Shown here: positions 1-64,000 of the stretch, one piece after another
How positions within the stretch are numbered: the stretch's first letter is position 1
Layout of the letters: each line of letters opens with the position of its first letter
Assembly: GCA_043806915.1 (NCBI GenBank)
Contig: JAZDGM010000024.1
Location: 31,240 to 95,239 of the forward strand
Reading direction: 5' to 3'
Origin: Pseudomonadota bacterium
Lineage (GTDB): Bacteria > Desulfobacterota > Desulfarculia > Adiutricales > JAGVGV01
Length of the DNA: 64,000 nucleotides
Notes under the pieces: generated by a model
Seen by the model: only the letters and a program-made list of their open reading frames with translations
Told to the model about the DNA's origin: nothing
Databases searched by the model: none
Made by a program: the position numbers and the translations under genes

Positions 1-1
1 C

Positions 2-1240
2 CAGTATATCGACGCCTACGGCCCTCAATTCTACGCCTTTCTGAGTTACCTGGACATGTTCGACATGTACGGGTCCTGGTGGTTCACCCTGCTGCTGGGC
101 CTGCTGATGGTCAACCTGATCTTCTGTTCGGCCAAGCGCTTTCCCATGGCCCTCCGGCTGGCCCGGCCCGCCGACCCGGCCAGGATTTCCCTGGACTTCC
201 TGGCCAAGCAGCCGTTCAATACAACCATCCTGATAGCGGGAGACGCCCGCTCCAACCTCCAGGAAGCCAAATCCCTGTTCGAGAAACATTTCCAGCGGCC
301 GGTGGAGACGACCAAGCCCTGGGGGGCCCTTCTTTCCGGAGACAAGGGCGGATTTTCCCGGTTCGGGGTTTACCTGGTCCATTCCAGCCTGTTATTCATC
401 ATGGCCGGCGGGGTGGTGGGCTCCTGGGCCGGTTTTTCCGCTTTCGTGAACATCAACGAAGGCCAAGCGGTCCACCAGGTCATGGGGCGCAAGCCGGCCG
501 GGATGATCGACCTGGGCTTTTCCATCCGGCTGGACAAATTCGTGGTCAATTACTACGACACCGGCGCTCCCAGCGAATACCGGTCCGAGGTCAGCATTAT
601 CGAAAACGGAACGGTGGTGCAAGAAGCCCGGATCAGGGTGAACCACCCCCTGACCTACCAGGGCGTGACCTTCTACCAGTCGTCTTTCGGCCAGTCCCTG
701 TCCGGCCCCCTGACCCTGCTGGTCACCAGGCGCTCCGACCAAAAAACCTTCGAAATACAAGCCGGACAGGGCCGCCTGACCCCCCTGCCGGGGGAAGCCG
801 CGTCCATCGGCGTGCTCGATTTTTCCGAGGATTTGATGAACGCCGGACCCGCCGCCCGCATCCTGATCCGGCCGGACCAGGGGGAAGGCGTCACGGATTG
901 GGCCTTTAAAAACAGGCCGCAATTCCAAAAATCGTCGCCCAGCCCCTACGATGTTTTGCTCAAGGATTATAAACTGACCTATTCCACGGGACTTCAGACC
1001 AATTCCGACCCCGGCGTGGCTTTAATCTGGCTCGGCTGCGGCCTGATGTTGGCGGGCTTTATCGCCGCGTTTTATTTTTCCCATCAAAAGCTGTACCTGG
1101 CCTTGGCCGAGGAGCGTGATTTCACCAAGCTCATCCTGGCCGGCTCGGCTCATCGCAACCAAGGCGCCTTTAAACTCAAATTCGACAACCTCGCGGCCGG
1201 GGCGGACGTCTTCCGCCGAGTGGAGAGACGTAAAAAATGA
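2..1240 (+). CDS. resB: Cytochrome c biogenesis protein ResB/Ccs1 (system II), 5' end cut by window edge
   Basis: The reading frame stays open to base 2 (QYIDAYGPQFYAFLSYLDMFDMYGSWWF...). It has a hydrophobic N-terminal helix and a C-terminal TM segment. Its stop overlaps the downstream ccsA start as ATGA, the usual ResB-CcsA pairing. Confidence 0.85.
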   Translation, partial: QYIDAYGPQFYAFLSYLDMFDMYGSWWFTLLLGLLMVNLIFCSAKRFPMALRLARPADPARISLDFLAKQPFNTTILIAGDARSNLQEAKSLFEKHFQRPVETTKPWGALLSGDKGGFSRFGVYLVHSSLLFIMAGGVVGSWAGFSAFVNINEGQAVHQVMGRKPAGMIDLGFSIRLDKFVVNYYDTGAPSEYRSEVSIIENGTVVQEARIRVNHPLTYQGVTFYQSSFGQSLSGPLTLLVTRRSDQKTFEIQAGQGRLTPLPGEAASIGVLDFSEDLMNAGPAARILIRPDQGEGVTDWAFKNRPQFQKSSPSPYDVLLKDYKLTYSTGLQTNSDPGVALIWLGCGLMLAGFIAAFYFSHQKLYLALAEERDFTKLILAGSAHRNQGAFKLKFDNLAAGADVFRRVERRKK

Positions 1241-2082
1241 GCACGGGTTTCAACAGTTCCCTTCTGCTGAGTCTGATTACTTTTGGGTACTTCGGCGCGT
1301 CCCTGGCTTATCTGAGCCTGGTTGTCTTCAAAAAGGACTTTTTCGCCGCGGTGGGACGGTACGTCACCCTGGCTTCGGTCGCGGCCCATTCCGGCGCCAT
1401 AATCTGGCGCTGGGTCGAATCGTACCAACTGGGGTATGGACACGCGCCTTTCAGCAATCTCTACGAATCGCTCATTTTTTTCGCCTGGACCATCGCCGTG
1501 GTCTACCTTTTGGTGGAATGGAAGCATAAAAACCGGCTGATCGGCGCCTTCGTCATGCCCATGGCCTTCCTCTCCATGGCCTACGCCGGACTGCAACCCA
1601 AGGAAATCCAGCCCCTTTTGCCGGCCCTCAAGTCCAACTGGCTGATCGCCCACGTCATCACCTGCTTCTTGGGGTACGCCGGCTTCGCCCTGGCCGCGGG
1701 CCTGGGGATAATGTTCCTGCTGGCCCCGGACCCCAGAATTCGCCGACCCGCCGGCTTCCTGGCCATGCTGCCGCCGCTGTCGGTCCTGGACAACCTGATC
1801 TACCAGAACATCGTTTTCGGGTTTATCCTGTTGACCGTGGGAATCATCACCGGGTCCATCTGGGCCCACTCGGCCTGGGGTTCATACTGGTCCTGGGACC
1901 CCAAGGAAACCTGGTCCCTGATCACCTGGCTGGCGTACGCGGCCATCCTGCACGCCCGGTTGGTCCGGGGCTGGGCCGGCCGCCGGACCGCCATCATGGC
2001 CTTGATCGGCTTCGCTTGCGTCCTTTTCACCTATTTCGGAGTCAACCTGCTGCTGGCCGGTCTTCATTCCTACGCCAGGTAG
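1237..2082 (+). CDS. ccsA: Cytochrome c-type biogenesis protein CcsA/ResC (heme handling)
   Basis: Polytopic membrane protein carrying the Trp-rich WWD-type motif WGSYWSWDPKETWSLITW. Translationally coupled to resB. Confidence 0.9.
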   Translation: MSTGFNSSLLLSLITFGYFGASLAYLSLVVFKKDFFAAVGRYVTLASVAAHSGAIIWRWVESYQLGYGHAPFSNLYESLIFFAWTIAVVYLLVEWKHKNRLIGAFVMPMAFLSMAYAGLQPKEIQPLLPALKSNWLIAHVITCFLGYAGFALAAGLGIMFLLAPDPRIRRPAGFLAMLPPLSVLDNLIYQNIVFGFILLTVGIITGSIWAHSAWGSYWSWDPKETWSLITWLAYAAILHARLVRGWAGRRTAIMALIGFACVLFTYFGVNLLLAGLHSYAR

Positions 2083-2124
2083 GTTCACGGCCAGGCGGGT
2101 TCACGGGAAGAACACTGGTTCGCC

Positions 2125-2727
2125 ATGTTTAGAAGTTTTCCAGAAAAAATGAAGCCGGCCCGCCGACAAGCGGGTCTCGCCCTATTGCTGCTCGCGCCGA
2201 TTTTACTAGTATCGGGCGTCGCGGCCGGGGCTTCGGACATCGAGGTCGCCGTGACCGGCGACGCCCTGCAACGCATGCTGAACGCGGCCCTGCCCTATAA
2301 GGTCCAATACGCCGGGACCAAGGATGACGCCGCCGCGGAAATCGTCATTTCCAACCCCAAGGTGATCCTGATACCCGGCCGCCCGGGCTCGGTCCTGGTC
2401 AACCTGGACTATACGGGCCAAAGCAAGCTCCTGGGCATCGAACCCTTTTCCGGTCAGACCCGGCCCCGGGTGGCCTTCGAATTCGACCCCCGGCGGGCGG
2501 CCCTGCGCATCTCCCTGCAAGACCTGGTCATCGTGGCCGGAAACAAGATCAAATTCAAGGCCGACCAACTCGTCGCCCCGGTCCTGCTGCCCCTGACCCC
2601 GCCCGAGCCCCTGGCCCTGGAAGGTCACTTGATGAAGACCACGGCCTCCAAGGTCTCCACCGAGGTCCAACGCAATCGCCTCCTCATCAAGTTCGATTAC
2701 CGTTTCATCAAGGTCCCCCTGCCCTGA
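2125..2727 (+). CDS. Hypothetical secreted protein
   Basis: 200 aa ORF with a signal-peptide-like N-terminus (KPARRQAGLALLLLAPILLVSGVAAGA). I recognise no family motif. Confidence 0.5.
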   Translation: MFRSFPEKMKPARRQAGLALLLLAPILLVSGVAAGASDIEVAVTGDALQRMLNAALPYKVQYAGTKDDAAAEIVISNPKVILIPGRPGSVLVNLDYTGQSKLLGIEPFSGQTRPRVAFEFDPRRAALRISLQDLVIVAGNKIKFKADQLVAPVLLPLTPPEPLALEGHLMKTTASKVSTEVQRNRLLIKFDYRFIKVPLP

Positions 2728-2735
2728 CCGCGGTC

Positions 2736-2786
2736 CGGGGCCGCCCGGGGCCGCCCGGGGCCGGAGGGGGGCGGAGGGGGGCGGGG
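2736..2786 (+). repeat. G-run tract with short tandem repeats (potential G-quadruplex)
   Basis: cggggccgcccggggccgcccggggccggaggggggcggaggggggcgggg: six runs of 4-6 G within 51 nt. It lies between two co-directional ORFs. Confidence 0.7.
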
Positions 2787-2830
2787 ATATCCGCCGGGAG
2801 GCATGACCATCCGTGGGGACGTCGCATAAC

Positions 2831-4204
2831 ATGACTGCAAAAACCATATTGCTTCCAGGGATTATTGTCCTGACCGCCCTGTGGCTGCTCCTGCCCAGCG
2901 GGGCCCTCGCCCGGGACGACGATCCCTGGGACAACGTCGCCTACGACTGGGGCGGACGCCTCAAGGCCCAGGGCTCCATTTCCTGGCCGGACAAGCACGG
3001 CTATATGCAGCCTGTCGGGACCAAGCCCTTCCTGGACGGCGGCGGAGAGTTGCGTCTCACCAACGACATCCGCGCGGCCGGCCTGCTGGCCTTTGAAATC
3101 CATTACGAAACCGCGGCCTTGGTCGGCGAGGCCCGGCAAAAAATCAAGGAATTGAAACGGCGGCCGCCTTTCCTTTTCCAATCATGGCCCCTGGGGGACA
3201 AACCCGTTGACGACGACCGCCGCCTGATGGACCTGACCTGGACCATCGCCAAAACGGACAGCTATATCTGGCGTCACCGCTTGGATCGACTCAATATGAC
3301 CATCCCGGCGGAAAACGGCTTTATCCGGCTGGGCCGGCAGACGGTCGCCTGGGGGAACGGCCTGGTGTTCAACCCCCTGGACCTTTTCAGCCCCTTCGCG
3401 CCCACGACCATCGACCGGGATTACAAGGTTGGGGACGACATGGCCCTTACCCAGGTCAAGATTGCCGCTTACGGCGATTTTCAACTTCTGTACATCCCGC
3501 GCCGGAACGTGGACGACCACCAGGTCAAGTGGAAGGAATCGTCCCTGGCCGGCAAGGTTCACCTCGTCCAGGGGGCGACGACCTTCGACCTCATGGCCGG
3601 TCGACACTACAACGACGTCGTCGCCGGCCTGGGGGTCGCGACCAGGATCGGCCGGGCGGCCCTGCGCGTGGATGGGACCTGGACCTTTCTCCGGGACGCG
3701 GACTGGATCTACGCGTACACCGACACCTGGTCCTTTGTGCAAAAAAACATGAAAAGCAAGGACGGCTACCCGTCCCTGGCCGCCAACCTCGACTATTCCT
3801 GGACCTGGTTCAAGAAAAAATTCCGCGGGTTTGTCGAGTATTATTACCAGGGCCTGGGGCGCCGGGACCCCCTGGATTCCCTAGGGGACGAAAAACTCAT
3901 GAAACGGCTGGACCGGGGCGAAATCTTCGTCCTGGGCCAATCCTACGGCGCCGCGAATCTGATGATCGAACTCCATCCCCGGCTGAAATTCCATATAACC
4001 GACATCACCAACCTATTCGACTATTCCGGTTCCATCCAGCCGCGCCTGGTCTGGGACGCGACCCGGGAGTTCCAGGTCACCCTGGGCTCCAACCTGGCCT
4101 ACGGCTTCCGCGGGACGGAGTTCGGCGGTTACACCATTCCCGGGACCGACCTCCGGAGCAAGGGCGCCAACACCCTGTACCTCTGGCTGGCCTATTATTT
4201 CTAA
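2831..4204 (+). CDS. Putative outer-membrane beta-barrel protein
   Basis: Signal peptide MTAKTILLPGIIVLTALWLLLPSGALA. Alternating aromatic-rich strands, and a C-terminal ...LWLAYYF ending in Phe as in OMP sorting signals. Start chosen at the ATG at 2831 rather than the GTG at 2813. Confidence 0.6.
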   Translation: MTAKTILLPGIIVLTALWLLLPSGALARDDDPWDNVAYDWGGRLKAQGSISWPDKHGYMQPVGTKPFLDGGGELRLTNDIRAAGLLAFEIHYETAALVGEARQKIKELKRRPPFLFQSWPLGDKPVDDDRRLMDLTWTIAKTDSYIWRHRLDRLNMTIPAENGFIRLGRQTVAWGNGLVFNPLDLFSPFAPTTIDRDYKVGDDMALTQVKIAAYGDFQLLYIPRRNVDDHQVKWKESSLAGKVHLVQGATTFDLMAGRHYNDVVAGLGVATRIGRAALRVDGTWTFLRDADWIYAYTDTWSFVQKNMKSKDGYPSLAANLDYSWTWFKKKFRGFVEYYYQGLGRRDPLDSLGDEKLMKRLDRGEIFVLGQSYGAANLMIELHPRLKFHITDITNLFDYSGSIQPRLVWDATREFQVTLGSNLAYGFRGTEFGGYTIPGTDLRSKGANTLYLWLAYYF

Positions 4205-4234
4205 AACCCCGGACCGCGGCGGGATAAAAAAAGC

Positions 4235-4264
4235 TTGACAAACACCCGCCCCCCCCTTTATGTC
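4235..4264 (+). promoter_or_regulatory. Candidate sigma70 promoter (TTGACA, 18 nt spacer, TATGTC)
   Basis: TTGACA at 4235-4240 and a TAT-containing -10 at 4259-4264. Sits in an AT-rich intergenic island upstream of the leader ORF. Confidence 0.35.
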
Positions 4265-4285
4265 TGTACAGGGAGAAAAATAACG

Positions 4286-4348
4286 ATGCTTGTTTTCGCG
4301 CGCACTTATTTTTATTTTTACTTTACCGGCGGGGTCGCCATGTCCTAG
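4286..4348 (+). CDS. Candidate 20-aa leader peptide MLVFARTYFYFYFTGGVAMS (Phe/Tyr-rich)
   Basis: GGGAGA sits 9 nt upstream of the ATG. Six consecutive Tyr/Phe codons (tat ttt tat ttt tac ttt) are mostly the AT-rich synonyms. Its stop codon lies inside a hairpin, and an intrinsic terminator follows. Confidence 0.3.
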   Translation: MLVFARTYFYFYFTGGVAMS

Positions 4349-4377
4349 GTGCGCGAGGACATAGGAACTTGACCTTC

Positions 4378-4409
4378 AGCGGAGCGCACACTCCGCTTTT
4401 TTTATTTTT
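4378..4409 (+). terminator. Intrinsic terminator / attenuator hairpin
   Basis: AGCGGAG-cgcaca-CTCCGCT stem-loop followed by TTTTTTTATTTTT. It lies about 60 nt upstream of the GNAT gene start. Confidence 0.6.
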
Positions 4410-4469
4410 AGCCCAGGGAAAAACCCGGAAATAGGGGCGGTTAAGTTGAAAACCACGGAGGAAGAAGGC

Positions 4470-6041
4470 ATGGTCGCCGTTGCAGCCGAGAAAAAAGAAC
4501 GGAAGGAAGCAGGGCTGAGCCTGGGAGAACGCCTGGCCCTGATCGGTCTTATCGACGAAGGCATGAGGCAGCCCACCCGGGACGCGCCCCTGGCGGCGGA
4601 CCTTTTCGGCAACTTGTGGTCCCTGGTCTCCAAAACCGCCTCGGGCGCCAAGATCGACCGCCTGAAGCCCGAGGAATCCCGCAACGGGTTCCAGGTTTTC
4701 GAAATACACGCCGAGTCGGGGGAAACCCTCGGCCGCATGAACATGATCTACCTCAAAAAGCCCATCCCCTGCTACTACCTGGTTTATGTGGAAGTGGCCC
4801 CGCCCTTCCGCAAGCACGGCCTGGGCCGGCGCATCCTGGAAAAATTCCGGGATTTCCTGACGGAAAAATCAGCCATCGGCATCCTGGACAACATCATTCC
4901 CGAGGACGATCCGACCTTCACCATCTACCTGAAGCAGAACTGGGCGCCCATCGAGGATTTCATCGGACCCGGGTTCAGCAAGCCCGAGGACGGGTACATG
5001 GTCTTCATCCCCAACGAACTAGACAAGGACAGCCTGCGCGGGGCGGTGATCAAGCTCCTCTGCCACATCCAGCGCAAGCGGGCCGTCATCGACATGCGGG
5101 ACAACGAGGCCATGGTCCGCCAGACCATCAACGAGTTCAAGGAACTGCATGGCGCGCTCCTGGCTTATTTTCAACCCCAGCTCCAGGCCGGGGACTATAC
5201 GCCCCTGCTCCGGTTCATGTTCACCAGGTTCGTGACCAAGCTCGTCGCCTTTCGGCGGCGCATCGGAGAGTTGCTGGGATACACCGGCGGCGAATCCATG
5301 GAACAGATAACCCTGTCCCCGGAAACGGCCGCCATTCCCATCACGTCCCACGCTCCCGGGGAGCCGGCGGGCGGGCAGGTCCTGCTCGCCTGGAACGGGG
5401 ACGTCCCCTTGTCCAGGGAGTTCCACAAAAACCCGCGCCGGGCCATCGAGCGGCTGCCCAACTACAAAAGACCTTCCCTGGCGGCCTGGCTTAGGGAAAA
5501 GGGCCGGGAAAACGACGAAAACCTGACCCTGGGCGATCTGATGGACCTGGGCTTCGACCCCACCAGGCTGAAGGAAATAACTCTCGACGGACGGGACTAC
5601 ATCTTCGAGCGCATCCAGGCCCGCCAACTGCCGGACCTGGAAAGGACCCGCGAACTGCTCAACCAACTGCAAGGCCTGCTGGCGGGCGCCAAGGCCAGGG
5701 GGGCGAACATCCAGGTCAATCCGCCCCTCCTGGCCGTCGTGAATCGCGCCGCCGCCTACGTTTTGCGGCCCAAGGTGGGCGGCATCCACTGGGAGGAAGC
5801 GGCCGAGCAGGTCCACATCGACCCGGTGCTCAAAGTCATGAACCCGACCATGAGGCTCGACCGGCTGACCACGGCCACGGTCCGAACGGCCCTGGAGATC
5901 GCCGCGGACAAGCTGCAACAGAACCCGCGGGACTTACGGGAGCTATTCGCCTGTTTCGTTTCCTGGGACATAACGACCAACCGGCCCCGGGTGGCGGCCG
6001 ACCCGTCCGGAGCTTTCTTCGAAACGGTCTGGCTGGCCTGA
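4470..6041 (+). CDS. GNAT-domain (N-acetyltransferase-like) protein with long uncharacterised C-terminal region
   Basis: Acetyl-CoA-binding motif-A-like segment VEVAPPFRKHGLGRRILEKF. GGAGG lies 8 nt upstream of the ATG at 4470; a TTG at 4446 is an alternative start. Confidence 0.65.
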   Translation: MVAVAAEKKERKEAGLSLGERLALIGLIDEGMRQPTRDAPLAADLFGNLWSLVSKTASGAKIDRLKPEESRNGFQVFEIHAESGETLGRMNMIYLKKPIPCYYLVYVEVAPPFRKHGLGRRILEKFRDFLTEKSAIGILDNIIPEDDPTFTIYLKQNWAPIEDFIGPGFSKPEDGYMVFIPNELDKDSLRGAVIKLLCHIQRKRAVIDMRDNEAMVRQTINEFKELHGALLAYFQPQLQAGDYTPLLRFMFTRFVTKLVAFRRRIGELLGYTGGESMEQITLSPETAAIPITSHAPGEPAGGQVLLAWNGDVPLSREFHKNPRRAIERLPNYKRPSLAAWLREKGRENDENLTLGDLMDLGFDPTRLKEITLDGRDYIFERIQARQLPDLERTRELLNQLQGLLAGAKARGANIQVNPPLLAVVNRAAAYVLRPKVGGIHWEEAAEQVHIDPVLKVMNPTMRLDRLTTATVRTALEIAADKLQQNPRDLRELFACFVSWDITTNRPRVAADPSGAFFETVWLA

Positions 6042-6227
6042 TTTTTACTTCCCCCGGCGCCGCGGGGCCGGGGTCCGCGACTCTTGTTTTTCCTCTTAGG
6101 CGCCCGGCGTCTCGAGAAGCCATCCTGGGCCTCGTCCCTCCGCGCGGGTGGTTGGGGCCGAAAGCGGGGAGGCGCCTCCGGAATTTACCGGGACCACCAG
6201 AAAATATAGTTATTCCCGCTTTCATGC

Positions 6228-6256
6228 TTGATTTATATTTATTTTTATGATATACT
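6228..6256 (+). promoter_or_regulatory. Candidate sigma70 promoter (TTGATT, 17 nt spacer, TGaTATACT extended -10)
   Basis: Read directly in the AT-rich island upstream of the cheB/cheR fusion gene. Confidence 0.45.
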
Positions 6257-6439
6257 ATTCTTTAGTAGTAATTTTTTGTCCTGAAATAATTCTTCCCCCC
6301 CCCCCAACAAGGTTAAGCGACTCATCATGACCCCCCTGTCAGTACTTCGAATTATTGCCCTGGAAAAACCCGCCGGCCCCGAGGGCGGCGTCATCCCGGC
6401 CGCGGGCCGGCGTTCGCCGTGGTGAGGGGCCGACGTTGC

Positions 6440-9400
6440 ATGGAACCTAAAAAAAGCAAAATCAAAATAATTGAAAAGACCCCCGCCGCGCCGCCGGTCG
6501 AACTTCCTGTTGCGGCGACAATACCCGATAAGGGTTTCCCCATTGTCGGCCTCGGGGCTTCGGCCGGAGGGTTGGCGGCCTTCGAGGCCTTTTTTTCCGG
6601 CATGCCCGCCGACTCCGAGCCGGGCATGGCTTTTGTCCTGGTGCAGCATTTAGCCCCGGACCATAAAAGCATCCTGACCGATCTCATCCAGCGCTACACG
6701 CGAATGCGGGTTTTCGAAGTCGAGGACGGGATGGTGGTGCGGCCTAATTGCGCCTATATCATTCCGCCCAACCGCGACATGGCCTTTCTGAACGGCGCGC
6801 TCCAATTGCTCGAGCCGTCCGCCCCCCGGGGCCAGCGCCTGCCGATCGACTTCTTCTTCCGCTCCCTGGCGCAGGACCAGCACGAGCGGGCCATCGCCGT
6901 CGTGCTTTCGGGCACCGGCAGCGACGGCTCCCAAGGCGTGCGGGCCATCAAGGGCGAGGGCGGCATGGTCATGGTCCAGAACCCGGCCTCCACCGAGTAC
7001 GACGGCATGCCGCGCAGCGCCATCGCCACCGGTTTGGTGGACTACGAGCTGCCGCCGGCCGAGATGCCCGCCCAGCTCATCGCCTATGCGACCCATGCCT
7101 TCGGCAAGACCCGTCCCCTGCCCGCCGTCGCCGCGGCGCCCAAGTCCGAGAACGAGCTAAGGAAGATATTCATCCTGCTGCGCGCCCAGACCGGCCACGA
7201 TTTTTCCCATTACAAGCCGAGCACCATTCTCCGCCGCATCGAACGGCGCATGGCGGTCCAGGAAATAGAAACACTGGAAGGATACGTCAAATACTCCCAG
7301 CAGACCCCCGTGGAAGTGGAGGCCCTCTTTCGCGACCTGTTGATCGGCGTGACCAATTTTTTCCGTGATCCGGAAGCGTTCCAGGCGCTCGGGGAACAGG
7401 TCATCCCGAGGCTCTTTGTCGACAAGCGCGCGGACGCCGTGATCCGCGTCTGGTCGCCGGGATGCTCCACCGGCGAGGAGGCCTATTCCCTCGCCATCCT
7501 CATCACCGAAGGCCAGGATAAAATTAAACGGAATTTCAAAGTGCAGGTCTTCGCCACCGACATCGACAGCCGGGCCATCGCCGCGGCCCGCGCCGGCCTT
7601 TATCCGGCCAGCATCGTCGACGATGTCTCGCCGGAACGGCTGGCGCGCTTTTTCCGGGCCGAGCCCGGCGGCGACGCCTATCGCGTCACCAAGGGCATCC
7701 GGGACATGATCGTTTTTTCCGAGCATGACGTCATCAAGGACCCGCCCTTTTCCAAGCTCGACCTCATCAGTTGCCGCAACGTCCTCATCTACATGGGCGG
7801 GGAGTTGCAGAAGAGGCTCATCCCCCTTTTTCACTACGCCCTGAACCCCGGCGCCTTTCTTTTCCTGGGCTCCTCGGAAACCGTGGGGGAATATGGCGAG
7901 CTGTTTACCGCCCTGGACCGCAAATTGAAGCTGTATCAGGGCAAGGAAAGCCTTCACCACCCGCGGCAGGCCGGCTTGTCCCGGCTTCCGCTCCTGAAGG
8001 ATAATTACGCGACGCGCCCGCCAAGTCACGACAAGGAAGTCTCTCCCCGGAAACGTCCGCTGCGCGAGCTGACCGAACAGGCGCTACTGGAACAGGTTGT
8101 TCAGGCGGGCGCCCTCGTCGACGGTCACGGCGACATCCTCTACCTCCACGGACGTTCCGGCATGTATCTGGAACCGACCCCGGGAGAGGCCGGAATCAAC
8201 AACATTCTGAAAATGGCCCGCGAGGGATTGCGGCCCGACCTGGCCATGGCCCTCCACCAGGCGGCCGGGACCAAGGAAATCGTTCGCTGCCCGGGACTGC
8301 GGGTCAAGACCAACGGCGACTTCGCCGCGGTCGATCTGACCGTCCGGCCGGTCACGGCGGACCAGGACGCGAACCCCGGGACGCCTTTATATCTGGTCGT
8401 CCTGGAAGAAGCGCGACCGTTGGACCATGAGCACGCCGGCTTGCCCGCCGACCTGCTCGCCGGCGCGGAGACGAACCACGCCGACGCCGACACGGAAAAA
8501 CGCATTCTGGCGCTAGGGAAGGAGCTGCGGGCCAAGGAAGAATACCTCCAGGTCGCCATAGAGGAATTGGAGACGTCCAACGAGGAGCTTAAATCCTCGA
8601 ACGAGGAAATGCAGTCGGTCAACGAGGAACTGCAATCCACCAACGAGGAGTTGGAGACCTCCAAGGAGGAATTGCAATCGGTGAACGAGGAGCTGGCCAC
8701 GGTCAACGCCGAACTGCAAACCAAGATCACGGATTTGTCCCAGGCGAACAACGACATGAACAACCTGCTGTCCGGCACCGGCATCGCCACTGTCTTCGTG
8801 GATCACCAACTGCGCATACTGCGCTTCACCCCAACCGCCACGCGGATCATCAACCTGATCCTGAGCGACGTGGGGCGGCCCGTGGGCCATATCGTCACCA
8901 AGCTGATCGGCTACGACAACTTGGTGGGAGACATGCAAGCGGTGCTCGACAATCTGATTCCCCTGGAGCGGGAAGTGCAAACCCAGGCCGGCGCTTGGTT
9001 CATGATGCGCATTCAGCCCTACCGCACCCTCAACAACGTGATCGAGGGCGGGGTGATCTCCTTTGTGGACATCACTGAAATCAAAAAGTTGGAAGCGACC
9101 CTGCGCTTGAACCAAGAGCGCGTCCGGGTCGCCCTCGACGCCTTCTCCATCACCATCTTCAATCAGGACCGAGACCTGCGTTACACCTGGATACATAACC
9201 CCCATCCCCTGTTCTCCCCGGCGCAAGTTATCGGCAAAACGGACGCCGACATATTAGGTGAAAAGGACGCCGCCAACCTGACGGCCATTAAGCAACGGGT
9301 GCTGGCCGCCGGACAAGGGACGAGGCTTGAGGTGCAAACCAGCCTTGACGGGAAGCCCATTTTTTCCGACTTGGTCGTGGAACCGCTGCGCGGCCCCGAA

Positions 9401-9517
9401 GGCGACATCATCGGGATTACCTGCGCCTCGCGGGACCTCGCCGGTCGCGAGATGCAAAGCCAAGCGGAAACCGAGGCGGAAGCGGCGAAAACCGGGAAAT
9501 GTGAAGTTATTAGATGA
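6440..9517 (+). CDS. CheB methylesterase / CheR methyltransferase fusion with coiled-coil and PAS domains
   Basis: CheB-like region (GLGASAGGLAAFEAFF ... GMPRSAI). CheR-like region (FFRDPEAF, VWSPGCSTGEEAYSLAI, CRNVLIYM). Coiled-coil repeat ELETSNEELKSSNEEMQSVNEELQSTNEELETSKEELQSVNEEL, then PAS-like segments. Start taken at the ATG at 6440. Confidence 0.9.
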   Translation: MEPKKSKIKIIEKTPAAPPVELPVAATIPDKGFPIVGLGASAGGLAAFEAFFSGMPADSEPGMAFVLVQHLAPDHKSILTDLIQRYTRMRVFEVEDGMVVRPNCAYIIPPNRDMAFLNGALQLLEPSAPRGQRLPIDFFFRSLAQDQHERAIAVVLSGTGSDGSQGVRAIKGEGGMVMVQNPASTEYDGMPRSAIATGLVDYELPPAEMPAQLIAYATHAFGKTRPLPAVAAAPKSENELRKIFILLRAQTGHDFSHYKPSTILRRIERRMAVQEIETLEGYVKYSQQTPVEVEALFRDLLIGVTNFFRDPEAFQALGEQVIPRLFVDKRADAVIRVWSPGCSTGEEAYSLAILITEGQDKIKRNFKVQVFATDIDSRAIAAARAGLYPASIVDDVSPERLARFFRAEPGGDAYRVTKGIRDMIVFSEHDVIKDPPFSKLDLISCRNVLIYMGGELQKRLIPLFHYALNPGAFLFLGSSETVGEYGELFTALDRKLKLYQGKESLHHPRQAGLSRLPLLKDNYATRPPSHDKEVSPRKRPLRELTEQALLEQVVQAGALVDGHGDILYLHGRSGMYLEPTPGEAGINNILKMAREGLRPDLAMALHQAAGTKEIVRCPGLRVKTNGDFAAVDLTVRPVTADQDANPGTPLYLVVLEEARPLDHEHAGLPADLLAGAETNHADADTEKRILALGKELRAKEEYLQVAIEELETSNEELKSSNEEMQSVNEELQSTNEELETSKEELQSVNEELATVNAELQTKITDLSQANNDMNNLLSGTGIATVFVDHQLRILRFTPTATRIINLILSDVGRPVGHIVTKLIGYDNLVGDMQAVLDNLIPLEREVQTQAGAWFMMRIQPYRTLNNVIEGGVISFVDITEIKKLEATLRLNQERVRVALDAFSITIFNQDRDLRYTWIHNPHPLFSPAQVIGKTDADILGEKDAANLTAIKQRVLAAGQGTRLEVQTSLDGKPIFSDLVVEPLRGPEGDIIGITCASRDLAGREMQSQAETEAEAAKTGKCEVIR

Positions 9518-10818
9518 AAAGCCTGGAAGACCTACCCCATCGCGTGGCGTTTTTGCGCCACAAGGCCGAGGAAAAGGTCCGGAAAGACTTACCCGCCATT
9601 GACTCGCCCCGCTTATCCCCCGACGAAGCCCAACGGCTGCTTCACGAATTGCTGGTGCACCAGATCGAGCTGGAGATTCAGAACGAGGAATTGAGGCGGG
9701 CCCAGGTGGAACTCGACGCCGCTCGAGCCAAGTATTTCGATCTCTATGACCTGGCGCCGGTCGGTTATCTGACCATCGGCGAAAAAGGGCTCATCCTGGA
9801 AGCGAATCTCACCGCCGCCGCTCTATTGGGGACGGCCCGGAAGGCCTTGACCGCGCAGCCGCTCTCCCGGTTCATACACCCAGAGGACCAGGACATCTAC
9901 TATCATCATCGCCAGCAGCTTTTGGGGACCGAACGGCCCCAGGTCTGCGAGTTGCGAATGGCGAGGGCGGACGGCCCGACGTTTCACGCCCGGTTGGACG
10001 CGACCGCGGTTCGGGACGTCGAAAACGGAGAACGCCTTTCCCGCGCCGCGTTCAGCGACATCACGGAACAAAAGCGCATGGAGAAAGCGCTCCGGGAATC
10101 CGAACAAGCGGTTCGCCGTTTGAACGAGCACATCCTGAACATGGTGCTGGTCCTGTCCCACGATATCAGGGGACCCATCGTGGCTATCGCCTCCTCCTTG
10201 AAACTCATGCTGCGCGGCGCCCATGGGCAGTTGGACCAAGGCCCGGCCAAGGCCGCGCAAGACATCCTGGACCATGTCGTCCGACTGATGGGGACGGCGG
10301 ACGACTACCTCGGGAAAGCGGCCGTTGTCGAGGGGGCCATGGAAATGAACCGGGAAACGCTCGACCTGCGGCGGGATATCGTCGATGTCGTCTTGGACGA
10401 ACTATCGATGCTGATCACCGGACGCCAAATTATCGTCGACAATCGCCTGGGGGCCGATTCCGCCGCTCCCCTGACCATAAAAGCCGATAGGACCTGGTTG
10501 AAAGCGGTCTACCGGAACCTTTTCACCAATGCCATCAAATACGGCGGCAAGGGATGCACCATTTCCCTCGGCGTCGAACCGCGCGATTCGCATTATCGAT
10601 TGAACGTCTTCAATAGCGGACCGCCGATCGCCGGAGAAAGCCTGGAACGGCTCTTCGTCAAGTTTGGCCGAGTCCCGGCCCGGGCCGGCTCCGTCCCGGA
10701 CGGCGTCGGGTTGGGGTTGTGCCTTTCCCGGGATATCATCCAAGCCCATGGGGGCGAAATCTGGTACGAGGCCCAACCCGGCGGGTCGAATTTCATCTTC
10801 ACCATTCCAAGGCTGTAG
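9514..10818 (+). CDS. PAS-domain sensor histidine kinase
   Basis: Its start overlaps the upstream stop as ATGA. N-terminal HQIELEIQNEELRRAQ coiled coil, a PAS segment, H-box LSHDIRGPI, and a C-terminal ATPase region (GLGLCLSRDIIQAHGGEIW). Confidence 0.9.
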   Translation: MKSLEDLPHRVAFLRHKAEEKVRKDLPAIDSPRLSPDEAQRLLHELLVHQIELEIQNEELRRAQVELDAARAKYFDLYDLAPVGYLTIGEKGLILEANLTAAALLGTARKALTAQPLSRFIHPEDQDIYYHHRQQLLGTERPQVCELRMARADGPTFHARLDATAVRDVENGERLSRAAFSDITEQKRMEKALRESEQAVRRLNEHILNMVLVLSHDIRGPIVAIASSLKLMLRGAHGQLDQGPAKAAQDILDHVVRLMGTADDYLGKAAVVEGAMEMNRETLDLRRDIVDVVLDELSMLITGRQIIVDNRLGADSAAPLTIKADRTWLKAVYRNLFTNAIKYGGKGCTISLGVEPRDSHYRLNVFNSGPPIAGESLERLFVKFGRVPARAGSVPDGVGLGLCLSRDIIQAHGGEIWYEAQPGGSNFIFTIPRL

Positions 10819-10850
10819 GTCTTTGTGAACCACCTTTAGGAGTAAAAAAG

Positions 10851-12587
10851 ATGGCCCATAAAAGCGCCGACCACGATAAGGCCGCCGAACTGCGAACACG
10901 GGCCGAAATAATCAGCGGGTCCGCCAAGGCGGCCGCGCTGAAGGATATACCGCCCGCGGAGCTCGGAGAGCTGCTCCACGAATTGCGGGTGCACCAGATC
11001 GAGTTGGAGATTCAGAACGAGGAACTGAGGCGGGCCCAGGTGGAACTGGACGCCGCTCGAGCCAAGTATTTCGATCTCTACGACCTGGCGCCGGTCGGAT
11101 ACCTGACCATCGGCGAAAAAGGGTTCATCCTGGAAGCGAATCTCACCGCCGCCGCTCTGTTGGGGACGGCCCGGAGCGCCTTGACCGCGCAGCCGCTCTC
11201 CCGGTTCATACACCAAGAGGACCAGGACATCTACTATAAGCACCGTCACAAGCTTTTTGGGACCGGCGAACCCCAGGTTTGCGAGTTGCGAATGATGCGC
11301 GCGGACGGCCCGCCGTTTTGGGCCCGGCTGGACGCGACCGTCGCGCCGGGCGACGACGGCGCGCCCGTCTGCCGCTGCGTGCTGAGCGACATCGACGCGC
11401 GCAAGCGCGCGGAGGAAGAAAAGGATAAACTCCAAGCCCAGCTTCGACAAGCCCACAAGATGGAGGCCGTCGGGACGCTGGCGTCCGGCATTGCCCACGA
11501 ATTCAACAACCTGCTTCAAGTCATCATCGGGTTCACGCAAATCCTGATGATGGACCGAACCTCCCGGGACCCGGAATACCGCAGCCTGGTCGCCATCCAA
11601 ACGGCGGGTTCCAGGGCGTCGAGCCTGGTCCACCGGCTTCTCCAATTCAGCCGCCATGACGACGCCAACCGCAACCCGGTAAACCTGAATCGGAGCCTCC
11701 AAATGGCCCGGGGCCTGATCGAACGGACCATTCCCGCGACGGTCGCCCTGGAACTACGCACCGACGCCCGACTCTGGGATATAAAGGCCGACCAGGTCCG
11801 GATGGAGCAAGTCCTCCTGCATCTGGCGACTAACGCCGCCGACGCCATGCCCGAGGGAGGTCGACTTGTTCTGGAAACCGAGAATATTGTCTTGGACGAG
11901 GAATACGCCCAGGCCCACCCGGGAGTCCGAACCGGTCGATTTGTTCTTCTGACCGTCTCCGACACCGGCCGCGGCATGGACCGGGAAACCCTGGAAAAAA
12001 TTTTCGATCCGTTTTTCACCACCAAGGATGTCGGCCAGGGAACCGGGCTCGGCTTGGCGTCCGTGTACGGCATCGTCAAGAGCCACGGCGGGTCGATCGA
12101 TTGTTCCAGCGAGCTCGGTCGCGGGACAACCTTCAAAATATATCTACCGGCCATGGAACAGCCCGAGATCGACGAAGGCGGGGAAGTCGCGGCCAAGCCG
12201 CCGTTCCCGGGCGGCGCCGAGACGATCCTGCTCGTGGACGATGAAACCGCCATCAGGGACTTCGCCGCGCACGTCCTGAACAAATTCGGGTACAAGGTCC
12301 TGATCGCCGCCGGCGGCGAGGAGGCCCTTGCCATCCACGCCGACAAATCAAATAAAATCGATTTGGTCATCCTGGACATGGACCTGCCCGGGATGGAAGG
12401 CCAACGGCGCCTCCGGGAATTGCTCCGGATCGACCCGGCGACGCGGGTGATCATCGCCGGCGGGGATTCCGTCGCCGACCGGGTCGGGTCGGCCCTGAAA
12501 GCCGGGGCGGCGCGCCACGTGGACAAGCCATATCAGGTTAAAGGCTTGTTGGACGCCGTGCGGGCCGTCTTGGATGGCCAGGGATAG
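10851..12587 (+). CDS. Hybrid PAS sensor histidine kinase / response regulator
   Basis: AGGAG lies upstream of the ATG at 10851. PAS module nearly identical to that of the upstream kinase. H-box GIAHEFNNLLQVI, ATPase G-boxes (DTGRGM, GTGLGLASV), and a receiver domain (ILLVDDE ... DLVILDMDLPGM ... KP). Confidence 0.9.
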   Translation: MAHKSADHDKAAELRTRAEIISGSAKAAALKDIPPAELGELLHELRVHQIELEIQNEELRRAQVELDAARAKYFDLYDLAPVGYLTIGEKGFILEANLTAAALLGTARSALTAQPLSRFIHQEDQDIYYKHRHKLFGTGEPQVCELRMMRADGPPFWARLDATVAPGDDGAPVCRCVLSDIDARKRAEEEKDKLQAQLRQAHKMEAVGTLASGIAHEFNNLLQVIIGFTQILMMDRTSRDPEYRSLVAIQTAGSRASSLVHRLLQFSRHDDANRNPVNLNRSLQMARGLIERTIPATVALELRTDARLWDIKADQVRMEQVLLHLATNAADAMPEGGRLVLETENIVLDEEYAQAHPGVRTGRFVLLTVSDTGRGMDRETLEKIFDPFFTTKDVGQGTGLGLASVYGIVKSHGGSIDCSSELGRGTTFKIYLPAMEQPEIDEGGEVAAKPPFPGGAETILLVDDETAIRDFAAHVLNKFGYKVLIAAGGEEALAIHADKSNKIDLVILDMDLPGMEGQRRLRELLRIDPATRVIIAGGDSVADRVGSALKAGAARHVDKPYQVKGLLDAVRAVLDGQG

Positions 12588-12680
12588 CGGCGGCGCCGCG
12601 GCGCCGCCCGCGGGGGTCGACCTTTCCACTCCATACGTCGCCGGGGCCGGGGGAGCCTTGTTTTTACCGGCCGGCCGCGG

Positions 12681-13376
12681 CTAGACTTCCAGCCATTCCT
12701 TGCGGACCGGGCTGTCCCCTTCCATGTCTCCCGGGACCCCTTCGAACACGATCCGACCCTGCCCCATGACGTAAACTCGGCTGGATATCTTCAAGGCGAT
12801 GCTCAACTTCTGTTCCACCAGCAGGACGGCGATGCCGCTTTGGGCGATCTCCTCGATCAAGGACCCGACCAGGGTCACCATCTGGGGAGCCAACCCCTCG
12901 GTCGGTTCGTCGATGATGACCAAGCCCGGGTCGCCCATAAGGGTGCGGCAGATGGTCAACATCTGTTGTTCACCGCCCGACAGGAACCCGCCCGGGACGT
13001 GGGCCCGTTCCTTCAACCGCGGAAAAAGCTCGAAGACCTGGTCGAAGCTCCACCGACCTTTGGAGGACGTGTTTTTCCGGCCCAGTTGCAGATTTTGCAT
13101 GACCGTTAGGCCGGGGAAAATCCAGCGGTCCTCGGGGACGAAGCCAATGCCCTTGCGGGCGATTTCGAACGGTTTCAGGCCGGCCAACTCCTCGTCCCGG
13201 AACTTGACCGAGCCTTGGGGCGAAACCAGGCCCATGATGCTCTTGCAGGTGGTCGACCGGCCCACGCCGTTTCGTCCCAGCAGACTGACGATCTCCTTTT
13301 CCCGGACCCGTAGGTCGACGCCCCGCAGGATGTGGCTCTGGCCGTAATAGGCGTGCAAACCCTTGACTTGCAACAT
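12681..13376 (-). CDS. livF: Branched-chain amino acid ABC transporter ATP-binding protein LivF
   Basis: Walker A GRNGVGRST, signature LSGGEQQML, Walker B VIIDEP. Last gene of a livKHMGF-ordered operon. Confidence 0.9.
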   Translation of the reverse strand: MLQVKGLHAYYGQSHILRGVDLRVREKEIVSLLGRNGVGRSTTCKSIMGLVSPQGSVKFRDEELAGLKPFEIARKGIGFVPEDRWIFPGLTVMQNLQLGRKNTSSKGRWSFDQVFELFPRLKERAHVPGGFLSGGEQQMLTICRTLMGDPGLVIIDEPTEGLAPQMVTLVGSLIEEIAQSGIAVLLVEQKLSIALKISSRVYVMGQGRIVFEGVPGDMEGDSPVRKEWLEV

Positions 13377-14128
13377 CAGACCGCCTCCTTGCCCAAATAG
13401 GCTTCCTGAACCTGGCGGTTATTGCGAACCTCGTCCGGAGCGCCGGTGGCGATGAACTGGCCATAGACCAGGACCGAAATCCGGTCGGCCAGTTCGAAGA
13501 CCACGCCCATGTCATGTTCCACGATGAGCAGGGTTTTGTTTTCCGTCACCTGCCGGATCAAATTCACCGCGGCCTCGGTTTCGCTGTGGCTCATGCCCGC
13601 GGTGGGCTCGTCCAGGAGTATCACCTCGGCCCCGCCGGCAATGGTGACTCCGATCTCCAGGGCCCGCTGCTCGGCGTAGGCCAGCTCCCCGGCCAGTTTG
13701 TTCCGGCGGTCGGCCATGTTGATCAGGTCGAGGATTTCCAGGGCTTCCTGGTTCAGTTTTTTCTGGCGGTGACACAGATGCTAAAAGGAATACCTATACC
13801 CCCGCGGCCAGAGCAGGGCGCAGCGGACGTTTTCGAAAACGCTCATTTTGGGAAAGATGTTGGTGATTTGAAAGCTCCGCGACAACCCGCGCCGATTGAT
13901 TTCATGCGGCGGCTTGTTGGTGATGTCATCTCCATTGAGCTTGATGACGCCTCCCGAGACGTCGTAAAACCCGCTGATAAGATTGAACAGCGTCGATTTG
14001 CCCGCGCCGTTGGGACCGATGATGGCGTGCCGCTCCCCCCGGCGCACCGCCAACCGGACGCGGTTGATGATCGCGCTCTTGCCGAAATTCTTATCGACGT
14101 CGATGAGTTCCAGGGCTTCGCCGTTCAT
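13376..14128 (-). pseudogene. livG: LivG-type ABC ATP-binding protein interrupted by a single in-frame TAG (13781-13783)
   Basis: The N-terminal half has Walker A GPNGAGKST and ends ...ALLWPRGYRYSF(TAG). The same frame continues HLCHRQKKLNQEALEILDLINMADRRNKLAGELAYAEQRALEIG... with Walker B ILLDEP. There is no frameshift. The ATGA overlap with livM and the TGATG overlap with livF are both intact. Confidence 0.85.
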
Positions 14129-15414
14129 GGATTCATGGCTCCCGTTTCCTTTAATTCGCGGTGCGCCTGTCGCCAAGCGTTCCTAGCCATTCTCGCGGTC
14201 GGCCGAAACAAAAGGTATCCGACCGCTATCAAGGACAGGGACAGGGCCCAGGGCGCGGTTGACTGGGCGTGGAACTCGATCCCCACAAAATTCATGGCCT
14301 TTTCGGGATCGATGCTCAGGGACAGGTGGTAGTTGAGTTCTATCAGCAGCATGAAGCCCGTGAACAGGACCAGGGCCGGCCCGGCGACGATAACGTAGGA
14401 CTTCAACAGCTTGCCCAGCTTCCCGCCCCGCCGCAAGGGTTCGTGCATCATGATCAACCCGGCCAGGCCGCCGGGCGCCCAGAGCAGCAGGGCGACGAAC
14501 ATGAGGCCATAGTAGAGGACCCAGGCATGGGTTATGGTCGAGAGCAACAGCTCCATCAAGGTGATCAGGACGGCCCCCAGGATCGGTCCGAAAAAGTACC
14601 CCACCCCGCCGATGTAGGTCATCATCAAGACATTGGCCGAGGTGAGTTGCCCCACGACTTCCGCGGTGACGATTTCATAGTTCAGGGCGAACATGCCTCC
14701 GGCGATGCCGGCGAAAAAAGCGGCCTGGGCGAACTGGAGGGTCCTGACGCCGTGGGTGTCGTACCCCACGAAGGCGGTCCGTTCCGGATTGTCCCGCACC
14801 GCGCCGGCCATGCGGCCCAGGGGCGTTTGGGTCTGGAGTTTCATCAGGACAATGCTGACCAGCATCCAGAAGACCACAAGATAATAAACCTCGATCTGTT
14901 GGCCGAAACCGAAGGGGGTCAGGGTGATCCTGGCCATGCGGTCCCCGGACACGCCTTCCTCCCCGCCGAAAAAGCTGGGAAGCATCAAGGCGCTCGCGGC
15001 GATCAGCTCCCCCAGGCCCAGGGAGATGAGGGCGAAGGGCGTGCCGGCTCGCCTGGTGGAGATATACCCGAACAGCAGGCCCGCGACCAGGGCCCCCAGG
15101 CCGCCGCACAGAGGTAGAATTTCCAGCGGCAAGGGCAGGCGGCCGTCATTGACCATGTTCAAGGCGTGCATGGTGAAAAAGCCGCCCAGGCCGAAAAAAA
15201 CGGCGTGGCCGAACGACAGCAGGCCGCACTGGCCCAGCAGCATGTTGTAGGACAGCGCGAAGGTGATGGCGATGCACATTTCGATGAGCACCGAGAGCAT
15301 GAACCTCGAATGAAATAGGTGCGGCAGGATAACCGCCGCCGCCAGGAGCCCCAGCGGAAGGGCCGCGCGCCGCCACAAGCCGGCGGTCGCCGCTGATTGT
15401 TGATTGCGACTCAT
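14125..15414 (-). CDS. livM: Branched-chain amino acid ABC transporter permease LivM
   Basis: Polytopic membrane protein in the livM position. Overlaps livH and livG by 4 nt each. Confidence 0.9.
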   Translation of the reverse strand: MSRNQQSAATAGLWRRAALPLGLLAAAVILPHLFHSRFMLSVLIEMCIAITFALSYNMLLGQCGLLSFGHAVFFGLGGFFTMHALNMVNDGRLPLPLEILPLCGGLGALVAGLLFGYISTRRAGTPFALISLGLGELIAASALMLPSFFGGEEGVSGDRMARITLTPFGFGQQIEVYYLVVFWMLVSIVLMKLQTQTPLGRMAGAVRDNPERTAFVGYDTHGVRTLQFAQAAFFAGIAGGMFALNYEIVTAEVVGQLTSANVLMMTYIGGVGYFFGPILGAVLITLMELLLSTITHAWVLYYGLMFVALLLWAPGGLAGLIMMHEPLRRGGKLGKLLKSYVIVAGPALVLFTGFMLLIELNYHLSLSIDPEKAMNFVGIEFHAQSTAPWALSLSLIAVGYLLFRPTARMARNAWRQAHRELKETGAMNP

Positions 15415-16367
15415 GTTTCACGCGTCCCCATAAGCCCCTTGGGCCGGAAAATAAGCACCAGCACCAGGAACAAGTACGGCAGGATCGGACCGGTATGGGC
15501 GATTTCTATCCGAAAAAGGTCGGACAGCAGGCCGGGGCCGCTCAAATTGATTTTAACGCCCGCCAGGGCGAATAAATCCGTCAAGGAATATTCCAAGCCC
15601 ACGGCGAAGGTCTGAATCACGCCCAACAACAACGAAGCCACGAACGCTCCGGTCAGGGAGCCCATGCCGCCGACCACCACCACCACGAAGACGATCGGCC
15701 CTAGCATGCGGGACATGCCCGGGTCCGTGATCAGGTAGTTGCCGCCGATCACCCCCGCCAAGGCCGCCAAGGCGCTGCCGCCCCCGAACACCATCATGAA
15801 GACCAGGGGGACGTTGTGCCCCAGGGCGCTGACCCCGTCCGGATGGGTCAAGGCGGCCTGGATGATCAAACCGACGCGGGTGCGGGTCAGGACCAGGAAC
15901 AGGACGCCGAACATGAACAGGGCCACCAGGAGCATAAAGGCGCGGTAAGCGGAAAAGTCGGTGGTGAACAGCGTGAACAACGGGAAATCCAGGGCCGCGG
16001 GCACGCGATAATTCATGGCGCTGCGGCCCCAGATCAAAATCACCGCTTCCTCGATCAGAAAGGCCACGCCCACCGTGAACAGCAGTTCGGCCACATGGCC
16101 GTATTTGTGGACCTTGCGCAAGCCGTACCGCTCGATGGCGGCGCCCAGGGCGAAGGCCAGAAGCGGGGAGATGATCAAGGCCGGCCAGAAACCCACCGCC
16201 ACGCTGACCTGATAGGCGAAATACGCCCCCAGCATGTAAAAGCTGGCGTGAGCGAAATTCAAGACCCCCATCATGCTGAAAATCAGGGTCAAGCCGCTGG
16301 ACAGCATGAACAGGAGCATGCCGTAAAGCAAACTGTTGAGGAGGGAAAAAATGATGTATTCAGCCAT
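15411..16367 (-). CDS. livH: Branched-chain amino acid ABC transporter permease LivH
   Basis: Polytopic membrane protein starting MAEYIIFSLLNSLLYG. The ATG at 16367 is preferred over the TTG at 16379. Confidence 0.9.
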   Translation of the reverse strand: MAEYIIFSLLNSLLYGMLLFMLSSGLTLIFSMMGVLNFAHASFYMLGAYFAYQVSVAVGFWPALIISPLLAFALGAAIERYGLRKVHKYGHVAELLFTVGVAFLIEEAVILIWGRSAMNYRVPAALDFPLFTLFTTDFSAYRAFMLLVALFMFGVLFLVLTRTRVGLIIQAALTHPDGVSALGHNVPLVFMMVFGGGSALAALAGVIGGNYLITDPGMSRMLGPIVFVVVVVGGMGSLTGAFVASLLLGVIQTFAVGLEYSLTDLFALAGVKINLSGPGLLSDLFRIEIAHTGPILPYLFLVLVLIFRPKGLMGTRET

Positions 16368-16444
16368 TGCGGTCCCCAAGGGCCGCCCGCTTGAAACGTC
16401 AAGCGGGCGGCCGGCGCGTTTTGTTGGTGAAGAGCGGGGTTAGG

Positions 16445-17728
16445 TTATTTCGCGGGCCGTTCCATTTTGCACACGGTCGGCTTCATGGTCTGCTCCGTTT
16501 CCACGCGCATGTCGGTCCGCCATCCCAGGCCGGTGTCTTCCACATCCAAGGGCACGGAATCGGTCCCGGCCTTGACCATGGTGGAAATAAACATCGGCTG
16601 GTAAAGCTGGTGGTCGTCGGCCCGCATGATCACCTGGCCGTATCGGGTGTCGTACTTCATGCCCTCGAGGGCGAAAGCCACGGCCTTGGGGTCGACTTTT
16701 CCAACCGTGTCAATGGCCTTGGTAACCATTTCCATCATGGTCCGAATGCGGTCGTAGTAGAATTCCAGGGTGGAATAATTGCCGACGGCGTATTTCGTTT
16801 GAAAACCCTCGTAGAAGGTCTTGTCATCGGGCTGGTTGTTTTCCTTCCACAAGTTGTTGTGCCATTCCGTGACCTGCTTGACCCGGTTTTCGCCGGCTTC
16901 GCCGATGGCCGCCGGACTGCCCAGGCCGCCGCCGTAAAAGGTGTAGAACTCCGCGGTCAAGCCGGCTTCCTTGGCTGCCTTGACCAGCAGGGATTGGTCG
17001 GCGCCCCAGTTGCCGGTGATGATCACGGTCGCTCCGGAAGCCTGGATTTTAGCCACGTACGGCGAAAAATCCTTGACCTTGCCCAGGGGATGGAAGGAAT
17101 CGCCCACGATTTCGATATCGGGACGTTTTTTGGCCAACATGGCCTTGGAAGCGTCGCTGACGGCGTGACCGAAAATATAGTCCTGGTTGATCAGATATAC
17201 TTTCTTGACCTCGGGCCGGGCCTTGATGTGCTCGGTGATGACGTCGATTTTGATGTCGACGTGGGCGTCAAAGCGGAAATGCCAGAAGCTGCATTGTTCT
17301 TCCGTGAACGACGGAGTGACGGCGGCGTAGTTGAAAAACACAACCGGATCGGCGGGGTTGCGTTTGTTGTGCTTTTCCAGGGCCTCGATGATCGCCGCCG
17401 CGTTGGCCGAACCATTGCCCTGGGTGACGAAACGGATGCCCTGGTCGATGGCGTTTTGCAACTGGATCAGGGTTTCCTTGGGGCTGACCTTGTTGTCGAA
17501 AGCCACTATTTCCCAATTCTTGCCCGCGACCCCGCCCCGGGCGTTGATCAGGTCGGCCATGTACTGAAAATGCTTCTGTCCGGCGTCGCCGACGTTCCCG
17601 AACGGTCCGGACAACGGATCGATGTAGGCCAGCTTGACCGTATCCGCCGCCAGGGCCTGCACGCTGAAAAGCAGGGTCAAGCCCACTACCACCGCCAACA
17701 GGGTCTCTTTAAACTTTCTCCGCTGCAT
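16445..17728 (-). CDS. Periplasmic amino-acid-binding protein of ABC transporter (LivK/LivJ family)
   Basis: Signal peptide MQRRKFKETLLAVVVGLTLLFSVQALA, a type I periplasmic binding fold length (427 aa), and first position in the liv operon. Confidence 0.88.
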   Translation of the reverse strand: MQRRKFKETLLAVVVGLTLLFSVQALAADTVKLAYIDPLSGPFGNVGDAGQKHFQYMADLINARGGVAGKNWEIVAFDNKVSPKETLIQLQNAIDQGIRFVTQGNGSANAAAIIEALEKHNKRNPADPVVFFNYAAVTPSFTEEQCSFWHFRFDAHVDIKIDVITEHIKARPEVKKVYLINQDYIFGHAVSDASKAMLAKKRPDIEIVGDSFHPLGKVKDFSPYVAKIQASGATVIITGNWGADQSLLVKAAKEAGLTAEFYTFYGGGLGSPAAIGEAGENRVKQVTEWHNNLWKENNQPDDKTFYEGFQTKYAVGNYSTLEFYYDRIRTMMEMVTKAIDTVGKVDPKAVAFALEGMKYDTRYGQVIMRADDHQLYQPMFISTMVKAGTDSVPLDVEDTGLGWRTDMRVETEQTMKPTVCKMERPAK

Positions 17729-18341
17729 TCAATTCTCCTCTCTGTTTCCATGTGGTTGATTCGCCAAAATAAAACTTCGCCCCGCGGCGCCCCGGCCAAT
17801 TCCGGCGCCCGGCCATCCCTGTTCCACGCCCCGGACTGGCCGGGCTCGAAGCACGCGGGGGGCCGGTCCGAGCAAATATCCGGGCAGGACCCGGCCCGAG
17901 GGCGGTCGAAGGGACGGTTAAAAAAACCTAGACAATCCAAATTCCCCGCGACGGAGAGCGTCGCGCGGGTCAACGCGGAAAACTGTCCGCGTTCAAGCCT
18001 GCCTTGACCTCTCCGTGTCGGCCAAAACATAGAACCACACTGCATATTTTTAATTTGGTAAATGCTATTCCATCGGGGAGAGCTTGTCAAGAAAAAAACA
18101 AGGCCGCCTACTATTTGGTAACGACCTGATTTAATTTATTATATATATTTTTTTAGCCAAAGGGGCAAAATTAGGTTGCTAAATAACCATTTATATGACC
18201 AGAATAACGTTCAAATTGCGAACGAACTGAATTTCATTAGGGCGACCGGCCGGCGACCATCGCCCGGCCGCGAAACCCGGCTAGGGCCGCGAGGCCCTTT
18301 TCCGCGGGATCGACCATCACTCGACTGGAGGGCCGGCGACA

Positions 18342-19517
18342 ATGCCATCCACGAAACGGACTGAAATACTGCGCGCGGCGGAGGAAATCCTTTCCCGCAA
18401 GGGTAAAAAAGCCACCATCGCGGAAATAGCGGCCAAGGCCGGCGTCGCCGTCTCGGTGATCTACCACTATTTCCAAAACAAGGAAGATTTGATCTTCTCG
18501 GTGATCGAGGAACGGCTCAATGGGGTCATCGGCGACTTGGACCACCACCTCACGGCCATACGAGACCCGGTGAGCAAGCTGAGTAAAACCATCTGGCTTC
18601 AGCTCCGGGTGCATCACGATTATCCCGATTACACCAACCTGTTGATGTTCGAATGCCGTTCCAGCGCCCGCTTCCGGAAGCACGACGCCTTCAAGGCCAT
18701 CAAAAAATGGTCCGATATCATTCGCCTGACCTTGATCGAGGGGGTCGAGTCCGGCGCCTTCGCCGCCGACCTGGACGTAATACTGGCCCGTGACGCCATC
18801 CTGGGGTTGTTGGACATCGAGAACCTCTTTTCCCTGGCCGCGGGAAAGCCCGAGCAGGGCCTGGACGACGTCGACCGGATAGTGGAAATGGTCCTCGGCA
18901 TGATCGCGCCCAGTTCCGACCGCCCGCAAAAGAACAAGGACTTGGCCGCGCGGATACTGCTTGAAGCGGAACGGGTTTTCGCCGCCAAGGGCTACGAAAA
19001 CGCCACCATGACCAGCATCGCCGGCTTGGCGGGCGTTTCCGAGGGGACTATTTACGAGTATTACAAAAACAAGGAAGACCTCCTCTTTTCCGTCATGGAC
19101 GCCCGGTTTGAGAGTCAGATAGAATCCCTGGTGGAAATATTTCAAGTCGTCTCGCCCATCCGGAAGTTGCGGCGCTTTTTCAAATACCATTTTCTCCTGT
19201 ACGCCACCCAGCCGTTGTTCACCAGGATATTCCTCGGCGACGGCATTTATAACAAATCGTTTTTCCAGTCCCGGGCCTACGAAAAGTTAATGAAATATCT
19301 CGGCGTGATCGAAGAGATCGTGGCGGAAGGCCAGGCCGGGGGAAGCATCAGGCCCGACCTCGACCGGCGCTTGTTTCGAAATCTATTCCTCGGCGCCTTT
19401 ACGCACCTGACCCTGAGGTGGCAGTTATCCGAGCAGGGGGCCGACCTCGATAAAATCAGGGAACTGAACGGAATAGTGGACCTCTTGACGAATTTCCTCG
19501 AGCGTGGGGCCGACTAG
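18342..19517 (+). CDS. TetR-family regulator with two tandem TetR units
   Basis: Two HTH-bearing N-terminal modules in one chain: RTEILRAAEEILSRKGKKATIAEIAAKAGVAVSVIYHYFQNKEDLIFSV and ARILLEAERVFAAKGYENATMTSIAGLAGVSEGTIYEYYKNKEDLLFSV. Confidence 0.85.
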   Translation: MPSTKRTEILRAAEEILSRKGKKATIAEIAAKAGVAVSVIYHYFQNKEDLIFSVIEERLNGVIGDLDHHLTAIRDPVSKLSKTIWLQLRVHHDYPDYTNLLMFECRSSARFRKHDAFKAIKKWSDIIRLTLIEGVESGAFAADLDVILARDAILGLLDIENLFSLAAGKPEQGLDDVDRIVEMVLGMIAPSSDRPQKNKDLAARILLEAERVFAAKGYENATMTSIAGLAGVSEGTIYEYYKNKEDLLFSVMDARFESQIESLVEIFQVVSPIRKLRRFFKYHFLLYATQPLFTRIFLGDGIYNKSFFQSRAYEKLMKYLGVIEEIVAEGQAGGSIRPDLDRRLFRNLFLGAFTHLTLRWQLSEQGADLDKIRELNGIVDLLTNFLERGAD

Positions 19518-19684
19518 CCCGAGTTCCCGCTTACTGGACGCCAAAATAAAACAGGCCATAAAGAGACATCCATCTAGGTAAATGTCAAACCGAGACTAAG
19601 CTGGAAAAATATTGGATGCCCTCGGCATATCGCTCAATGCCAGCGCCTCGCGAGTATAAGAGCCAAAAATTCGGAAGGATTGTC

Positions 19685-20518
19685 ATGTACAAAACATTGC
19701 GCGATTTTACCCAACGCCCCGCTCCGTATTCAAGGTTTACAACCAAGGAACTGTGGACCCGGCCTCATCTTGCTCGCCGGATGCTTCAGTTTCATTTGGA
19801 TCAAAACACGGAGCTCGCGTCGCGACCCCTAGCGGCCATTGATTCGATTGTCGACGGGCTTGACCGCAAAATTTCACTGGCCGGCAAAAAACTGTGCGAT
19901 CTCGGCTGCGGTCCCGGGCTATACGCCACGCGTTTCGCGGAGCGAGGAGCAGATGTTACCGGAGTCGATTTTTCTCGCCGGACGCTGGATTACGCCGCGG
20001 CGGAGGCAACCCGCGCCGGCAGGCCGATTCGCTACCTTCACGCGGATTACCTTACGGACCGTCTCCCCACCGGTTTTGATGTTGTCGCCCTGATTTACTT
20101 TGACTACTGCGCCCTTTCTCCGGACCGCCGCCGGAGTCTATTGGCGAAAATACATGACATGCTGAAACCGGGCGGTAAGGTTGTTCTTGATGTCGTGGGG
20201 ATGGGGAATTTTGCCGCTAAGCACGAGGAGACGATTGTCGAAAGCAATGCGCTGGGAGGTTTCTGGGCCGAGGGAGACTACGTCGTGATTCAGCGGACAA
20301 TACTGTATCCCGATGAGGCCTTGTCCCTGGACCGCGTACTGGTTATTGAACCAACCGAGAGTTGGCAAATATTCAACTGGCTTCAGCATTACACCCCGGA
20401 GCGCCTAGCAGGGGAATTAGGCGAGGCGGGGTTCAAAATAGACGCCATAATGGGGTCATTGGCTGGAGAGCCATTAACCGGCGACAGTGAAATAATGGGC
20501 GTCATAGCAACCAGATAG
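19685..20518 (+). CDS. Class I SAM-dependent methyltransferase
   Basis: Motif I LCDLGCGPGLYATRFAERGADVTGVDFS. Start taken at the ATG at 19685 (MYKTLRDF). Confidence 0.8.
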   Translation: MYKTLRDFTQRPAPYSRFTTKELWTRPHLARRMLQFHLDQNTELASRPLAAIDSIVDGLDRKISLAGKKLCDLGCGPGLYATRFAERGADVTGVDFSRRTLDYAAAEATRAGRPIRYLHADYLTDRLPTGFDVVALIYFDYCALSPDRRRSLLAKIHDMLKPGGKVVLDVVGMGNFAAKHEETIVESNALGGFWAEGDYVVIQRTILYPDEALSLDRVLVIEPTESWQIFNWLQHYTPERLAGELGEAGFKIDAIMGSLAGEPLTGDSEIMGVIATR

Positions 20519-20540
20519 GGAGCAAGGGCTCGGATGGCCG

Positions 20541-20594
20541 CGGACAATTCTCCCTCTCCACCCATTCATGGGAGGAGAGGGAGATAATTGTCCG
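20541..20594. repeat. Long imperfect palindrome just 3' of the methyltransferase gene
   Basis: CGGACAATTCTCCCTCTCC ... GGAGGAGAGGGAGATAATTGTCCG. Hairpin-forming, with no T-run. Confidence 0.5.
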
Positions 20595-20627
20595 GCCCGG
20601 CCCGCCTCCGTTTGGAACAAGGTACTA

Positions 20628-20726
20628 GCGGTCGGTTGAAAATGTAAGGAATATAGCCAAATGAACGTGAGTAAGGCTGGTTCCCAAGCTCTATCTTGGG
20701 AACCTCGGCCAGGGAAGCTCCAGACA
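20628..20726. repeat. Outer extension of the left inverted repeat, including a P1 hairpin (20679-20704)
   Basis: gcggtcggttgaaaatg...gtaaggctGGTTCCCAAGCTctatCTTGGGAACCtcggccagggaagctccag is the reverse complement of 49203-49285, with a roughly 23 nt insertion. Confidence 0.75.
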
Positions 20727-20796
20727 CCTATATGCTTCAACTTCTTTACAAACAGATCAAGTTTTTACTTGACGGTTTGAGGCGAAGCTTCGCCGG

Positions 20797-21052
20797 CTTC
20801 CTCACTCTAGAGATGTAGAGCCCCCGCCCGGCCCATAATCGCCGTCCAGATGATAGACCTTGCCCGGTGAGCCTTCAGGCCTGGGTTCAACGAGACGGAT
20901 GAAATTTCAAACCGATTAATATCGATACCTTCACCGCCGCGCTAGGACTACGGAATGGAAACGCCGCGTTGATTCCCCGTGGTTGCTTTCCGGATAAAGT
21001 GGGGAAGCTAGAGCTTCCCCTTCCCGGGTTCCCAAGCTAGAGCTTGGGAACC
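20797..21052. repeat. Left arm of the ~256 bp inverted repeat (partner 48950-49206); ends in the P2+P1 double hairpin
   Basis: Manual alignment of this segment to the reverse complement of 48950-49206 shows most positions identical. P2 GGGGAAGCTAGAGCTTCCCC is at 21001-21020 and P1 GGTTCCCAAGCTAGAGCTTGGGAACC at 21027-21052. Confidence 0.85.
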
Positions 21053-21204
21053 AGCGGATATTGGATGTCTATGCAAATATTTCCCACCCTCCCCCTCGTT
21101 GGGTCAGAAAAAGCTAACTTGTCGTATTGGCAGCCATATTTACCCTCTCCCTCGGGGAGAGGGCAGGGTGAGGGGCCTTTCAAACCCGCCGCCAAACCCC
21201 GGCT

Positions 21205-21963
21205 TCACCGCTTTTCCAACTCCGCGCCCCCGCGGCCCGAGCAGGCCGGGCAGCGGTCGTTCCTGCCGATGTTGATGGTTTTAAAGGACATTTCCATCCC
21301 GTCGTACACCATTAGCCGGTCGTACAGCGGGCGTCCCAGGCCGGTCAGGATTTTCAAGGCCTCGGTCGCTTGCAGGCAGGCGATCACTCCCGGCGTGGGA
21401 CCCAGGACCGGCGTGACGCCTCCCGCCTCCGGACCCACCGGGAACAGGCATTCCAGGCAGGCCGTCCGGCCGGAGGCGAAGGTGGACAGCATGCCGCAGA
21501 GCCCGTTGACGCCCCCGAAAATCAGGGGGATTCCCCGCGCTAGGCAGGCCCGATTAAGCGCTTTTCTCGTTTCATAATTGTCCAGGGCGTCCAGGACCAA
21601 GTCGTGCCCCTCGATCAGGTCCGCGGCGTTATGCTCGCCCAGGCGGTCTTGAATAATCCGCGTCGAAACCTCGGAATTGAGGCGGGTCAGCTTTTCCAGG
21701 GCCGATTCCGTCTTGGGCCGGCCGAGGTCTTCTTCCCAATGCAGAAGCTGGCGGTTGAGATTGCTCGCGGAAACGTGGTCCAGGTCCATGACGGTCAGGC
21801 CGCCCACTCCCGACGCGGCCAAATACATGGCCGAGATGGAACCCAGGCCGCCCAGGCCCGCGATAAAGACCCGGGACCGGGCCAGCTTGGCCTGCCCTTC
21901 CCGCCCCAGGCCCTCGATAAGCGTCTGCCGCTCGTAGCGCGCTTCCAACCCGGATGCCGTCAT
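21205..21963 (-). CDS. ThiF/MoeB/HesA-family E1-like adenylyltransferase
   Basis: YERQTLIEGLGREGQAKL, the nucleotide-binding loop IAGLGGLGS, and NLNRQ. Two CxxC pairs (CLECL, CPAC). Start taken at the ATG at 21963. Confidence 0.85.
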   Translation of the reverse strand: MTASGLEARYERQTLIEGLGREGQAKLARSRVFIAGLGGLGSISAMYLAASGVGGLTVMDLDHVSASNLNRQLLHWEEDLGRPKTESALEKLTRLNSEVSTRIIQDRLGEHNAADLIEGHDLVLDALDNYETRKALNRACLARGIPLIFGGVNGLCGMLSTFASGRTACLECLFPVGPEAGGVTPVLGPTPGVIACLQATEALKILTGLGRPLYDRLMVYDGMEMSFKTINIGRNDRCPACSGRGGAELEKR

Positions 21964-22608
21964 GCCCGCTCCTCCCCTGGGGTTTCGGCCGATATCGGCG
22001 CGAAAAAAATTTGGCCCGAAACGAAACAAGGTCAAAAAACAAATGGAATGTCAGCGACATCTGTCCGGGAATACACCGCTGCGATTATAACAACCGAAAA
22101 CATTTTCGCAAAAGGAAAATACGACCGTTGCCAGGCGCTTCGGACGGCGGCGCCGGGGGTTGGAGCAGGGACGCTGGTAATTCACCGGCTGAAATCGCCG
22201 GGACGGCGCCTGGGAGCCGGCCGTGAAAAAATATTAGATGCATCAAACTTTTTCCTTGCTTTCCCGAAACTCCATGGTATGTTGCCTCATTCCGGCGAAG
22301 CTAGCGCTTCCCCCGGCGGGGGGGAGACGCCGGGCGGCCGCCGACTTGAAGGAGAATGCGCCACCTCGAAAATTGCCGCCCCGGCAGCCCCCCAGCACAA
22401 GCCAGGCAAACCCAAGGGCGGCGTCAACGCCGGCGAGGCGGAAGAGTCATGTTTTTCCATGGTAACCCAAAAGAGCGGAAAACTTAATATTGCCCGGACA
22501 TTCGTCGGCTAGTATCGCCCAAATCCCGGAGCGAGTGGGGGGCGCTGGGGCGTAAGGCCTGACGGGACATCAATTATAAGAGTATAAGAGCGAAAAGGGG
22601 TTTTCAGT

Positions 22609-25035
22609 ATGAACTGGCGTGGTCTTGGAACAAAAATAGTTGGATCCGGCCTAGCGTTGATTGTTTTCACCCTAGCCCTGGTCCTGGCCATCGTCTGGTA
22701 TAAAACCGGAACGCTCAAGGAACAGATCACTTCAAAACTGGAAGAGGACGCCGTCAAGGATGTTTCGTCCCTGACCCTAAGCCTTTATCAGCGGGCCCAA
22801 GCCCAGTTCGAAATTGTCGAGGACAAGCTGACTTGCGACCTCAATGTCGCCCGGAAAACCCTGGAACGGCAAGGGGGCCTGTCCTTTAATTCCGCCGACA
22901 AGGTCGCCTGGCGGGCGGTCAACCAGTATACCCAAAAGTTAGAGCAGGTGGAGCTGCCCCAAATGACCCTGGGCGGTCGGCCGCTCGACGCTTCTCGGAG
23001 CTTCCAGGACCGCCTGCCGGTGGTCGATGAAGTCCGGGAATTGGTCGGCGCCACTTGCACCGTCTTTCAGCGCCTGAACGAGGAAGGCGACATGCTGCGG
23101 GTCCTGACCAACGTCCCCGCGAAGGACGGAACCAGGGCCGTCGGGACGTACATCCCCCGGACCAACCCCGACGGCCGGGAAAATCCGGTCATCGCCGCGG
23201 TCCTGAAAGGCCAAGCCTATTCGGGCCGGGCCCTGGTCATGGACAAGTGGCATCAAGCCATCTATGAGCCTCTCAAGGACGAAGCCGGCCGGGTGATAGG
23301 CGTGTTGTATGTGGGCGTGGACCTGGACAAGGAACTGGCCGACCTTAAAAACGACCTGGCGGGCTATGTGATCGGCCGCACCGGCTATTGCTTCGTCCTG
23401 GACAGCGAGGGGCGGTATGTCGTTTCCCAAAACAACCAACGCAACGGCGAGTTGATCTGGGACGTCCGCGACGCCGACGGTCGCTTCATGGTCCAGGACA
23501 TTATCCAAGCCGCGATCAAGGCCCCGGCCGGCGAAATCAGCCTGATCCGGTATTCCTGGTCGGACCGCGCGCAAGACGCCCCCAGGCAAAAAGTCGCCGC
23601 CTCCGTTTATTTCCAGCCGCTGGATTGGGTCATCGGCGCCGGGGTCTATGAGGACGAACTGAACGAAACCGCCAAGGGAATAGACGCCTCGGCCCAGGAG
23701 GCGTTGCTCTGGATCGTGGCGGCCGCGGCGGCCGTCCTGATCCTCGGCGGGCTGGGCTTGTTCATTTTTTCCCGTCGCATCACCGGACCGATCTTGCTCC
23801 TGGCCGAGCTTTCCCGGATGTTTTCCGGCGGGGAAATGGAAATTTCCGCCCGGGACAAGAAAGAAATAGAAAAAATAAGCCGCCGCCCGGATGAACTCGG
23901 GGTGATCGGACGGGCCTTTGAAAAGCTGATGCTTTATTTCCAGCAAAAGTCAGGGGAAGCCGAGCGGATCGCCGAGGGCGTACTGGACCTGGACGTGGAA
24001 TTCGCCTCGGCCAAGGACGGTTTGGGAAACGCCTTCCGCGGCATGACCCGGCGACTTAACCAGGCCCTGTCCGAAGTCCGGGAATCCGCCGAGTTGAACG
24101 CCGCGGGCAGCCTGGAAATACGGCAAGCCAACAGGGCCCTTTCGCAGGGCGCCTCCGAGCAAGCCTCCGCCCTGGAGGAAATTTCCAGCTCCATGGTTGA
24201 AATGACCGACACCACCCGGCAAAACGCGGGCACGGCGGCGGAAGCCAAAAAGCTCATGAACGAGACCCGGGGCGCCGCCGAGGACGGCTCGAAAAAAATG
24301 GCCCGCCTGGTTGAAGCCAATTCCGCCATCAATGCGTCCAGCCGGGAAATAGCCAAAATCATCAAGACAATTGAAGGCATCGCTTTCCAGACCAACCTCC
24401 TGGCCCTGAACGCCGCCGTGGAGGCGGCCCGGGCCGGCAAGCACGGCAAGGGCTTCGCCGTGGTGGCTGGAGAGGTCCGGAACCTGGCCGGAAGAAGCGC
24501 CAGGGCCGCCCAGGAGACCACGGCCCTGATCGAGGCCTCCATCGCCAATATCGAGCAGGAAACCACCGCCGTTTACCAGACCGCCGGCTTCCTGGACGCC
24601 ATTGTGGAACGCGTCAACAAGGCGGGTCAGTTGGTGGAGGAAATCCACCGCGCCGGCCAGGACCAGGCCGACGGGATACTCCAGATCACCCAGGGCCTGG
24701 AACAGATCGAGTCCGTGACTCAAAAAAACCTGGCCGTCGCGGAACAGACCTCTTCCGCGGCCGAGGAACTGACCCGGCAGGCGGCCGTGGTCAAGGAACT
24801 GATGGCCCGGTTTCAATTAAAGGACGGTGAAAACGGCGCCGGCCGGGCGCCCCTAGCCCGGGTGGACGACAACCTGTTCCTGCCCAACGCGGGGCCGGGT
24901 CCCGCCGGGCTCGCGCCCGGTCGGGCCGAGGCCTTGAAGGGCGACCGGTTCAAGCGACTCGCCCGCGGGGAAGGAGCCGAGCCCGGAGCGTTGGAGATTT
25001 TTGAGAATCAAGGACGGTCCGGAGGGCGTAATTAA
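22609..25035 (+). CDS. Methyl-accepting chemotaxis protein with large periplasmic Cache-like sensor
   Basis: Two TM helices flank a roughly 330 aa periplasmic domain. A HAMP region follows, then the conserved signalling hairpin [39 protein letters not shown]. Confidence 0.9.
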
Positions 25036-25066
25036 GGTTTCGGCCGGCGGCGCCTTGGGTTAAACT

Positions 25067-25117
25067 GGGGAAGCTGGAGCTTCCCCGCCCGGGTCCCCAA
25101 GCTAACGATTGGGAACC
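25067..25117. repeat. REP-like double hairpin (P2 25067-25086, P1 variant 25092-25117) 3' of the MCP gene
   Basis: GGGGAAGCTGGAGCTTCCCC followed by GGTCCCCAAGCTAACGATTGGGAACC. This is the same two-hairpin module seen at 21.0 and 48.95 kb. Confidence 0.75.
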
Positions 25118-25252
25118 AGCCCTTGAGGCTAGACCGCCGCGCCAGGGGGTTCGGCCGGCGGGCGCCCCGGTTTGGCTCGGACAAGCCGGCGCGGCGCGGG
25201 TTGATGGCTTTTCCCGACAAAAACTTATTTGGACAAGGGCCGAGGCCGCCGG

Positions 25253-26884
25253 ATGAAACCAGACATTTACCCCGATTTGTTCAACTACGTCTACGGGCCG
25301 GTCATGCAGCCCGGTTCCAGCTCCCATACCGCCGGCCCCTGCCGGGTGGGCCTGCTGGCGGCCGGACTCCTGGGCGAGCCGGTCCGCGACATCCACGTCA
25401 CCCTCGACCCGGCGGGCTCCTTTGCCGGCGCCTTCGGCATCATGGCCGAGGACAACGCCATGATCGCCGGGGCCATGGGCCTGGGGCCCGACGACCAGCG
25501 GCTCTTCGACGCCGGGGCCCTGGCCCGGGCCGCCGGAATCGCCTATCGTTTCGACTTCGCCCCCATCAAGGAAAGCAGTCACCCCAACGCCATGAAATTC
25601 CGCCTGACCGGGCAGGGCGGCCGGCAAGTCGAGCTGGTCGGCGACTCCACCGGAGGCGGCCTGGTCGAGACCAGGTCCATCGAAGGGTTTCCCGTCAGGC
25701 TGGCGGGCGACGCCCACACCCTGCTGCTCAAGGACCCGGATTCGATACTCGGGCCGGAAGCCCTAGCCGGCGTCGCGAGATCAATCCCCGGGTTAATCCG
25801 GGTCGAATCCTTTCGTGAACCCGGCCGGGGCGCCCTCCACGTCTTTTTTTCTTCCCGCCCCATCGCGCCGGCAACCTGGCCGACCGAGGTCCTGGCCCTG
25901 GAAAAACACGGCCTCGACCCCATCCTGCCGGTCATCAGGCCCGAGAATAGAAAACCGCCCCTTTTTTCCACCATGGCGGAATGGAAGGAAGCGGCCGCCA
26001 AAAGCAACTGGTCCCTGGCCCGGGCGGTGGTCCAATACCAAATGGACGCCTCGGGCTGGGACGAAAAACAGGTCAGGGAATACCTGCGCTTCCTAACGGC
26101 CAAAATGCACCGTCAGACCCACGCGGCGTACGAGGAAAACTTGCCGGTTCCCGAAAGCCCCTTCAAAATGGATTACCCCGCCCTCTGGACCAAACACGCG
26201 GCGTCCGGGCGGACCCTATCCGACGGCCTGACCGCCGCCATCATCCGCCTGGCCTACGGCGCGGGCGCGGGCCTTCCCGGGGTCGAAACCGTGACCGGCC
26301 CCATGGGGAGCGGCGGCGGGTATTTATACGCGGCCCTGTACGCGGTAATGAAAGCCCGGCGCTGGGCGGAAGACAAGCTCCCCGACGGCCTGCTGGTCGC
26401 CGGAGGCGTGGGGTTGCTCGCTTTTTTCCGGACCGAACCCACGGGCGAATGCCTGGGCTGCACCGGGGAATGCGGGGTCAACGGGGCCATGGCCGCCGCG
26501 GGCCTGGTCGAGATGGCCGGCGGGACCCCGGACCAAGTGGAAGCCGCGGCGTCCCTGTCGCTGCAAGGGTCCCTGGGCTGGCCCTGCGATCCCATTCCGG
26601 GAGGGTTCGGGCAACCCTGCCGCGGCCGGATCATGACCTCGACCTGCATGGCCCCGGTCTTCGCGGACATGGCCCTGGCCGGCCATCCGGCGGTTTTGTC
26701 CCTGGACGAGGCCCTGGACGCGGCCGACCGCGTCGGCCGGGCCCTGCCGCCGGAGCTTCTATGCACGTCCCGGGGAGGCGCGGCGGCCGCGCCCTCGGCC
26801 CGGGAAAAAGCCCTTGCTTTCAAGAAGTGGTTCGAGGAATCGAGGAAAGCCGGCCGACGGATACCGCCGGGAAACCTGATCTGA
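25253..26884 (+). CDS. Iron-sulfur L-serine-dehydratase-family protein (fused beta and alpha domains)
   Basis: N-terminal GPVMQPGSSSHTAGP (GPSSSHT-type motif). A central ACT-like beta segment. C-terminal alpha-domain Cys motifs (CLGCTGECGVNGAMAAAG ... GWPCDPIPGGFGQPC). Confidence 0.8.
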   Translation: MKPDIYPDLFNYVYGPVMQPGSSSHTAGPCRVGLLAAGLLGEPVRDIHVTLDPAGSFAGAFGIMAEDNAMIAGAMGLGPDDQRLFDAGALARAAGIAYRFDFAPIKESSHPNAMKFRLTGQGGRQVELVGDSTGGGLVETRSIEGFPVRLAGDAHTLLLKDPDSILGPEALAGVARSIPGLIRVESFREPGRGALHVFFSSRPIAPATWPTEVLALEKHGLDPILPVIRPENRKPPLFSTMAEWKEAAAKSNWSLARAVVQYQMDASGWDEKQVREYLRFLTAKMHRQTHAAYEENLPVPESPFKMDYPALWTKHAASGRTLSDGLTAAIIRLAYGAGAGLPGVETVTGPMGSGGGYLYAALYAVMKARRWAEDKLPDGLLVAGGVGLLAFFRTEPTGECLGCTGECGVNGAMAAAGLVEMAGGTPDQVEAAASLSLQGSLGWPCDPIPGGFGQPCRGRIMTSTCMAPVFADMALAGHPAVLSLDEALDAADRVGRALPPELLCTSRGGAAAAPSAREKALAFKKWFEESRKAGRRIPPGNLI

Positions 26885-26990
26885 CCGGGAAGGCCCGGGA
26901 CGCGAGGGCCGCCGATCGAGCGGGGAGGCCCCGGGAACGCTCGGGGCGGCCCCGGGAAAGATACCGGGGGGCGCTGCCGCTCCTGGCCCC

Positions 26991-27998
26991 TTAATCCTCG
27001 CCGAAGCGGCGGCCGCCGATTTCCAGGAAAGTCCCGACGCCCCTCTTCCCGGCTTCCTTTAAAATAAAAGCGGCGGCGGCGATATCTTCCACGGCCAGCC
27101 CCAGGGACTTGAACAGGGTGATTTCCCGGTCGTTTTGGCGGCCGGGTTTGAGGCCGGCCAGGACTTGGCCCAGTTCGCCGACAATATGGCTTTCATCCAC
27201 CAGCCCTTCGTCCCGCGGGATGAGGAAATCGCCGGCCTCGGCCACAAGCGCTTCCTTTTTGTCCGCGTATAGCCTGGCTTTCAGCACGCAGTTGGAGTCG
27301 AGCTCCCGGGTCTGGGGCCGAAAGGCGCCCACCGCGTTGATATGGGCGCCGGGCGCCACCCAGTCTCCCGACAAGACCGGCCGGGCGGCGGAAGTGACCG
27401 TGCAGATGATGTCGGCCCCTTCGACCGCTTCCCGGGCCGAGGGGACCGCTTCGACCGTCAACCCGCGTTTCCGGGATTCACGCCGGGCGAAACTGGCCGC
27501 GTTCTCGGGATTGCGGCTGAAAACCCGGACCCGCCGGATGTCCCGGACCAGCATCATGGCTTCGAGGTGAGCCGCGGCCTGGGCGCCGGACCCGAGCAGG
27601 GCCAGGTCCCCGGCCCCGGGCCGGGCCAGGGTCCGGGTCGCGACCCCGGATACGGCCGCGGTCCGGATGGCGGTCAAGGCCGTGGCGTCGACAATGGCCC
27701 GAAGCAAGCCATGGCCGGCCTCGAACAAAAGCACCACCCCGATGTGGGAATCGTGGGGCCCGCCCTCGTTTTTCGGAAAAGCGGAAATGACCTTGATCCC
27801 CATGGCCTGGAGGTCGTCCGCGTAACCGGGCATCCACCCCATGATGCTCTCGCCGTCGGGCAGGACGATTTTTGATCTCAAGGGCATGATAACGCCCCCC
27901 CGGGCCATCCCTTCCAGAGCCTCGGCCATGACTTCCAGGCAGGAGGCCATGGGCAGAAGCTCACGGACCTGATTCTGGTCCGCGATCAGGACTTCCAT
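26991..27998 (-). CDS. Ornithine cyclodeaminase / mu-crystallin family NAD(P) enzyme
   Basis: Family-typical length (335 aa) and Rossmann segment LALLGSGAQAAAHLEAM. Last gene of the corrinoid operon. Confidence 0.85.
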   Translation of the reverse strand: MEVLIADQNQVRELLPMASCLEVMAEALEGMARGGVIMPLRSKIVLPDGESIMGWMPGYADDLQAMGIKVISAFPKNEGGPHDSHIGVVLLFEAGHGLLRAIVDATALTAIRTAAVSGVATRTLARPGAGDLALLGSGAQAAAHLEAMMLVRDIRRVRVFSRNPENAASFARRESRKRGLTVEAVPSAREAVEGADIICTVTSAARPVLSGDWVAPGAHINAVGAFRPQTRELDSNCVLKARLYADKKEALVAEAGDFLIPRDEGLVDESHIVGELGQVLAGLKPGRQNDREITLFKSLGLAVEDIAAAAFILKEAGKRGVGTFLEIGGRRFGED

Positions 27999-28025
27999 AA
28001 TTTGCCTCCCGGTTTCACCGCGCCC

Positions 28026-29453
28026 TTATTTCTTTTTAAGAATGTATTCGATTTCGGACTTGACCGCCTCGTCCAGTGGCGCCGGCTGGTGCGCTTCCAT
28101 GACGGCGATGGTTTTGTCCTTGAGGCGCTTGCCCAGGGTCGGGCCGCCCTTGGACAGCCAGCGTTCCTTCCGGTCCCGGTTGAACAGGGTCGGCTGCCAG
28201 AGCCGGCGGAAATTCTTGTACGTGTGTTCGGCGGTCATGTAGTTGCCGCCGGGGCCGATCAGGTGAATCTGGTCCAGGGCCATGGATTCCTCGTCAAAGG
28301 AAATCCCTTTTTCGAAGGTCCGCATCATGTCGATGCATTCGTCGGCGAAAACGATCAGCTCGGGGGAAGTGGTCAGGCCGGATTCCATGTACCCCACGTC
28401 GTGGGCCAGGTGCTCTCCCGTCAAGAACCCCATCATAATGGTCGTGGCCGCGTCCGAGGCCGCCTGTTCGTCCATGTTATTGCTGTCCGTGTGCCCGGCG
28501 TACCCGAAGTGGGGCAAGCGGTAATACCGGCCCATGTCGGCCGCCGCCGCCCGGGCCAGCATCCATTCCGGGGCGTTGTACACGCTGATGGAGGTCCGCA
28601 TGTCCATGTGATGCAGGCCGTTGCCGTACATGAAGGGCGCGCCGGCGCGCTTGAGCTGGTGGATGACGATGCTCGAAAGCACCTCGGCGTTGCCCAGGGC
28701 CAGGGCGCCGGACAAGGTCACGGGCGCGGCCCCGCCCATCATGGGCGAGGGCTGATGCACCACGGGCACGGCCTTCTCGGCGGTGAACAGGAGTTTTTCC
28801 AGGGAATCCCTGGGCTGCACCAACGGGGTGGTCATCTGGCTGTAGCTGAGCAGGTTGGGGTTGAGCCGGAGGTTATCCTCGCCGCCGGCCGCCGCCGCCA
28901 TGGCGTAAATAGCCTCGCAGTCGGCCCGGTTGTCGGCGATAAAAACAATGGGCTTGGCCGTGTATTCCAGCATCAGGGCGAACTGGGTCTTGAACCGGTC
29001 GTGCTCGGGAGTGTCGGACGGGGCGCCCATGGACATGCAGAAATCGATCCGGGGCAGGGCGTCGACCAGCCGGATGCAGTCCTTGATCTCGCTGGTGGTG
29101 AAGGGCCGATGCTTATCGGTCTTGGGGTCCAGGTAATTGGCGCAATCCGAACCCGTGCCGAAATGGACTTCCCCCTCTTCCAGCCGAATCGCCGCCTCGT
29201 TCCCGCCCCGGCGGCAGAGGACCAGATGGGACGGCGCCTGGCGCAAGGCCCATTCCACCAGGTTGGCGGGCAGGAAGACCAGGGTTTCGTCCTTGATCAC
29301 CGCGTCGGTTTGTCTCAGCAGGTTCAAGGCCTCGGGGTGATGAACGCGAACGCCGGTGCGCCGCAGTATCTCCAAGGAAGCGCGATGAACGAACGCGCAT
29401 TGTTCCTCGCCGAGGAGACTGAATTTGGCCTTGGCCTCGGGAATTTTCGACAT
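28026..29453 (-). CDS. MttB-superfamily methyltransferase, non-pyrrolysine type (paralog 1)
   Basis: 475 aa uninterrupted ORF showing the MttB family pattern (EEQCAFVHRASLEILRRTGVRV..., HFGTGSD, GGAAPVTLSGAL, NYMTAEHT). No internal TAG. Co-operonic with the corrinoid protein and the pterin-binding methyltransferase. Confidence 0.88.
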   Translation of the reverse strand: MSKIPEAKAKFSLLGEEQCAFVHRASLEILRRTGVRVHHPEALNLLRQTDAVIKDETLVFLPANLVEWALRQAPSHLVLCRRGGNEAAIRLEEGEVHFGTGSDCANYLDPKTDKHRPFTTSEIKDCIRLVDALPRIDFCMSMGAPSDTPEHDRFKTQFALMLEYTAKPIVFIADNRADCEAIYAMAAAAGGEDNLRLNPNLLSYSQMTTPLVQPRDSLEKLLFTAEKAVPVVHQPSPMMGGAAPVTLSGALALGNAEVLSSIVIHQLKRAGAPFMYGNGLHHMDMRTSISVYNAPEWMLARAAAADMGRYYRLPHFGYAGHTDSNNMDEQAASDAATTIMMGFLTGEHLAHDVGYMESGLTTSPELIVFADECIDMMRTFEKGISFDEESMALDQIHLIGPGGNYMTAEHTYKNFRRLWQPTLFNRDRKERWLSKGGPTLGKRLKDKTIAVMEAHQPAPLDEAVKSEIEYILKKK

Positions 29454-29532
29454 TACTTCCTCCTTGCGTCATCCTTGGGCCGGAATGCGGCCGCCGGCGA
29501 ATGTGTTTTCAAGGGCTAGGGGAGCGGATGAA

Positions 29533-30663
29533 TCAGTCCCGGTCCATCTTCCCGGCCAGGTCCCGGTAGCGCCGGGCGGCCCGTTCCACCGCCTCGGGGT
29601 TCAATTGTATTCCCAACCCCGGCCCGGACAAAAGCCCCAGACAACCGTTTTTCAGGACCAAGCCCGGGGCCGCCAACAGGTCCTCGGCCAGCAACTGGTG
29701 CATGATCTGGTTGCCCTCGGTCAGATTGGGGACGGTCAGGGCCGCGTGGTGCTGGGCCAGGTCGGTGACGCCGGAAACCGACTGCCCATGCAGGCAGATG
29801 GACAGGCCGGCCGCCTCGGCGACGGCCGCGGCCTTGCGAAAAGCCAGCAACCCGCCGACCTCGTGGATTGATAAAACCAGGACGTCGGCGGCCCGGCGAC
29901 GGCAGATTTCATAGACGTCCTGAATGGTGAAAACCCCCTGGTCCGCGGCGATGGGGACCCGGCAGGATTCCTTGACCTGCTTGAGCGCGGCCAGGCTCCG
30001 GGCCGGGGTCGGCTGTTCGATGAACTCCGGGTCGAAGCGGGACAGCAGATTGATCATGCGGATGGCGGATGCGGGGTCCCAGGCTTCGTTGGCGTCCAGG
30101 CGCAGCCGGCGGGCGCCGATCACGGACCTGACCGCCGCGACGTTCTCCAGGTCCCGGGCCTCGCCCCGGCCGACTTTCAGATAAATGACCGAATGGCCGG
30201 CCGCGACCGCGGCCGCCGCCGACGCGGCCAACTCCTCGGCCGTGTCGCCCTGGGGAAAGCCGAAATAGTCCACCTCGGACCGAAAGGCCCCGCCCAGCAA
30301 CTGGTAGACCGGGCGGCCCGCCGCCTGCCCAATGACGTCCCACAGGGCCATTTCCAGCCCGGCCAGGGTCAGGGCCGCCAGCCGGGGCAGGTCGTTGAAC
30401 CCGCCCAGATGGCGGGCCGACCACATCAGGTTTTCGATATCAAAGGGAGACCGGCCGATCAAACCGGGGATGATCGCTTTCAGAAGCCCCAGGGCCCCCG
30501 TTCCGGGCGCCGGGGCCGTGGATTCCCCCAGCCCGACCAAGCCCTCGTCCGTTTCCACCCGGATGAGCAACACGGCCGCGCCATGGTCGACCCGGCCCGC
30601 CCAGTGATAGGGCTCCCGAAAATCAAGGAAGAGAGGAACAGGTTCGATCGCCGTTATTTTCAT
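29533..30663 (-). CDS. Enolase-superfamily enzyme (mandelate racemase / muconate lactonizing family)
   Basis: N-terminal capping domain plus a barrel with metal-ligand motifs RLDANEAW, FIEQP and IAADQ. The Lys usually found before the VGG motif appears replaced (LSIHEVGG), so subgroup and reaction are unassigned. Confidence 0.85.
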   Translation of the reverse strand: MKITAIEPVPLFLDFREPYHWAGRVDHGAAVLLIRVETDEGLVGLGESTAPAPGTGALGLLKAIIPGLIGRSPFDIENLMWSARHLGGFNDLPRLAALTLAGLEMALWDVIGQAAGRPVYQLLGGAFRSEVDYFGFPQGDTAEELAASAAAAVAAGHSVIYLKVGRGEARDLENVAAVRSVIGARRLRLDANEAWDPASAIRMINLLSRFDPEFIEQPTPARSLAALKQVKESCRVPIAADQGVFTIQDVYEICRRRAADVLVLSIHEVGGLLAFRKAAAVAEAAGLSICLHGQSVSGVTDLAQHHAALTVPNLTEGNQIMHQLLAEDLLAAPGLVLKNGCLGLLSGPGLGIQLNPEAVERAARRYRDLAGKMDRD

Positions 30664-30694
30664 CCCAGGCGGGCCCCCTCGTCCGGCGCCGGGC

Positions 30695-31492
30695 TCAGCC
30701 GGGCAGCCGTCCGGCCCGAAAGGCCTTCAGATATTTCATGCAATAATCGTCGCGACCGGCCAGGGCCTCGGCGGCGATAATGCCCGTCATCATCTTTTCA
30801 TCCAGGGGGTTGACGATGGCCCCGTCCAACCCCTTGGCAATGGCCATCATCATGAAGGTCTGATTCAAAAATTTCCGTGAAGGAAGTCCAAATGAAATAT
30901 TGGACAGGCCGCAGGCGGTGTGAATGCCCGGATAACGACTCCGAATCTGTTCCACGGCCTCGAGAAATTCCCGGCCGAAGGAATTGTTGACGCTGACCGG
31001 CTGCACCAGCGGGTCCACGAAAATATCGTCCAACTTCACGTTGCTTTGAACCAGGGCGTTGACCAGCTTGTCCGCGATGCGCAGCCGGTCTTCCACGGTC
31101 TGGGGCATGCCCTCGTCGCTCATGCACAAGGCGATGACCTTGAAACCGGAACCGGCGACAAGGGGCATCAGCTTGTCGAAGCGGTCTTTTTCGAGGGAAA
31201 TCGAGTTGATCATGGGGGCGCCCCGGTGGACGGACAACCCGGCCTCGATGGCCTGGGGGTTAGGGCTGTCCAGGGCGCACGGCTTGTCCGTGACCGCTTG
31301 CACGTTCTCGACCAGCCACTTCAGGTATTCGGGCTCCTGGTGGACGAACACCCCGGCGTTGACGTCGATGAAGTCCGCGCCGGCCTGGGCCTGGTCAAGG
31401 GCCGTCTTCCTGATATAGTCGGCGTCCTGGGCCGAAATCGCCTGGCCGATGGCTTTTCGGCTGGCGTTGATCAATTCTCCGATAATAATCAT
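30695..31492 (-). CDS. Methyltetrahydrofolate:corrinoid methyltransferase (pterin-binding, MtgA/AcsE/MtrH-like)
   Basis: MIIIGELINASRK, DFIDVNAG, INSISLE, GLSNISFGLP: pterin-binding barrel motifs. Start taken at the ATG at 31492. Confidence 0.85.
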   Translation of the reverse strand: MIIIGELINASRKAIGQAISAQDADYIRKTALDQAQAGADFIDVNAGVFVHQEPEYLKWLVENVQAVTDKPCALDSPNPQAIEAGLSVHRGAPMINSISLEKDRFDKLMPLVAGSGFKVIALCMSDEGMPQTVEDRLRIADKLVNALVQSNVKLDDIFVDPLVQPVSVNNSFGREFLEAVEQIRSRYPGIHTACGLSNISFGLPSRKFLNQTFMMMAIAKGLDGAIVNPLDEKMMTGIIAAEALAGRDDYCMKYLKAFRAGRLPG

Positions 31493-31628
31493 GTCGCGTC
31501 TCCGGCGCCAACCTCGGACCAGGAGCGGCAAGACGCCTTTCCGCTCCCCCGGCCGGGTCGGCTGAAATGAATCGCTCCCAAAACGGGCGGCGGAGGCGTC
31601 CCGCCCGGCCCGCCTCGAGGCGCGGAAA

Positions 31629-32261
31629 TCAGCTCAACATGCCCTTGGCCAGTTTGACCGCGGAACCGGCGTCGGTGGAAAAACCGTCCGCGCCGATCTC
31701 GTCGGCGTAGGCCTGGGTGACGGGCGCCCCGCCCACCAGGATTTTCACCTTGTCCCGCAGGCCGGCCGTCTTGACGGCCTCGATGGTGGCTTTCATCATC
31801 GGCATGGTCGTGGTCAAAAGGGCCGACAGGCAGATCAGGTCCGCATGCCTGGCCTGGGCCTGGCGCACGAATTCCTCGGGAGCGATGTCCACGCCCAGGT
31901 TATGCACTTCCAGGCCCGAGCTTTCCAGCATCATGGCCACCAGATTCTTCCCGATGTCGTGCAGGTCGCCCTTGACCGTGCCGATGACCACCCGGCCCCG
32001 AACCCCGGCCCCGCCCTCGCCCAGCAGGGGCTTGAGAATTTCCACCCCGGTCGCCATCACCTGCGCGGCCATCAGGACCTCGGGGATGAACATGTCCCCG
32101 TTCTCCATCTTTTCGCCGATAACGTCCATGCCCGGGATAAGACCCTGGGCCAGTATCTCCCCGGCCGAAACGCCGGCGTCCAGGTCCCGTTTGACATAGC
32201 CGGCCAAAACGTCCCTGGCCCCATCCATAAGCGCCTGCAAATACTTCTCCTTATCGACCAT
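31629..32261 (-). CDS. Corrinoid (cobalamin-binding) methyl-carrier protein
   Basis: B12-binding signature GDLHDIGKNLV (DxHxxG), plus SALLTTTM and ILVGGAPV. 210 aa, like MtgC/MttC-type proteins. Confidence 0.9.
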   Translation of the reverse strand: MVDKEKYLQALMDGARDVLAGYVKRDLDAGVSAGEILAQGLIPGMDVIGEKMENGDMFIPEVLMAAQVMATGVEILKPLLGEGGAGVRGRVVIGTVKGDLHDIGKNLVAMMLESSGLEVHNLGVDIAPEEFVRQAQARHADLICLSALLTTTMPMMKATIEAVKTAGLRDKVKILVGGAPVTQAYADEIGADGFSTDAGSAVKLAKGMLS

Positions 32262-32296
32262 TTCAGCCTCCTGGTATTAAATGGCGTCCATTGCCC

Positions 32297-32457
32297 GCGC
32301 GTTTTCGAAACGCGGTCCGGTTCGTTTACGGTCAAGCCCCGGGCCTTTTTTCCGGTTGTTCCAGCCCTTGTCGGGGCGGCTCGCGGCTCGTTTTTTTTCG
32401 CTTGACATGGTCAGGCCTTGACTGTATGACTATACTTGTATAGACGATATGTCAAGC
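32297..32457. promoter_or_regulatory. Divergent control region with palindromes (candidate HutC/GntR operators)
   Basis: CGCGTTT-tcg-AAACGCG at 32297-32313. GCTTGACAT at 32400-32408 is paired with ATGTCAAGC at 32449-32457. These enclose TGTATGACTATACTTGTATAGAC, which contains GTAT-N4-ATAC and GTATAGAC elements. TTGACA and TATACT hexamers are also present. Confidence 0.35.
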
Positions 32458-32582
32458 AAAAAACAAATACCTCCCCCCGCCGAAAACTTTCGAAAACAAC
32501 GGCCGGCGGAGGTCCTTCAACCGACTCGGCGACGCGAGGGGTCGACTTCGACCCGGGGCGTTTTTCGGAAAAGAGCACAGCC

Positions 32583-33377
32583 ATGGACCTTAATTCCCAA
32601 AACTTTTCCCGAAAAATCGACGACAGCCCGCTCCCCTTGTACCAAAAGCTGAAAAGCCTGATTGCCACCCGCATCCAAAAAAAGGAATGGCTGCCGGGCC
32701 AGCAGATACCATCCGAGGCGGAATTCGTCGAAACCTATGGCATTTCGCGGATGACGGCCAGCCGGGCCCTGCGGGAGCTGACCTCCGAGGGGTACCTGGT
32801 CAGGGTCCAGGGAGTGGGCACCTTCGTGGCCAGGCGCAAGCCCAAGGCGGATATGCTGCAAATCCGCAGCATCGCCGACGAAATCAGGGAACAGGGCGGC
32901 CTGTATTCCAACCGGGTGGATGTTCTGGTGGAGGAGCCTGCTTCCGAGCCGGTGGCCGAGGAGATGGAAATCGCCCCCGGGGAAAAAGTCTATCACAGCA
33001 TCATCGTGCATCTGGACCGGGGCGCGCCCATCCAGATCGAGGACCGCTATGTCGGCGTCGACATCGCCCCCGAATATATCCGGCAAAATTTCACCCGGAT
33101 CACGCCGACCCAGTATCTACTGGATATCGCCCCTCCGGCCGAGGTGGAGCATCTCCTGGAAGCGATCCTGCCGGACAAGAAGACCATGAAGCTCTTGAAG
33201 ATCGGGCCTCGCGAACCCTGCCTGGTGCTTCATCGGCGCACCTGGACCGCGGGCCGGGTGGTCACCTCGGTCAAGATGATCTATCCCGGCTCCCGGTACC
33301 GGATCGGCGGTCATTTCCGGCTCGACGAGTCCGGCCCCGCCGGTTCCGGGCCGCGCGGGTTTTCCTTCATTCCATGA
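32583..33377 (+). CDS. GntR-family transcriptional regulator, HutC subfamily (UTRA effector domain)
   Basis: wHTH segment PLYQKLKSLIATRIQKKEWLPGQQIPSEAEFVETYGISRMTASRALRELTSEGYLVRVQGVGTFV plus a UTRA-sized C-terminal domain. Lies 19 nt upstream of the hutH-like gene. Confidence 0.85.
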   Translation: MDLNSQNFSRKIDDSPLPLYQKLKSLIATRIQKKEWLPGQQIPSEAEFVETYGISRMTASRALRELTSEGYLVRVQGVGTFVARRKPKADMLQIRSIADEIREQGGLYSNRVDVLVEEPASEPVAEEMEIAPGEKVYHSIIVHLDRGAPIQIEDRYVGVDIAPEYIRQNFTRITPTQYLLDIAPPAEVEHLLEAILPDKKTMKLLKIGPREPCLVLHRRTWTAGRVVTSVKMIYPGSRYRIGGHFRLDESGPAGSGPRGFSFIP

Positions 33378-33396
33378 AAAACCGGAGGAACAGATA

Positions 33397-34926
33397 ATGA
33401 ATGCCATTATTCTCGGCGTCGACGGCATGACCATCGAGGACCTGGTCGCCATCGCCCGGCGCGGGGCGAAGGTCCAGGCCTCGCCGGAAGCCGTCCGCCG
33501 CATCGTTGAAACCCGGCGGCTGGTGGACCAATGGGTGGACCAGGGCCGGGTCATCTACGGCGTCACCACCGGCTTCGGGGCCCTGAGCGGGGTCACGATC
33601 TCCAAGGAAGACACGGGCAGGTTGCAATACAACATCCTTTTGAGCCATTCGGCCGGAGTGGGCGCCCTGTTGGACGAGGAATCCGTGCGGGCGATCATGG
33701 CCCTACGGATCAAGGACATCGCCCGGGGACATTCCGGGGTGCGGTTGGAAACCTTCAACCATCTGATCAGGCTTCTCAACGCCGGAGTGGTCCCCTGCGT
33801 GCCGGAAAAGGGCTCGGTCGGCGCCAGCGGAGACCTGGTGCCCCTGGCGCACCTGGCGCTCCCGCTCATCGGCGAGGGGGAAGCCTTTTATCAGGGCCGA
33901 CGCCTCGGCGGCCGGGAAGCCCTGCGAGCCGTGGGGCTGGAACCGCTGCGCCTGACCTCGGCCGAGGGGCTGGGCTTGCTCAACGGCACTCAATTCATGG
34001 GCGGCCTCGGCGGGCTGGCCGTGCACGACGCGGGCCTTCTTTGCAAGCACACGGACATCGCCGCATCCCTGAGCCTGGAAGTGCTCATGGGCAGCCGGAC
34101 GGAATTCGACCCCAGAATCCAGCGGGTCCGCCCCCACCCCGGCCAGGCCGCGGCGGCGGACAACATGCTGCGCCTAACCCAGAACAGCGAAATAATCTCC
34201 TCCCACAAGGACTGTTCCCGGGTCCAGGACGCCTATACCCTGCGCTGCTCCCCCCAGGTGCATGGGGCCAGCCACGACGCCATCGAATACGCCCGGCGAG
34301 TGCTGGAAACCGAGATTAATTCGTCCACCAACAACCCCCTGTTCTTCCACGAGGAAGGCGATTTTCTCCTGGGCGGCAACTTTCACGACCAACCCGTGGG
34401 CCTGGCCATGGATTTCCTGGGCATCGCGGTCGCGGAACTGGCCAACATTTCCGAACGCCGGGTCGAGCGCCTGGTCAACCCCATGCTCAGCGGCCTACCG
34501 GCCTTTCTGGTGAGCGAGGGCGGGCTTAACTCGGGGTTCATGATCGCCCAGTACACGGCCGCGTCCCTGGTTTCGGAAAACAAGGTCCTGGCCCACCCGG
34601 CCACCGTGGACTCCATCCCCACCTCGGCCAACAAGGAAGACCACGTTTCCATGGGCGCCATCGCGGCCCGCAAGGCCAGGCAGATAGTGGAAAACACGGA
34701 AAACGTGCTGGCCATAGAACTGCTCTGCGCGGCCCAGGCCATGGACCTGTTCACCAACATGAAGCCCGGCGAGGGGTCCCTGCGGGCCCACCAGGTCATC
34801 AGGGAAACCGTGTCCCATTTGGACGAGGACCGCCTGTTGGCCAGGGACATCGCCGCGGTCAGGGCCTTGATCAAGTCGGGCCGCCTGCTGGAAGCCGTGG
34901 AGGAAACCGTGGGTCCCTTGAATTGA
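33397..34926 (+). CDS. hutH: Histidine ammonia-lyase family enzyme (MIO-type)
   Basis: MIO-forming triad in GSVGASGDLVPLAHL. 509 aa, full-length aromatic amino acid lyase architecture. Confidence 0.88.
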   Translation: MNAIILGVDGMTIEDLVAIARRGAKVQASPEAVRRIVETRRLVDQWVDQGRVIYGVTTGFGALSGVTISKEDTGRLQYNILLSHSAGVGALLDEESVRAIMALRIKDIARGHSGVRLETFNHLIRLLNAGVVPCVPEKGSVGASGDLVPLAHLALPLIGEGEAFYQGRRLGGREALRAVGLEPLRLTSAEGLGLLNGTQFMGGLGGLAVHDAGLLCKHTDIAASLSLEVLMGSRTEFDPRIQRVRPHPGQAAAADNMLRLTQNSEIISSHKDCSRVQDAYTLRCSPQVHGASHDAIEYARRVLETEINSSTNNPLFFHEEGDFLLGGNFHDQPVGLAMDFLGIAVAELANISERRVERLVNPMLSGLPAFLVSEGGLNSGFMIAQYTAASLVSENKVLAHPATVDSIPTSANKEDHVSMGAIAARKARQIVENTENVLAIELLCAAQAMDLFTNMKPGEGSLRAHQVIRETVSHLDEDRLLARDIAAVRALIKSGRLLEAVEETVGPLN

Positions 34927-35025
34927 TTTTTTCCGGGCCGGACCTAGCCGCCCGGCCCGGACGACCCTTTTTCGAACCAGTTTCCAAGACCGAGGCCCCC
35001 CGGCCTCGGAAAAAAGGAGCACATA

Positions 35026-36474
35026 ATGAACCCCGATGAATTTGGATTCAACCCGACCCTGACCTTCCTGTCGGAAGAAGATAAGAAGAAGCTCCATGGG
35101 GGCGTATTGAGGCTTTTGGAAGAGACCGGCATGGCCCTCCAACACGAGGAAGCCCTGAAGCTGCTCGGGCGGGCCGGCGCCGACGTCGACGACCCGGAAC
35201 ACGTCAAAATCCCCTCCAAGCTGGTGGAACAAGCCCTCAAAAGCGCTCCCCATAACATCCCGGTCTACAATCGGGAAGGCGAATTGGCCATGGACCTGGG
35301 CGGCCGCCGGGCCTATTATGGGACCGGGTCGGACCTCATGTCCCATGTGGACGCCAAGACCCTGGAACGCCACCGCACCACCATCGAGGACATCCGCCGG
35401 TCGGCCCTGGTCTGCGACGCCCTGCCCAACATCGACTTCATCATGTCCTTCGCCCATCCCCACGAAGTCGACCCGCACCGGTCCTATTTGGAAAGTTTCC
35501 GGGCCATGCTGGAATACTCGGTCAAGCCCATCGTGAACACCGCCGAAAACCGCCGGGACCTGGAAAAGATGTGGGAAGTCTCCGCGGTGCTGCGGGGCGG
35601 GGAACAACAGTTGCGGGACCAGCCCTACACCATTCAGTACGACGAACCCATCAGCCCGCTCAAGCACCCCTTCACCAGCGTGGACAAGCTGATTTTCTGC
35701 GCCCGCAAGGGCATGCCGGTGATTTATTCCCCCGCGCCCATCGCCGGCTCCACCGCGCCCATCACCATCGCGGGGCATGTGCTGCAGGGCCTGGCCGAGT
35801 CGTTCTTCGGCCTGGTGGTCCACCAGCTCGCGGCCGAGGGCGCCCCGTTCCTGATGGGCATCGGCCCCGCCGTCCTGGACATGTCCACCGGTCAATGTTC
35901 GTACAACGCGCCGGAATACCTTCTATCCCTGGCGACCATGGTGGAAATGACCAAATATTACGACCTGCCCAACTGGGGGTACGCCGGCACCAGCGACTCC
36001 CAGATTCCGGACATGCAAGCTTCGTTTGAAGGCGGCCTGCTGACCTTCATCTCCGCCCTGACCGGATCGAACCTCAACCACGACGTGGGGTATATCGACT
36101 TCGGCCTGACCGGCAGCCTGGAATGGATCGTGATCATGGACGAGATCATCAGCCAGATCAGGCGGATTCAGAAAGGCGTCCCCATCACCGAGGAAACCAT
36201 GGCCCTCCCGGTCATCGCCGAGGCCGGCAAGACGGGTCATTTCCTGACCCATCCCCACAGCCTGAAACACCTTCGTTCCGTCCAGTGGCGGCCCAAGTTG
36301 ATGAACCGCCTGGGGTATGAAAAATGGACCAAGCTCGGCGGGGTCGGGCTGCTGGAAAAAGCCGGCCGGCGAGTGGATGAAATTCTGGCCGGATACCAGG
36401 TCAAGCCGCTCGACCCGAGCGCGGCCCAGGAAATCCAAGCGCTTTGCGCCGCATTCACCGGACTGGAGAAATAA
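35026..36474 (+). CDS. MttB-superfamily methyltransferase, non-pyrrolysine type (paralog 2)
   Basis: 482 aa uninterrupted ORF, alignable by eye to paralog 1 (YYGTGSDLMSHVD.., ALPNIDFIMSF, GSTAPITIAGHV, HFLTHPHS). Embedded between the hutH-like gene and the ABC importer genes. Confidence 0.88.
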   Translation: MNPDEFGFNPTLTFLSEEDKKKLHGGVLRLLEETGMALQHEEALKLLGRAGADVDDPEHVKIPSKLVEQALKSAPHNIPVYNREGELAMDLGGRRAYYGTGSDLMSHVDAKTLERHRTTIEDIRRSALVCDALPNIDFIMSFAHPHEVDPHRSYLESFRAMLEYSVKPIVNTAENRRDLEKMWEVSAVLRGGEQQLRDQPYTIQYDEPISPLKHPFTSVDKLIFCARKGMPVIYSPAPIAGSTAPITIAGHVLQGLAESFFGLVVHQLAAEGAPFLMGIGPAVLDMSTGQCSYNAPEYLLSLATMVEMTKYYDLPNWGYAGTSDSQIPDMQASFEGGLLTFISALTGSNLNHDVGYIDFGLTGSLEWIVIMDEIISQIRRIQKGVPITEETMALPVIAEAGKTGHFLTHPHSLKHLRSVQWRPKLMNRLGYEKWTKLGGVGLLEKAGRRVDEILAGYQVKPLDPSAAQEIQALCAAFTGLEK

Positions 36475-36600
36475 CGGAGGCGACCCATTTGGGAATAAAA
36501 ACCCGCCCCGAATCTGGTAGAATCGCCTCCCAAGGTTTGAACCCGCCGGAAGCGTCCCCCGGGGCGCCCGGCCATTTTCCATAATTAGGAAGGAACGGAA

Positions 36601-38136
36601 ATGAAGAAGAAACTGGTATTGTCGATTTTTCTGGTGGTCTTGCTGGGTCTTGGGGCGCCGTTCACGGTTTTCGGCGCGTCCGACGGCAGGTCCGGCGGCA
36701 TCCTCAAGGTCGGCTGCCAACCCACCAACAACCTGGACCCCCATTTTTCAGCCTCCATTTCGGACATTCTGCTGCTGGAGCAGGTTTATCACCATTTGAC
36801 CTTCATCGACGCCAAGAACCAGGCGGTCCCGGACCTGGCGGCATCCTGGGAATCGGCGGACGGCAAGACCTGGGTCTTCCACCTCAAGGACGGCGTCAAG
36901 TTCAGCGACGGCCGGCCGGTCACGTCCAAGGACGTCGTCTTCAGCTACAACCGGCTGCGGGACGCCAAGGTCGGCGCCCCCACGGTCAAGCTGTATGAAA
37001 ACGTGACCGCCATCGAGGCCGTGGCCCCCCTGACCGTCAAATTCACCCTGGCCCGGTCCAACCCCGAATTTCCGGCCGACACGGGCGACTACCACGCCTG
37101 CGTGATCCCGGACGGGACCAAGGACCCGGCCAAGGAACGCCTCGGCAGCGGCCCGTATGTGGTCGCGGCGGTGTTCCCGGAGGACCGGATCGTCCTGAAA
37201 AAGAACCCCCACTTCGCCATGAAGGACGCGGACGGAAGCGCCCTGCCCTATTTAGAGGAAATTCACCTGGTCTTTTCCCCGGACATGGGCGGACAGGTTG
37301 AGGCCCTGCGCGGCGGCGAATTGAACTTCGTCGGCGGCCTGACCACCGAATTCGCCGCGACCGTGGAAAAGGACCCCAACGCCAAGGTGCTTAAAAACGC
37401 CTCCAACATGCACTGGATGATCCACATGCGCTCCGACCAGGGGCATGTGGCGGCGGATAACCGCGTTCGCCAGGCCTTCAAGCTGGCCACCGACCATACG
37501 GCCATCATCAACGCCGTCCGGCCCGGCCTGGCCGCTCCCGGCAACGGCTTCAGCCCGGTGGGACCGGCCTACGGCGAGTACTATCTCAACCAGCCTCCGG
37601 CCACCGACATCGAGAAAGCCAAGGCCCTCCTGGCCGAGGCCGGATACGCCAAGGGCCTCAAGATCGACTTGGTCGCCCAGAACCAGTTGGACGTCATTCC
37701 CATCGCCACGGTCTGGAAGGACCAACTGGCCAAGATCGGCGTGACCGTCAACATCCAGGTCGTTCCCACGGACCTGTACTACGGTGAAGGCGAAAACAGT
37801 TGGCTTAAATGCGATTTCGGCATCACCGACTGGGGCACCAGGGCCACTCCGGTCACCTATTACAACCTGGCCTACACTTCCGACGGTCCCTGGAACGGCG
37901 CCCACTGGTCCGATCCCGAGTTCGACGCCCTGGCCCACCAGGTCGACAGCGAGATGGACCAGGCCAAGCGCGTGCAGTTGTACCACCAAACCCAAAAAAT
38001 CCTGATCGAGCGCGGTCCCGTCATCAACGCCTATTTCGAAATGGCCGTGGCCGGCGTCAGCTCCAAGCTGGAACAGGTGGAACTGGCCTCCGACTGGGCC
38101 CGCACCCGCTTCTGGAACAGCTACTTCAAAAAATAA
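36601..38136 (+). CDS. ABC transporter substrate-binding protein, family 5 (peptide/opine/nickel type)
   Basis: Signal peptide MKKKLVLSIFLVVLLGLGAPFTVFGA and family 5 N-terminal pattern (LKVGCQPTNNLDPH..., DLAASWESADGKTWVFHLKDGVKFSDG). Confidence 0.9.
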   Translation: MKKKLVLSIFLVVLLGLGAPFTVFGASDGRSGGILKVGCQPTNNLDPHFSASISDILLLEQVYHHLTFIDAKNQAVPDLAASWESADGKTWVFHLKDGVKFSDGRPVTSKDVVFSYNRLRDAKVGAPTVKLYENVTAIEAVAPLTVKFTLARSNPEFPADTGDYHACVIPDGTKDPAKERLGSGPYVVAAVFPEDRIVLKKNPHFAMKDADGSALPYLEEIHLVFSPDMGGQVEALRGGELNFVGGLTTEFAATVEKDPNAKVLKNASNMHWMIHMRSDQGHVAADNRVRQAFKLATDHTAIINAVRPGLAAPGNGFSPVGPAYGEYYLNQPPATDIEKAKALLAEAGYAKGLKIDLVAQNQLDVIPIATVWKDQLAKIGVTVNIQVVPTDLYYGEGENSWLKCDFGITDWGTRATPVTYYNLAYTSDGPWNGAHWSDPEFDALAHQVDSEMDQAKRVQLYHQTQKILIERGPVINAYFEMAVAGVSSKLEQVELASDWARTRFWNSYFKK

Positions 38137-38242
38137 TCCGTCGCGGCGCCCCGGCCCGGCAAGCGAGTCGGCCCGGGGCTTCGCCGGAAAAATTTCCAAG
38201 CTGAAACGAACCGGGCCGATATTCCCAAGGGGGTTGCCGCAC

Positions 38243-39112
38243 ATGGAGGACAATAGTCGAACTCAACACGCCGCGGGGTTCGCCCTGTACTGGAAACGGT
38301 TTTTAAAAAACCCGTTTTCAGTGGCCGGAACGGCGATCTTCCTCTTCTTCCTGCTCATGGCGGGCGTCGGCCCCGCGGTCGCCCCCCACGGGTTCCAGGA
38401 ACAAAACATTTCCGAGCGCCTCCGCCCCCCCGGCGCCGCTCATCTCTTCGGGACCGATCAATACGGACGGGATATTTTCAGCCGCATCCTGACCGGGTCC
38501 CGGGGCATTTTCATCCTGGGCGGGTCGGGGACCATCCTGGCGGCCCTGCTCGGGACCGCCATCGGACTCTTTTCCGGGTTTTACGGCGGACTCATCGACG
38601 AGACGATCATGCGGGCCCTGGACATTTTGCTGGCCTTCCCGCCCCTGCTCCTGGCCCTGGTGCTCCTGGCTTCTTCCGGCCCCTCCCTGGTCAACCTGGT
38701 GGCGGTGGTGACCATTCTCTACACGCCCATGCTGGCCCGGGTCGTGCGCGGCCTGACCCTCGACCTGAAAACCAAGGAATTCATCGAGGCGGCCAAGACC
38801 AGGGGCGAATCGAAGTTCTATATTCTATTCAGGGAAATCCTGCCCAACGCCCTGGCCCCGCTCTTCGTCGAAATGTCCATGCGGTTTTCCTACGCCATTT
38901 TCCTGGTCGCTTCCCTGGGCTTTCTGGGCCTGGGCCAGCAACCCCCGTCCCCCGACTGGGGCTTGCAAATTAACGAGGCCCGCCCCTACTTTTCCACCGC
39001 GCCCTGGATGCTGCTTTTTCCGGCGGCGGCCATCTCGGTCCTGGTGGTGTCCACCAACCTGATGAGCGACGGACTACGGCAAGTCCTGCAGCCGACCGCG
39101 GACCGGAGGTGA
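38243..39112 (+). CDS. ABC transporter permease (DppC/OppC-like)
   Basis: Six-TM binding-protein-dependent permease with EAA-like loop (EFIEAAKTRGESKFYILFREILPNALAP). Confidence 0.85.
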   Translation: MEDNSRTQHAAGFALYWKRFLKNPFSVAGTAIFLFFLLMAGVGPAVAPHGFQEQNISERLRPPGAAHLFGTDQYGRDIFSRILTGSRGIFILGGSGTILAALLGTAIGLFSGFYGGLIDETIMRALDILLAFPPLLLALVLLASSGPSLVNLVAVVTILYTPMLARVVRGLTLDLKTKEFIEAAKTRGESKFYILFREILPNALAPLFVEMSMRFSYAIFLVASLGFLGLGQQPPSPDWGLQINEARPYFSTAPWMLLFPAAAISVLVVSTNLMSDGLRQVLQPTADRR

Positions 39113-39114
39113 TT

Positions 39115-41196
39115 ATGGGTTCGGAAGCCGTCCCCACCCTCGACATCGAAAACCTGACCATTGCCTACGAAACGGAAACCGGGACCCTTCTCGCCGTCCG
39201 AAACGCCACGGTCGGCATCCGGAAAGGCGAAAGCTTCGGGCTGGTGGGCGAGTCCGGCTCGGGCAAGACCACCCTGGCCCTGGGCGCCATCCGCTACCTG
39301 CCGGCCAACGGCCGCATCGCCGGCGGACGGGTCCGCTTGCAAGGGCAGAGCCTGACCGATACGCCCTGGCGCGACCTGTTCAACATCTGGGGCAAACGCA
39401 TCGGCATGGTCTACCAAAACCCGGGCGGCGCCCTGAACCCGAGCCTGACCATCGGGCGGCAGATATCCGAGGCCGCGGTTATCCACCAGGGCCTGACCAA
39501 GAAGGAAGGCCTGGCCAAGGCCGTGGAGATGCTCGGCAAGGTGGCCATGCCCAACCCCGCGACCGTGATCAACCTTTATCCCCACCAGTTGTCCGGCGGA
39601 ATGTTGCAGCGCTGCATCATCGCCATGGGCCTGATCAACGACCCCGAACTATTGATCATGGACGAACCCACCACCGCCCTGGACGTCACCACCCAGGCCC
39701 TGGTGCTGGACCTGGTCTCGGACCTCAAAAAACAGTTCGACTCGTCCATTCTCTACATTACCCACGACTTGGCCGTGGTGGCCAAAATCTGCGACCGCAT
39801 CGGCGTCATGTACGCCGGCGAAATGGTGGAAATCGGTCCCAAGCGGGAAATGTTCTTCCATTCGCGCCATCCCTACACCATGAGCCTGTTGGGGTGCATA
39901 CCGCATTTCGACCCCCGGAGCCGCAAGCGCTCCCTGGTCAGCATCCCCGGCCGGATTCCCCGGCTCACCCGGTTGCCCGACGGCTGCATCTTTTCTCCCC
40001 GGTGCTTTTTCGTCCAGGATAGGTGCCGACTGGAGCGTCCGCCGTTCCGGGAAATAGCTCCCGGCCATTTTTCAGCCTGTTTCCACTGGGACGTCCTGCC
40101 GCGACGCGTCGAGGACGTGGCCGGAAGCATCTCGTACCCCCGGCCGGAACAGGCCGCGGTCCTGTTGAAGGCCGATAGGGTGCATAAGGAATTCGACGCC
40201 GTGGAAACCTTTTTCAGCCTGAAGGGAAAAAGCGGAAAAAAGGTCAAGGCGGTCAACGACGTCTCCCTGGAAATACCCGAGGGATACACCCTGGGCATCG
40301 TGGGTGAAAGCGGCTGCGGCAAGACCACCTTCATGAGGACCATCATCGGGCTGCAAGCCCCGACCTCCGGTCAAAACAGCCTGCGCGGGCTGCCCCTGGC
40401 GCCGGAAACGTCCCAACGCCCCCGGGACGTTCTGCGCAAAATACAGATGGTTTTCCAGAACCCCGACGCGTCCCTGAACCCGCGGCACACCCTGGCCCAG
40501 GCCATCGGCCGCCCCATGGTCCTGTTCAACCCCCAAATGGACCGTTCGACCGCCGCTAGAAAGACCCTGGAATTGCTGGAAGCGGTCAACCTTCCGGCCC
40601 ACTACGCCGAGAGGCTGCCCGGGGAGCTCAGCGGCGGGGAAAAACAGCGGGCCGCCATCGCCCGGGCGTTCGCCGCGGACCCGGAACTGGTCCTGCTCGA
40701 CGAACCGCTCTCCGCCCTGGACGTGTCGGTCCAGGCATCCCTGGTCAACCTCCTGTTCGAGCTGCAAGCCCGAAACCGGGCGACCTATCTGTTCATCTCC
40801 CACGACCTGGCGGCGGTCCATCACCTGGCGGACCTGATCGCGGTGATGTACCTGGGCCGGGTCATGGAAGTCGGGGAAGCGGACGACGTCTTCGCGCCTC
40901 CGTTTCATCCGTACACCGAGGCCCTGCTCTCGGCCATTCCGGTGGCCAATCCGGATATCCGGCAGGAAAACATCCGGCTTCATGGTTCGGTCCCCAATCC
41001 CGTGGACCTGCCCTCGGGCTGCGTCTTTCATACCCGCTGCCCCCGAAAAATCGGGCCGATCTGCGAAACCGAGACGCCGCCCTGGCGCGGCGGTAAAAAA
41101 CAGAGCCGGGTCTGGTGCCACTTCGACCTGGACGCCCTGGCCGCCGTGCAGGCCCAAGCCATCCGGTCAGCGGAACAAAACGGGGTGACGGCATGA
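39115..41196 (+). CDS. Fused double ATP-binding protein of ABC transporter (DppD-DppF-like)
   Basis: Two complete cassettes: GESGSGKTT / LSGGMLQR / LIMDEPTTALD and GESGCGKTT / LSGGEKQR / VLLDEPLSALD. A GTG at 39109 is an alternative start. Confidence 0.9.
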   Translation: MGSEAVPTLDIENLTIAYETETGTLLAVRNATVGIRKGESFGLVGESGSGKTTLALGAIRYLPANGRIAGGRVRLQGQSLTDTPWRDLFNIWGKRIGMVYQNPGGALNPSLTIGRQISEAAVIHQGLTKKEGLAKAVEMLGKVAMPNPATVINLYPHQLSGGMLQRCIIAMGLINDPELLIMDEPTTALDVTTQALVLDLVSDLKKQFDSSILYITHDLAVVAKICDRIGVMYAGEMVEIGPKREMFFHSRHPYTMSLLGCIPHFDPRSRKRSLVSIPGRIPRLTRLPDGCIFSPRCFFVQDRCRLERPPFREIAPGHFSACFHWDVLPRRVEDVAGSISYPRPEQAAVLLKADRVHKEFDAVETFFSLKGKSGKKVKAVNDVSLEIPEGYTLGIVGESGCGKTTFMRTIIGLQAPTSGQNSLRGLPLAPETSQRPRDVLRKIQMVFQNPDASLNPRHTLAQAIGRPMVLFNPQMDRSTAARKTLELLEAVNLPAHYAERLPGELSGGEKQRAAIARAFAADPELVLLDEPLSALDVSVQASLVNLLFELQARNRATYLFISHDLAAVHHLADLIAVMYLGRVMEVGEADDVFAPPFHPYTEALLSAIPVANPDIRQENIRLHGSVPNPVDLPSGCVFHTRCPRKIGPICETETPPWRGGKKQSRVWCHFDLDALAAVQAQAIRSAEQNGVTA

Positions 41197-42137
41197 TACG
41201 CTTCCTCATTCGCCGCCTGGGCTTTGTCGCGATCACCATTATCGCTTCCTCGGCCTTGATCTTCCTCGCCACCCAGGTGATGCCCGGGGACGTGGCCCGC
41301 ATGATCCTCGGGCGGTTCGCCACCGACGAGGCCCTCCACGCCCTGCGGGAACAGTTGGGGCTCAACCGGCCCTTGCTCGTCCAGTATTTTTCGTGGCTGT
41401 TCGATTTCGTCCGGGGCGACTGGGGCGTGTCCTTGAGCACCAACAGCCCGGTCATGGAACTGGTCTTTGGCCGGTTGCATAATTCGGCCTGGCTGGCGGG
41501 AGTGGCCTTTGTGCTGTACGTCCCTTTAGGCATTCTGCTGGGGCTCTGGGCCGCCTTGCGCCGCAACACCATCACGGACCAAATCATTTCCATCGGGTCC
41601 CTGTCTTTTATCGGGCTTCCGGAATTCGTCACCGGAGTAATCCTGATCTCGGTTTTCGCCATTAAACTCAAATGGCTCCCGGCCAGCTCGGCCATCATGC
41701 CGGACGCCGGGTTCATGCAGGCCCTGCCGCGCCTGATCCTGCCCGGAGTGTCCACCGCCCTGGTCAGCCTGGCCTATGTCACCCGGATGACCCGGTCGAG
41801 CACCATCGATGTTCTGCACACCGATTACGTGCGCACCGCCTATCTCAAGGGGCTCCGGCCGCGCCGGGTGTTGTTCGGGCACGTCCTTCGAAACGCCCTG
41901 CTGCCCACCATTACCGTGGTGGCCATCGGCGTGGGCTGGCTCATCGGCGGCCTGATCGTGACGGAATCGCTTTTCAGCTACCCCGGGCTGGGCCGCCTGC
42001 TGCTTTTCGCCATCCAGCGCCAGGACCTGCCCCTGATCCAGGCCACGACCCTGCTGTTGGTGCTGATATTCAGCGTGTCCAATCTGGTCGCCGATATTCT
42101 GTACGCCTATCTGAACCCCCGCATCCGCTATGATTGA
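41193..42137 (+). CDS. ABC transporter permease (DppB/OppB-like)
   Basis: MIRFLIRRLGFVAITIIASSALIFL N-terminus typical of DppB-type permeases. ATGA overlap with the ATPase gene. Confidence 0.9.
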   Translation: MIRFLIRRLGFVAITIIASSALIFLATQVMPGDVARMILGRFATDEALHALREQLGLNRPLLVQYFSWLFDFVRGDWGVSLSTNSPVMELVFGRLHNSAWLAGVAFVLYVPLGILLGLWAALRRNTITDQIISIGSLSFIGLPEFVTGVILISVFAIKLKWLPASSAIMPDAGFMQALPRLILPGVSTALVSLAYVTRMTRSSTIDVLHTDYVRTAYLKGLRPRRVLFGHVLRNALLPTITVVAIGVGWLIGGLIVTESLFSYPGLGRLLLFAIQRQDLPLIQATTLLLVLIFSVSNLVADILYAYLNPRIRYD

Positions 42138-42239
42138 CGGGCGGGACGGGGGGATTTGGCAATGACCTGGACGCGAGTCGGCTTCGCCCGCGCGTCCGAA
42201 TCGGCGACGGCGGGGGCCGTCGCTCGCGAGGTATAAAAA

Positions 42240-44273
42240 ATGCTGAACAACAATCAAATCCTTGAGGCCATGGCTATCAGGCTCGACGAGGTCCCCCGGT
42301 CGACCCCGACCTTCGTCCCCGGGGTCAGGCGGGCGCCCGACCGGGGGTTTCGCCTCACCCCGGCCCAGGCCGCCGCGGCCCTGAAAAACGCCCTGCGCTA
42401 TATTCCGCCGGAGCGCCACGCCGAATTGCTCCCCGAATTTGTGAACGAGCTTAAAACCAGGGGCCGCATTTACGGTTATCGCTTTCGGCCGGAAGGACGC
42501 CTGTGGGCCAAACCCGTCCAGGAATACCAGGGCAAATGCCTGGCCGGACGGGCTTTCCAGGTGATGATCGACAACAACCTGGATTTCGAGGTCGCCCTTT
42601 ATCCCTACGAGCTGGTCACCTACGGCGAAACAGGGGCGGTCTGCCAGAACTGGATGCAGTACCGCCTCATCAAAAAATACCTGGAAGCCTTGACCGAGGA
42701 CCAGACCCTGGTGGTTCAGTCCGGCCATCCCCTGGGGCTTTTCCGTTCCGCTCCGGACAACCCCCGGGTGGTCATCACCAACGGGTTGCTGGTGGGGTTG
42801 TACGACAACCCGGCGGATTGGGAAGTGGCGGTCCAGATGGGGGTTTCCTCCTACGGCCAGATGACCGCGGGCGGCTGGATGTACATCGGTCCCCAGGGCA
42901 TTGTTCACGGGACCTACAACACGCTTCTGAGCGCCGGCAGGAAAATGTGCGGCGTGGCCCCGGAATCAAACCTGGCCGGGCTCCTGTTCGTCTCCTCCGG
43001 GCTCGGCGGCATGAGCGGCGCCCAACCCAAGGCCGCTAAAATTTCCGGCGCGGTCTCCCTCACCGCCGAGGTGGACCCTTCCCGGATCGAGACCCGCCGC
43101 CGGCAGGGCTGGGTGGACCTGGTTTCCAGCGACCTGGACCAGGTCATGATCGCCGCGGACCGGGCCCGGGCGCAAAAGCAGGCCCTGTCCATCGCCTACC
43201 ACGGCAACGTGGTGGACCTGCTCGAATACCTCGACGCCCATGACGCGAGGGTCGATCTGCTCTCGGACCAGACATCCTGCCATGTGGTTTATGACGGCGG
43301 GTATTGCCCCCAGGGCCTGACCTTCGAGGAACGAACGGACATGCTGGCCCGCGACCGGGCCGGTTTCCGCGCCCTGGTGGATAAAAGTCTCCGCCGCCAC
43401 TTCCAGCTCATTAAATCCCTGTCCGCCAAGGGCGCCTATTTCTTCGATTACGGCAACGCCTTTTTAAAGGCCGTCTTCGATTCCGGCGTCCGGGAAGCCT
43501 CGAAAAACGGCGTGGACGATAAGGACGGCTTCGTCTTCCCCTCCTACTTCGAGGACCTCATGGGTCCCATCTTCGACTACGGTTACGGCCCGTTCCGCTG
43601 GGTCTGCCTGAGCGGCAGTCCCGAGGACCTAGCCAAAACCGACCGGGCCGCCATGAGCTGCATCGACCCGAACCGCCGCCCCGAGGACCGGGACAACTAC
43701 AACTGGATTCGCGACGCCGGCGAAAACAAGCTCGTGGTGGGCAGCCAGGCCCGCATTCTGTACCAGGACGCCGGGGGGCGGGTCAACATCGCCCTCAAGT
43801 TCAACGAATTGGTCCGGCGGGGAGAAATAGGGCCGGTCATGCTCGGCCGGGACCACCACGACCCGGGCGGGACGGATTCGCCCTTCCGTGAAACAGCCAA
43901 CATCAAGGACGGCAGCAACGTCTGCGCCGACATGGCGGTTCATGGCTTCGCCGGCAACGCGGCCCGGGGCATGTCCCTGGTCGCCCTGCACAACGGCGGC
44001 GGCACCGGCATCGGCAAGGCCGTCAACGGCGGCTTCGGCTTGGTCCTGGACGGCAGCCGACGGGTCGACGACATCATCGGGTCGGCCATGTCCTGGGACG
44101 TCATGGGCGGCGTGGCCCGTCGCAACTGGGCCCGCAACCCCAACGCCATGGAAGTGGCCGCGGCGTACAACCGGGAAAATTCCAACGGCGACCAGATCAC
44201 CATCCCCTTCCTGACCGAGGAAGGCTTGGTCGAACAGGCCGCGGCCGCGTTGTTCACCACGGACAAACAATAA
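42240..44273 (+). CDS. hutU: Urocanate hydratase family, long (about 677 aa) form
   Basis: MTAGGWMYIGPQGIVHGTYNTL and SSGLGGMSGAQPKA (NAD site) motifs. The length resembles the long, eukaryote-like urocanase class. Confidence 0.88.
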   Translation: MLNNNQILEAMAIRLDEVPRSTPTFVPGVRRAPDRGFRLTPAQAAAALKNALRYIPPERHAELLPEFVNELKTRGRIYGYRFRPEGRLWAKPVQEYQGKCLAGRAFQVMIDNNLDFEVALYPYELVTYGETGAVCQNWMQYRLIKKYLEALTEDQTLVVQSGHPLGLFRSAPDNPRVVITNGLLVGLYDNPADWEVAVQMGVSSYGQMTAGGWMYIGPQGIVHGTYNTLLSAGRKMCGVAPESNLAGLLFVSSGLGGMSGAQPKAAKISGAVSLTAEVDPSRIETRRRQGWVDLVSSDLDQVMIAADRARAQKQALSIAYHGNVVDLLEYLDAHDARVDLLSDQTSCHVVYDGGYCPQGLTFEERTDMLARDRAGFRALVDKSLRRHFQLIKSLSAKGAYFFDYGNAFLKAVFDSGVREASKNGVDDKDGFVFPSYFEDLMGPIFDYGYGPFRWVCLSGSPEDLAKTDRAAMSCIDPNRRPEDRDNYNWIRDAGENKLVVGSQARILYQDAGGRVNIALKFNELVRRGEIGPVMLGRDHHDPGGTDSPFRETANIKDGSNVCADMAVHGFAGNAARGMSLVALHNGGGTGIGKAVNGGFGLVLDGSRRVDDIIGSAMSWDVMGGVARRNWARNPNAMEVAAAYNRENSNGDQITIPFLTEEGLVEQAAAALFTTDKQ

Positions 44274-44355
44274 GGGCGAGGCGCAAGGCCCTTGCCCGGC
44301 GGTCCCGGCCCGGCGCTTCCCCGACCGGATCGGGACCGCGACCCAGGATAGACAG

Positions 44356-45966
44356 ATGAAAAAAATAGTCGAATGCGTCCCCAACTTTTCCGAGGGCCGC
44401 GCTCCCGAAATAATCGAAGCCCTGGCCGCGGCCATTCGCCAAACCCCGGGCTGCCGGCTGCTGGACGTGGACCCCGGCAAGTCCACCAACCGGACCGTCT
44501 ACACCTTTGTCGGAGACCCGGAAGCCGTGGTGGAAGGCGCCCTGGCCGCCGCCCGGGTGGCCCGGGAAAAAATCGACATGAGGCGTCACACCGGCGAACA
44601 CCCCCGCTTCGGCGCCCTCGACGTCTGCCCCTTTGTCCCCGTTTCCGGGGTCGACATGGCCGAGTGCGTGGCCATCTCGAAGGAATTCGCCCGCCGCGCC
44701 GCCGAGGAACTGGGGGTCCCCATCTTTCTGTACGAGGAAGCGGCGCCGGCCGAATATCGTAAAAAGCTGCCCGATATTCGCCGGGGGGAATACGAGGGCC
44801 TGGCTCAAAAATTGACCGACCCCCGCTGGAAGCCCGACTTCGGACCGGCCGAATTCATCCCCTCCTGGGGGGCCTCGGCCGTCGGAGCCCGCATGTTCCT
44901 TATCGCCTACAACGTCAACATCCTCGGCGCGCCCAACCAGGCCCACCGGATCGCCTTGAACCTGCGGGAAGCCGGGCGCGGGGACGACCAGCCCGGCCGG
45001 CTTAGGGAAGTCAAGGGCATGGGGTGGTTCGTCGCCGAATATAACCTGGCCCAGGTGACCGTCAACTTGACCGATTTCCGGGTCACCCCCCTTCACGTTT
45101 TGTTCGAGGAAGTGAAAAGGGAAGCCGCGGCCCTGGGCGTCGGCGTGGCCGGGTCCGAAATCGTGGGGGTCGTCCCCCTGGAAGCCATTCTGGCCGCCGC
45201 CGATTATTATATCGAACACGAAAACCTGTTTATCTACCAGGAAGACCAGAAGGCGCGGCTGGCCGTGGAGCGGCTGGGCCTAAGCTCCGCCAATTTCTTC
45301 AATCCCCGGGAAAAAATCATCGAATACATCGTGGCCGAGCCTCCCGACGAACCCTTGGCCGGCCCGACCCTGCGCGGCTTTATCGAGGAAGTCGCTTCCC
45401 GGTCGTCCGCGCCGGGCGGCGGGTCCGTCTCCGCCGCGGCCGCGGCCCTGGGCGTGGGCTTGGGGTCCATGGTCGCCAAGCTCACCCAGGGCGTGCGCAA
45501 GTTCGAGTCGGCTGAACCCGCCTTGCGACGGGCCATACCCGTTCTGCACGACCTGACCCGGAAACTGATCCCCATGATCGACGCGGATACGACCGCCTTC
45601 AACGAATATATGGCCGGCTTGCGGGCCCCCCGGGACACGCGGGAACAGCGGGAAGCCCGGGCCGCCCAAATGGAAGCCGGGTTGAAAACGGCGGTGGAAG
45701 TTCCCCTGAAAACCATGCGGCTCGGCGACCAGGCCTGGGAAGCGCTCCTGGAAGTCGCCCGATGCGGCAACCCCGCCTCCAAATCCGATGTCCAGGTCGG
45801 CGCCAGGATGCTGGAAACCGGCGTCTGGGGCGCCTACCAGAACGTCTTGATCAATATCACGGGCGTCCAAGACCGGGATTTCAGGGAAACCGTGTTGAAG
45901 GAAGCGGAAGCGATCGCGAACCGGGCGCGGGAAAAATGCGCCTCGGTCCTGGATATTCTGAAATAA
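44356..45966 (+). CDS. ftcD: Bifunctional glutamate formimidoyltransferase / formimidoyl-THF cyclodeaminase
   Basis: N-terminal MKKIVECVPNFSEGR (formiminotransferase) and a C-terminal cyclodeaminase segment SSAPGGGSVSAAAAALGVGLGSMVAKLT. Confidence 0.9.
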   Translation: MKKIVECVPNFSEGRAPEIIEALAAAIRQTPGCRLLDVDPGKSTNRTVYTFVGDPEAVVEGALAAARVAREKIDMRRHTGEHPRFGALDVCPFVPVSGVDMAECVAISKEFARRAAEELGVPIFLYEEAAPAEYRKKLPDIRRGEYEGLAQKLTDPRWKPDFGPAEFIPSWGASAVGARMFLIAYNVNILGAPNQAHRIALNLREAGRGDDQPGRLREVKGMGWFVAEYNLAQVTVNLTDFRVTPLHVLFEEVKREAAALGVGVAGSEIVGVVPLEAILAAADYYIEHENLFIYQEDQKARLAVERLGLSSANFFNPREKIIEYIVAEPPDEPLAGPTLRGFIEEVASRSSAPGGGSVSAAAAALGVGLGSMVAKLTQGVRKFESAEPALRRAIPVLHDLTRKLIPMIDADTTAFNEYMAGLRAPRDTREQREARAAQMEAGLKTAVEVPLKTMRLGDQAWEALLEVARCGNPASKSDVQVGARMLETGVWGAYQNVLINITGVQDRDFRETVLKEAEAIANRAREKCASVLDILK

Positions 45967-45973
45967 CCGCCGG

Positions 45974-47035
45974 TTGGCGACAGGAAAACATATTGTGATT
46001 GACCTCGAAAAATTCAACGAACTGTTCCATGTTCCCCCGGCCATGAGAAAATATATCAAGCTGGTGGTCGAACCGCGGGAAATGGAACTGATTCTGGCCC
46101 TGAACGGCGAGACTCTCGACCCGCCGGAAATCGCCCGCCGCCTTGGCCTGCCGGTGGAGGAAGCCGCGGCCTTCCTTGCGCGCTCCTACGAACGCCACGT
46201 AACCACCAAGATCGTGGGCGGGGAAAAAGTCGGCTATGTCTTCGACTACGTGGACGAAACGGGACGGGAAATCCGTTATGCCCCGGCCAAGTTCTACGAC
46301 CGCCTCGACCCGCTGACCATGAACGAAAACTGGACCGATATTCCCGAGGATGTCCGCAAGGAAATTAGCGAGTGGTGGCTGACGGAATATATCGCCAAGG
46401 TCCGGCCCATAGTGGAAAAGATCAAGGAAGACCCGGAAGCCTATTTTCAGATAAAACAGAAGGACTTCCTGTTGGTGGAACAAGCCCTGGAACAGGTGGA
46501 GGCCGCCGAGTTTCACGTGGTGGTCAACTGCGACTGCCGGTCCAGCGAATTGGCTTGCAATCATATGAAGGAAGGCTGCATCCGGTTCGACGACGGGGCC
46601 AGGTACACCGTGGGGCGAGGCCTGGGGCGCGTCCTGACCAAGGACGAGTGCAAAAAGCTGGTCCTGGAAACGGACCGCGACGGCTTGATGCACATCGGCG
46701 CCCTGGGCTGGAAGGAACATGGCCTGTTCGGGTTCTGCAACTGCTGCACCTGCTGCTGTTTCCCCCTCAGGACCGCGGAAAGGCTGCATAGCCAAAAACA
46801 ATACCCCCGCTCCCATTACCTCGCCGTTCGAGACCTGGAAAAATGCATCCACTGCGGGTTATGCACCAAGCGGTGCCAGTTCCACGCCTTTTTTAAGGGC
46901 GAGGACAAACTGGAAATCAAGGGTAAACTGAGGACCAGGGTGCTCTTCGATCCGGAAAAATGCTATGGCTGCGGACTCTGCGCCTCGGCCTGCCCCCAAG
47001 GCGCCATTGTCATGAAAAAGTTGGAACAAGGCTAG
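45974..47035 (+). CDS. Cys-rich iron-sulfur protein (wHTH-like N-terminus, CNCCTCCC cluster, 2x[4Fe-4S] ferredoxin motifs)
   Basis: CIHCGLCTKRCQ and CYGCGLCASACP ferredoxin motifs. Additional Cys clusters NCDCRSSELACNHMKEGC and GFCNCCTCCCFP. Start codon uncertain (TTG at 45974 or GTG at 45995). Confidence 0.7.
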   Translation: MATGKHIVIDLEKFNELFHVPPAMRKYIKLVVEPREMELILALNGETLDPPEIARRLGLPVEEAAAFLARSYERHVTTKIVGGEKVGYVFDYVDETGREIRYAPAKFYDRLDPLTMNENWTDIPEDVRKEISEWWLTEYIAKVRPIVEKIKEDPEAYFQIKQKDFLLVEQALEQVEAAEFHVVVNCDCRSSELACNHMKEGCIRFDDGARYTVGRGLGRVLTKDECKKLVLETDRDGLMHIGALGWKEHGLFGFCNCCTCCCFPLRTAERLHSQKQYPRSHYLAVRDLEKCIHCGLCTKRCQFHAFFKGEDKLEIKGKLRTRVLFDPEKCYGCGLCASACPQGAIVMKKLEQG

Positions 47036-47143
47036 GCGCGCCTCCCCGCGGCCATGACGCCGGCGCCCAAGCCCGAGAGGGGAGACCCCGGCCGGGGAAG
47101 CGCCGGGGCCCTCGTTTAGCCAAGGCGGAGATGGTGAGCCCGA

Positions 47144-47857
47144 ATGATAATATCCGTGGAAAAAGCGGTCACCGCCCAAAACGACCTGATCGCCGCGCGA
47201 CTCCGGGAAAGGCTCGGGGACGAAAAAGTCTTCTGCCTCAATCTTATCGCCGCTCCGGGAGCGGGCAAGACGTCCCTGATAGAAAAAACCATCGCGGGCT
47301 TGGGCGGCCGATTCGGAATACTGGTGGTGGAAGGCGACCCGCGCACCAGCCTCGACGGCGACCGGGTCACGGCCGCCGGGGCCCGGGCCTTTCAGATCAA
47401 CACCCTCGGCGGATGCCACCTCGACGCCCGCATGGTCCAGGTCGAGCTAGACCGGGCGGACCTTGGCGCGGTGGACCTGCTGATTATCGAGAATATCGGC
47501 AACCTGCTCTGCCCCGCCGCCTGGGACCTCGGCGAGGATGTTCGCGTGGTGGTCTCCAGTCTGCCGGAAGGCGCGGACAAGCCGCTCAAATACCCGGAAA
47601 CCTTCAGCCTAGCCCAGGTCCTGGTCATTAACAAGATTGACCTGGGTCCTTTTCTGCCGGTGAAGGCGGCCGATATCCGCGCCGCCGCCCTGCGGGTCAA
47701 CCCCGGACTGGAAGTTTTCGAGGTTTCCTGCCTGACCGGCGCCGGGCTCGACCAGTGGTTGACCTGGCTAGGGGACCGCGTCGGTCAAAAAATGGCCGAA
47801 CTAGGCCCGAAAGACCCCTTACCCCGATCCGGCCCATCGCGAGACCCGCTAGGGTAG
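47144..47857 (+). CDS. hypB: Hydrogenase nickel-incorporation GTPase HypB
   Basis: P-loop AAPGAGKTSL, ENIGNLLCPAAWDLGE, and NKIDL. Confidence 0.9.
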   Translation: MIISVEKAVTAQNDLIAARLRERLGDEKVFCLNLIAAPGAGKTSLIEKTIAGLGGRFGILVVEGDPRTSLDGDRVTAAGARAFQINTLGGCHLDARMVQVELDRADLGAVDLLIIENIGNLLCPAAWDLGEDVRVVVSSLPEGADKPLKYPETFSLAQVLVINKIDLGPFLPVKAADIRAAALRVNPGLEVFEVSCLTGAGLDQWLTWLGDRVGQKMAELGPKDPLPRSGPSRDPLG

Positions 47858-47957
47858 GGGCGGGTTGGGCCGTCTCGGCCTAACCCACCGGTTTACCAGC
47901 TTGTTTTTGTAGGTTTTTTTCTTCGGCCCGATTAAAATTGCCGAATAAGGCCATCCG

Positions 47958-48335
47958 ATGCACGAAATGCCCTTTACCCAAGCCTTGATCGAACTCGCCC
48001 TGGATAAGGCCGAAGGGAAAAAAATTCTAAAAATACACCTCCGGGTCGGTTGGCTGAGCTCCATTGTCCCCGAGTCTGTTCAAGTCTTTTTCGATCATTT
48101 AAGCCGAGACACCTTGGCCGAGGGCGCGGCCCTGGATTTCGAATTCGTCCCCATCAGCCTGGCCTGCCAAGCCTGCGGCCGGGTCCTGGACCTGCCCTAC
48201 CAACCGTCCCGAAACCCCAGGCAGGCCCTGGCCCAGGCCTTCCGGGACGGCTGTCCCTGCGGCGCCGGTAAATTGTCCCTGGCCGGAGGCCTGGGTTTCG
48301 ACGTCGCCGGAGTGGAAATCGAGGACTCCGTCTGA
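47958..48335 (+). CDS. hypA: Hydrogenase nickel-insertion protein HypA
   Basis: N-terminal MHE nickel-site motif. Zinc-site cysteines CQAC ... CPCG. 125 aa. Confidence 0.85.
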   Translation: MHEMPFTQALIELALDKAEGKKILKIHLRVGWLSSIVPESVQVFFDHLSRDTLAEGAALDFEFVPISLACQACGRVLDLPYQPSRNPRQALAQAFRDGCPCGAGKLSLAGGLGFDVAGVEIEDSV

Positions 48336-48369
48336 AAACCCCGCCGAGCCGGGCCGAGGACTGATCTGT

Positions 48370-48738
48370 TCAGGCGAAAATATCCGAGGGGATGTAGGGA
48401 TGGGTCCCCTCGTAAACCGGAATTCCGGCCTTGGCCTTGATCTTGGCGATGATGACGGCGGCATGCGGACAGTGATCCACCAGGCAGGGTCCCAGGTGGA
48501 CGGCCGTGGGCTTTTCATTCATCGGGGCGTTCCAGAGCTTGAGCTGGGCCAGGCGAGTGACGATAGTAGCGCCGGGACAGTCCCCGCAATTCAACAACCC
48601 CATTATTTGGGCGTCCGGAGCGTCTTTGTACCTTGAAAACGTCCCTTCCCGGCGGTTGAAGCCCACAAAACATCGCGAACACCCGATGCAAACGTCGTCC
48701 ATGGCCTTTTTACAGCCGATGATGAGAATTTTTTCCAT
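48370..48738 (-). CDS. CGGC-domain protein
   Basis: MEKILIIGCKKAMDDVCIGCSRCF ... LLNCGDCPG ... GPCLVDHCPH Cys pattern. GGAGG lies 8 nt upstream of the ATG at 48738. The longer ORF to 48936 runs into the repeat region. Confidence 0.75.
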   Translation of the reverse strand: MEKILIIGCKKAMDDVCIGCSRCFVGFNRREGTFSRYKDAPDAQIMGLLNCGDCPGATIVTRLAQLKLWNAPMNEKPTAVHLGPCLVDHCPHAAVIIAKIKAKAGIPVYEGTHPYIPSDIFA

Positions 48739-48874
48739 TTTAAGGCCTCCAATTTTTTTACTAATTTTCTTTAAACAAGGCCAAAAAATCAAGAAAAAAA
48801 TCGCAATTCCTTTTTCCCTGTCAGCGGCCAGGTGAAAATGCAAGGAAAAGGGCCAAATGAAAATGAGTGCGGCT

Positions 48875-48926
48875 GTTTCCCAAGCTAGAGCCTGGGAAAC
48901 AGATAATATTGGATGTCTTTTAAAAA
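48875..48926. repeat. P1-variant hairpin plus ATATTGGATGTCT box (direct copy of 21027-21073)
   Basis: GTTTCCCAAGCTAGAGCCTGGGAAACagataATATTGGATGTCT here, versus GGTTCCCAAGCTAGAGCTTGGGAACCagcggATATTGGATGTCT at 21.03 kb. Confidence 0.7.
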
Positions 48927-48949
48927 AGTCTCCCACGAAACCATTTGCT

Positions 48950-49206
48950 GGTTCCCAAGCTCTAGCTTGGGAACCCGGGAAGGGGAAGCTCTAGCTTCCC
49001 GACTTTATCCGGAAAGCAACCAAGGGGAATCAACGCGGCGTTTCAATTCCGTAGTCTTGGCGCGGCGGTGAAGGTATCGATATTAGTCGGTTTGAAATTT
49101 CATCCGTCTCGTTGAACCCATGCCTGAAGGCTCGCCGGGCAAGGTCTCTCCCCTGGCCGGCGATTATGGGCGGTGGCGGGGTAGCAACATCTCTAGAGTG
49201 AGGAAG
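48950..49206. repeat. Right arm of the ~256 bp inverted repeat (partner 20797-21052)
   Basis: Begins with P1 (48950-48975) and P2 (48982-49001). The reverse complement aligns along its whole length with 20797-21052. Confidence 0.85.
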
Positions 49207-49218
49207 CTGGAGCTTCCC

Positions 49219-49545
49219 TGGCCGAGGTTCCCAAGCTAGAGCTTGGGAACCAGCCCTACTCATTTTCAACCGGTCGCTGATATCCGCCTTGACGTATGGT
49301 TCATATTTCATAAAAATCGGATGTCCTGTTTATAATGTTGGATGTCCTTCAAAAAGAAAGAAAGCACTGGCCGAGGTTCCCAAGCTAGAGATTGGGAACC
49401 AGCCCTACTCATTTTCAACCGGTCGCTGATATCCGCCTTGACGTAAGATTCATATTTCATAAAAACCGGATATCCTGTTTACAATGTTGGGTGTCCTTAC
49501 TTGAAGTGTTCGAAAAGAAAGCATTTAAAATTGGATGTCCTTAAT
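49219..49545. repeat. Tandem direct repeat, 149 bp period (2 full units plus a partial), each unit carrying a P1 hairpin and GGATGTCCT boxes
   Basis: Unit 1 starts at 49219 and unit 2 at 49368, both as tggccgaggttcccaagctagag.ttgggaaccagccctactcattttcaaccggtcgctgatatccgccttgacgta... A third partial copy ends with aaaattggatgtcctt near 49540. Confidence 0.85.
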
Positions 49546-49571
49546 AGAAAGCGCGGTAATGCTCCGCTTGG

Positions 49572-49587
49572 GGGCCGGAAGGTTGCA
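49572..49587 (+). promoter_or_regulatory. Weak candidate sigma54 (-24/-12) promoter
   Basis: gGGCCGGaaggTTGCA has the GG-N10-GC spacing of TGGCAC-N5-TTGCW. It lies about 145 nt upstream of the NifX-like gene. Confidence 0.25.
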
Positions 49588-49732
49588 AAAACGCCACGCC
49601 CGGGGTCGGTTTTTCGCGGTCAACCGAACCCCGCGCTAGGCGGCGCCTCCTTGTGGTCAGGAGGCGGCCCGTAATTAGGGGTTGGCACGATGGTTGCTCC
49701 TTCAACTGGAGAAATCGGACGGGGGTCTGAAC

Positions 49733-50302
49733 ATGAAAGCAGGCTTTGCCGCTTGGGAAAACCGCGTCGCCCCGGTCTTCGACGTGGCGCGCGAGATAAT
49801 TCTAATGGAGACCGAAAACGGCCAGGTAGTCGGCCGGCGGTCCGAGTCCCTGGCGGAAACAGAGCCGATGGAGAGGGCCCGGCGGCTGGAAGCCCTGGGA
49901 GTGGAAATACTGGTTTGCGGGGCCATATCCCGTTTTGTGGAGGAAGTTATTGCTTCCAGGGGCATTCGGGTTATATCCTTTGTGGCGGGAGAGTTGCCGG
50001 AGGTTATCCGGGCCTGGCTGGAAGACGGCCTGGACGACGGTCGGTTCGCCATGCCGGGCAGTTTGGGGCGAAGGTGGGGCGGGACCGGCGGAAAGCATCG
50101 GGCCGGCGGACCGGTTGCGGCCGACCCGGGACAACCCGGGTGCGGCGCCGGGAGCGGACGACGCGGACGAGGCGGCGGCCGGATTGATCGTTCCGGTTAC
50201 TGCGAATGCCCTCGCTGCGGGTTGCGGGAACCCCATGAACGTGGTCTCCCGTGCGTCGAGAGACTTTGTCCTCGCTGCGGCGTGGCCTTGGCGAGGGTTT
50301 GA
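49733..50302 (+). CDS. NifX/NifB-like (dinitrogenase FeMo-cofactor-binding fold) protein fused to a Gly/Arg-rich linker and C-terminal zinc ribbon
   Basis: MKAGFAAWENRVAPVFDVAREIILMETENG ... LGVEILVCGAISRF matches the NifX/NifB C-terminal-domain pattern. The C-terminus reads CECPRCGLREPHERGLPCVERLCPRCG. Confidence 0.78.
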   Translation: MKAGFAAWENRVAPVFDVAREIILMETENGQVVGRRSESLAETEPMERARRLEALGVEILVCGAISRFVEEVIASRGIRVISFVAGELPEVIRAWLEDGLDDGRFAMPGSLGRRWGGTGGKHRAGGPVAADPGQPGCGAGSGRRGRGGGRIDRSGYCECPRCGLREPHERGLPCVERLCPRCGVALARV

Positions 50303-50451
50303 TCCATGTCCCGGTAAAACGCCCGGGCCGGCGAGGCGTTTTGTTACTGTCGGAAGCCGTCCGCCCGTTGGCGGCGGGATTACCATGAAGACATCGATAT
50401 CTGTCCCGAAACGGCGCGCGGTTGTTTTGGAGGCAGGGACGGAGGCAAGGC

Positions 50452-51354
50452 ATGATTCTCGCGGTGGCGTCGGGAAAGGGCGGGACCGGGAAAACCACCC
50501 TGGCGGTGAACCTGGCCAAGGTATTCGGAGCAAAAGTCGGGCTGTTCGACTGCGATGTCGAGGAACCGAACGCCGACCTTTTTTTGAAGGGAAAACTGTT
50601 GACGCGGGAGGTCGCCTCCATTTCGATACCCGAGGTCGACGAAGCGTTGTGCGACGCCTGCGGGGAGTGCGGGCGGTTCTGCCAATTCAACGCCATCGTC
50701 TCCCTGCAAAGCTCGCCCCTGGTTTTTCCGGAGCTTTGCCATGGCTGCGGCGGCTGCACCCTGGTCTGCCCGCAAAAGGCCATTAAAGAAACCGACCAGC
50801 GGATCGGCGTGGTGGAAACCCTGGATGTCGGCGACGGCGTCACCCTGGTGCAAGGGCGGCTGGACGTGGGCGTGGCCATGGCGCCACCCCTGATTCGGGC
50901 GGTCAAGGCGCGCCTGGGGGACGAGACCGACGCGATTTTGGACGCCCCGCCGGGAACATCCTGTCCGGTGATAGCCACGATTCGTGGGGCGGACGCGGTT
51001 ATCCTGGTCACGGAACCGACGCCGTTCGGACTTTACGATTTGATCCTGGCCGTGGAGATGGTCCGGGAACTGGGACGGCCCTTTGGAGTGGTAATCAACC
51101 GGGTGGGGAGCGGCGACGGGCGGGTCCACGATTACTGTCACCGGGAAAAAATCGATATTCTCCTGGAGCTGCCGGACGACCGGCGGATCGCCGAGGCCTA
51201 TTCGCGAGGGCGGCTCATAGTGGAGGCCTTGCCGGAATACCGGGTCGATTTCGAGGGCCTTTTAGTCAAACTCAGGGAGCTGGCCCGCGCCGGGGGGCCG
51301 AACTTGGCGTCGAAAGAGGGAAAAATGAATAATGAACAAACGAGGCCGGCATGA
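50452..51354 (+). CDS. MinD/Mrp-superfamily P-loop ATPase with inserted 2x[4Fe-4S] ferredoxin domain (copy 1)
   Basis: Deviant Walker A ASGKGGTGKTT. CDACGECGRFC and CHGCGGCTLVCP motifs. Confidence 0.85.
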   Translation: MILAVASGKGGTGKTTLAVNLAKVFGAKVGLFDCDVEEPNADLFLKGKLLTREVASISIPEVDEALCDACGECGRFCQFNAIVSLQSSPLVFPELCHGCGGCTLVCPQKAIKETDQRIGVVETLDVGDGVTLVQGRLDVGVAMAPPLIRAVKARLGDETDAILDAPPGTSCPVIATIRGADAVILVTEPTPFGLYDLILAVEMVRELGRPFGVVINRVGSGDGRVHDYCHREKIDILLELPDDRRIAEAYSRGRLIVEALPEYRVDFEGLLVKLRELARAGGPNLASKEGKMNNEQTRPA

Positions 51355-52226
51355 CCACCGAACTGGTAATCATCAGCGGCAAGGGCGGGACCGGCAAGAC
51401 CAGTCTGACCGCTTCCCTGGCGGTGTTGGCCGAAAAGGCGGTCATAGCCGATTGCGATGTGGACGCCGCGGACCTGCACTTGGTCCTTTCCCCGGTGGTC
51501 CGGGAGCGGCGGGAATTCCGGTCCGGTCGGGAAGCAATTATAATCAGTGAAAAATGTTCGGGCTGCGGGGTCTGCCGGGACCTGTGCCGGTTTGAGGCGG
51601 TGGGCCTCGTCGTCGGGCCGGCCGGCCGGGAAGTCATGGCCGTCGACCCGTTTTCCTGCGAGGGCTGTGGGGTCTGCGTCCGTTTTTGTCCGGAAGAGGC
51701 CATCGCTTTTCCGGAACGGCTTTGCGGCGAATGGATGATATCCTCGACCCGGTGCGGCCCCATGGTTCACGCCCGCCTGGGCGTGGCCGCCGAAAATTCC
51801 GGCAAGCTGGTTTCCACGGTCAGGAGGGAAGCCCGCCGGATCGCGGAAGAGGGCCGCCATCCGCTGATACTGGTCGACGGCCCTCCAGGCGTGGGCTGCC
51901 CGGTGATCGCCTCCGTGACCGGGGCGACCAAGGTCCTGGCCGTCACCGAGCCCACGGTTTCGGGCGAGCACGATCTCGAGCGGGTTCTGGCCCTGACCAG
52001 GCATTTCGGCGTTCCCACCTTGGTCTGTGTCAACAAATGGGATATAAACCCGGACATGGCCGAGCGCATCGAGGTGAAAGCCCGGGAGGCGGGAGCGACA
52101 ATCGCCGGTCGAATTCGGTATGATCGGGAAGTCACCGCCGCCCAGATTCGAAAACAGGCCGTGGTTGAAACCGATTGCCCGGCCGCCGGGGACATCTTGG
52201 CGTTATGGCGAAATCTGGAGTTGTAG
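51351..52226 (+). CDS. MinD/Mrp-superfamily P-loop ATPase with inserted 2x[4Fe-4S] ferredoxin domain (copy 2)
   Basis: ISGKGGTGKTS. CSGCGVCRDLC and CEGCGVCVRFCP motifs. 4-nt overlap with copy 1. Confidence 0.85.
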   Translation: MTTELVIISGKGGTGKTSLTASLAVLAEKAVIADCDVDAADLHLVLSPVVRERREFRSGREAIIISEKCSGCGVCRDLCRFEAVGLVVGPAGREVMAVDPFSCEGCGVCVRFCPEEAIAFPERLCGEWMISSTRCGPMVHARLGVAAENSGKLVSTVRREARRIAEEGRHPLILVDGPPGVGCPVIASVTGATKVLAVTEPTVSGEHDLERVLALTRHFGVPTLVCVNKWDINPDMAERIEVKAREAGATIAGRIRYDREVTAAQIRKQAVVETDCPAAGDILALWRNLEL

Positions 52227-52236
52227 GGAATTAGCC

Positions 52237-52623
52237 ATGGAGAAGCTTGATTTTGAATTTTTTAAACCCCTGGCCCAGGACCATGGGGAGAATCCGCGTC
52301 ACCGGGGAGCGTTGGAAATTTTTAACGGCCACGCGAGCCTCAAGGGGGACTGCGGGGATTCCATGAAAATGTGGGTCTTCGTCCAGGACGGCCGCGTGGT
52401 CGGGGCTTCCTTCGACACCGACGGTTGCGGCGCTTCCCGGGCCGCGGGGAGCATGGCGGCCTGCCTGGCCCGCGGGTTGACCGTGGAAGAGGCGGCCCGC
52501 CTGCGTCAGATCGATATTTTGAACGCCCTAGGCGGCCTGCCCGAGGAATCGGAGCACTGCGCGTTTCTGGCGGCCGAAACCCTGAACCGGGCCTGCCGGG
52601 ATTATTTGAAAACCCAGCCTTGA
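52237..52623 (+). CDS. IscU/NifU N-terminal-domain-like Fe-S scaffold protein
   Basis: Three scaffold cysteines in context: GDCGDSM, DTDGCGAS, EHCAFLAAETL. Confidence 0.8.
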   Translation: MEKLDFEFFKPLAQDHGENPRHRGALEIFNGHASLKGDCGDSMKMWVFVQDGRVVGASFDTDGCGASRAAGSMAACLARGLTVEEAARLRQIDILNALGGLPEESEHCAFLAAETLNRACRDYLKTQP

Positions 52624-52849
52624 AGCCGGCCCGGGGCCGTTTGCCGCCGCGCGGCCCCGCGCGCCGGACTTTTTAACTCGTCCGTCGACCCGTTGTGAAA
52701 TTCAGGTTGCAAAATACTTGTTCCGCTTGTTAACCCGGGCCCAAGGGTCTAAGCTGGGTCCACGAGCGGCGAGGCGCCTCCTGGCCTGAAATCAGGTGGA
52801 ACAGCGGGCCGGAGGCTTCGCCGCGGTTGTCGAAAAAGGGAGACGGGAC

Positions 52850-53767
52850 ATGTCCTTGCTGTCGCATCTTGTCGGCGCGCCTGGATTCAGGAATGGTTTC
52901 GCGCAAGTCAACGGCCGGCGCCTGCATTACGTGGGCGTGGGGTCCGGCGAGCTGATGATCTTTATTCACGGGTTTCCCGAATTCTGGGGAGAGTGGGTCG
53001 GCCAGTTGCCCGAGTTCGGCCGCGACCGGCTGGCCGTGGCCCTGGACCTGTGCGGTTACAATCTTTCCTCCATCCCCCTGGACCCGGCCGATTATCAGAT
53101 CGGGCGCCTGGTGGGAGACGTGAAAGGGCTGATCGAGCATTTCGGGTGCGAAAAAGTCACCCTGGCGGCTCACGACTGGGGCGGCGGCGTGGCCTGGGCC
53201 TTGGCCGGACGCTTTCCGGAGTTGGTGGAAAAGCTGATAATCATCAATTCGCCTCACCCGGGGGTTTTCGCCCGGGAGCTTTTACTGAACCCCGCCCAAA
53301 GGGAAGCCAGCGCCTACATGAACGTCCTGAGGGGCCCCGACGCGGAAGCCTTCCTGACCGCGGATAATTTCGCCTGGTTGTCCGCGAGCCTGTGGGGGCC
53401 CGACAGCCGGTGGCGCCCCTCGGAAAGCGAAAAACAACCTTATTTCGAGGCCTGGTCCCGTCCCGGCGCCCTGACCGGCGGCGTCAATTACTACCGGGCT
53501 TCCCCCCTGTATCCGCCGCAAGGCCCGGAGGATGAAACCCGCTTGGAGGGCTTGCTCGGCCTGGCCAAGTCGGTTTTCCAGGTCCGGGTCCCGACCCTGG
53601 TTATCTGGGGCGAGCTGGACCAGGCCCTCCTGCCCGGAAACCTGGTCGGCCTGGAAGAATACGTCGCGGACCTCGCGGTCGCCCGGATTCCCGACGCGGA
53701 CCACTGGGTGGTGCATGAAAAGCCGGACGCGGTCAACCGTTTGATCCGGGATTTCCTGGATGGGTGA
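52850..53767 (+). CDS. Alpha/beta hydrolase (epoxide hydrolase / dehalogenase-like)
   Basis: HGFPEFWGEW oxyanion region and nucleophile elbow AHDWGG. C-terminal DADHWV supplies the catalytic His. Confidence 0.85.
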   Translation: MSLLSHLVGAPGFRNGFAQVNGRRLHYVGVGSGELMIFIHGFPEFWGEWVGQLPEFGRDRLAVALDLCGYNLSSIPLDPADYQIGRLVGDVKGLIEHFGCEKVTLAAHDWGGGVAWALAGRFPELVEKLIIINSPHPGVFARELLLNPAQREASAYMNVLRGPDAEAFLTADNFAWLSASLWGPDSRWRPSESEKQPYFEAWSRPGALTGGVNYYRASPLYPPQGPEDETRLEGLLGLAKSVFQVRVPTLVIWGELDQALLPGNLVGLEEYVADLAVARIPDADHWVVHEKPDAVNRLIRDFLDG

Positions 53768-54052
53768 ACCGGGAAACATGACCGGCCCGACCGGCTCCGG
53801 GGCGGGGCCCCCCCCGGCGCGTTCCGTATTTTCATTGACAGGCCCAAACAGTTTGAGCTACATCCAAAAAAGCTTAGTCGAGCCAATTGCATCACACGGA
53901 TATTTGGCCCAAATCCAGGGACGGCGAAAATTTTAGCCCGCGGACATACCGAAAGATTTTGGTAAGTTAAAATTGAGCCTGACGACAAGTTGGGTCAAGG
54001 ACCCCGGTTTTGCAAGCGGCGAGGTCATATTATTATTGCGGCGAGGATTAAG

Positions 54053-56710
54053 ATGAAAAAAATCCGATTGAAAGTCAACGGACGGCCCAAGCAAGCGCTG
54101 GTGGAAGAAAAGGACGTTCTGTTGGATTATCTGCGGAGCGAACTTAATTTAATCGGGACCAAGCAGTCTTGCGACCGCAAGGGCCAGTGCGGCGCCTGCA
54201 CGGTCATTGTCAACGGTCGGGCGGTGTTGTCTTGCCTGACCAAGATGAAGGACCTGGAAGAGGCCGACGTCATCACCGTGGAAGGCCTGGGGACCCCGGA
54301 CAACCCCCACTTCATCCAGGAAGCCTTTGTGCTGGCCGGCGCGGTCCAATGCGGTTTTTGCACCCCGGGCATGATCATGGCCGCCAAGGCCCTGCTGGAT
54401 AAAAACCCCTCCCCCTCTGGGGAGGAGATCAAGCGCGCCCTGCGGCGAAACCTTTGTCGGTGCACCGGGTACGCCAAAATTATCGAAGCGGTGGAGTTGG
54501 CCGGGCGATTCATTCGCGGCGAGGCTTTTCCCGAACAGATGAAGGTCGACCCCAACGGCGCCAAGATCGGTGTGTCCCATCCTCGCCCGTCCGCTTACCT
54601 GAAAGCCTGCGGAACCGCCGAATTCACGGCCGACCTTAGGGCCCCGGGCGCCCTGGAACTGGCCGCCGTCAGGAGCCCCTGGCCACACGCCGAAATACTG
54701 GGCGTCGACTATGCCGAGGCCCTGGCGTCGCCCGGAGTGGTCGGCGTGATGACCGCCCGGGATATCAAGGGGACCAACCGGTTGAAGTATATCGTGGCCG
54801 ACCGGCCGGTCCTGTGCGAGGACCGGGTCCGCTACATCGGCGACCCCGTGGCCGTGGTCGCGGCCCGGACCCGGGACGAGGCCCTGGCGGCCGTGGAAAA
54901 GGTCCGGGTGGACTACCGGCCCCTGCCGGTCCTAGGCAGTCCGGAAGAAGCCCTGGCGCCCGAGGCCGCGCGGCTTCACCAGGAGTTTCCCAACCTGTGC
55001 TTTTCCTTTCCGACGGTCAAGGGCGACGCGGACCGTGCCCTGGCCGACTCGGCCGTGGTGGTGGAGGCGCGGTTCACCACCGGATGCAACCATCAGGCCC
55101 CCCTGGAGCCGGAAGCCTGCCTGGCCTATTGGGAAGGGGAAGGGGAGGACGCCCAACTGGTGGTCGTCGGCCGGAGCATCAACATTCACCATCACCTGCG
55201 CATGCTTCAGGACGCCGTGGGCTGGGAGAACATGCGTTACGAGGAGGCCTTTACCGGGGGGCAGTTCGGCATCAAGCTCGAAATCAGCTCCGAGGGCGTG
55301 GCCGCCGCCGCGGCGCTCCATTTCCGGCGTCCGGTCCGGTATATTCCCGGCCTGCTCGAGTCCATGCAGATGACGTCCAAGCGCCACCCGTTCGACATGA
55401 AGGTCCGGCTCGGGGCCGACGCCCGGGGCCTGCTGACCGGCTACGACATCGACATCACCGTGGACAACGGCGCCTACCATTCCAACGGCAACGTCATCGT
55501 CAACCGGGCCTTGCAGATGCTGTCCGGTTCCTACAACATTCCCAACGTCAAGGCCCGGTCGCGCCTGGTTTACACCAACAATCCCTGGGGCAGCGCGGCC
55601 CGGGGCGCGGGGCCGCCGCAGGCCCATTTCGCCCTGGAATGCGCCCTGAACAAGTTGGCCGAGAAACTGGGACTCGACCCCCTGGAATTCAGAAAGATGA
55701 ATTCCCTGCGCCCGGGACAAAGCAAATCCACGGGCCAGGTGGTGGAGGAATGGCCGTTCCCGGAACTCTGCTCCGCCATCCAGCCTCATTACGAGAGAAG
55801 CCTTCGGGAAGCCGAGGGACAACGGGAAGGCCGGGTCCGGCGGGGCGTGGGCCTGGCCGCCGGGGCGTTCGGCATCGGCTCGCCCGGGGACCAGGGCGTG
55901 GCCTCGGTGGAATTGGACGAGGACGGCGGCGTGACGATTTACGCCGCCGCGGCCGATCCCGGCGAGGGCAACGACGCCATGTTCACCCAGTTGGGGGCCC
56001 ATGTCATGGGACTGCCCCTGGACAAGGTACGGCTGGTTTCCCGGAACACGGACCTGACCGCGGCCTCGGGCCCGGCGGCCGGCAGCCGCATCACCTTCAT
56101 GATCGGCGGGGCCGTGGAGGACGGACTCAAGAAACTGAAGGCGGCCATGGCGGAAACCGGCGCCGGGAACGCCGCGGAATTGAAGGCGGCCGGTCGGCCG
56201 ATTCGCTATCTCGGCCAGAAAAAGTCCTTGGAAGCCGGGCCCCTTGACCCCCAGACCGGGCAGGGGCCGTCCTTCGACTCCCAGGTGCACGCCTTGCAAC
56301 TGGCGGAAGTCGAGGTCGACCTGGACACCGGGGAGGCGCGGGTTATCCGCATGACCACCGCCGTGGACGCCGGGACGGTCATCAACCCGCTCAATCTCGT
56401 GGGGCAATTGCACGGCGGCATGGACATGGGGACCGGGTGGGCCTTGCGGGAGGAATACGTTCCCGGAAAGACCAAGGATTGGGTCACCTTCAAATATCCG
56501 TCCATGAAAACCGCGTTCGACATGGATGTCATCATCCAGGAGACGCCGCGTAAGCGGGGGACCGCCGGCGCGGTGGGCGTGGGCGAGATGACCATGGTCC
56601 CGACGGCTCCGGCCGTGATCAGCGCGATTAACGACGCCTGCGGCGTTTGGATTCACGATCTCCCGGCCGTTCCGGAAAAGATCAAGGCCGCCCTGGCGGC
56701 CAAGGCTTGA
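54053..56710 (+). CDS. Molybdopterin aldehyde oxidoreductase, single-chain MOP type (2x[2Fe-2S] plus Moco domains)
   Basis: [2Fe-2S] motifs CDRKGQCGACTV and CGFCTPGMIM ... CRCTGY, followed by about 700 aa of xanthine-oxidase-family Moco domains. No FAD domain. The length is close to the Desulfovibrio gigas MOP class. Confidence 0.9.
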   Translation: MKKIRLKVNGRPKQALVEEKDVLLDYLRSELNLIGTKQSCDRKGQCGACTVIVNGRAVLSCLTKMKDLEEADVITVEGLGTPDNPHFIQEAFVLAGAVQCGFCTPGMIMAAKALLDKNPSPSGEEIKRALRRNLCRCTGYAKIIEAVELAGRFIRGEAFPEQMKVDPNGAKIGVSHPRPSAYLKACGTAEFTADLRAPGALELAAVRSPWPHAEILGVDYAEALASPGVVGVMTARDIKGTNRLKYIVADRPVLCEDRVRYIGDPVAVVAARTRDEALAAVEKVRVDYRPLPVLGSPEEALAPEAARLHQEFPNLCFSFPTVKGDADRALADSAVVVEARFTTGCNHQAPLEPEACLAYWEGEGEDAQLVVVGRSINIHHHLRMLQDAVGWENMRYEEAFTGGQFGIKLEISSEGVAAAAALHFRRPVRYIPGLLESMQMTSKRHPFDMKVRLGADARGLLTGYDIDITVDNGAYHSNGNVIVNRALQMLSGSYNIPNVKARSRLVYTNNPWGSAARGAGPPQAHFALECALNKLAEKLGLDPLEFRKMNSLRPGQSKSTGQVVEEWPFPELCSAIQPHYERSLREAEGQREGRVRRGVGLAAGAFGIGSPGDQGVASVELDEDGGVTIYAAAADPGEGNDAMFTQLGAHVMGLPLDKVRLVSRNTDLTAASGPAAGSRITFMIGGAVEDGLKKLKAAMAETGAGNAAELKAAGRPIRYLGQKKSLEAGPLDPQTGQGPSFDSQVHALQLAEVEVDLDTGEARVIRMTTAVDAGTVINPLNLVGQLHGGMDMGTGWALREEYVPGKTKDWVTFKYPSMKTAFDMDVIIQETPRKRGTAGAVGVGEMTMVPTAPAVISAINDACGVWIHDLPAVPEKIKAALAAKA

Positions 56711-56717
56711 GCCGCGC

Positions 56718-57086
56718 ATGACGGCGGCCCCGAACACCGAGGGCGAGGGCCAAGCCCTGGTCCCGGGGCCGCGCGTCAGGCGTATCGATGGTCGCGAGGT
56801 GGTCTTCGACGGGGAAGACTTCCTCGCCGACCCCGACGCCTGGTCGGAGTCCCTGGCTCTGGCCCTGGCCCGCGAAGCCGGACTGCCGGGCCTCGACGAC
56901 GTCCAGTGGCGGGTTGTCAAATTTCTGCGCGAATATTATTACACCCATGGCCGCGCTCCCCTGAACCGCCAACTGCGCGAAGGCGCGGGCCTGAGCCTTC
57001 TGGAATTGGAAAGCCTTTTCCCGGGCGGCATTCAGCGGGGCGCCCGCCGGCTGGCCGGCCTGCCCAACCCCAAAACCTGCCAGTGA
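56718..57086 (+). CDS. TusE/DsrC-family sulfur-relay protein (single C-terminal Cys)
   Basis: DWSESLALALAREAGL..., HWRVVKFLREYYYTHGRAP and the C-terminal AGLPNPKTCQ match the DsrC/TusE fold. Only the near-terminal Cys is present; the second DsrC Cys, about 10 residues upstream, is absent. Confidence 0.8.
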   Translation: MTAAPNTEGEGQALVPGPRVRRIDGREVVFDGEDFLADPDAWSESLALALAREAGLPGLDDVQWRVVKFLREYYYTHGRAPLNRQLREGAGLSLLELESLFPGGIQRGARRLAGLPNPKTCQ

Positions 57087-57104
57087 GGGCCGACGGGAGG
57101 GGTG

Positions 57105-58250
57105 ATGATCTACCTGGATAACGCGGCCACGACCTTTCCCAAGCCCCCGGAAGTCCTGGCGCAAATGACGGCGACCTATGCCCGGCTGGGGTGTTCCCCC
57201 GGACGCGGCGGGTACGACGCCGCCGTGGAGGCGGAGGAATTCGTTTTCCGGGTCCGTTCCCGCCTGGCCGGTTTTTTCGGCGCTCCCGACCCGAACCGGG
57301 TCGTCTTCGCGCAAAACGCCACCGACGCCCTCAACCTGTGCCTGCAGGGAGCGCTCGGCCCCGGGGACCATGTGGTTTCCACCCGGTTGGAACATAATTC
57401 GGTGCTGCGGGTCCTGTTCCATCTCCAGGCCAGCCGGGACGTTCGCTTCGACCTGGTCCCCTTTGACGGCGCCGGGTTCATCGATCCGGACGACGTGGCC
57501 CGGGCCATCCGGCCCGAGACCAGGCTGGTGGTGATCAACCATGCCTCCAACGTCCTGGGGACGGTCCAGCCGGCGGCGGAAATCGGCCGGGCGTGCCGGG
57601 AGCGCGGGGTCCCCCTGGTCCTCGACGCGGCCCAGAGCGCCGGCCTGGTCCCCCTTGACATGACCGCCTGGGGGGTGTCGGCCGTCGCCTTCACGGGACA
57701 TAAGGCCCTCCTGGGCCCGACCGGGATCGGCGGGCTGGCGGTCGCGCCGGAACTGGAATTGGCTTCCACCAGGTTCGGCGGCACCGGAGTGGATTCCCAA
57801 AGCCTTTTTCACACCCCGGACTACCCCCAGCGGTTGGAGGCCGGCACCTTGAACCTTCTGGGCGTGATCGGATTGTCGGCCGGCCTGGATTATTTGGCGA
57901 AGGACGGACCGGGCGCGGTCCCGGCCCGGGAATTGATCCTGGCCGCGAGACTGTGGGACGGGCTGGCCCGGTTGAAGCGAATACAACTTTACGGCCAGGC
58001 TCCCGCCGAAAACCATGTTCCGCTTTTTATCTGCAATGTCGACGGCATGAGACCGACGGACGTCGGGGCGGTCCTGGACGGCGATTTCGGCGTGGCCGTG
58101 CGCACCGGACTGCACTGCGCGCCCCTGGCGCACGAGGATTTGGGGCTGGGCGGCCGGGGCGCGGTTCGATTCAGCCTGGGATACGCCACCACCGCCGCCG
58201 ACATTGACCAAGCCGTCGCCGCCATGGCCCAAATTTGCGGACAAGGCTGA
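57105..58250 (+). CDS. Class V aminotransferase-fold cysteine desulfurase (NifS/CsdA-like)
   Basis: MIYLDNAATTFPKP N-terminus. PLP-lysine context AFTGHKALLGPTGIGGL. Late conserved region RTGLHCAPLAH. Confidence 0.85.
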   Translation: MIYLDNAATTFPKPPEVLAQMTATYARLGCSPGRGGYDAAVEAEEFVFRVRSRLAGFFGAPDPNRVVFAQNATDALNLCLQGALGPGDHVVSTRLEHNSVLRVLFHLQASRDVRFDLVPFDGAGFIDPDDVARAIRPETRLVVINHASNVLGTVQPAAEIGRACRERGVPLVLDAAQSAGLVPLDMTAWGVSAVAFTGHKALLGPTGIGGLAVAPELELASTRFGGTGVDSQSLFHTPDYPQRLEAGTLNLLGVIGLSAGLDYLAKDGPGAVPARELILAARLWDGLARLKRIQLYGQAPAENHVPLFICNVDGMRPTDVGAVLDGDFGVAVRTGLHCAPLAHEDLGLGGRGAVRFSLGYATTAADIDQAVAAMAQICGQG

Positions 58251-58330
58251 TTGTTCTCCCCGGGGCCGGACCTCGTCGGGGCGGCGCCCGCTTTTCCACT
58301 CTTCCCGCGAGCTAAAAACAGGGCCGCCGC

Positions 58331-58359
58331 TTGACCCAGCGGCGGCGATCCTCTAATAT
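58331..58359 (+). promoter_or_regulatory. Candidate sigma70 promoter (TTGACC, 17 nt spacer, TAATAT) overlapped by the GCCGCCGC/GCGGCGGC inverted repeat
   Basis: Hexamers read directly. The 8 bp inverted repeat (58323-58346) spans the -35 element. Confidence 0.5.
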
Positions 58360-58415
58360 TAAGGCAACCGCGCCCACGAAGGGCGCACGAACCTTAAGCA
58401 TAAGGAGGATTTGGA

Positions 58416-58676
58416 ATGGAAGGAAAGCACGAACACAAGCATTTGCACGCCCATGAGCACACCCATGCGCATGCGCACGAACACCGGCATGGGGACGAGG
58501 TTCACAGCCACGAACACACCCATGTCCACAAGCATGAACATGTTCACGAACATTCCCACCAGCACGCGCATTCCGGGGACGTCGAGCTTCACAACCACGA
58601 CCATGAAGGCGAACATGGGCTTCATGAACACGATCATCCCGGGCATGGCGCCGAGGTCCACGGCCATTCCCACTAG
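58416..58676 (+). CDS. Histidine-rich HxH-repeat protein (probable metal-binding/storage)
   Basis: 86 aa with 34 His by my count, mostly in alternating H-x-H register (HEHKHLHAHEHTHAHAHEHRH...). AAGGAGG lies 7 nt upstream of the ATG. It has its own promoter and a strong terminator. Confidence 0.75.
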   Translation: MEGKHEHKHLHAHEHTHAHAHEHRHGDEVHSHEHTHVHKHEHVHEHSHQHAHSGDVELHNHDHEGEHGLHEHDHPGHGAEVHGHSH

Positions 58677-58711
58677 GTTTGTTACAACCTTTACAACTTA
58701 TTGACTATTTC

Positions 58712-58739
58712 GGGCGGCCCCGCCGCCCTTTTTTTTTTT
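58712..58739 (+). terminator. Intrinsic terminator
   Basis: GGGCGGC-ccc-GCCGCCC followed by 11 T. Confidence 0.85.
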
Positions 58740-59107
58740 CGGCCTTTTCGGAAAAAATGGGGGCCGGTCCTAGACCACCACATTCACCACCAGCCCCTTG
58801 AGGTCGAACCCTTCATCGGGCCTTCCGGCGGTTCGTCTTCGACCCGGGCCGCGACCCCGGGCGGCCGGCGCTTCCCGAGGCGAAGGGTCGCGCCCCCGGC
58901 TGTCTTGTTCGGAAAAATCCCGGTTTTTTTCAACTTTTTTGACGGTCGAGACCAGTGGAATCCGCATGGCCAGGTCCTCCCATGCCCCGGGGGTGTTCTT
59001 TCATGATAATTATCGGCAAACCTGACGCTCTACTTTAGTTTTTTTAGAAAAATACTTCAGGAAAACCTACAAAATGACCGAGGGCCGGGATAAAATTCGA
59101 CCATTCA

Positions 59108-59137
59108 TTGACAGTCCGCTTTTCGAAAGACTACAAT
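59108..59137 (+). promoter_or_regulatory. Candidate sigma70 promoter (TTGACA, 18 nt spacer, TACAAT)
   Basis: Near-consensus hexamers 28 nt upstream of the rnj start codon, with a GGAGA RBS between them. Confidence 0.5.
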
Positions 59138-59164
59138 CGAACACCGAGTTGGAAGGAGATTGGC

Positions 59165-60844
59165 ATGATCGACCCGTACGTCGACGTTATCCCCTTGGGG
59201 GGCCTGGGGGAAATCGGGCTGAATATGATGGTTTTGGAGACCGAATCGGACCTGGTGGTCATCGACGCCGGCCTGATGTTTCCGGAAGAGGACATGTACG
59301 GGGTTGACCTGGTCATTCCTGATTTTTCGTATGTCGTCGAAAGGGCCGACCGGGTCAGGGCCATTATCCTGACCCATGGGCACGAGGATCACATCGGGGC
59401 CCTGCCGTTCCTGCTCCGGCAGGTCAACGTTCCGGTTTACGGCACGCAACTGACCCTGGCCCTGGTCAGGAACAGGCTCAGGGAGCATAAACTGCCCTGG
59501 GGAGTCAGCCTGGAAACCGTGGCGCCTCGCGACAAACTCCAGGCGGGCGATTTCGGTTTCGAATTTATCCGGGTCAGCCACAGCATCCTGGACGGAGTGG
59601 CCCTGGGCGTGGAAACGCCGGTGGGCCGTTTTATTCATACCGGGGACTTCAAGATCGACCAGAGCCCCATGGAAGGGGACCGGATGGACCTCATAAAATT
59701 CGCCGAGTACGGCGAAAAAGGGGTCCTGGCCTTGTTTTCCGATTCCACCAACGTGGAACGGCCGGGGTACACCATGAGCGAACAGGCCATCGGCCGGAAA
59801 TTCCGGGAAATTTTCCGGGATTGCCCGGGCCGGATCATCGTGGCCTGCTTTGCTTCCAGCCTGGTGCGAATTCAGCAGGTGGTCGACGTGGCGGAATATT
59901 TCGGCCGCAAGGTCGGCTTCGACGGCCGGAGCATGGTGAACAACGTGGCCATAGCCAAGGAATTGGGATACCTCCGGGTCCCCGAGGACATGGAAATCCG
60001 GGCCTCGGGCCTGAGGGCCTATCCCGACGACAAGGTGGTCCTGGTGACCACCGGGTCCCAGGGGGAGCCCATGAGCGCCCTGGCCCGCATGGCCGCCAAC
60101 GACCACAAGCAGATTCAAATCAAGCCGGGGGACACGGTCATTTTGTCTTCCCGCTTCATCCCTGGAAACGAGCGAGCCATCACCAAGATCATCAACAATA
60201 TGTATCGCCGGGGGGCCCAGGTGATCTACGAGACCGTGTCCGAGGTCCATGTTTCCGGACACGCCTACCAGGAAGAGCTGAAACTGATGATCAACCTGAC
60301 CCGCCCCAGGTTTTTCACGCCCATTCACGGCGAATACCGGCATCTCATCAAGCACGCCGAGCTAGCCCAGGGAGTCGGGATACCCAAGGAAAATTGCTTT
60401 GTGGCGGAAAACGGGGACAGAATAAGGTTCGACTTGGCCGGTTGCCGCAAGATCGACCGCATCGAAACCGGACGGGTCCTGGTGGACGGAAAAGGCGTGG
60501 GCGACGTGGGGCCGGTGGTGTTGCGCGACCGGCGGCACCTGGCCGAGGACGGGGTGGTCCTGGCCTATTTGACCATTGACGAGCGCACGGGAGAGATATT
60601 GACCGGCCCGGACTTGTTTTCCAAGGGGTTTATTTTCGAGGAAGACCAGTCCTTCATCCTGGAGGACGCCAAATGCCTGATCCTCGAGGTTTTTGACCGC
60701 CTGTCCGAATCCAGGGGGCCGGATGGCGCTTTGCTCTACGATTTAGGAGAGATAAAGGTCGAAGTCCACCGGGAGTTGAAGCGGTTTTTTTACCAGATAC
60801 TCGAGCGCCGCCCGGTGATAATTCCTCAAATAGTGGCTCTGTGA
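59165..60844 (+). CDS. rnj: Ribonuclease J (metallo-beta-lactamase / beta-CASP)
   Basis: VIPLGGLGEIGLNMMVLE and HGHEDHIGALPF motifs, with beta-CASP and C-terminal domains. Start taken at the ATG at 59165. Confidence 0.9.
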   Translation: MIDPYVDVIPLGGLGEIGLNMMVLETESDLVVIDAGLMFPEEDMYGVDLVIPDFSYVVERADRVRAIILTHGHEDHIGALPFLLRQVNVPVYGTQLTLALVRNRLREHKLPWGVSLETVAPRDKLQAGDFGFEFIRVSHSILDGVALGVETPVGRFIHTGDFKIDQSPMEGDRMDLIKFAEYGEKGVLALFSDSTNVERPGYTMSEQAIGRKFREIFRDCPGRIIVACFASSLVRIQQVVDVAEYFGRKVGFDGRSMVNNVAIAKELGYLRVPEDMEIRASGLRAYPDDKVVLVTTGSQGEPMSALARMAANDHKQIQIKPGDTVILSSRFIPGNERAITKIINNMYRRGAQVIYETVSEVHVSGHAYQEELKLMINLTRPRFFTPIHGEYRHLIKHAELAQGVGIPKENCFVAENGDRIRFDLAGCRKIDRIETGRVLVDGKGVGDVGPVVLRDRRHLAEDGVVLAYLTIDERTGEILTGPDLFSKGFIFEEDQSFILEDAKCLILEVFDRLSESRGPDGALLYDLGEIKVEVHRELKRFFYQILERRPVIIPQIVAL

Positions 60845-60864
60845 TTTTTTGGTGTTTTTTTCCC

Positions 60865-60893
60865 TTGACAAACCGGCCGAGAACTTACATATT
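60865..60893 (+). promoter_or_regulatory. Candidate promoter for tRNA-Val (TTGACA, 17 nt spacer, CATATT)
   Basis: Hexamers read directly. About 25 nt upstream of the mature tRNA 5' end. Confidence 0.35.
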
Positions 60894-60918
60894 GTCCCGG
60901 TTGATTGCTGATTTCCAT

Positions 60919-60993
60919 AGGCGCGTAGCTCAGGGGGAGAGCGCTACCCTGACACGGTAGAAGTCAAGAGTTCAAATCTCTTCGCGCCTACCA
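60919..60993 (+). tRNA. tRNA-Val (anticodon GAC), CCA encoded
   Basis: Hand-folded cloverleaf: acceptor AGGCGCG/CGCGCCT, D stem GCTC/GAGC, anticodon stem CTACC/GGTAG with loop CTGACAC, T stem AAGAG/CTCTT with loop TTCAAAT. 75 nt. Confidence 0.9.
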
Positions 60994-61150
60994 TGATTAT
61001 TCTCGGGGGTGGGTGACAACGGCCCTTGCTTCGTTAAGTGATTGAAAAAGGCGTCTGGGGCATACCCCTAGCCGCCTTTTGATTTCTTATAGCCGAATTC
61101 AGATCGAGCGCCGGCGGGTGGTCGAGAAAACAGCGAAAGCGTTTCGAGCC

Positions 61151-63067
61151 ATGGACGAAATTAGTTTAAGAGTGGAAGGACGGGCGCCGGAACAGGTCCC
61201 GCGGGGGACAACGGCCTTAAAAATTCTTTCGCCCGACGGCCAGGGCGCCCAGAACCTGGTGGCGGCGCGCCTAAACGGCCGCCTCATCGACTTGGCGCTC
61301 CCCGTCGGGGAGGACGGCGACCTGTCGGGCGTCAAGCGTGAAGACCCCGAAGCCCTGAATATTCTTAGGCATTCCACTGCCCATATCATGGCCGAGGCCG
61401 TGCAGGCCCTGTTCCCGGGCGTCAAGGTGACTATCGGGCCGGCCATCGAGAGCGGCTTCTATTACGATTTCGATTACGACAAGGCCTTCACTCCCGAGGA
61501 CCTGCCCCGCATCGAGGAGAAGATGGCCGAGATCATCAAGGCCGGCCGGCCCTTTGTGCGCCGCGAGACCACCAGCCGGGAGGCGGTGGACTTCTTTTCT
61601 TCCCTGGGGGAAAATTACAAGGTCGAGTTGATCGAGGATTTGGGCGTCGAAACCGTTTCCCTGTACGAACAGGGCGGTTTCACCGACCTCTGCCGCGGTC
61701 CTCACCTGCCTTCCACCAAGCAGGTCCCGTCCTTCAAACTTCTTAGCGTGGCCGGGGCCTATTGGCGCGGGGATGAAAAGCGCCCCATGCTGCAGCGAAT
61801 CTACGGGACCGCCTTTTATAACAAAAAGGATTTGAAGGCCTATTTGACCTTCCTGGAAGAAGCCAAAAAAAGGGACCACCGCCGCCTGGGGCGGGAGTTG
61901 GACCTGTTCTCGATCCAGGATGAAGCCGGGGCCGGCTTGGTCATCTGGCATCCCAAGGGCGGCCTGCTGCGCACCATCATCGAGGATTTCGAGCGCAAGG
62001 AACACCTCAAGCGGGGCTACGACATCGTCATGGGCCCCCAGATTCTCAAGACCGATCTGTGGCAGCGTTCGGGCCATTTTGACAACTACCGTGAAAACAT
62101 GTATTTCACGGTGGTCGACGAACAGAGCTATGGCATCAAGCCCATGAACTGCCTGGCCCACATGTTTATCTACAAGTCCAAGCTGCGGAGTTATCGGGAC
62201 CTGCCCTTGAGGTTTTTCGAGCTGGGCACCGTTCATCGACACGAAAAGTCGGGCGTCCTGCACGGGTTGACCAGGGTCCGTCAGTTCACCCAGGACGACG
62301 CTCACATCCTGTGCGCTCCGGACCAGGTCAACGATGAAATCAAGGGGGTCCTCGATTTTGTCATTGACGTCATGAATATTTTCGGGTTTGAGTACGAGTT
62401 GGAAATCAGCACGCGGCCTGAAAAAAGCATCGGGTCCGATCAAGATTGGGAATTGGCAACCAACGCCCTTTTCCAGGCCCTGGCCGACCAGGGACTGCCC
62501 TACGAAATCAACGAGGGCGACGGCGCTTTTTACGGACCCAAGATCGACGTCAAGTTGAAGGACGCCCTGGGCCGCCGGTGGCAATGCGCCACCATTCAGT
62601 GTGATTTTACCCTGCCCGATCGCTTCGATTTGAGTTATATTGGAGAAGACGGCCAGAAGCACCGACCGGTGATGTTGCACCGGGTTATTTTGGGAAGCGT
62701 GGAAAGGTTTATCGGCGTTCTGATCGAGCATTTCGCCGGGGCCTTTCCGGTCTGGCTGGCGCCGGTTCAAGCCATCGCGCTCACCGTGACGGATCGGGCC
62801 GCGGATCAGGCCAGGGAAGTGGTCCGGAGTCTAAGGGAAGCCGGCGTGAGAGCCGAGGCCGATCTTAGGAATGAAAAGTTGGGTTTCAAAATCAGGGAAG
62901 CCCAGCTTCAGAAAATTCCCTACATGCTCGTGATCGGCGACCAGGAGGTCAGCGGCGGCGGGATCGCGCCCCGGACCAGGACCGGCGAGGATTGGGGCTT
63001 CATGACCGTGGCGGATTTTTTGAAAAAGATCGGACCGGAATTGGGGCCTCCCAGTTCGGGTCGTTGA
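61151..63067 (+). CDS. thrS: Threonine--tRNA ligase
   Basis: TGS-like N-terminus, editing-domain motif HSTAHIMA, class II motifs ([15 protein letters not shown]-type TVHRHEKSG), and a C-terminal anticodon-binding domain. Confidence 0.95.
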
Positions 63068-63185
63068 TCGATATCCCGGCTCGACGCCGGAGGGTTATGG
63101 GTGCGGGGCGGCCTGGCCAATGGGAACGAGCGTGGGCCGGTTCGGAATCACGCGGGGCTGAAAGGAAGACTTAGGAGGTGAGGGA

Positions 63186-63713
63186 ATAGCCAAGAAGTTT
63201 AAGGACCCGGGCAAGAGGGTCAACATCAACGAAATGATCAGGGCCGCCACGGTCAGGCTGATAGGCGCGGAAGGCGATCAGTTGGGTATCGTGACCTTGG
63301 ACGAGGCTTTGAGAAAAGCCAAGGAAGCCGGATTGGACCTGGTGGAAGTCGCCACCGAGGCCGAGCCGCAGGTCTGCCGAATAATGGATTTCGGCCGGTT
63401 TAAATACCAGCAGAGCAAGAAGCAACAGGAATCCAAAAAGAAACAGACCATTATTCAGGTCAAGGAAGTCAAGATAAGGCCCAAGACCGAGGAGCACGAT
63501 TACCAGTTCAAACTCCGGGCCATCAGGAAGTTCCTGGCCCAGAAAAACAAGACCAAGGTCTCCCTGATGTTTCGTGGACGGGAGATCGCCCATGCCAACC
63601 TGGCCCGGGGTATGCTGGAACGGATTGTCGAAGACACCTCCGACCTGGCCTCGGTAGAACAGTTTCCCAAGTTGGAGGGTCGGAACATGACCATGGTTCT
63701 GGCCCCCAAGTAA
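63186..63713 (+). CDS. infC: Translation initiation factor IF-3, probable non-AUG (ATA) start
   Basis: The conserved IF-3 N-terminus [23 protein letters not shown] extends upstream of the first ATG at 63234. AGGAGG at 63173-63178 sits 7 nt before an in-frame ATA at 63186. Confidence 0.8.
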
Positions 63714-63780
63714 TTTAATATGGATTACGCCGACGGCGGGGTTTTAACCAGCCCGCCGGGGCGTAATCTCGGAGGAGCAA

Positions 63781-63978
63781 ATGCCGAAACTAAAAAGCAA
63801 CCGCGGCGCGGCTAAACGGTTCAAGCGCACGGGCAAGGGCAAGATCGCGCGTTCGAAGGCGTTCGCCAGCCACATACTGACGAAGAAGAATACAAAGAGA
63901 AAAATGAACCTGCGCCAAGGCGCCCTGGTCGACAAGGCCAACCTCACCAGCATCAAAAGGCTTCTGCCTTATCTGTAG
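63781..63978 (+). CDS. rpmI: 50S ribosomal protein L35
   Basis: [22 protein letters not shown]... 65 aa, in the canonical thrS-infC-rpmI order. Confidence 0.95.
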
Positions 63979-64000
63979 GGTTCATTTAAAGGAGTATAAA

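Follow-up and report, generated by a model that had tools for sequence, protein, structure and literature searches.

The two arms and the genes between them

The window considered here, i.e. the whole stretch of DNA that was analysed, comprises 64,000 nucleotides from a Desulfatiglans-related metagenome-assembled genome (MAG). Within it lies a block of some 28 kb, which contains a MoeB-like adenylyltransferase gene, a chemoreceptor gene, methyltransferase and histidine catabolic genes, HypA/HypB and a CGGC gene, and which is flanked by two long repeat arms of opposite orientation. The left arm is located between the 3′ ends of convergent genes for a SAM methyltransferase and the MoeB-like protein; the right arm occupies part of the 940 bp that separate the CGGC and Nitro_FeMo-Co genes, which are divergent. 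Gapped local alignment of positions 20618-21055 with the reverse complement of 48947-49291 gives 317 identities in 340 positions (93%), where the left-hand segments 20618-20622, 20623-20642, 20668-20722, 20796-20828 and 20829-21055 pair with 49291-48947 on the other strand. The right copy contains insertions of 4 and 1 nt and the left copy two longer ones, such that the element measures ca 345 nt in its shorter (right) form and 438 nt on the left, the two insertions included. Exact runs of 54, 34, 28 and 26 nt are common to both arms, and a repeat search returned them as two arm pairs, one of 235 nt (20821-21055 / 48947-49181, 93% complementary) and the other of 62 nt (20662-20723 / 49207-49268, 94%). 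The features of the arms and their surroundings are as follows:

20618-21055, + strand: left copy of the long REP-bounded element (438 nt)
20643-20667, + strand: 25-nt insertion of the left copy only, in the outer extension; no second occurrence in the window or in any of the fetched loci
20679-20704, + strand: outer P1 hairpin of the left copy, with the REP stem GGTTCCCAAG-N6-CTTGGGAACC
20723-20795, + strand: 73-nt insertion of the left copy only, splitting the loop of the outer P2′ hairpin at its centre (GGGAAGCTCCAG / GCTTCC); unique in the window and terminating in a small GGCGAAGCTTCGCC palindrome
20802-21001, + strand: left core, non-coding, with no relatives found in searches of the genome and metagenome contigs, the hairpin loci and Rfam
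21002-21055, + strand: inner P2 (21002-21019), P1 (21027-21052) and AGC tail of the left copy; 54 nt identical to the right copy
25068-25121, + strand: solo P2+P1 double hairpin
48858-48925, + strand: solo degenerate P1 (48875-48900) and GACATCC box; direct-orientation homologue of 21029-21077 (84%)
48947-49291, − strand: right copy of the long REP-bounded element (345 nt)
48950-49000, − strand: inner P1 (48950-48975) and P2 (48983-49000) of the right copy, from P1/P2 motif matches
49001-49200, − strand: right core, on the same basis as the left core
49201-49251, − strand: outer P2′ (49201-49218) and P1 (49226-49251) of the right copy, from P1/P2 motif matches
49218-49498, − strand: tandem duplication with a 149-nt period (49218-49349 and 49367-49498, 95%)

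Each arm is an inverted pair of double hairpins (61 nt, 85% complementary) around a core of ca 185-200 nt; in the right copy these terminal inverted repeats occupy 48947-49007 and 49194-49254. The module consists of a P1 hairpin with a 12-bp stem, followed by a smaller P2 hairpin, both with an AAGCT-NN-AGCTT centre, and the layout of the element is accordingly GCT-P1-P2 ... P2′-P1′-AGC. The P1-to-P1 interval within the two long copies is 250 and 322 nt, and the homology of the copies runs some 45-60 nt past the outer hairpin. The left copy folds as one long hairpin at −165.6 kcal/mol (z = −7.9), and the fold of the right copy has an energy of −156.5 kcal/mol (z = −8.65). A preliminary description of this DNA, which had also asked for the exact alignment of the arms, reported inverted repeats of about 256 bp reaching to about 20628 and 49285, with left-hand insertions of about 70 and 23 nt and a P2+P1 double hairpin at the inner end of both arms. 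The alignment agrees with this account, the insertions being of 73 and 25 nt and the inner double hairpins being identical over 54 nt.

The hairpins occur in the window beyond the arms. The P1 26-mer has 11 strand-matches and P2 has eight, in each case against 0.00 expected, and a chance repeat is thereby excluded. P1 occupies seven sites in three intergenic regions, all of them extragenic. The solo double hairpin at 25068 starts 33 nt downstream of the chemoreceptor stop codon (25035), a location which suggests a role in transcript 3′ ends. In the degenerate P1 at 48875-48900 the stem changes are compensatory, and the 149-nt tandem duplication repeats the outer P1, its outer extension of ca 45 nt and GACATCC boxes, with the second P1 at 49375-49400. 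The right intergenic region is a mosaic of REP units of either orientation, joined by short conserved linker motifs and in part reiterated in tandem.

The hairpin family in other genomes

The P1 stem is found in more than 113 stretches of species-representative genomes, a number which is a lower bound, and the carriers among the matches listed include Planctomycetota, Desulfobacterota, Geobacterales, Methylococcales, Accumulibacter and a cyanobacterium, amongst others. There are several per genome, as in one Planctomycetaceae MAG where at least 12 contigs carry it, and compensatory changes are present in the stem. Cultured carriers include Geomonas paludis and Methylobacter. IMG/VR contains two matches. 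Where P1 hairpins elsewhere are adjacent (57 pairs), their modal spacing is 53 nt, and the compact inverted doublets, in which most of the matches are arranged, fold as one long hairpin. At 84 of 169 P1 sites P2 stands on one side only and the loop polarity is coupled to that side, with CTCCAG on the side of P2; the 84 units that can be oriented in this way have a conserved tail, which is T-rich and then YGCT, the CT being present in at least 94%. The GTAG/CGTC tag of the two REP super-families is not conserved in the P1/P2 family, a point which counts against the REP assignment; within the window, only three ‘extended’ copies of P1 have GTAG or GTAA at a distance of 4 nt from the stem.

P1 is absent from the 13 loci taken from relatives, and all-against-all clustering of 2197 ORFs from 113 loci gave no protein family that recurs beside the hairpins. 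At one locus (L107), considered for comparison because of its long doublets and a possible conserved core, the hairpins alone are conserved, and the parallel was rejected. An exact-sequence literature search for the hairpin returned only unrelated human primer matches, and the hairpin is absent from those supplements of PMC3733652 that were examined. The possibility that the repeat is a dispersed, high-copy sequence whose position around the block is coincidental, which the preliminary description had itself raised, is largely borne out for the hairpin termini, these being members of a multi-copy REP family, but the full-length element is known from two copies only.

At a few P1 loci only, as is to be expected of a single-copy gene, the hairpins accompany a REP-associated tyrosine transposase (RAYT), an HUH/Y1 single-strand DNA enzyme. 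Intact RAYT genes with P1-P2 upstream and P2′-P1′ downstream are found in a deltaproteobacterial MAG (L125) and in Methylobacter (L126 and L127), with 71% identity between the two sources. NCBI and JGI annotate the intact homologues, of 177 aa, as REP-associated tyrosine transposase or RayT, and these score 93-102 bits against model NF047646, the cut-off of which is 80. Three further loci (L059, L035 and L117) contain Y1-transposase pseudogenes between or beside P1 hairpins. Pfam gives no match to the fragments at L059, as the HUH region is deleted there, and their identity was settled via the intact homologues. On plasmids there are five RAYT matches only, the best at 52.5% identity and the rest at ca 32%. 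Within the 64-kb window, tblastn with 120 homologues and a local profile HMM, both against six-frame translations, found no RAYT-like sequence.

The core sequence

An exact 24-mer of the core has no match in the genome contig collection, an exact 22-mer has none in the metagenome contigs and a lineage-specific 26-mer of the inner terminus has none in the metagenomes, outcomes which are attributable to the absence of the source lineage from all of these collections. Nothing in Rfam matches the core at the gathering threshold, at which tRNA-Val is the only match over the window as a whole; at the E-value threshold the right copy gives only sub-threshold matches to eukaryotic microRNA-type hairpins. 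Sensitive blastn of the core against all fetched loci gave only matches of E = 0.06-0.5, and a candidate match in an intergenic region of a close relative (L119) failed on alignment. The idea that the core is a decayed RAYT gene was rejected when six-frame tblastn and the profile HMM found no remnant; that the core is without RAYT trace also counts against deriving the element from a RAYT locus.

Alternative explanations

The bracketing of catabolic operons by inverted terminal repeats is what would be seen if the arms were the ends of an acquired genomic island, or of a decayed composite transposon carrying the catabolic genes. In this regard, the left flanking SAM methyltransferase gene has a deviant GC3 of 0.59 and is located in a prophage in Desulfatiglans anilini, and the neighbourhood is thus variable. 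The block itself, however, matches its flanks in codon usage (r = 0.986), in GC3 (0.81 for the block and 0.78 for the flanks) and in tetranucleotides, where the correlation in the block bins (20-48 kb) is 0.945-0.972 and within the range of the flanks; there is no GC break, and the comparison of composition proposed in the preliminary description thus yields no island signal. Transposase, integrase, nearby tRNA and direct repeats outside the arms are all absent, the only tRNA of the window being tRNA-Val at 60919, 11 kb away, and the earlier observation that the ends carry no such genes or sites holds. The gene content of the block is mixed, with the MoeB-like and HypA/HypB genes being of a housekeeping type. 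Moreover, in the three closest relatives examined CGGC stands in one co-directional cluster with the Nitro_FeMo-Co/CbiA-Fer4 (Fe-S) genes, which in the window are outside the right arm, such that the ‘terminal’ gene of the block groups with the cluster across that arm. The suggestion that the repeats bound a module which was acquired, or was once mobile, is therefore contradicted by the composition, the mixed genes, the synteny of CGGC and the lack of both target-site duplication and recombinase, and an island is a very improbable reading. An artefact of assembly, by which a repeat-induced misjoin or a duplicated contig end produced the arrangement, is scarcely credible: the source is indeed a MAG contig (96.5 kb in length), misassembly typically arises at repeats and a discontinuity in composition coincides with the right intergenic region, but the copies differ by 7% and by several indels and hence are not one sequence assembled twice, each copy is in an intact intergenic region with unique flanks of its own, and the adjacency of CGGC to the Fe-S cluster across the right arm is also that of the relatives.

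The arms might also act as a recombination switch, at which RecA-dependent exchange inverts the 28 kb, with both orientations coexisting or with the present one having arisen in this way. The exact runs shared by the inverted arms make the earlier proposal that the arms are substrates for homologous inversion physically reasonable, and they should reach or exceed the shortest homology on which RecA-dependent exchange operates in E. coli; nothing, however, indicates that an inversion has occurred, and we consider it unlikely. CGGC is divergent from the Fe-S cluster in the window and co-directional with it in the relatives, and there is a discontinuity in strand composition near 49 kb, both of which are hints that the right intergenic region was at some time rearranged. 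GC skew was rejected as evidence of inversion since the skew at four-fold sites mostly follows the coding strand, from which it follows that the raw change of sign at 49 kb is largely a matter of protein composition. The strand term that remains at four-fold sites is negative both for the block (−0.05) and for its left flank (−0.015), and the block is thus not visibly flipped relative to its left neighbour. Flipping it would place CGGC 28 kb from the cluster that it accompanies in the relatives, and the present orientation is thus nearer to that of the ancestor. Furthermore, an overall identity of 93% with indels reduces homologous exchange, there is no recombinase gene in or beside the block, and, with respect to a site-specific invertible segment, a recombinase domain was found in none of the block genes or their neighbours. 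It is also improbable that the core is a functional ncRNA or regulatory module in two copies, with the hairpins as processing or terminator structures. The core is 93-94% identical between the copies, the fold of the entire unit is much more stable than those of shuffled sequences (z about −8), and REP elements affect mRNA stability and termination according to PMC3733652. Against this, it is the terminal inverted repeats that drive the fold score, there is no Rfam match, neither arm has a promoter-like site and no homologue of the core was found in the collections or loci searched; the contexts of the copies are unrelated (convergent 3′ ends vs divergent 5′ ends), and there is no ORF conservation, the 25- and 73-nt indels breaking the frame.

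A probable REP/REPIN-type element

The reading that we prefer, at a probability of roughly 0.75, is that the arms are two copies of a non-coding, hairpin-ended, non-autonomous repeat of the REP/REPIN kind, placed oppositely in two intergenic gaps, and that they do not delimit a functional or acquired module. It takes in the observed anatomy of the element, its relationship to the hairpin family, the association of that family with RAYT in other genomes and the lack of island signatures. The layout of the arms looks like that of a RAYT locus without the gene, resembling a long REPIN. Mobilisation by a RAYT would then be expected in the source genome, and the element may have effects on transcript ends or on inversion. 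The ancestral unit may have been a RAYT locus from which the gene was lost or in which it was replaced. In the most likely history, the hairpin-bounded unit would have been copied once within the genome, either through a RAYT whose gene lies elsewhere or because a REP was duplicated along with the DNA beside it. The copies would have settled in intergenic DNA that tolerates insertion, at one site between terminator-like hairpins of convergent genes and at the other in a divergent promoter region. Later, the copies would have diverged by 7% and gained two insertions. On this scheme, their inverted orientation and 28-kb separation would be incidental.

There is no target-site duplication, since the flanks have no direct repeat either at the ends of the inverted repeats (20676/21055 and 48947/49254) or at the limits of homology (20618 and 49291), as is expected for HUH enzymes. 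The 149-nt tandem duplication and the outward homology match the REP clusters described in PMC3733652, which reiterate units with flanking DNA. The 45-60 nt of homology beyond the outer hairpin fits a segmental copy at least as well as a precise hairpin-to-hairpin transposition. Further observations stand on the other side. Exact 22-26-mers of the core and of the lineage-specific terminus are without a match in the genome and metagenome collections. The P1 spacing, at 250 and 322 nt, greatly exceeds the 53 nt that is usual, which counts against the REPIN reading, and neither a third long copy nor a RAYT gene was found within 64 kb, the only source sequence examined, which counts against the preferred reading as a whole.

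Comparison with known systems

The closest comparison is with the REP/REPIN-RAYT systems (PMC3116915, Bertels & Rainey 2011; PMC3733652, Di Nocera et al. 2013; PMC5581495, Bertels et al. 2017). As in these, the repeats are short, extragenic, multi-copy palindromes, mostly in head-to-head pairs that fold as one long hairpin; in other genomes a single RAYT gene stands between P1/P2 hairpins of opposite orientation (a ‘REPtron’); target-site duplications are absent, and clusters reiterate units and flanking DNA. The module here differs in being a double hairpin with a common centre to P1 and P2, in its unpaired tail, which is YGCT and not the GTAG or CGTC of the super-families of PMC3733652, and in the long interval and conserved orphan core of the window copies. 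It differs also in that the P1/P2 REP is nearly identical across phyla and in the lack of a RAYT in the 64-kb window.

A DDE-derived MITE would likewise be of 300-440 bp, non-coding and intergenic, with long terminal inverted repeats (here 61 nt, 85%) and the look of an internal deletion, but there is neither a target-site duplication nor a DDE insertion sequence with matching ends here, and the ends match a Y1/HUH transposase locus. In the TIRYT or ‘TIRtron’ of PMC3733652, too, longer or double inverted repeats stand on either side of a tyrosine-transposase gene, and free copies of these repeats are moderately abundant; the P1/P2-associated transposase, by contrast, is above the cut-off of the NCBI REP_Tyr_transpos model. 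Finally, the BIME clusters of Enterobacteria share the mosaic of REPs in both orientations, the short conserved linkers and the tandem reiteration, and differ in sequence family and host.

Implications

The main result is corrective in that the ‘bracket’ around the 28 kb most probably consists of two copies of a dispersed hairpin repeat, and the present evidence does not justify annotating the genes inside it as an island or as an invertible cassette. The long arms are a known kind of element; what stands out is the near-identical REP in distant phyla. REPIN-RAYT systems are described in the literature as mostly inherited vertically. We would suggest, tentatively and as a possibility rather than an expectation, that P1+P2 and the 177-aa RAYT moved between phyla recently enough to keep a near-identical 26-nt REP, and that the system of the source MAG made unusually long REPINs, copying ca 185-200 nt of passenger DNA. 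Such movement of a REP-RAYT across phyla, if true, would be at odds with the view that REPIN-RAYT systems are inherited vertically and are specific to a lineage, and the P1/P2 family is thus a test case for both the horizontal spread of REP-RAYT systems and the uptake of internal passenger sequence.

The inverted repeats as two copies of one unit

The two long inverted repeats that lie 28 kb apart are diverged copies of one hairpin-bounded unit. A repeat search of the window returns two inverted pairs, 20821-21055 with 48947-49181 (235 nt, 93%) and 20662-20723 with 49207-49268 (62 nt, 94%), and gapped alignment joins both into a single homology of 20618-21055 with the reverse complement of 48947-49291, in which 317 of 340 aligned positions are identical and the left copy carries two insertions. 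The innermost 54 nt, the same in both arms, are the P2 and P1 hairpins. The preliminary description is thus borne out both in its long inverted repeats around some 28 kb and in the double hairpin at their inner ends. In the window the two hairpin motifs have 11 and 8 strand-matches, against 0.00 expected from shuffles.

Parts of one arm, in order (+ strand for the left copy, - strand for the right)
Outer extension, about 45-60 nt
GCT, then the 26-nt hairpin P1, GGTTCCCAAGCTCTAGCTTGGGAACC
P2' (the smaller hairpin P2, inverted), GGGAAGCTCCAGCTTCC
Core, about 185-200 nt
P2, GGGAAGCTAGAGCTTCCC
P1, then AGC

Each arm has inverted repeats of its own at its bounds; those of the right copy are 48947-49007 and 49194-49254 (61 nt, 85%, repeat search). 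Folding predicts a single long hairpin for each whole unit (-156.5 and -165.6 kcal/mol; z = -8.7 and -7.9), a score that is owed to the termini. The longer of the left-copy insertions is located precisely at the loop centre of P2', and an unrelated gammaproteobacterial doublet (locus L056, 5678-5740) likewise contains extra DNA at the centre of a P2-type loop (AGCT-NN-AGCT), which suggests that insertions favour the loops of these hairpins. No ORF is common to the two copies, since their indels are not multiples of three. With either definition of the ends, no direct repeats flank the element, and the core has no match in the genome collection, metagenomes, hairpin loci or Rfam.

Repeat features and motifs in the window
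20643-20667: insertion in left copy, 25 nt (gapped alignment)
20723-20795: insertion in left copy, 73 nt (gapped alignment)
25068-25121: solo P2+P1, beginning 33 nt past the chemoreceptor stop codon
48875-48900: solo P1, degenerate
49375-49400: second outer P1, within the tandem duplication of 149-nt period
49218-49349 and 49367-49498: tandem duplication, period 149 nt, 95% (repeat search)
49289-49540, also 48905-48917, 21057-21069 and 19608-19620: GACATCCAAYATT box sites
49307-49336, again 49456-49485: sigma-70-like hexamers TTCATA-18-TATAAT, directed at the Nitro_FeMo-Co/CbiA operon
20553-20580 and 21144-21162: CCTCTCC...GGAGAGG hairpins, one each side of the left arm

The GACATCCAAYATT box occurs eight times in the window (1.5 expected), five of these in the right intergenic region. 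Each 149-nt tandem unit places two boxes between the -35 and -10 hexamers, and the sequence may therein represent a duplicated promoter with operator sites. The CCTCTCC...GGAGAGG hairpins (two in the window, 0.03 expected) each stand directly downstream of one convergent gene, with GCAGGGTGAGGGG after the one at 21144-21162; they resemble either terminators or a further repeat family. Elsewhere, two neighbouring histidine-kinase genes share, in their PAS regions, a 300-nt direct repeat (9636-9935 and 10970-11269, 92%), which indicates a recent domain duplication or gene conversion.

A dispersed hairpin family and its transposase

The termini of the unit belong to a dispersed, oriented and structurally constrained hairpin family. 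A scan of species-representative genomes finds the P1 stem in at least 113 stretches; by an approximate hand tally of record titles among the matches listed, these comprise about 38 from Planctomycetota, about 34 from Desulfobacterota or 'delta' MAGs, 8 from Geomonas or Citrifermentans isolates, about 28 from Methylococcales and other Gammaproteobacteria, 2 from Accumulibacter, and 1 each from a cyanobacterium and a Deferribacteres MAG. Viral contigs have nearly none (two matches). The stem, GGTTCCCAAG-N6-CTTGGGAACC, is nearly unchanged across Planctomycetota, Desulfobacterota, Geomonas/Citrifermentans, Methylococcales, Accumulibacter and a cyanobacterium. P1+P2 is a real, oriented repeat unit, as is evident from four properties: modules of Methylobacter and others align at 84-88% with the one of 55-60 nt in the window; at the 84 sites with a one-sided P2 the units are polar, with a P1 loop that reads CTCCAG in the direction of P2 and, on the side away from P2, T's before a conserved YGCT tail; compensatory double changes are present at stem positions of P1; and the usual form is a head-to-head doublet, P1-P2...P2'-P1', of modal spacing 53 nt, folding as one hairpin. 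Some planctomycete MAGs also have tandem half-site arrays before or after P1, for example (AAGCTGGAGCTTGGGAACCAGGTT)n, with two alternative pairing registers (L076 1927-2010, L008 3274-3360, L053 2050-2121 and L020 1990-2080).

In other genomes the P1/P2 family is associated with a REP-associated tyrosine transposase (RAYT). Clustering of ORFs in 113 loci found no protein neighbour recurring generally beside P1. ORF fragments bearing a YIHHNPVKRGYV...WRYSS motif lie within the 442 nt that separate two inverted P1 hairpins at one locus (L059), and similar pseudogenes adjoin P1 in L035, where an NHLHLI (HUH-like) motif is retained, and in L117. The joined L059 fragments, used as a database query, returned 2895 proteins, of which the best are all of 177 aa and are labelled 'REP-associated tyrosine transposase' or 'REP element-mobilizing transposase RayT' by NCBI and JGI; three of them score 93-102 bits against NCBIfam NF047646 (REP_Tyr_transpos; cut-off 80 bits). 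Intact RAYT genes have GCT-P1-P2 upstream and P2'-P1'-AGC downstream, both in a deltaproteobacterial MAG (L125, on the same contig as hairpin locus L083) and in Methylobacter (L126/L127). The arms of the window share this layout, with the core in place of the gene. From this arrangement, therefore, the P1+P2 module behaves like a RAYT family's REP, and the arms are shaped like a RAYT locus that lacks the gene; no RAYT remnant is detectable in the core.

The unit would have been copied inside this genome by a RAYT acting on single-stranded hairpins. Alternatively, copying may have followed the route of REP clusters, in which, according to PMC3733652, REP units are reiterated together with flanking DNA; such reiteration would also account for the tandem duplication of 149-nt period and for the continuation of homology outward. 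The left insertion would have fallen between the two terminator-like hairpins of convergent genes (20553-20580 and 21144-21162) and the right one in a long divergent intergenic region, positions because of which both would have been tolerated. If they act as other REPs do, these units may affect transcript 3' ends.

The arms as a proposed module border or inversion substrate

The repeats had also been proposed as borders of an acquired or formerly mobile module, a reading with which the enclosed genes do not agree.

Genes of the 28-kb segment
MoeB-like adenylyltransferase; Cache/MCP chemoreceptor
Serine-dehydratase-like protein; ornithine-cyclodeaminase-family protein; enolase-superfamily enzyme
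Two MttB-family methyltransferases, no internal stops; corrinoid protein; pterin-binding methyltransferase
GntR regulator; HutH; Opp-type ABC transporter; urocanase; formiminotransferase-cyclodeaminase
Ferredoxin-domain protein; HypB; HypA; CGGC-domain protein

The segment is of mixed functions and is not distinct from its flanks in composition (codon usage, r = 0.986; GC3, 0.81 against 0.78 in the flanks; tetranucleotide correlation to the window profile, 0.945-0.972 in the bins of 20-48 kb, inside the flank range). Target-site duplications and island features are likewise absent. The decisive evidence is gene order. In the three closest CGGC homologues with usable contigs (84%, 82% and 81% identity), CGGC is the last gene of a co-directional cluster, after Nitro_FeMo-Co, two CbiA/Fer4, Nitro_FeMo-Co and a small protein; two of these contigs add NifU and/or a zinc-ribbon protein. 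The window has its Nitro_FeMo-Co, two CbiA/Fer4 and NifU genes directly beyond the right arm, so that this arm falls within a conserved gene neighbourhood and does not mark the edge of a module. No P1 hairpin is present in any of the relatives' loci.

Three further observations concern gene content. In one relative (L131, 6096-8381; CGGC protein 78% identical) CGGC is directly downstream of dnaA, after a gap of about 590 bp. Within the segment, 26991-36474 and 42240-45966 set the MttB/corrinoid/pterin genes beside those for enolase-superfamily, ornithine-cyclodeaminase-family, HutH, urocanase and formiminotransferase-cyclodeaminase proteins, and look like quaternary-amine (betaine-type) demethylation combined with histidine catabolism; no imidazolonepropionase gene is seen among these catabolic genes in the window. 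The sole deviant gene, a SAM methyltransferase left of the left arm (19616-20518; GC3 0.59 against about 0.8 in its neighbours), has homologues of 84-86% identity, one in a prophage of Desulfatiglans anilini and one in unrelated surroundings in a second relative, and of all genes in the window looks most like a recent acquisition.

The arms could physically invert the segment, as had been suggested, given exact runs of 54, 34, 28 and 26 nt common to both, although 93% identity and indels would make exchange inefficient. Raw GC skew is negative up to the right intergenic region (about 48.7-49.7 kb) and positive beyond it, with a cumulative minimum at 48-49 kb; at four-fold degenerate sites it chiefly tracks the coding strand. 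Once the coding-strand term is subtracted, the residual is -0.015 in the left flank, -0.053 in the segment and about +0.08 in the right flank. The segment is therefore similar to the left flank, whereas a block flipped recently would be expected to differ from it. A smaller discontinuity at four-fold sites persists at the right intergenic region after this correction and, together with CGGC, which is divergent from the Fe-S cluster in the window and co-directional with it in relatives, hints at an older rearrangement that may have had its breakpoint in this REP-rich region.

Relation to known systems

The nearest known kind of element is the REP/REPIN-RAYT system (PMC3116915, PMC3733652 and PMC5581495), a REPIN being an inverted REP doublet. 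Here, in contrast, the REP unit is a double hairpin without the GTAG/CGTC tag, the interval in both window copies is very long and holds a conserved core, and the REP sequence is kept across phyla. The P1 hairpin was not found in the searchable literature; the family may have been described already, for example in the consensus figure of PMC3733652, which covers Geobacter, Desulfatibacillum, Rhodopirellula and Accumulibacter genomes.

REPIN-RAYT systems are reported to be mostly vertically inherited. Matches to the RAYT on plasmids number only five, each below 60% identity. The near-identical P1 stem and the 71% identity of the 177-aa RAYT between the deltaproteobacterial MAG and Methylobacter suggest that the REP-RAYT system has spread horizontally across phyla.

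Follow-up and report, generated by a model that had tools for sequence, protein, structure and literature searches.

Why would an MttB-type methyltransferase be encoded in the middle of a histidine-utilization (hut) operon, and what compound would it demethylate? These questions are raised by positions 26991–47035 of the 64-kb window (the whole stretch of DNA that was analysed), where the original prediction had described two divergent operons with a common control region. Profile searches against Pfam and NCBIfam recovered every gene family named in that description, in this layout and at the coordinates listed below.

Layout of the divergent operons

On each strand, neighbouring genes overlap or are spaced by at most 99 nt, with one 126-nt gap as the sole exception. 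The features are as follows.

25229..26884, +, fused beta/alpha L-serine-dehydratase (SDH)-like Fe–S protein, 551 aa (SDH_alpha; sda_alpha/sda_beta, below cut-offs)
26991..27998, -, OCD/mu-crystallin family enzyme, ketimine-reductase-like, 335 aa (PF02423, 275 bits)
28026..29453, -, MttB1, non-Pyl MttB-superfamily methyltransferase of the 'His-Asp type', without Arg312 (PF06253, 276 bits)
29533..30663, -, enolase-superfamily enzyme, MLE subgroup (MR_MLE_N and MR_MLE_C)
30695..31531, -, pterin-binding methyl-corrinoid:THF methyltransferase, MtgA/MetH-folate-domain type (PF00809; NF005719, 367 bits versus a cut-off of 259)
31629..32261, -, corrinoid (B12-binding) protein, methyl carrier (B12-binding and B12-binding_2; GDLHDIG matching DxHxxG)
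32262..32582, no strand, shared divergent control region, 321 bp (sequence, promoter scan, operator search)
32583..33377, +, HutC histidine-utilization repressor, GntR/UTRA (TIGR02018 equivalog, 283 bits versus 220)
33397..34926, +, HutH histidine ammonia-lyase (HAL), MIO type (hutH equivalog, 681 bits versus 539)
35026..36474, +, MttB2, hut-linked non-Pyl MttB-superfamily methyltransferase of the 'His-Asp type' (PF06253, 264 bits)
36601..38136, +, SBP_bac_5, family-5 (Dpp/Opp/Nik-type) substrate-binding protein (SBP) of the importer (PF00496)
38234..39112, +, OppC/DppC-like permease (OppC_N and BPD_transp_1)
39109..41196, +, fused double ATPase, DppD–DppF equivalent (two ABC_tran and two oligo_HPY stretches)
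41115..42137, +, OppB/DppB-like permease, probable start ATG 41193 (BPD_transp_1_N and BPD_transp_1)
42240..44273, +, HutU urocanate hydratase, long form, 677 aa (hutU equivalog, 428 bits versus 375)
44356..45966, +, fused glutamate formiminotransferase-cyclodeaminase (FTCD; FTCD_N, FTCD and FTCD_C; FtcD equivalog, 394 bits versus 221)
45974..47035, +, Cys-rich protein, 353 aa, two C-terminal [4Fe-4S] motifs (Fer4 models)

The HutC reading frame is that of ORF 32436–33377, with the ATG at 32583 as its probable start, and the pterin-binding methyltransferase probably starts at the ATG at 31492. ORF 32687–33397, which overlaps the HutC frame, gave no Pfam match. The corrinoid protein scored below the MtgC-specific NCBIfam cut-offs. 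Within the plus-strand operon, Pfam searches detected neither a corrinoid protein nor a THF methyltransferase, and no imidazolonepropionase gene (hutI) was found anywhere within the 64-kb window. Solved relatives of the SBP are only distant, so the ligand of the importer cannot be inferred from them.

A promoter scan placed a sigma-70-like promoter at 32408–32436 (+) within the control region, and an operator search located a HutC-type operator, TTGTATAGACGA, at 32436–32447, abutting the promoter-like site.

Conservation of the mttB–hut linkage

MttB2 has 80 orthologs at the species level (55–73% identity). A hut enzyme gene (HAL, urocanase, HutI or FTCD) lay within 8 kb of the ortholog in 30 of these 80 Desulfobacterales species, and in 17 of 38 when counting was restricted to loci flanked on each side by 5 kb or more. 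The hut-linked loci are spread over several separate subclades and differ in gene order; in Desulfamplus magnetovallimortis, mttB-hutH-hutC-x-hutU-hutI-ftcD form a single unit. Linkage is frequent, not obligatory: no hut enzyme gene was present within 8 kb in 50 of the 80 loci. Two MttBs per cluster are usual, and some complete operons have one only. MttB1 orthologs adjoin HutC–MttB2 in loci L001, L002, L004 and L081, joined in the same synteny by the corrinoid protein in L004 and L081, and SBP orthologs (69–80%) come after MttB2 in L002–L005 and L081, and one lies in the opposite orientation in L063. One carrier of an MttB2 ortholog, L053, is a gutless-worm symbiont.

Related MttB pairs also occur beside or inside hut genes in a second phylum, Bacillota. 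The complete hut set of Zhaonella formicivorans opens with an OpuA-type importer, an Fe–S protein, a tungsten aldehyde oxidoreductase (AOR), a sigma-54 activator and the MttB pair, followed by HAL (MIO), HutU, HutI, formiminotransferase and cyclodeaminase. Desulfosporosinus orientis has MttB-MttB-corrinoid protein-HutU-x-HutI, and Dethiobacteria have hutH-hutP-MttB-Dpp-MttB, with HutP as the regulator and an M20 amidohydrolase gene near the cluster. Adjacency of hutH and mttB is not unique to the present genome; the linkage spans three regulators (HutC, HutP and sigma-54), two importer families, many gene orders and two phyla.

Of the 80 related loci, 12 have the same HutC box ahead of mttB2, hutC or hutH, and L081 has it as well. 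Operator zones, defined as up to 400 bp upstream of the starts of mttB2 orthologs, hutC or hutH, contained 14 boxes in 51 kb, compared with 6 in the other 1.18 Mb (14 observed versus 0.26 expected; Poisson P ~7e-20). The closest relative, L081, carries a perfect HutC box together with genes for MttB1, MttB2, the importer, HutC and the corrinoid protein, and lacks the enolase, OCD, pterin methyltransferase and hut enzyme genes; the operator directly precedes mttB2 even in an operon free of hut enzymes. Together, the conservation statistics and the operator enrichment put the arrangement far beyond chance and support the proposal that a hut operon under HutC control truly includes an MttB paralog as a conserved member.

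Two further genes recur in these neighbourhoods. In 51 of the 80 loci, AOR is encoded by the gene immediately preceding the MttB2 ortholog, and the Bacillota clusters contain it too. Homologs of the Cys-rich protein flank MttB modules in L081 (73%), L001 (67%) and L087 (44%), and in Bacillota in D. orientis (L112, 33%) and Z. formicivorans (L113, 34%). Matches of this protein to Fer4 models are confined to residues ~285–348, and it possibly serves in electron transfer or corrinoid reactivation. It lies inside the interval and had been left out of the earlier description.

A proposed demethylation front end for histidine utilization and its candidate substrates

On gene context and sequence throughout, we consider it fairly probable that the locus encodes a front end that demethylates by means of a corrinoid protein and is both joined to histidine utilization and regulated together with it. 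An N-methylated histidine compound would be imported by the Dpp-type ABC system, and MttB2 would move its N-methyl group onto the corrinoid protein in its Co(I) state, with MttB1 probably acting on a second methyl position or a related compound. The pterin-binding methyltransferase would then pass the methyl group to tetrahydrofolate. Free L-histidine would be deaminated to urocanate by the canonical MIO enzyme, and urocanate would be converted to glutamate by urocanase, an imidazolonepropionase encoded elsewhere and FTCD, with the formimino carbon also loaded onto THF. HutC, bound at one operator, would repress both operons until urocanate builds up. Demethylation before the hut steps, with both one-carbon units ending on THF, had been suggested from the outset and is still the best reading. 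Several findings count against it: the missing hutI, the 50 loci that lack a nearby hut enzyme gene, and AOR, which has no role in the scheme. Dozens of anaerobes in two phyla share the mttB–hut layout, which points to a so far undescribed route for the consumption of methylated histidines; full-text literature searches returned no paper joining MttB with hercynine or histidine ammonia-lyase, and none describing the link.

MttB1 and MttB2 share 39% identity with each other and ~28% each with MtgB, the glycine-betaine enzyme. All characterized non-pyrrolysine members, including the proline-betaine enzyme, have Arg312, the residue that contacts the alpha-carboxylate in MtgB; MttB2 has Trp317 at this position and MttB1 has Phe, which speaks against binding of an alpha-betaine in the MtgB manner. 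MttB1 carries the motifs GTGSDC and HDVGY, and MttB2 carries GTGSD and NHDVGY; GTG and the aromatic residue at 312 are closer to the trimethylamine (TMA) enzyme than to the betaine enzymes. On sequence, both paralogs stand apart from the known betaine enzymes. The MttB2 frame has no internal stop codon, no in-frame UAG occurs in either gene, and against the Pyl-MttB model both proteins fall short of the cut-off.

The ammonia-lyase carries the MIO triad (GSVGASGD motif), and none of the canonical motifs for catalysis or substrate contact is missing; the residues that contact the unmodified imidazole and the free amine are intact. The demethylated product should therefore be free L-histidine. 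HutU scored far below both cut-offs as a thiourocanate or S-methylthiourocanate hydratase. Free histidine as the product requires demethylation of a non-quaternary nitrogen, located either in the ring or in a secondary alpha-amine. Such a reaction would be new to the MttB family: known non-Pyl substrates are all quaternary amines, and no characterized non-Pyl member acts otherwise.

This requirement bears on which methylated histidine is used. Hercynine (N-alpha-trimethylhistidine) is a possible substrate, as the only common natural histidine betaine and a quaternary amine like the known substrates. The MttBs would strip it stepwise to histidine, which would then enter the hut pathway; the last methyl group may be removed oxidatively, with AOR dealing with the resulting formaldehyde in other genomes. 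The two MttBs that are the rule per cluster would suit hercynine, yet some complete operons hold a single MttB, and the canonical MIO enzyme demands the loss of three methyl groups. The OpuAC-type (betaine-family) binding protein of the Bacillota clusters also favours hercynine; the transporter type is not decisive, however, since OpuAC-type proteins transport histidine itself in proteobacterial hut operons. The HutC-box operon of L005 encodes, alongside the same importer and an ortholog of MttB2, an ergothionase-like lyase without MIO and an MttB of the Arg312 type. This gene set implies that histidine need not always be an intermediate, a point against our preferred scheme that favours hercynine, but the window has no Arg312-type enzyme, and the sole described hercynine route is a one-step MIO-less lyase, in contrast to the MIO enzyme found here. 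The prediction of a methylated-histidine substrate is supported in general, and its specific choice of hercynine is weakened by the canonical MIO enzyme, the missing Arg312 and the MIO-less known route. Alternatively, and again only tentatively, the substrates may be N(pi)- and N(tau)-methylhistidine, free or derived from anserine/balenine-type dipeptides or proteins, with each MttB paralog demethylating one ring nitrogen of the protonated imidazolium to L-histidine. This single step would yield the exact substrate of the canonical enzyme, account for both single-MttB complete operons and paralog pairs elsewhere, and place the methyl group far from the carboxylate, consistent with the replacement of Arg312 by Trp or Phe and with the conserved His-Asp pair. 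The dipeptide-type importer, the Dethiobacteria M20 amidohydrolase and the symbiotic L053 carrier fit as well. Corrinoid demethylation of an imidazole nitrogen has no biochemical precedent, however; most loci lack a dipeptidase, the MIO-less lyase of L005 cannot use histidine, the Bacillota importer is of the OpuAC type, and AOR is left unexplained. We consider the N-alpha series (hercynine, di- and monomethylhistidine) and the ring N(pi)/N(tau)-methylhistidines about equally likely.

It is unlikely that the MttB substrate is unrelated to histidine, for instance TMA that a lyase frees from hercynine, or a different methylated amine that is not acidic, with hut linkage arising from the shared THF C1 pool or regulatory hitch-hiking. 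The 50 hut-free loci, the TMA-enzyme-like motifs and the occurrence of this MttB subfamily beside XDH-type hydroxylases, PrpD, UbiD and SDH-like genes would agree with such a substrate. Against it, the linkage recurs across regulators, importers, gene orders and phyla, the HutC operator precedes mttB2 without hut enzymes, MIO-type HAL liberates ammonia and not TMA, and the MttB genes have no pyrrolysine codon.

A probable second branch on the minus strand

That both operons, enolase and OCD included, serve one linear pathway devoted to a single betaine derived from histidine appears more doubtful still. The common control region with its HutC box, the lack of a separate corrinoid protein and THF methyltransferase in the plus-strand operon, and the synteny of MttB1 with HutC–MttB2 (L001, L002, L004 and L081, with the corrinoid protein in the latter two) speak for one pathway. 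Yet MttB1 occurs without enolase, OCD or pterin methyltransferase in L081 and, as far as they were mapped, in L001, L002 and L004, and histidine catabolism needs no racemase/dehydratase or ketimine reductase step. Enolase homologs (65–70%) are embedded in MttB/corrinoid/Dpp clusters, among them L085–L087, which contain MttB1-like, OCD and SDH-like genes and no visible hut genes. The assignment of the whole minus-strand operon to the histidine route is not supported.

Because the enolase, OCD and SDH-like genes recur with MttB1 relatives where hut genes are not visible, they probably belong to a second branch that handles another N-methylated compound and shares the corrinoid protein and the THF methyltransferase. 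The best solved relative of the enolase (2pgw, 359 bits) has no function assigned, and that of the OCD enzyme is a delta1-pyrroline-2-carboxylate reductase (6t3e, 251 bits). An OCD ortholog (46%) adjoins the enolase gene in L086, and MttB1 relatives (54–63%) elsewhere adjoin enolase or XDH genes. Finally, the SDH-like gene at 25229–26884, just outside the interval, is probably an accessory of the minus-strand module; its orthologs (56–57%) share operons with MttB1-like and enolase genes in L085 and L086.

Divergent operons and their control region

Two operons diverge at the locus, with start codons 321 bp apart, and an ORF listing combined with profile searches recovered all of the gene families that the original prediction had named there.

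Genes and control elements of the locus (positions in the window)
26991-27998, minus strand: OCD-family protein, identified by profile search; last gene transcribed
28026-29453, minus strand: MttB1, PF06253, 276 bits; fourth in transcription order
29533-30663, minus strand: enolase-superfamily protein, identified by profile search; third in transcription order
30695-31531, minus strand: pterin-binding methyl-corrinoid:THF methyltransferase, NF005719, 367 bits (cut-off 259)
31629-32261, minus strand: corrinoid protein with B12-binding and B12-binding_2 domains, GDLHDIG matching DxHxxG; first gene transcribed
32408-32436: sigma-70-like promoter
32436-32447: HutC-type box TTGTATAGACGA
32583-33377, plus strand: HutC, TIGR02018, 283 bits (against 220)
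33397-34926, plus strand: HutH, a histidine ammonia-lyase (HAL), hutH equivalog TIGR01225, 681 bits (against 539)
35026-36474, plus strand: MttB2, PF06253, 264 bits
36601-42137, plus strand: importer, comprising a family-5 binding protein, two permeases and a fused double ATPase
Plus strand: HutU urocanase, 677 aa, hutU equivalog, 428 bits (against 375)
44356-45966, plus strand: fused formiminotransferase-cyclodeaminase (FTCD), FtcD 394 bits (against 221), cyclodeaminase domain included
45974-47035, plus strand: Cys-rich Fe-S protein, 353 aa; closes the interval, absent from the original prediction

HutC, HutH, HutU and FtcD were each matched at the equivalog level in NCBIfam, and both MttB paralogs matched the MTTB family model PF06253 and solved members of the family at full length. 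The regulator was correctly predicted to be of the HutC type, but its reading frame is that of ORF 32436-33377 and not that of the overlapping ORF 32687-33397. A tblastn search of the whole 64-kb window with HutI from a related locus (L084) gave no match for hutI, so that the route from urocanate to formiminoglutamate is incomplete within the window; HutI lies within the operon in at least L025, L046, L084 (= L018), Zhaonella formicivorans and Desulfosporosinus orientis. Solved relatives consulted for the ligand of the family-5 binding protein were all distant (at most 123 bits), and a terminator scan returned no signal above chance.

In the gap between the operons, the HutC-type box abuts the sigma-70-like promoter and carries one mismatch to TTGTMTAKACAA, which we take to be the palindrome consensus of the HutC subfamily. 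Across 80 related genome loci, 14 such boxes fell within 51 kb of zones reaching up to 400 bp upstream of the starts of mttB2 orthologs, hutC or hutH, against 0.26 expected (P ~7e-20); the remaining 1.18 Mb of these loci held 6. This enrichment argues that the predicted HutC control of mttB2 is conserved across the related loci. In characterised systems, the effector of HutC is urocanate.

The window shares HutC, HutH, HutU, FtcD and a HutC-type palindromic operator with the HutC-controlled hut systems of Pseudomonas and Klebsiella. It differs from them in that the operon contains an MttB gene and a family-5 ABC importer, that hutI is not in the window, and that the partner operon encodes corrinoid methyl-transfer proteins. 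A formiminotransferase-cyclodeaminase ending of the hut pathway is found in clostridia and mammals.

Recurrence of the mttB-hut linkage

A scan of one genome per species yielded 80 MttB2 orthologs (55-73% identity), nearly all from Desulfobacterales or other Thermodesulfobacteriota; the close relatives of MttB2 were all from Desulfobacterales. A gene for a hut enzyme lay within 8 kb of the ortholog at 30 of the 80 loci, and at 17 of the 38 whose flanks both extend to 5 kb or more. Over the 80 loci, HAL was found near the ortholog 26 times, urocanase 11, FTCD 8 and HutI 5. When the window proteins were mapped to these loci and the ORFs there were clustered, the hut-linked cases fell in several separate subclades with differing gene orders, and in Desulfamplus magnetovallimortis the genes form a single unit, mttB-hutH-hutC-x-hutU-hutI-ftcD. 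At L081 (79% identity), the nearest relative on a long contig, the genes for MttB1 and the corrinoid protein face those for HutC, MttB2, the importer and the Fe-S protein, and a perfect HutC box is present; the hut enzymes, enolase, OCD protein and pterin methyltransferase are all absent. On this gene set, the core module consists of HutC, MttB2, importer, MttB1, corrinoid protein and Fe-S protein, with the hut enzymes of the window inserted into it.

At four loci of one Desulfobacterales subgroup (L031, L033, L039 and L040, for example L040:2926-4506) the MttB2 ortholog lies a few kilobases from a fused HisH-HisF (imidazole glycerol phosphate synthase) gene and a class I/II aminotransferase gene. 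Searches of the Desulfobacterales loci for a dipeptidase or a beta-alanine transaminase found none; the sole type of match was an ornithine-aminotransferase-like class III gene, downstream at seven loci that overlap in part with these four (L030, L032, L033, L037, L039, L040 and L056).

When metagenomes were scanned with MttB1 and proteins were then searched, four further cases emerged in Bacillota: a Dethiobacteria locus, Z. formicivorans, D. orientis DSM 765 and Desulfurispora thermophila. The Dethiobacteria locus reads hutH-hutP (PF09021, 102 bits)-MttB-Dpp importer-MttB1-like-XDH-type hydroxylase; HutP is the Bacillus-style histidine-responsive antiterminator. In the cultured Z. formicivorans (CP085524.1, L113:183-18656), genes for an OpuA-type importer, an Fe-S protein, a tungsten aldehyde:ferredoxin oxidoreductase (AOR), a sigma-54 activator and two MttBs lacking the active-site arginine discussed below lie upstream of a complete set comprising a MIO HAL (ASG), HutU, HutI and separate formiminotransferase and cyclodeaminase genes. 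D. orientis DSM 765 (CP003108.1, L112:1494-17933) has an upstream OpuA-type importer, the Fe-S protein, two successive MttBs, a corrinoid protein, HutU (435 bits against 375), a gene of no assigned kind and HutI (473 bits against 298). No HAL was found within 10 kb of this cluster, and the 238-aa protein between HutU and HutI matched no family. Desulfurispora thermophila combines HutU, an importer, AOR, two MttBs and a corrinoid protein. The MttBs of all of these Bacillota clusters share one signature, in which the arginine is missing and a His-Asp pair is present.

The mttB-hut linkage is thus seen at 30 of the 80 ortholog loci and in a second phylum; as it occurs with three types of regulator, with two families of importer and in two phyla, synteny by chance is very unlikely. 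On this comparative evidence, an MttB/corrinoid methyl-transfer system is predicted to be wired into the HutC regulon, and elsewhere into that of HutP, as a real and conserved arrangement.

Clusters of the Dethiobacteria type (L105:2-17691, L111:7828-21470, L091 and L085) carry HutP between hutH and MttB. Next come the Dpp importer and an MttB1-like gene, then an XDH-type molybdenum hydroxylase of three subunits, a further MttB and a cyclodeaminase gene that stands alone. Their gene content suggests that the subfamily also serves other N-heterocycles.

Active sites and candidate substrates

MttB1 and MttB2 are 39% identical to each other and align end to end with the solved structures 2QNE, 9YCE and 7XCL. 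The window holds the same three components as the MtgB/MtgC/MtgA system of Desulfitobacterium hafniense (2QNE, 9YCE), namely an MttB-superfamily TIM barrel, a DxHxxG corrinoid protein and a pterin-binding THF methyltransferase. Among solved proteins, MtgB lies closest to both paralogs, with full-length matches (E-values 1e-58 and 1e-49). In the 2026 structure of MtgB, Tyr97 and Phe356 are cation-pi partners and Arg312 and His348 are carboxylate ligands (PMC13080624). Arg312 forms a salt bridge with the acidic group of the substrate and is kept in every member of known function, that is, MtgB, MtpB, MtcB, MtyB and MthB (PMC13080624).

Residues of the paralogs at the glycine-betaine contacts (MtgB numbering)
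MttB2: position 97, Ser; position 312, Trp (Trp317); position 348, His; position 356, Gly
MttB1: position 97, Ser; position 312, Phe; position 348, His; position 356, Gly

Three of the four contacts therefore differ (Tyr97 to Ser/Thr, Arg312 to Trp/Phe, Phe356 to Gly) and His348 alone is retained. Position 97 falls in a GTGSD motif (Ser/Thr), and the aromatic pair of Tyr97 and Phe356 is absent from both paralogs. Trp occupies position 312 in 79 of the 80 MttB2 orthologs, and in both paralogs the position-348 His is followed by a conserved Asp (motif HDVGY). In a tree with MtgB as the sole characterised member, MtgB fell outside all local clades, at 28% identity to each paralog. The window also departs from the MtgB system in a corrinoid protein that scores below the MtgC cut-offs and in the embedding of its genes in a hut operon. 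The MtpB, MtcB, MtyB and MthB enzymes of Eubacterium limosum are, like those of the window, non-pyrrolysine proteins that pass one methyl group to a corrinoid protein; their substrates (proline betaine, carnitine, gamma-butyrobetaine and phosphocholine) are acidic quaternary amines and Arg312 is present (PMC13080624), whereas the window enzymes are without it. As the original prediction of a new substrate would have it, neither paralog resembles the known betaine enzymes, given the low identity to MtgB and the replacement of Arg312. A glycine betaine enzyme of the MtgB type was rejected on the active-site residues.

Pyl-MttB/MttC of Methanosarcina barkeri (7XCL) shares with the paralogs the superfamily, the corrin-contacting Gly-Thr (GTG) motif and an aromatic residue at position 312, and the active-site loops align without gaps. 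Thr stands in MttB2 where the Pyl enzyme has Pyl334, and the counterpart of Tyr364 is the His of the His-Asp pair. Both paralogs are without an in-frame UAG and score 349 and 359 bits, below the TIGR02369 cut-off of 525, and a Pyl-type trimethylamine (TMA) methyltransferase was rejected.

The lyase constrains what the MttB enzymes could deliver. HutH of the window has the MIO motif GSVGASGD and canonical active-site residues; every full-length HAL adjoining an MttB2 ortholog has the (A/S)SG MIO triad, and in the HALs of the window, of Zhaonella and of the Dethiobacteria locus L111 nearly all of the canonical motifs are kept, among them the His and Glu in contact with the two ring nitrogens. 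With these motifs intact, the HALs should act on unmodified L-histidine. Because HAL needs free histidine, MttB and HAL acting in series would require the last demethylation to occur on a secondary alpha-amine or an imidazole nitrogen; both fall outside the chemistry known for non-Pyl MttB enzymes. In the sole hercynine route described, a lyase without MIO forms urocanate and TMA (bioRxiv 10.1101/2025.08.13.670108). The lyases of this kind, histidine betaine trimethylammonia-lyase of Shewanella woodyi and ergothionase of Treponema denticola (6S7J), act on N-alpha-trimethylated histidines to yield (thio)urocanate, releasing TMA in one step with no methyl conservation; the window lyase, by contrast, is a MIO HAL. 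An ergothioneine route was rejected, as the urocanase reaches 312-352 bits where the cut-offs of the thiourocanate and S-methylthiourocanate hydratase models are 880-930, and the lyase has a MIO.

From the genomic context, an N-methylated histidine is the most likely substrate, and to this extent the original proposal, in which MttB demethylates hercynine ahead of the hut steps, holds; in view of the canonical MIO HAL, hercynine itself becomes one of two comparably likely candidates. A ring-methylated histidine (1- or 3-methylhistidine) would fit the loss of Arg312, the occurrence of complete hut operons with one MttB and importers of the dipeptide type. About equally probable is the N-alpha series of hercynine, which is abundant in microbes, and the OpuAC-type binding proteins of the Bacillota clusters also speak for it. 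So does a Desulfocapsaceae locus with HutC boxes (L005:7257-21086), where HutC, an Arg312-type MttB, an MttB2 ortholog, the same Dpp importer (binding protein 69% identical), a corrinoid protein and a pterin methyltransferase are followed by a MIO-less ergothionase-like lyase (best match 6S7J; GSVGAS-DL replaces ASG) and an Ldh_2-family dehydrogenase. This lyase has His where ergothionase has its thiolate-binding Lys. No MIO-less lyase was found in the window, and L005 alone among the loci has one resembling 6S7J.

We consider it possible, at somewhat short of an even chance, that the His-Asp MttB subfamily carries out Pyl-independent corrinoid demethylation of a non-quaternary nitrogen (the ring nitrogen of 1- or 3-methylhistidine, or a secondary or tertiary alpha-amine), regenerating L-histidine for the hut enzymes. 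In a broader version, the subfamily would be specialised for N-methylated heteroaromatic cations (imidazolium, pyridinium, purinium), which would account for the XDH-type hydroxylase, serine-dehydratase-like (SDH-like), PrpD and UbiD neighbours.

In full-text literature searches, no paper came up that connects MttB enzymes with hut genes, with hercynine or with methylhistidine. Anoxic sediments, symbionts and guts are rich in members of the MttB superfamily, for which, to our knowledge, only six substrates are known. The proposed substrates would give a concrete class to a large uncharacterised clade of at least 80 Desulfobacterales species and Bacillota relatives, whose cultured carriers include Z. 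formicivorans, D. orientis DSM 765, Desulfurispora thermophila, Desulfocicer vacuolatum DSM 3385 and D. magnetovallimortis. Corrinoid methyltransferases would join the HutC and HutP regulons. If the proposal is true, anaerobes consume hercynine or methylhistidines, the latter excreted unmetabolised by animals, without releasing TMA and with each C1 unit kept on folate. It would be the first breakdown pathway for methylated histidines in which the methyl groups are retained on THF, and pyrrolysine-free methyl transfer on non-quaternary nitrogens would add a new chemistry to the superfamily.

Accessory and neighbouring genes

The tungsten AOR/FOR-type AOR is encoded 0-60 nt upstream of the MttB2 ortholog at 51 of the 80 loci and occurs together with hut enzyme genes in 16, usually in the order HAL-AOR-MttB2. 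It is also present in the MttB clusters of Zhaonella and Desulfurispora and in an MtmB-like cluster of Thermoleophilia (examples across these sets: L056:2663-4543, L083:8079-9950, L113:5002-6882, L114:6465-8354 and L086:4090-5952); no AOR gene was found in the 64-kb window. Identification as a BamB-like ring reductase was rejected, since 1AOR and 1B25 scored 327 and 311 bits against 170 for BamB. The Cys-rich Fe-S protein has a CNCC.CCC.P motif and two C-terminal [4Fe-4S] motifs; its N-terminal 280 residues gave no match in Pfam, NCBIfam or PDB. It accompanies Arg-less MttB systems in two phyla (window 45974-47035, L081:17233-18273, L087:10361-11365, L112:7856-8833 and L113:3834-4787) and is a candidate electron-transfer or activation partner. 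Neither AOR nor the Fe-S protein has a part in the chemistry proposed here; as a speculation, the two might supply low-potential electrons for Co(II) reactivation or oxidize an aldehyde by-product.

The original prediction had joined all of the minus-strand genes into one pathway with the hut set, a view that finds no support here, as enolase clusters elsewhere show no hut genes. Enolase homologs (65-70% identity) occur in three such clusters (L085-L087). L085 encodes Dpp, a corrinoid protein, MttB, XDH subunits, enolase, an MttB1-like protein (63%), the XDH Mo subunit, a second MttB1-like protein (59%) and an SDH-like protein; the Thermoleophilia locus L086 encodes a corrinoid protein, an MtmB-like protein, an SDH-like protein, AOR, OCD (46%) and enolase; and L087 encodes Dpp, PrpD, enolase, an MttB1-like protein (59%) and the Fe-S protein (44%). 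In the window, a fused beta/alpha SDH-like Fe-S protein (25229-26884) is encoded tail to tail with the OCD gene, and its orthologs (56-57% identical) share operons with MttB1-like and enolase genes in L085 and L086. It resembles the 2-(hydroxymethyl)glutarate dehydratases that act in nicotinate fermentation.

Among solved structures, the OCD protein is closest to a pyrroline-2-carboxylate reductase and the enolase to 2pgw, which is without an assigned function; a literature search on the function of 2PGW found nothing relevant. The enolase scored 97 bits against the cis-3-hydroxy-L-proline dehydratase model (cut-off 500). Hydroxyproline-betaine and 3-hydroxyproline catabolism combines an enolase-superfamily epimerase or dehydratase with pyrroline-2-carboxylate reductase; like the window, the hydroxyproline-betaine route sets an enolase-superfamily enzyme and an OCD ketimine reductase beside a betaine demethylase, but its demethylases are Rieske or flavin enzymes and not corrinoid-dependent. 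The hut-free clusters and the solved relatives make the enolase, OCD and SDH-like proteins unlikely as steps of histidine catabolism. More probably, these enzymes act on a different N-methylated compound and draw on the same corrinoid protein and THF methyltransferase.

Directly upstream of the SDH-like gene, an MCP with a Cache_3-Cache_2 sensor (22609-25035) is a possible chemoreceptor for the substrate of the module. On the other side, hypB (47144-47857) follows the Fe-S protein gene, and hypB and then hypA occupy this position in L081 (18323-19350); the hyp genes are probably conserved synteny with hydrogenase maturation and not a component of the system. Seven kilobases downstream, 53990-56710 encodes a 906-aa MOP-type molybdenum aldehyde oxidoreductase with two [2Fe-2S] and MoCo domains, the FAD domain being absent; a tie to the XDH genes of L085 and L105 was rejected at 30-33% identity. 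The window further encodes a 1032-aa CheB-CheR-PAS fusion (6419-9517) and a 391-aa protein with a tandem pair of TetR-type DNA-binding modules (18342-19517).

Follow-up and report, generated by a model that had tools for sequence, protein, structure and literature searches.

The five minus-strand genes at positions 26991–32261 of the analysed window, a stretch of 64,000 nucleotides, are read here, with a probability of roughly 45%, as one arm of a ~20-kb gene island for the breakdown of an N-methylated amino acid. The island would be oxygen-independent and the amino acid is probably histidine-derived; no published description of such an island was found in the literature searched. In content, order, and strand the five genes lie where the initial annotation had placed them, and they face a divergent operon with the order hutC-hutH-MttB2-ABC-hutU-ftcD:

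25229–26884, plus strand: fused beta + alpha Fe-S L-serine-dehydratase-like (SDH-like) protein, transcribed towards the operon (SDH_alpha 113 bits; sda_beta and sda_alpha do not reach their cut-offs)
26991–27998, minus strand: OCD/mu-crystallin family enzyme, OCD (PF02423, 275 bits)
28026–29453, minus strand: MttB1, non-pyrrolysine MttB family, uncharacterised clade (PF06253, 276 bits)
29533–30663, minus strand: ENO, enolase superfamily, uncharacterised 2PGW-like family (MR_MLE_N 55 bits; MR_MLE_C 171 bits)
30695–31531, minus strand: methyl-corrinoid:tetrahydrofolate (THF) methyltransferase, pterin-binding (NF005719, 366.8 bits vs. cut-off 259; Pterin_bind 83.5 bits)
31629–32261, minus strand: corrinoid (B12-binding) protein, methyl carrier (Pfam B12-binding_2 and B12-binding; DLHDIG motif, i.e. 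DxHxxG)
32262–32435: control region between the divergent operons, containing the sole GTAT-N4-ATAC palindrome of the window, GTATGACTATAC, at 32424–32435
32436–33377, plus strand: HutC-type repressor (TIGR02018, 282 bits vs. cut-off 220)
33397–34926, plus strand: histidine ammonia-lyase, HutH (TIGR01225, 681 bits vs. cut-off 539; GASGDL with the MIO-forming Ala-Ser-Gly)
35026–36474, plus strand: MttB2, second non-pyrrolysine MttB, inside the hut operon (orthologues with hut genes or ENO in L093 and L001)
36601–42137, plus strand: ABC importer (SBP_bac_5 binding protein, OppC-like permease, fused double ATPase, OppB-like permease)
42240–44273, plus strand: urocanate hydratase (HutU), long form, 677 aa (TIGR01228, 428 bits vs. 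cut-off 375)
44356–45966, plus strand: FtcD, glutamate formiminotransferase fused to cyclodeaminase (TIGR02024, 394 bits vs. cut-off 221; FTCD_C domain)
45974–47035, plus strand: 353-aa protein with a C-terminal 2x[4Fe-4S] domain and an N-terminal 280 aa without assignment (homologues in L088, L089, and L092)

Gaps between the five genes, measured from the listed ORF starts, are 97, 31, 79, and 27 nt. The earlier range of 27–136 nt was right in that the gaps are small, and its upper value fits a later start of the pterin-binding gene, whose family match begins at residue 14. Across 24800–33600 there are 9 terminator-like sites where shuffled sequence would give 10.2, and no convincing terminator lies between the operon genes, so co-transcription is plausible. 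The corrinoid protein is MtgC/MtbC-like, with scores below those cut-offs. It stands alone, together with a single THF methyltransferase: tblastn found no second corrinoid gene in the window, the divergent hut operon included, and the one protein is therefore presumably used by both MttBs. MttB2, which has neither partner of its own, would thus have to borrow those of the ENO operon.

By homology, the hut arm is a canonical histidine route, with an MIO-containing HutH, HutU, a HutC regulator, and FtcD, which loads a one-carbon unit onto THF. Neither hutI (by tblastn) nor putA and proline genes were found in the window. HutC probably starts later than its listed start, and the palindrome upstream is a putative HutC/GntR-type operator. 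The importer type also adjoins ENO/MttB in L001, L087–L090, and L092, and the 353-aa protein, which likewise recurs beside ENO/MttB at other loci, might at a guess serve as electron donor of the corrinoid system.

Comparative context shows that ENO, OCD, and the SDH-like protein are a conserved set travelling with the MttB clade and hut genes across phyla. Fifteen ENO orthologue loci, which lack phylogenetic independence, were compared with 145 control loci of distant enolase-superfamily members: MttB lies near ENO at 10/15 vs. 2/145 loci (p = 8e-11), OCD at 10/15 vs. 0/145 (p = 1e-12), SDH-like homologues (52–58% identity) at 9/15 vs. 0/145 (p = 3e-11), HutH at 5/15 vs. 0/145 (p = 4e-6), and XDH/AFOR at 7/15 vs. 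3/145 (p = 1e-6); neighbours at L007–L012 and L093–L097 come from crude ORF calls and tblastn. The proposal that ENO and OCD belong with the MttB/corrinoid system, and do not neighbour it by chance, is thereby upheld, and the SDH-like protein accompanies both elsewhere. MttB1 orthologues (56–63% identity) adjoin ENO at five other loci (L003, L087–L090). The gene hutH is directly beside ENO in L008 and in L093, which begins with an MttB2 orthologue, and this adjacency recurs in other phyla; L009 has the order hutU-korAB-sucCD-hutH-hutI-ftcD-ENO-OCD-SDHlike-XDH. Kor/Suc or POR/ACD genes are part of the ENO operon in L003, L008, L009, and L093, and xanthine-dehydrogenase-family subunits flank ENO-MttB1 in L003, L087, and L089. 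At seven ENO loci that have MttB1-type genes, no hut gene lies within 10 kb and PrpD-family or xanthine-dehydrogenase-family genes take their place, so the common substrate may derive from something other than histidine. Proteobacterial 2PGW-like relatives of ENO (44–50% identity) adjoin Rieske or heterotetrameric sarcosine-oxidase-type demethylases, namely soxBDAG-like genes in L005 and L012 and a Rieske oxygenase with SoxB/D in L096. On pSymA of S. meliloti such a relative, the 2PGW gene, is followed by an Ldh_2 oxidoreductase and lies near an MttB-like gene, a (glycine-)betaine-type ABC transporter, and an adjacent "Xaa-Pro peptidase family" gene.

ENO belongs to a widespread, uncharacterised family (>1300 homologues at E ≤ 1e-30, the best 120 of them at least 62% identical). 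Its top match in the PDB, both by sequence (48% identity) and by fold of the AF2 model (pLDDT 92.6), is 2PGW, an uncharacterised structural-genomics deposit for which no functional study was traced; dipeptide epimerases, NSAR, and MLE follow at 26–31% identity. K163, D190, E216, D241, S265, E268, H292, and R24 are invariant across the family. The metal ligands are D190/E216/D241, the KxK motif is altered to Y161-L-K163, and Ser265 stands where the strand-6 catalytic Lys is expected; the missing Lys in LSIHEVGG had been noticed correctly, as muconate cycloisomerase 3CT2 reads ALKIAKNGG where ENO reads VLSIHEVGG. R24, missing from the 2PGW-like relatives, aligns gap-free with Arg24 of L-Ala-D/L-Glu epimerase (AEE), which binds the substrate carboxylate (bioRxiv 10.1101/2022.05.01.490185). 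The suggestion in the initial annotation that ENO is HpbD-like did not survive comparison, and ENO is no HpbD orthologue: K266, which serves HpbD as its second catalytic Lys (PMC3950512), is replaced by the invariant Ser in the ENO family, no Trp occupies the position of the betaine-binding W312 of HpbD, and HpbD is absent from the best 60 PDB sequence matches and the best 50 fold matches.

MttB1 has an uninterrupted ORF of 475 aa and hence no pyrrolysine codon. Judged by sequence, both MttBs are atypical for their family: the Arg that every characterised MttB for acidic quaternary amines possesses, the proline-betaine enzyme MtpB among them, is missing from both, and their clade has Trp, Phe, or Met in its place and is without the aromatic pair of MtgB. 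OCD ranks Pyr2C reductase 6T3E (250 bits) above CRYM (200 bits) and ornithine cyclodeaminase (118 bits) among PDB entries, which assigns it to the ketimine-reductase type and not to the cyclodeaminase type.

Under the island model, the MttB-type enzymes would, by homology, pass a substrate methyl group to the Co(I) corrinoid protein, and the pterin-binding enzyme would hand it on to THF. The feedstock would be a methylated histidine derivative, most simply hercynine, which has been described as widespread in the environment (bioRxiv 10.1101/2025.08.13.670108), or alternatively a ring-methylated histidinium. In ENO, Mg2+ at D190/E216/D241 would stabilise an enolate. K163 would take the alpha-proton from one face of an N-substituted amino acid, and H292, together with E268, would serve the opposite face; the outcome would most likely be a 1,1-proton transfer, meaning epimerisation at C2 or racemisation. 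Because R24 aligns with the AEE Arg, there are hints of a second anionic, e.g. glutamate-like, group in this substrate. OCD would convert an N-alkyl amino acid to the imine or iminium and back, giving the free L-amino acid or 2-oxo acid and releasing methylamine or dimethylamine without oxygen. Several points speak against the model. Natural L-hercynine as substrate would leave a racemase without an evident function, and the SBP_bac_5 transporter is of a peptide, opine, or nickel type, atypical for a betaine binder. MIO-type HutH requires a free amino group, so a single MttB step would be insufficient, and we know of no case in which a corrinoid system demethylates a tertiary or secondary amine without pyrrolysine.

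It is doubtful that ENO is instead a beta-eliminating dehydratase or lyase, removing the beta-hydroxyl, or some different leaving group, of an N-alkyl amino acid before OCD reduces the imine. Such pairs have precedents (cis-3-hydroxy-L-proline dehydratase with Pyr2C reductase, EutB/EutC, BhcB/BhcD), and the idea agrees with the ENO-OCD adjacency in 10/15 loci, with the non-homologous Ldh_2 in S. meliloti, with a Lys plus strand-7 His arrangement that also occurs in mandelate-racemase-subgroup dehydratases, and with a weak NCBIfam match to cis-3-hydroxy-L-proline dehydratase (96.6 bits vs. cut-off 500). The conserved residues, however, suit epimerase and dehydratase chemistry alike, no abundant beta-hydroxylated N-methyl amino acid suggests itself as substrate, and the role would be partly redundant because the dehydratase-like SDH-like gene is already a conserved partner. 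The scheme of the initial annotation, in which ENO is a (hydroxy)proline-betaine 2-epimerase acting before MttB and OCD a pyrroline-2-carboxylate reductase in a version of the Hpb pathway that does without oxygen, appears unlikely. OCD's best solved relative and the S. meliloti neighbourhood, where Ldh_2 is the other family containing Pyr2C reductases, lend themselves to it, and the Fe-S dehydratase-like gene, AFOR or a Mo enzyme, and Kor/Suc could map to an oxygen-free hydroxyproline-betaine route ending in 2-oxoglutarate. Against this stand the differences from HpbD, the MttBs without the MtpB Arg, and a window devoid of proline/hydroxyproline catabolic genes, in which the adjacent, functionally dependent operon is for histidine utilisation, hut genes being the recurrent neighbours elsewhere; the published Pro-betaine pathway, moreover, needs HpbD only for the D-isomer and has no OCD-type step (PMC3950512).

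We consider it improbable that ENO, OCD, and the SDH-like protein act downstream on a C5-dicarboxylate skeleton (glutamate, N-substituted glutamate, or substituted glutarates, whatever methylated compound enters) leading to 2-oxoglutarate and Kor/Suc, with the MttB clade perhaps taking N-methyl heteroaromatic cations such as trigonelline, homarine, or methylimidazolium compounds. The match of R24 to AEE, the position of ENO after ftcD (product glutamate) in L009, the Kor/Suc or POR/ACD and xanthine-dehydrogenase-family genes, and the altered MttB carboxylate and aromatic sites would all be accommodated, yet such a scheme is without precedent, three enzymes are not needed to turn glutamate into 2-oxoglutarate, and relatives lacking R24 still associate with N-demethylases. 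Very improbable indeed is the public annotation, by which ENO is a muconate cycloisomerase (as the source names have it) or an acid-sugar dehydratase merely adjoining methyltransferase genes: the best NCBIfam match, TIGR02534, reaches 167 bits vs. a cut-off of 335, all dehydratase models fall far below their cut-offs, ENO has no counterpart of the strand-6 Lys found in muconate cycloisomerases, genes for the breakdown of aromatics or sugar acids were not found nearby, and the association of ENO with MttB and OCD is far from random.

Since ENO-family relatives adjoin oxygen-dependent N-demethylases in Proteobacteria, the earlier idea that MttB replaces the oxygenase is fair at the level of gene context; the anaerobic life that it implied for the organism is at most a possibility. 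The reaction proposed for ENO would be that of HpbD, carried out by a mandelate-racemase-like Lys/His pair.

Family matches confirmed the five minus-strand genes that the initial annotation had placed within 26991-32261. They are separated by gaps of 97, 31, 79 and 27 nt, and are listed here in operon order with the neighbouring convergent gene:

31629-32261, minus strand, corrinoid protein (B12-binding_2 and B12-binding domains; His-on motif DLHDIG)
30695-31531, minus strand, pterin-binding methyltransferase (NF005719, 366.8 bits; cut-off 259)
29533-30663, minus strand, ENO, enolase superfamily (MR_MLE_N, 55 bits; MR_MLE_C, 171 bits)
28026-29453, minus strand, MttB1, MttB family (475 aa, uninterrupted)
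26991-27998, minus strand, OCD, an OCD/mu-crystallin protein (PF02423, 275 bits; cut-off 24)
25229-26884, convergent with OCD, SDH-like, a fused beta+alpha Fe-S serine-dehydratase-like protein (551 aa)

Terminator-like sites around the operon were no commoner than in shuffled sequences, with none convincing between the genes, and the sole Rfam match in the 64-kb window was a tRNA, with no cobalamin riboswitch or other RNA near the operon.

A hut operon diverges from the corrinoid gene across 174 bp and encodes HutC, HutH, a second MttB (MttB2), an SBP_bac_5 ABC importer, HutU, FtcD, a 353-aa 2x[4Fe-4S] protein, HypB and HypA. HutC, HutH, HutU and FtcD score above equivalog cut-offs, and HutH (681 bits against 539) carries the MIO-forming ASG motif; the 64-kb window has no hutI (imidazolonepropionase) gene. 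At 677 aa, HutU (42240-44273) has about 90 more N-terminal residues than the 545-position hutU model. The divergent region contains a GTAT-N4-ATAC palindrome (GTATGACTATAC, 32424-32435), the only one in 64 kb, which sits within a larger CTTGAC...GTCAAG inverted repeat and is, judged from its sequence, a candidate HutC operator serving both arms. With a single corrinoid gene and a single THF methyltransferase gene in the window, MttB2 would have to use the copies of the ENO operon, and this sharing of carriers would make both arms one functional unit. The binding protein of the importer has peptide, opine and nickel binders as PDB relatives (60-123 bits), which are uninformative for specificity.

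A protein of about 350 aa, with 280 N-terminal residues of no assignment followed by 2x[4Fe-4S], recurs beside ENO or MttB in the window (45974-48335) and in three comparison loci from other genomes (L092, 11305-13511; L088, 13361-14365; L089, 7457-8464). In the window and L092, nickel-chaperone genes of the HypB/CobW-like and HypA kinds come next. The protein could serve the corrinoid system as an electron donor or activase, or belong to a nickel enzyme. The 2 kb or so that separate hypA from two MinD/ParA-like Fe-S ATPase genes (48336-50421; lower GC, 0.54) gave no confident gene call and no Rfam match.

Enolase-superfamily proteins combine a capping domain with a modified TIM barrel in which strands 3, 4 and 5 each end in an acidic metal ligand. 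ENO belongs to them by its domain matches and its invariant ligands D190, E216 and D241, and its AF2 model (pLDDT 92.6) matches solved members with TM 0.84-0.95. No curated family model is passed; the best is muconate cycloisomerase (TIGR02534, 167 bits against a cut-off of 335). Assignment to the muconate cycloisomerases of the MLE subgroup was rejected on that score, on YxK in place of KxK, and on S265 in place of the strand-6 Lys. The initial annotation was right that the usual Lys is missing from the motif LSIHEVGG, as the alignment sets Ser-Ile-His-Glu of ENO against Lys-Ile-Ala-Lys of muconate cycloisomerase. The nearest solved relative, first in both the sequence and the fold lists, is 2PGW (359 bits, 48% identity, TM 0.93-0.95), followed by dipeptide epimerases, N-succinyl-amino-acid racemase and muconate cycloisomerases at 26-31% identity. 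More than 1300 homologues match at E<=1e-30; soil and peat metagenomes and MAGs supply most of them, and the best 120 share 62-74% identity with ENO.

Besides the metal ligands, K163 (of YxK), S265 (strand-6 position), E268, H292 (end of strand 7), N318/Q319 and R24 (20s loop) are invariant across 26 ENO orthologues. In the model, K163 is at the end of predicted strand 2, H292 at that of predicted strand 7, and E268 just past strand 6. This would be the mandelate-racemase-type pattern of strand-2 Lys and strand-7 His plus an acidic residue, with the residues placed by predicted strands and overall similarity grouping ENO with MLE-subgroup members. R24 aligns gap-free with Arg24 of L-Ala-D/L-Glu epimerase, which binds the substrate carboxylate (bioRxiv 10.1101/2022.05.01.490185); by analogy this hints at a second anionic group on the ENO substrate, as a lead and not as proof.

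It had been proposed that ENO epimerises betaines in the manner of HpbD, the known betaine 2-epimerase, with MttB/corrinoid chemistry in place of an oxygenase. HpbD has the catalytic lysines K164 and K266 and binds its betaine by W312 and D293 (PMC3950512). ENO possesses the first lysine as K163, and the strand-6 position is the invariant Ser265 (Gly in 2PGW). At the W312 and D293 positions, placed by spacing from the metal ligands only, it has V311/P312 and H292, with no Trp between residues 300 and 330. The residues at these positions thus indicate that the second base differs and that ENO probably has no equivalent Trp. HpbD is also missing from the best 60 PDB sequence matches of ENO (lowest listed 85 bits) and from its best 50 Foldseek matches. 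Two Rhodobacteraceae loci (L050, L075) were dropped as HpbD stand-ins for alignment, being dehydratase-like with a PHSGS motif. The proposal is supported in part: its pathway logic stands, and what falls is the identity with HpbD and the proline-betaine specificity. ENO may act as an epimerase or racemase on proline-type betaines, and HpbD is by analogy a likely model for how ENO works.

OCD matches PF02423 and has the Rossmann motif GSGAQA together with R41, K69 and R112, which we take to be the carboxylate-binding Arg/Lys/Arg triad. It scores below every NCBIfam equivalog (PRK08618, 306 against 417; Pyr2C/Pip2C reductase, 250 against 322; ornithine cyclodeaminase, 150 against 350), and its PDB relatives rank from Pyr2C reductase (250 bits) through mu-crystallin ketimine reductases (about 200) to true cyclodeaminases (118). 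An imine or iminium oxidoreductase is the best reading of the sequence. For the SDH-like protein, canonical L-serine dehydratase was rejected on scores far under the equivalog cut-offs. Directly upstream of its gene lies a methyl-accepting chemotaxis protein with a Cache_3-Cache_2 sensor (22609-25035), which could sense the substrate of the island.

The association of these genes was assessed in 15 loci with an ENO that shares 58% identity or more with that of the window; their sources are Thermoleophilia, other Actinomycetota and unclassified MAGs. Scans with short ENO motifs (EMALWD.., MALWD..) had saturated on generic superfamily sequences and yielded few true orthologues (L007-L009, L093-L095); the distant loci from these scans were re-used as a control set of 145 loci with distant enolase-superfamily genes.

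Neighbours within 10 kb of ENO and of control genes (Fisher test; p-values overstate independence because some loci stem from related MAGs)
MttB: 10/15 ENO loci, 2/145 controls, p = 8e-11
OCD: 10/15 ENO loci, 0/145 controls, p = 1e-12
SDH-like: 9/15 ENO loci, 0/145 controls, p = 3e-11
HutH: 5/15 ENO loci, 0/145 controls, p = 4e-6
Xanthine-dehydrogenase family or AFOR: 7/15 ENO loci, 3/145 controls, p = 1e-6

In L003 and L087-L090 the gene directly after ENO is of the MttB1 type (56-63% identity), and MttB2-type genes (50-53% identity) accompany hut genes or ENO in L093 and L001. The hutH gene abuts ENO in L008 and L093, and the order in L009 is hutU-korAB-sucCD-hutH-hutI-ftcD-ENO-OCD-SDHlike-XDH. 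MmgE/PrpD-family genes precede ENO, immediately or nearby, in L002, L087, L088, L090 and L092, and L088 also has an octopine-dehydrogenase-family gene; these neighbours hint at polycarboxylate or opine-like intermediates. In a Thermoleophilia MAG (L001, 3688-5064), a non-pyrrolysine homologue of the MtmB family (monomethylamine methyltransferase) has a corrinoid gene on one side and the SDH-like/AFOR/OCD/ENO genes on the other. The window itself encodes a 906-aa single-chain molybdenum oxidoreductase (Fer2, Fer2_2, hammerhead and MoCoBD domains); next to it come genes for a DsrC-like protein and for an aminotransferase of class V, cysteine-desulfurase type (53990-58250). The size and domain order of the oxidoreductase presumably resemble those of the Desulfovibrio aldehyde oxidoreductase MOP; near ENO elsewhere, xanthine-dehydrogenase-family genes are enriched.

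Relatives of the 2PGW type (44-50% identity to ENO) extend the association. On S. meliloti pSymA, the neighbourhood comprises an MttB-family gene, a GlxA regulator, an M24 peptidase, an isochorismatase, a glycine-betaine-type ABC transporter, the ENO relative itself (2PGW) and an Ldh_2-family oxidoreductase. In Paracoccus and Pseudaminobacter the ENO relative is followed by a heterotetrameric sarcosine-oxidase-like soxBDAG set. In L096, the genes after the ENO relative encode the alpha subunit of a Rieske oxygenase and SoxB/D. Of the 11 2PGW-like loci, 5 contain an N-demethylase gene of one type or another, against 6/145 controls (p = 2e-4), so the whole ENO family travels with N-demethylation, the type of demethylase being swapped between lineages. 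The initial idea of such a replacement is thus borne out by gene context.

Both MttB1 and MttB2 are uninterrupted ORFs (475 and 482 aa), and the PF06253 match covers 26-495 of 500 profile positions; the uninterrupted frames imply that no pyrrolysine is present, and MttB1 shares its operon with a corrinoid gene and an NF005719 gene, the layout of non-pyrrolysine MttB systems. MtgB binds glycine betaine by Y97 and F356 (cation-pi) and by R312 and H348 (carboxylate), and R312 is reported to be conserved in all characterised MttB members, MtpB included (PMC13080624). The residues at positions Y97/R312/H348/F356 are S, F, H and G in MttB1 and S, W, H and G in MttB2. We aligned 18 cluster paralogues, the two of the window and 16 from L001-L003, L087-L090 and L092: all 18, and the S. 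meliloti MttB-like protein, are without the R312-equivalent Arg. Equivalents of Y97 and F356 are likewise missing from all 18. Among them, Tyr is mostly replaced by Ser, Arg by Phe, Trp or Met, and Phe by Gly or Ala, with His kept. Glycine betaine was excluded as the substrate of MttB1 and MttB2, the MtgB ligand residues being missing, and proline betaine is not favoured by the sequences. By these residues, MttB1, MttB2 and the cluster paralogues belong to uncharacterised clades. The R312 region shows at least four motif types in cluster MttBs (P[NHI][WF]G[YN]AG, PNWGYAG, PIFGLTG, PFMGTAG), with up to three per locus; sequential demethylation or several substrates are possible explanations.

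By homology, a methyl group moves from the substrate to the Co(I) corrinoid and from there to THF, and the hut arm would be the canonical MIO-dependent histidine route. The island would break down a methylated amino acid, in the window probably a histidine-derived one. ENO would take the alpha-proton with its Lys/His pair, with epimerisation as the first choice of outcome and beta-elimination as the second, and OCD would handle a C=N intermediate, so that the remaining N-alkyl group could be lost without oxygen. Methyl groups would be captured on THF by MttB in place of trimethylamine release.

Hercynine as the substrate, with histidine as its product, fits the neighbouring hut genes, but it is hard to see what a racemase would do with L-hercynine, the amine must be free for HutH to act, and many loci with ENO and MttB1 carry PrpD-family and Mo-hydroxylase genes, not hut genes. 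The known hercynine route uses a MIO-less lyase and releases trimethylamine (bioRxiv 10.1101/2025.08.13.670108). An ergothionase or histidine betaine trimethylammonia-lyase (HBTL) reading of the window lyase was rejected, as it has the ASG motif and scores as HutH. A further weak point is that the importer is not of the typical betaine type. We nevertheless put forward, tentatively and at odds of about one in four, that the new family typified by 2PGW is a dedicated skeleton-processing partner of the new MttB clade. With OCD and the Fe-S dehydratase-like protein, it would provide complete oxygen-independent catabolism of amino-acid betaines (e.g. hercynine to histidine or glutamate), with the methyl groups kept on THF, widespread in soil Actinomycetota and other phyla. 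Such catabolism would call for one of two things: demethylation of non-quaternary amines by a corrinoid system that lacks pyrrolysine, or a redox-neutral amine exchange of the OCD type. The literature search found no account of the ENO-MttB-OCD association, no characterised non-pyrrolysine MttB system encoded with an enolase-superfamily or OCD gene, and nothing relevant on ENO or OCD with MttB, on hercynine or ergothioneine with MttB or corrinoid, or on 2PGW.

Elsewhere in the window, a LivG-type ATPase of a branched-chain amino-acid ABC transporter (13376-14176, minus strand) is split into ORFs of 131 and 113 aa, which suggests a frameshift, pseudogene or assembly error. A 1032-aa fusion joins CheB methylesterase, CheR methyltransferase and two PAS domains (6419-9517). 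A protein of 391 aa in which two TetR units stand in tandem (two TetR_N domains; 18342-19517) is encoded where GC drops to 0.54, the window as a whole being at about 0.62.

To our knowledge, known MttB systems take off one methyl group, and the demethylated product is left unused where this was studied. How anaerobes or oxygen-independent pathways use the remaining betaine skeleton is the question that this island addresses, and ENO, OCD, the Fe-S dehydratase-like protein and the Mo/W oxidoreductases form a conserved, testable enzyme set for it. The analysis also gives a functional context to the orphan 2PGW and more than 1000 homologues mislabelled "muconate cycloisomerase", and flags an MttB clade with an active site unlike that of every characterised member. 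If the substrate is hercynine, the island would break down this abundant metabolite of fungi and actinobacteria by a route that, unlike the lyase routes, is free of trimethylamine.

Among the closest known parallels are the MtgB/MtgC/MtgA (glycine betaine), MtpB (proline betaine), MtcB, MtyB and MthB systems, which like the window combine an MttB-family methyltransferase free of a pyrrolysine codon with a His-on corrinoid protein and a methyl-THF-forming methyltransferase; the SBP_bac_5 importer beside MttB2 sets the window apart from them. HpbD (4-hydroxyproline betaine 2-epimerase/proline betaine racemase; MLE subgroup; 4J1O, 2PMQ) shares with ENO the superfamily fold, the three acidic ligands and the strand-2 Lys, and its gene likewise adjoins N-demethylation genes, for a betaine; its partner is a Rieske oxygenase with a flavoenzyme, whereas that of ENO is MttB/corrinoid. 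The S. meliloti "putative muconate cycloisomerase" 2PGW resembles ENO in having K163, E268, H292 and the metal ligands and in having lost the strand-6 Lys, but its 20s loop differs and is without R24, and it has Gly at the S265 position. The host of 2PGW is an aerobe and, unlike the ENO operon, the neighbourhood shown has no annotated corrinoid protein; its Ldh_2 gene, of the imine-reductase type, parallels OCD. L-Ala-D/L-Glu epimerase (YkfB, 1JPM/1TKK; 134 bits, 28% identity) is among the nearest characterised relatives of ENO; in place of the S265/H292 and GNQ of ENO, it uses a Lys/Lys pair and, for the dipeptide ammonium, a DxD motif. The HBTL and ergothionase routes convert histidine betaines to (thio)urocanate without oxygen and show that hercynine is available in the environment; their enzymes are HAL-family proteins without the MIO motif that release trimethylamine, whereas the window HutH keeps Ala-Ser-Gly. 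EutA/EutB/EutC (hydroxyectoine use), BhcB/BhcD, and 3-hydroxyproline dehydratase with Pyr2C reductase presumably resemble the ENO/OCD/SDH-like set, in that an enzyme of racemase or dehydratase type is encoded together with a second dehydratase and an OCD-family reductase, the three remodelling a substituted amino acid. The partners in these modules are not homologous to those of the island: Asp/Glu-racemase-like and PLP enzymes act there, and enolase-superfamily and Fe-S serine-dehydratase-like proteins here.
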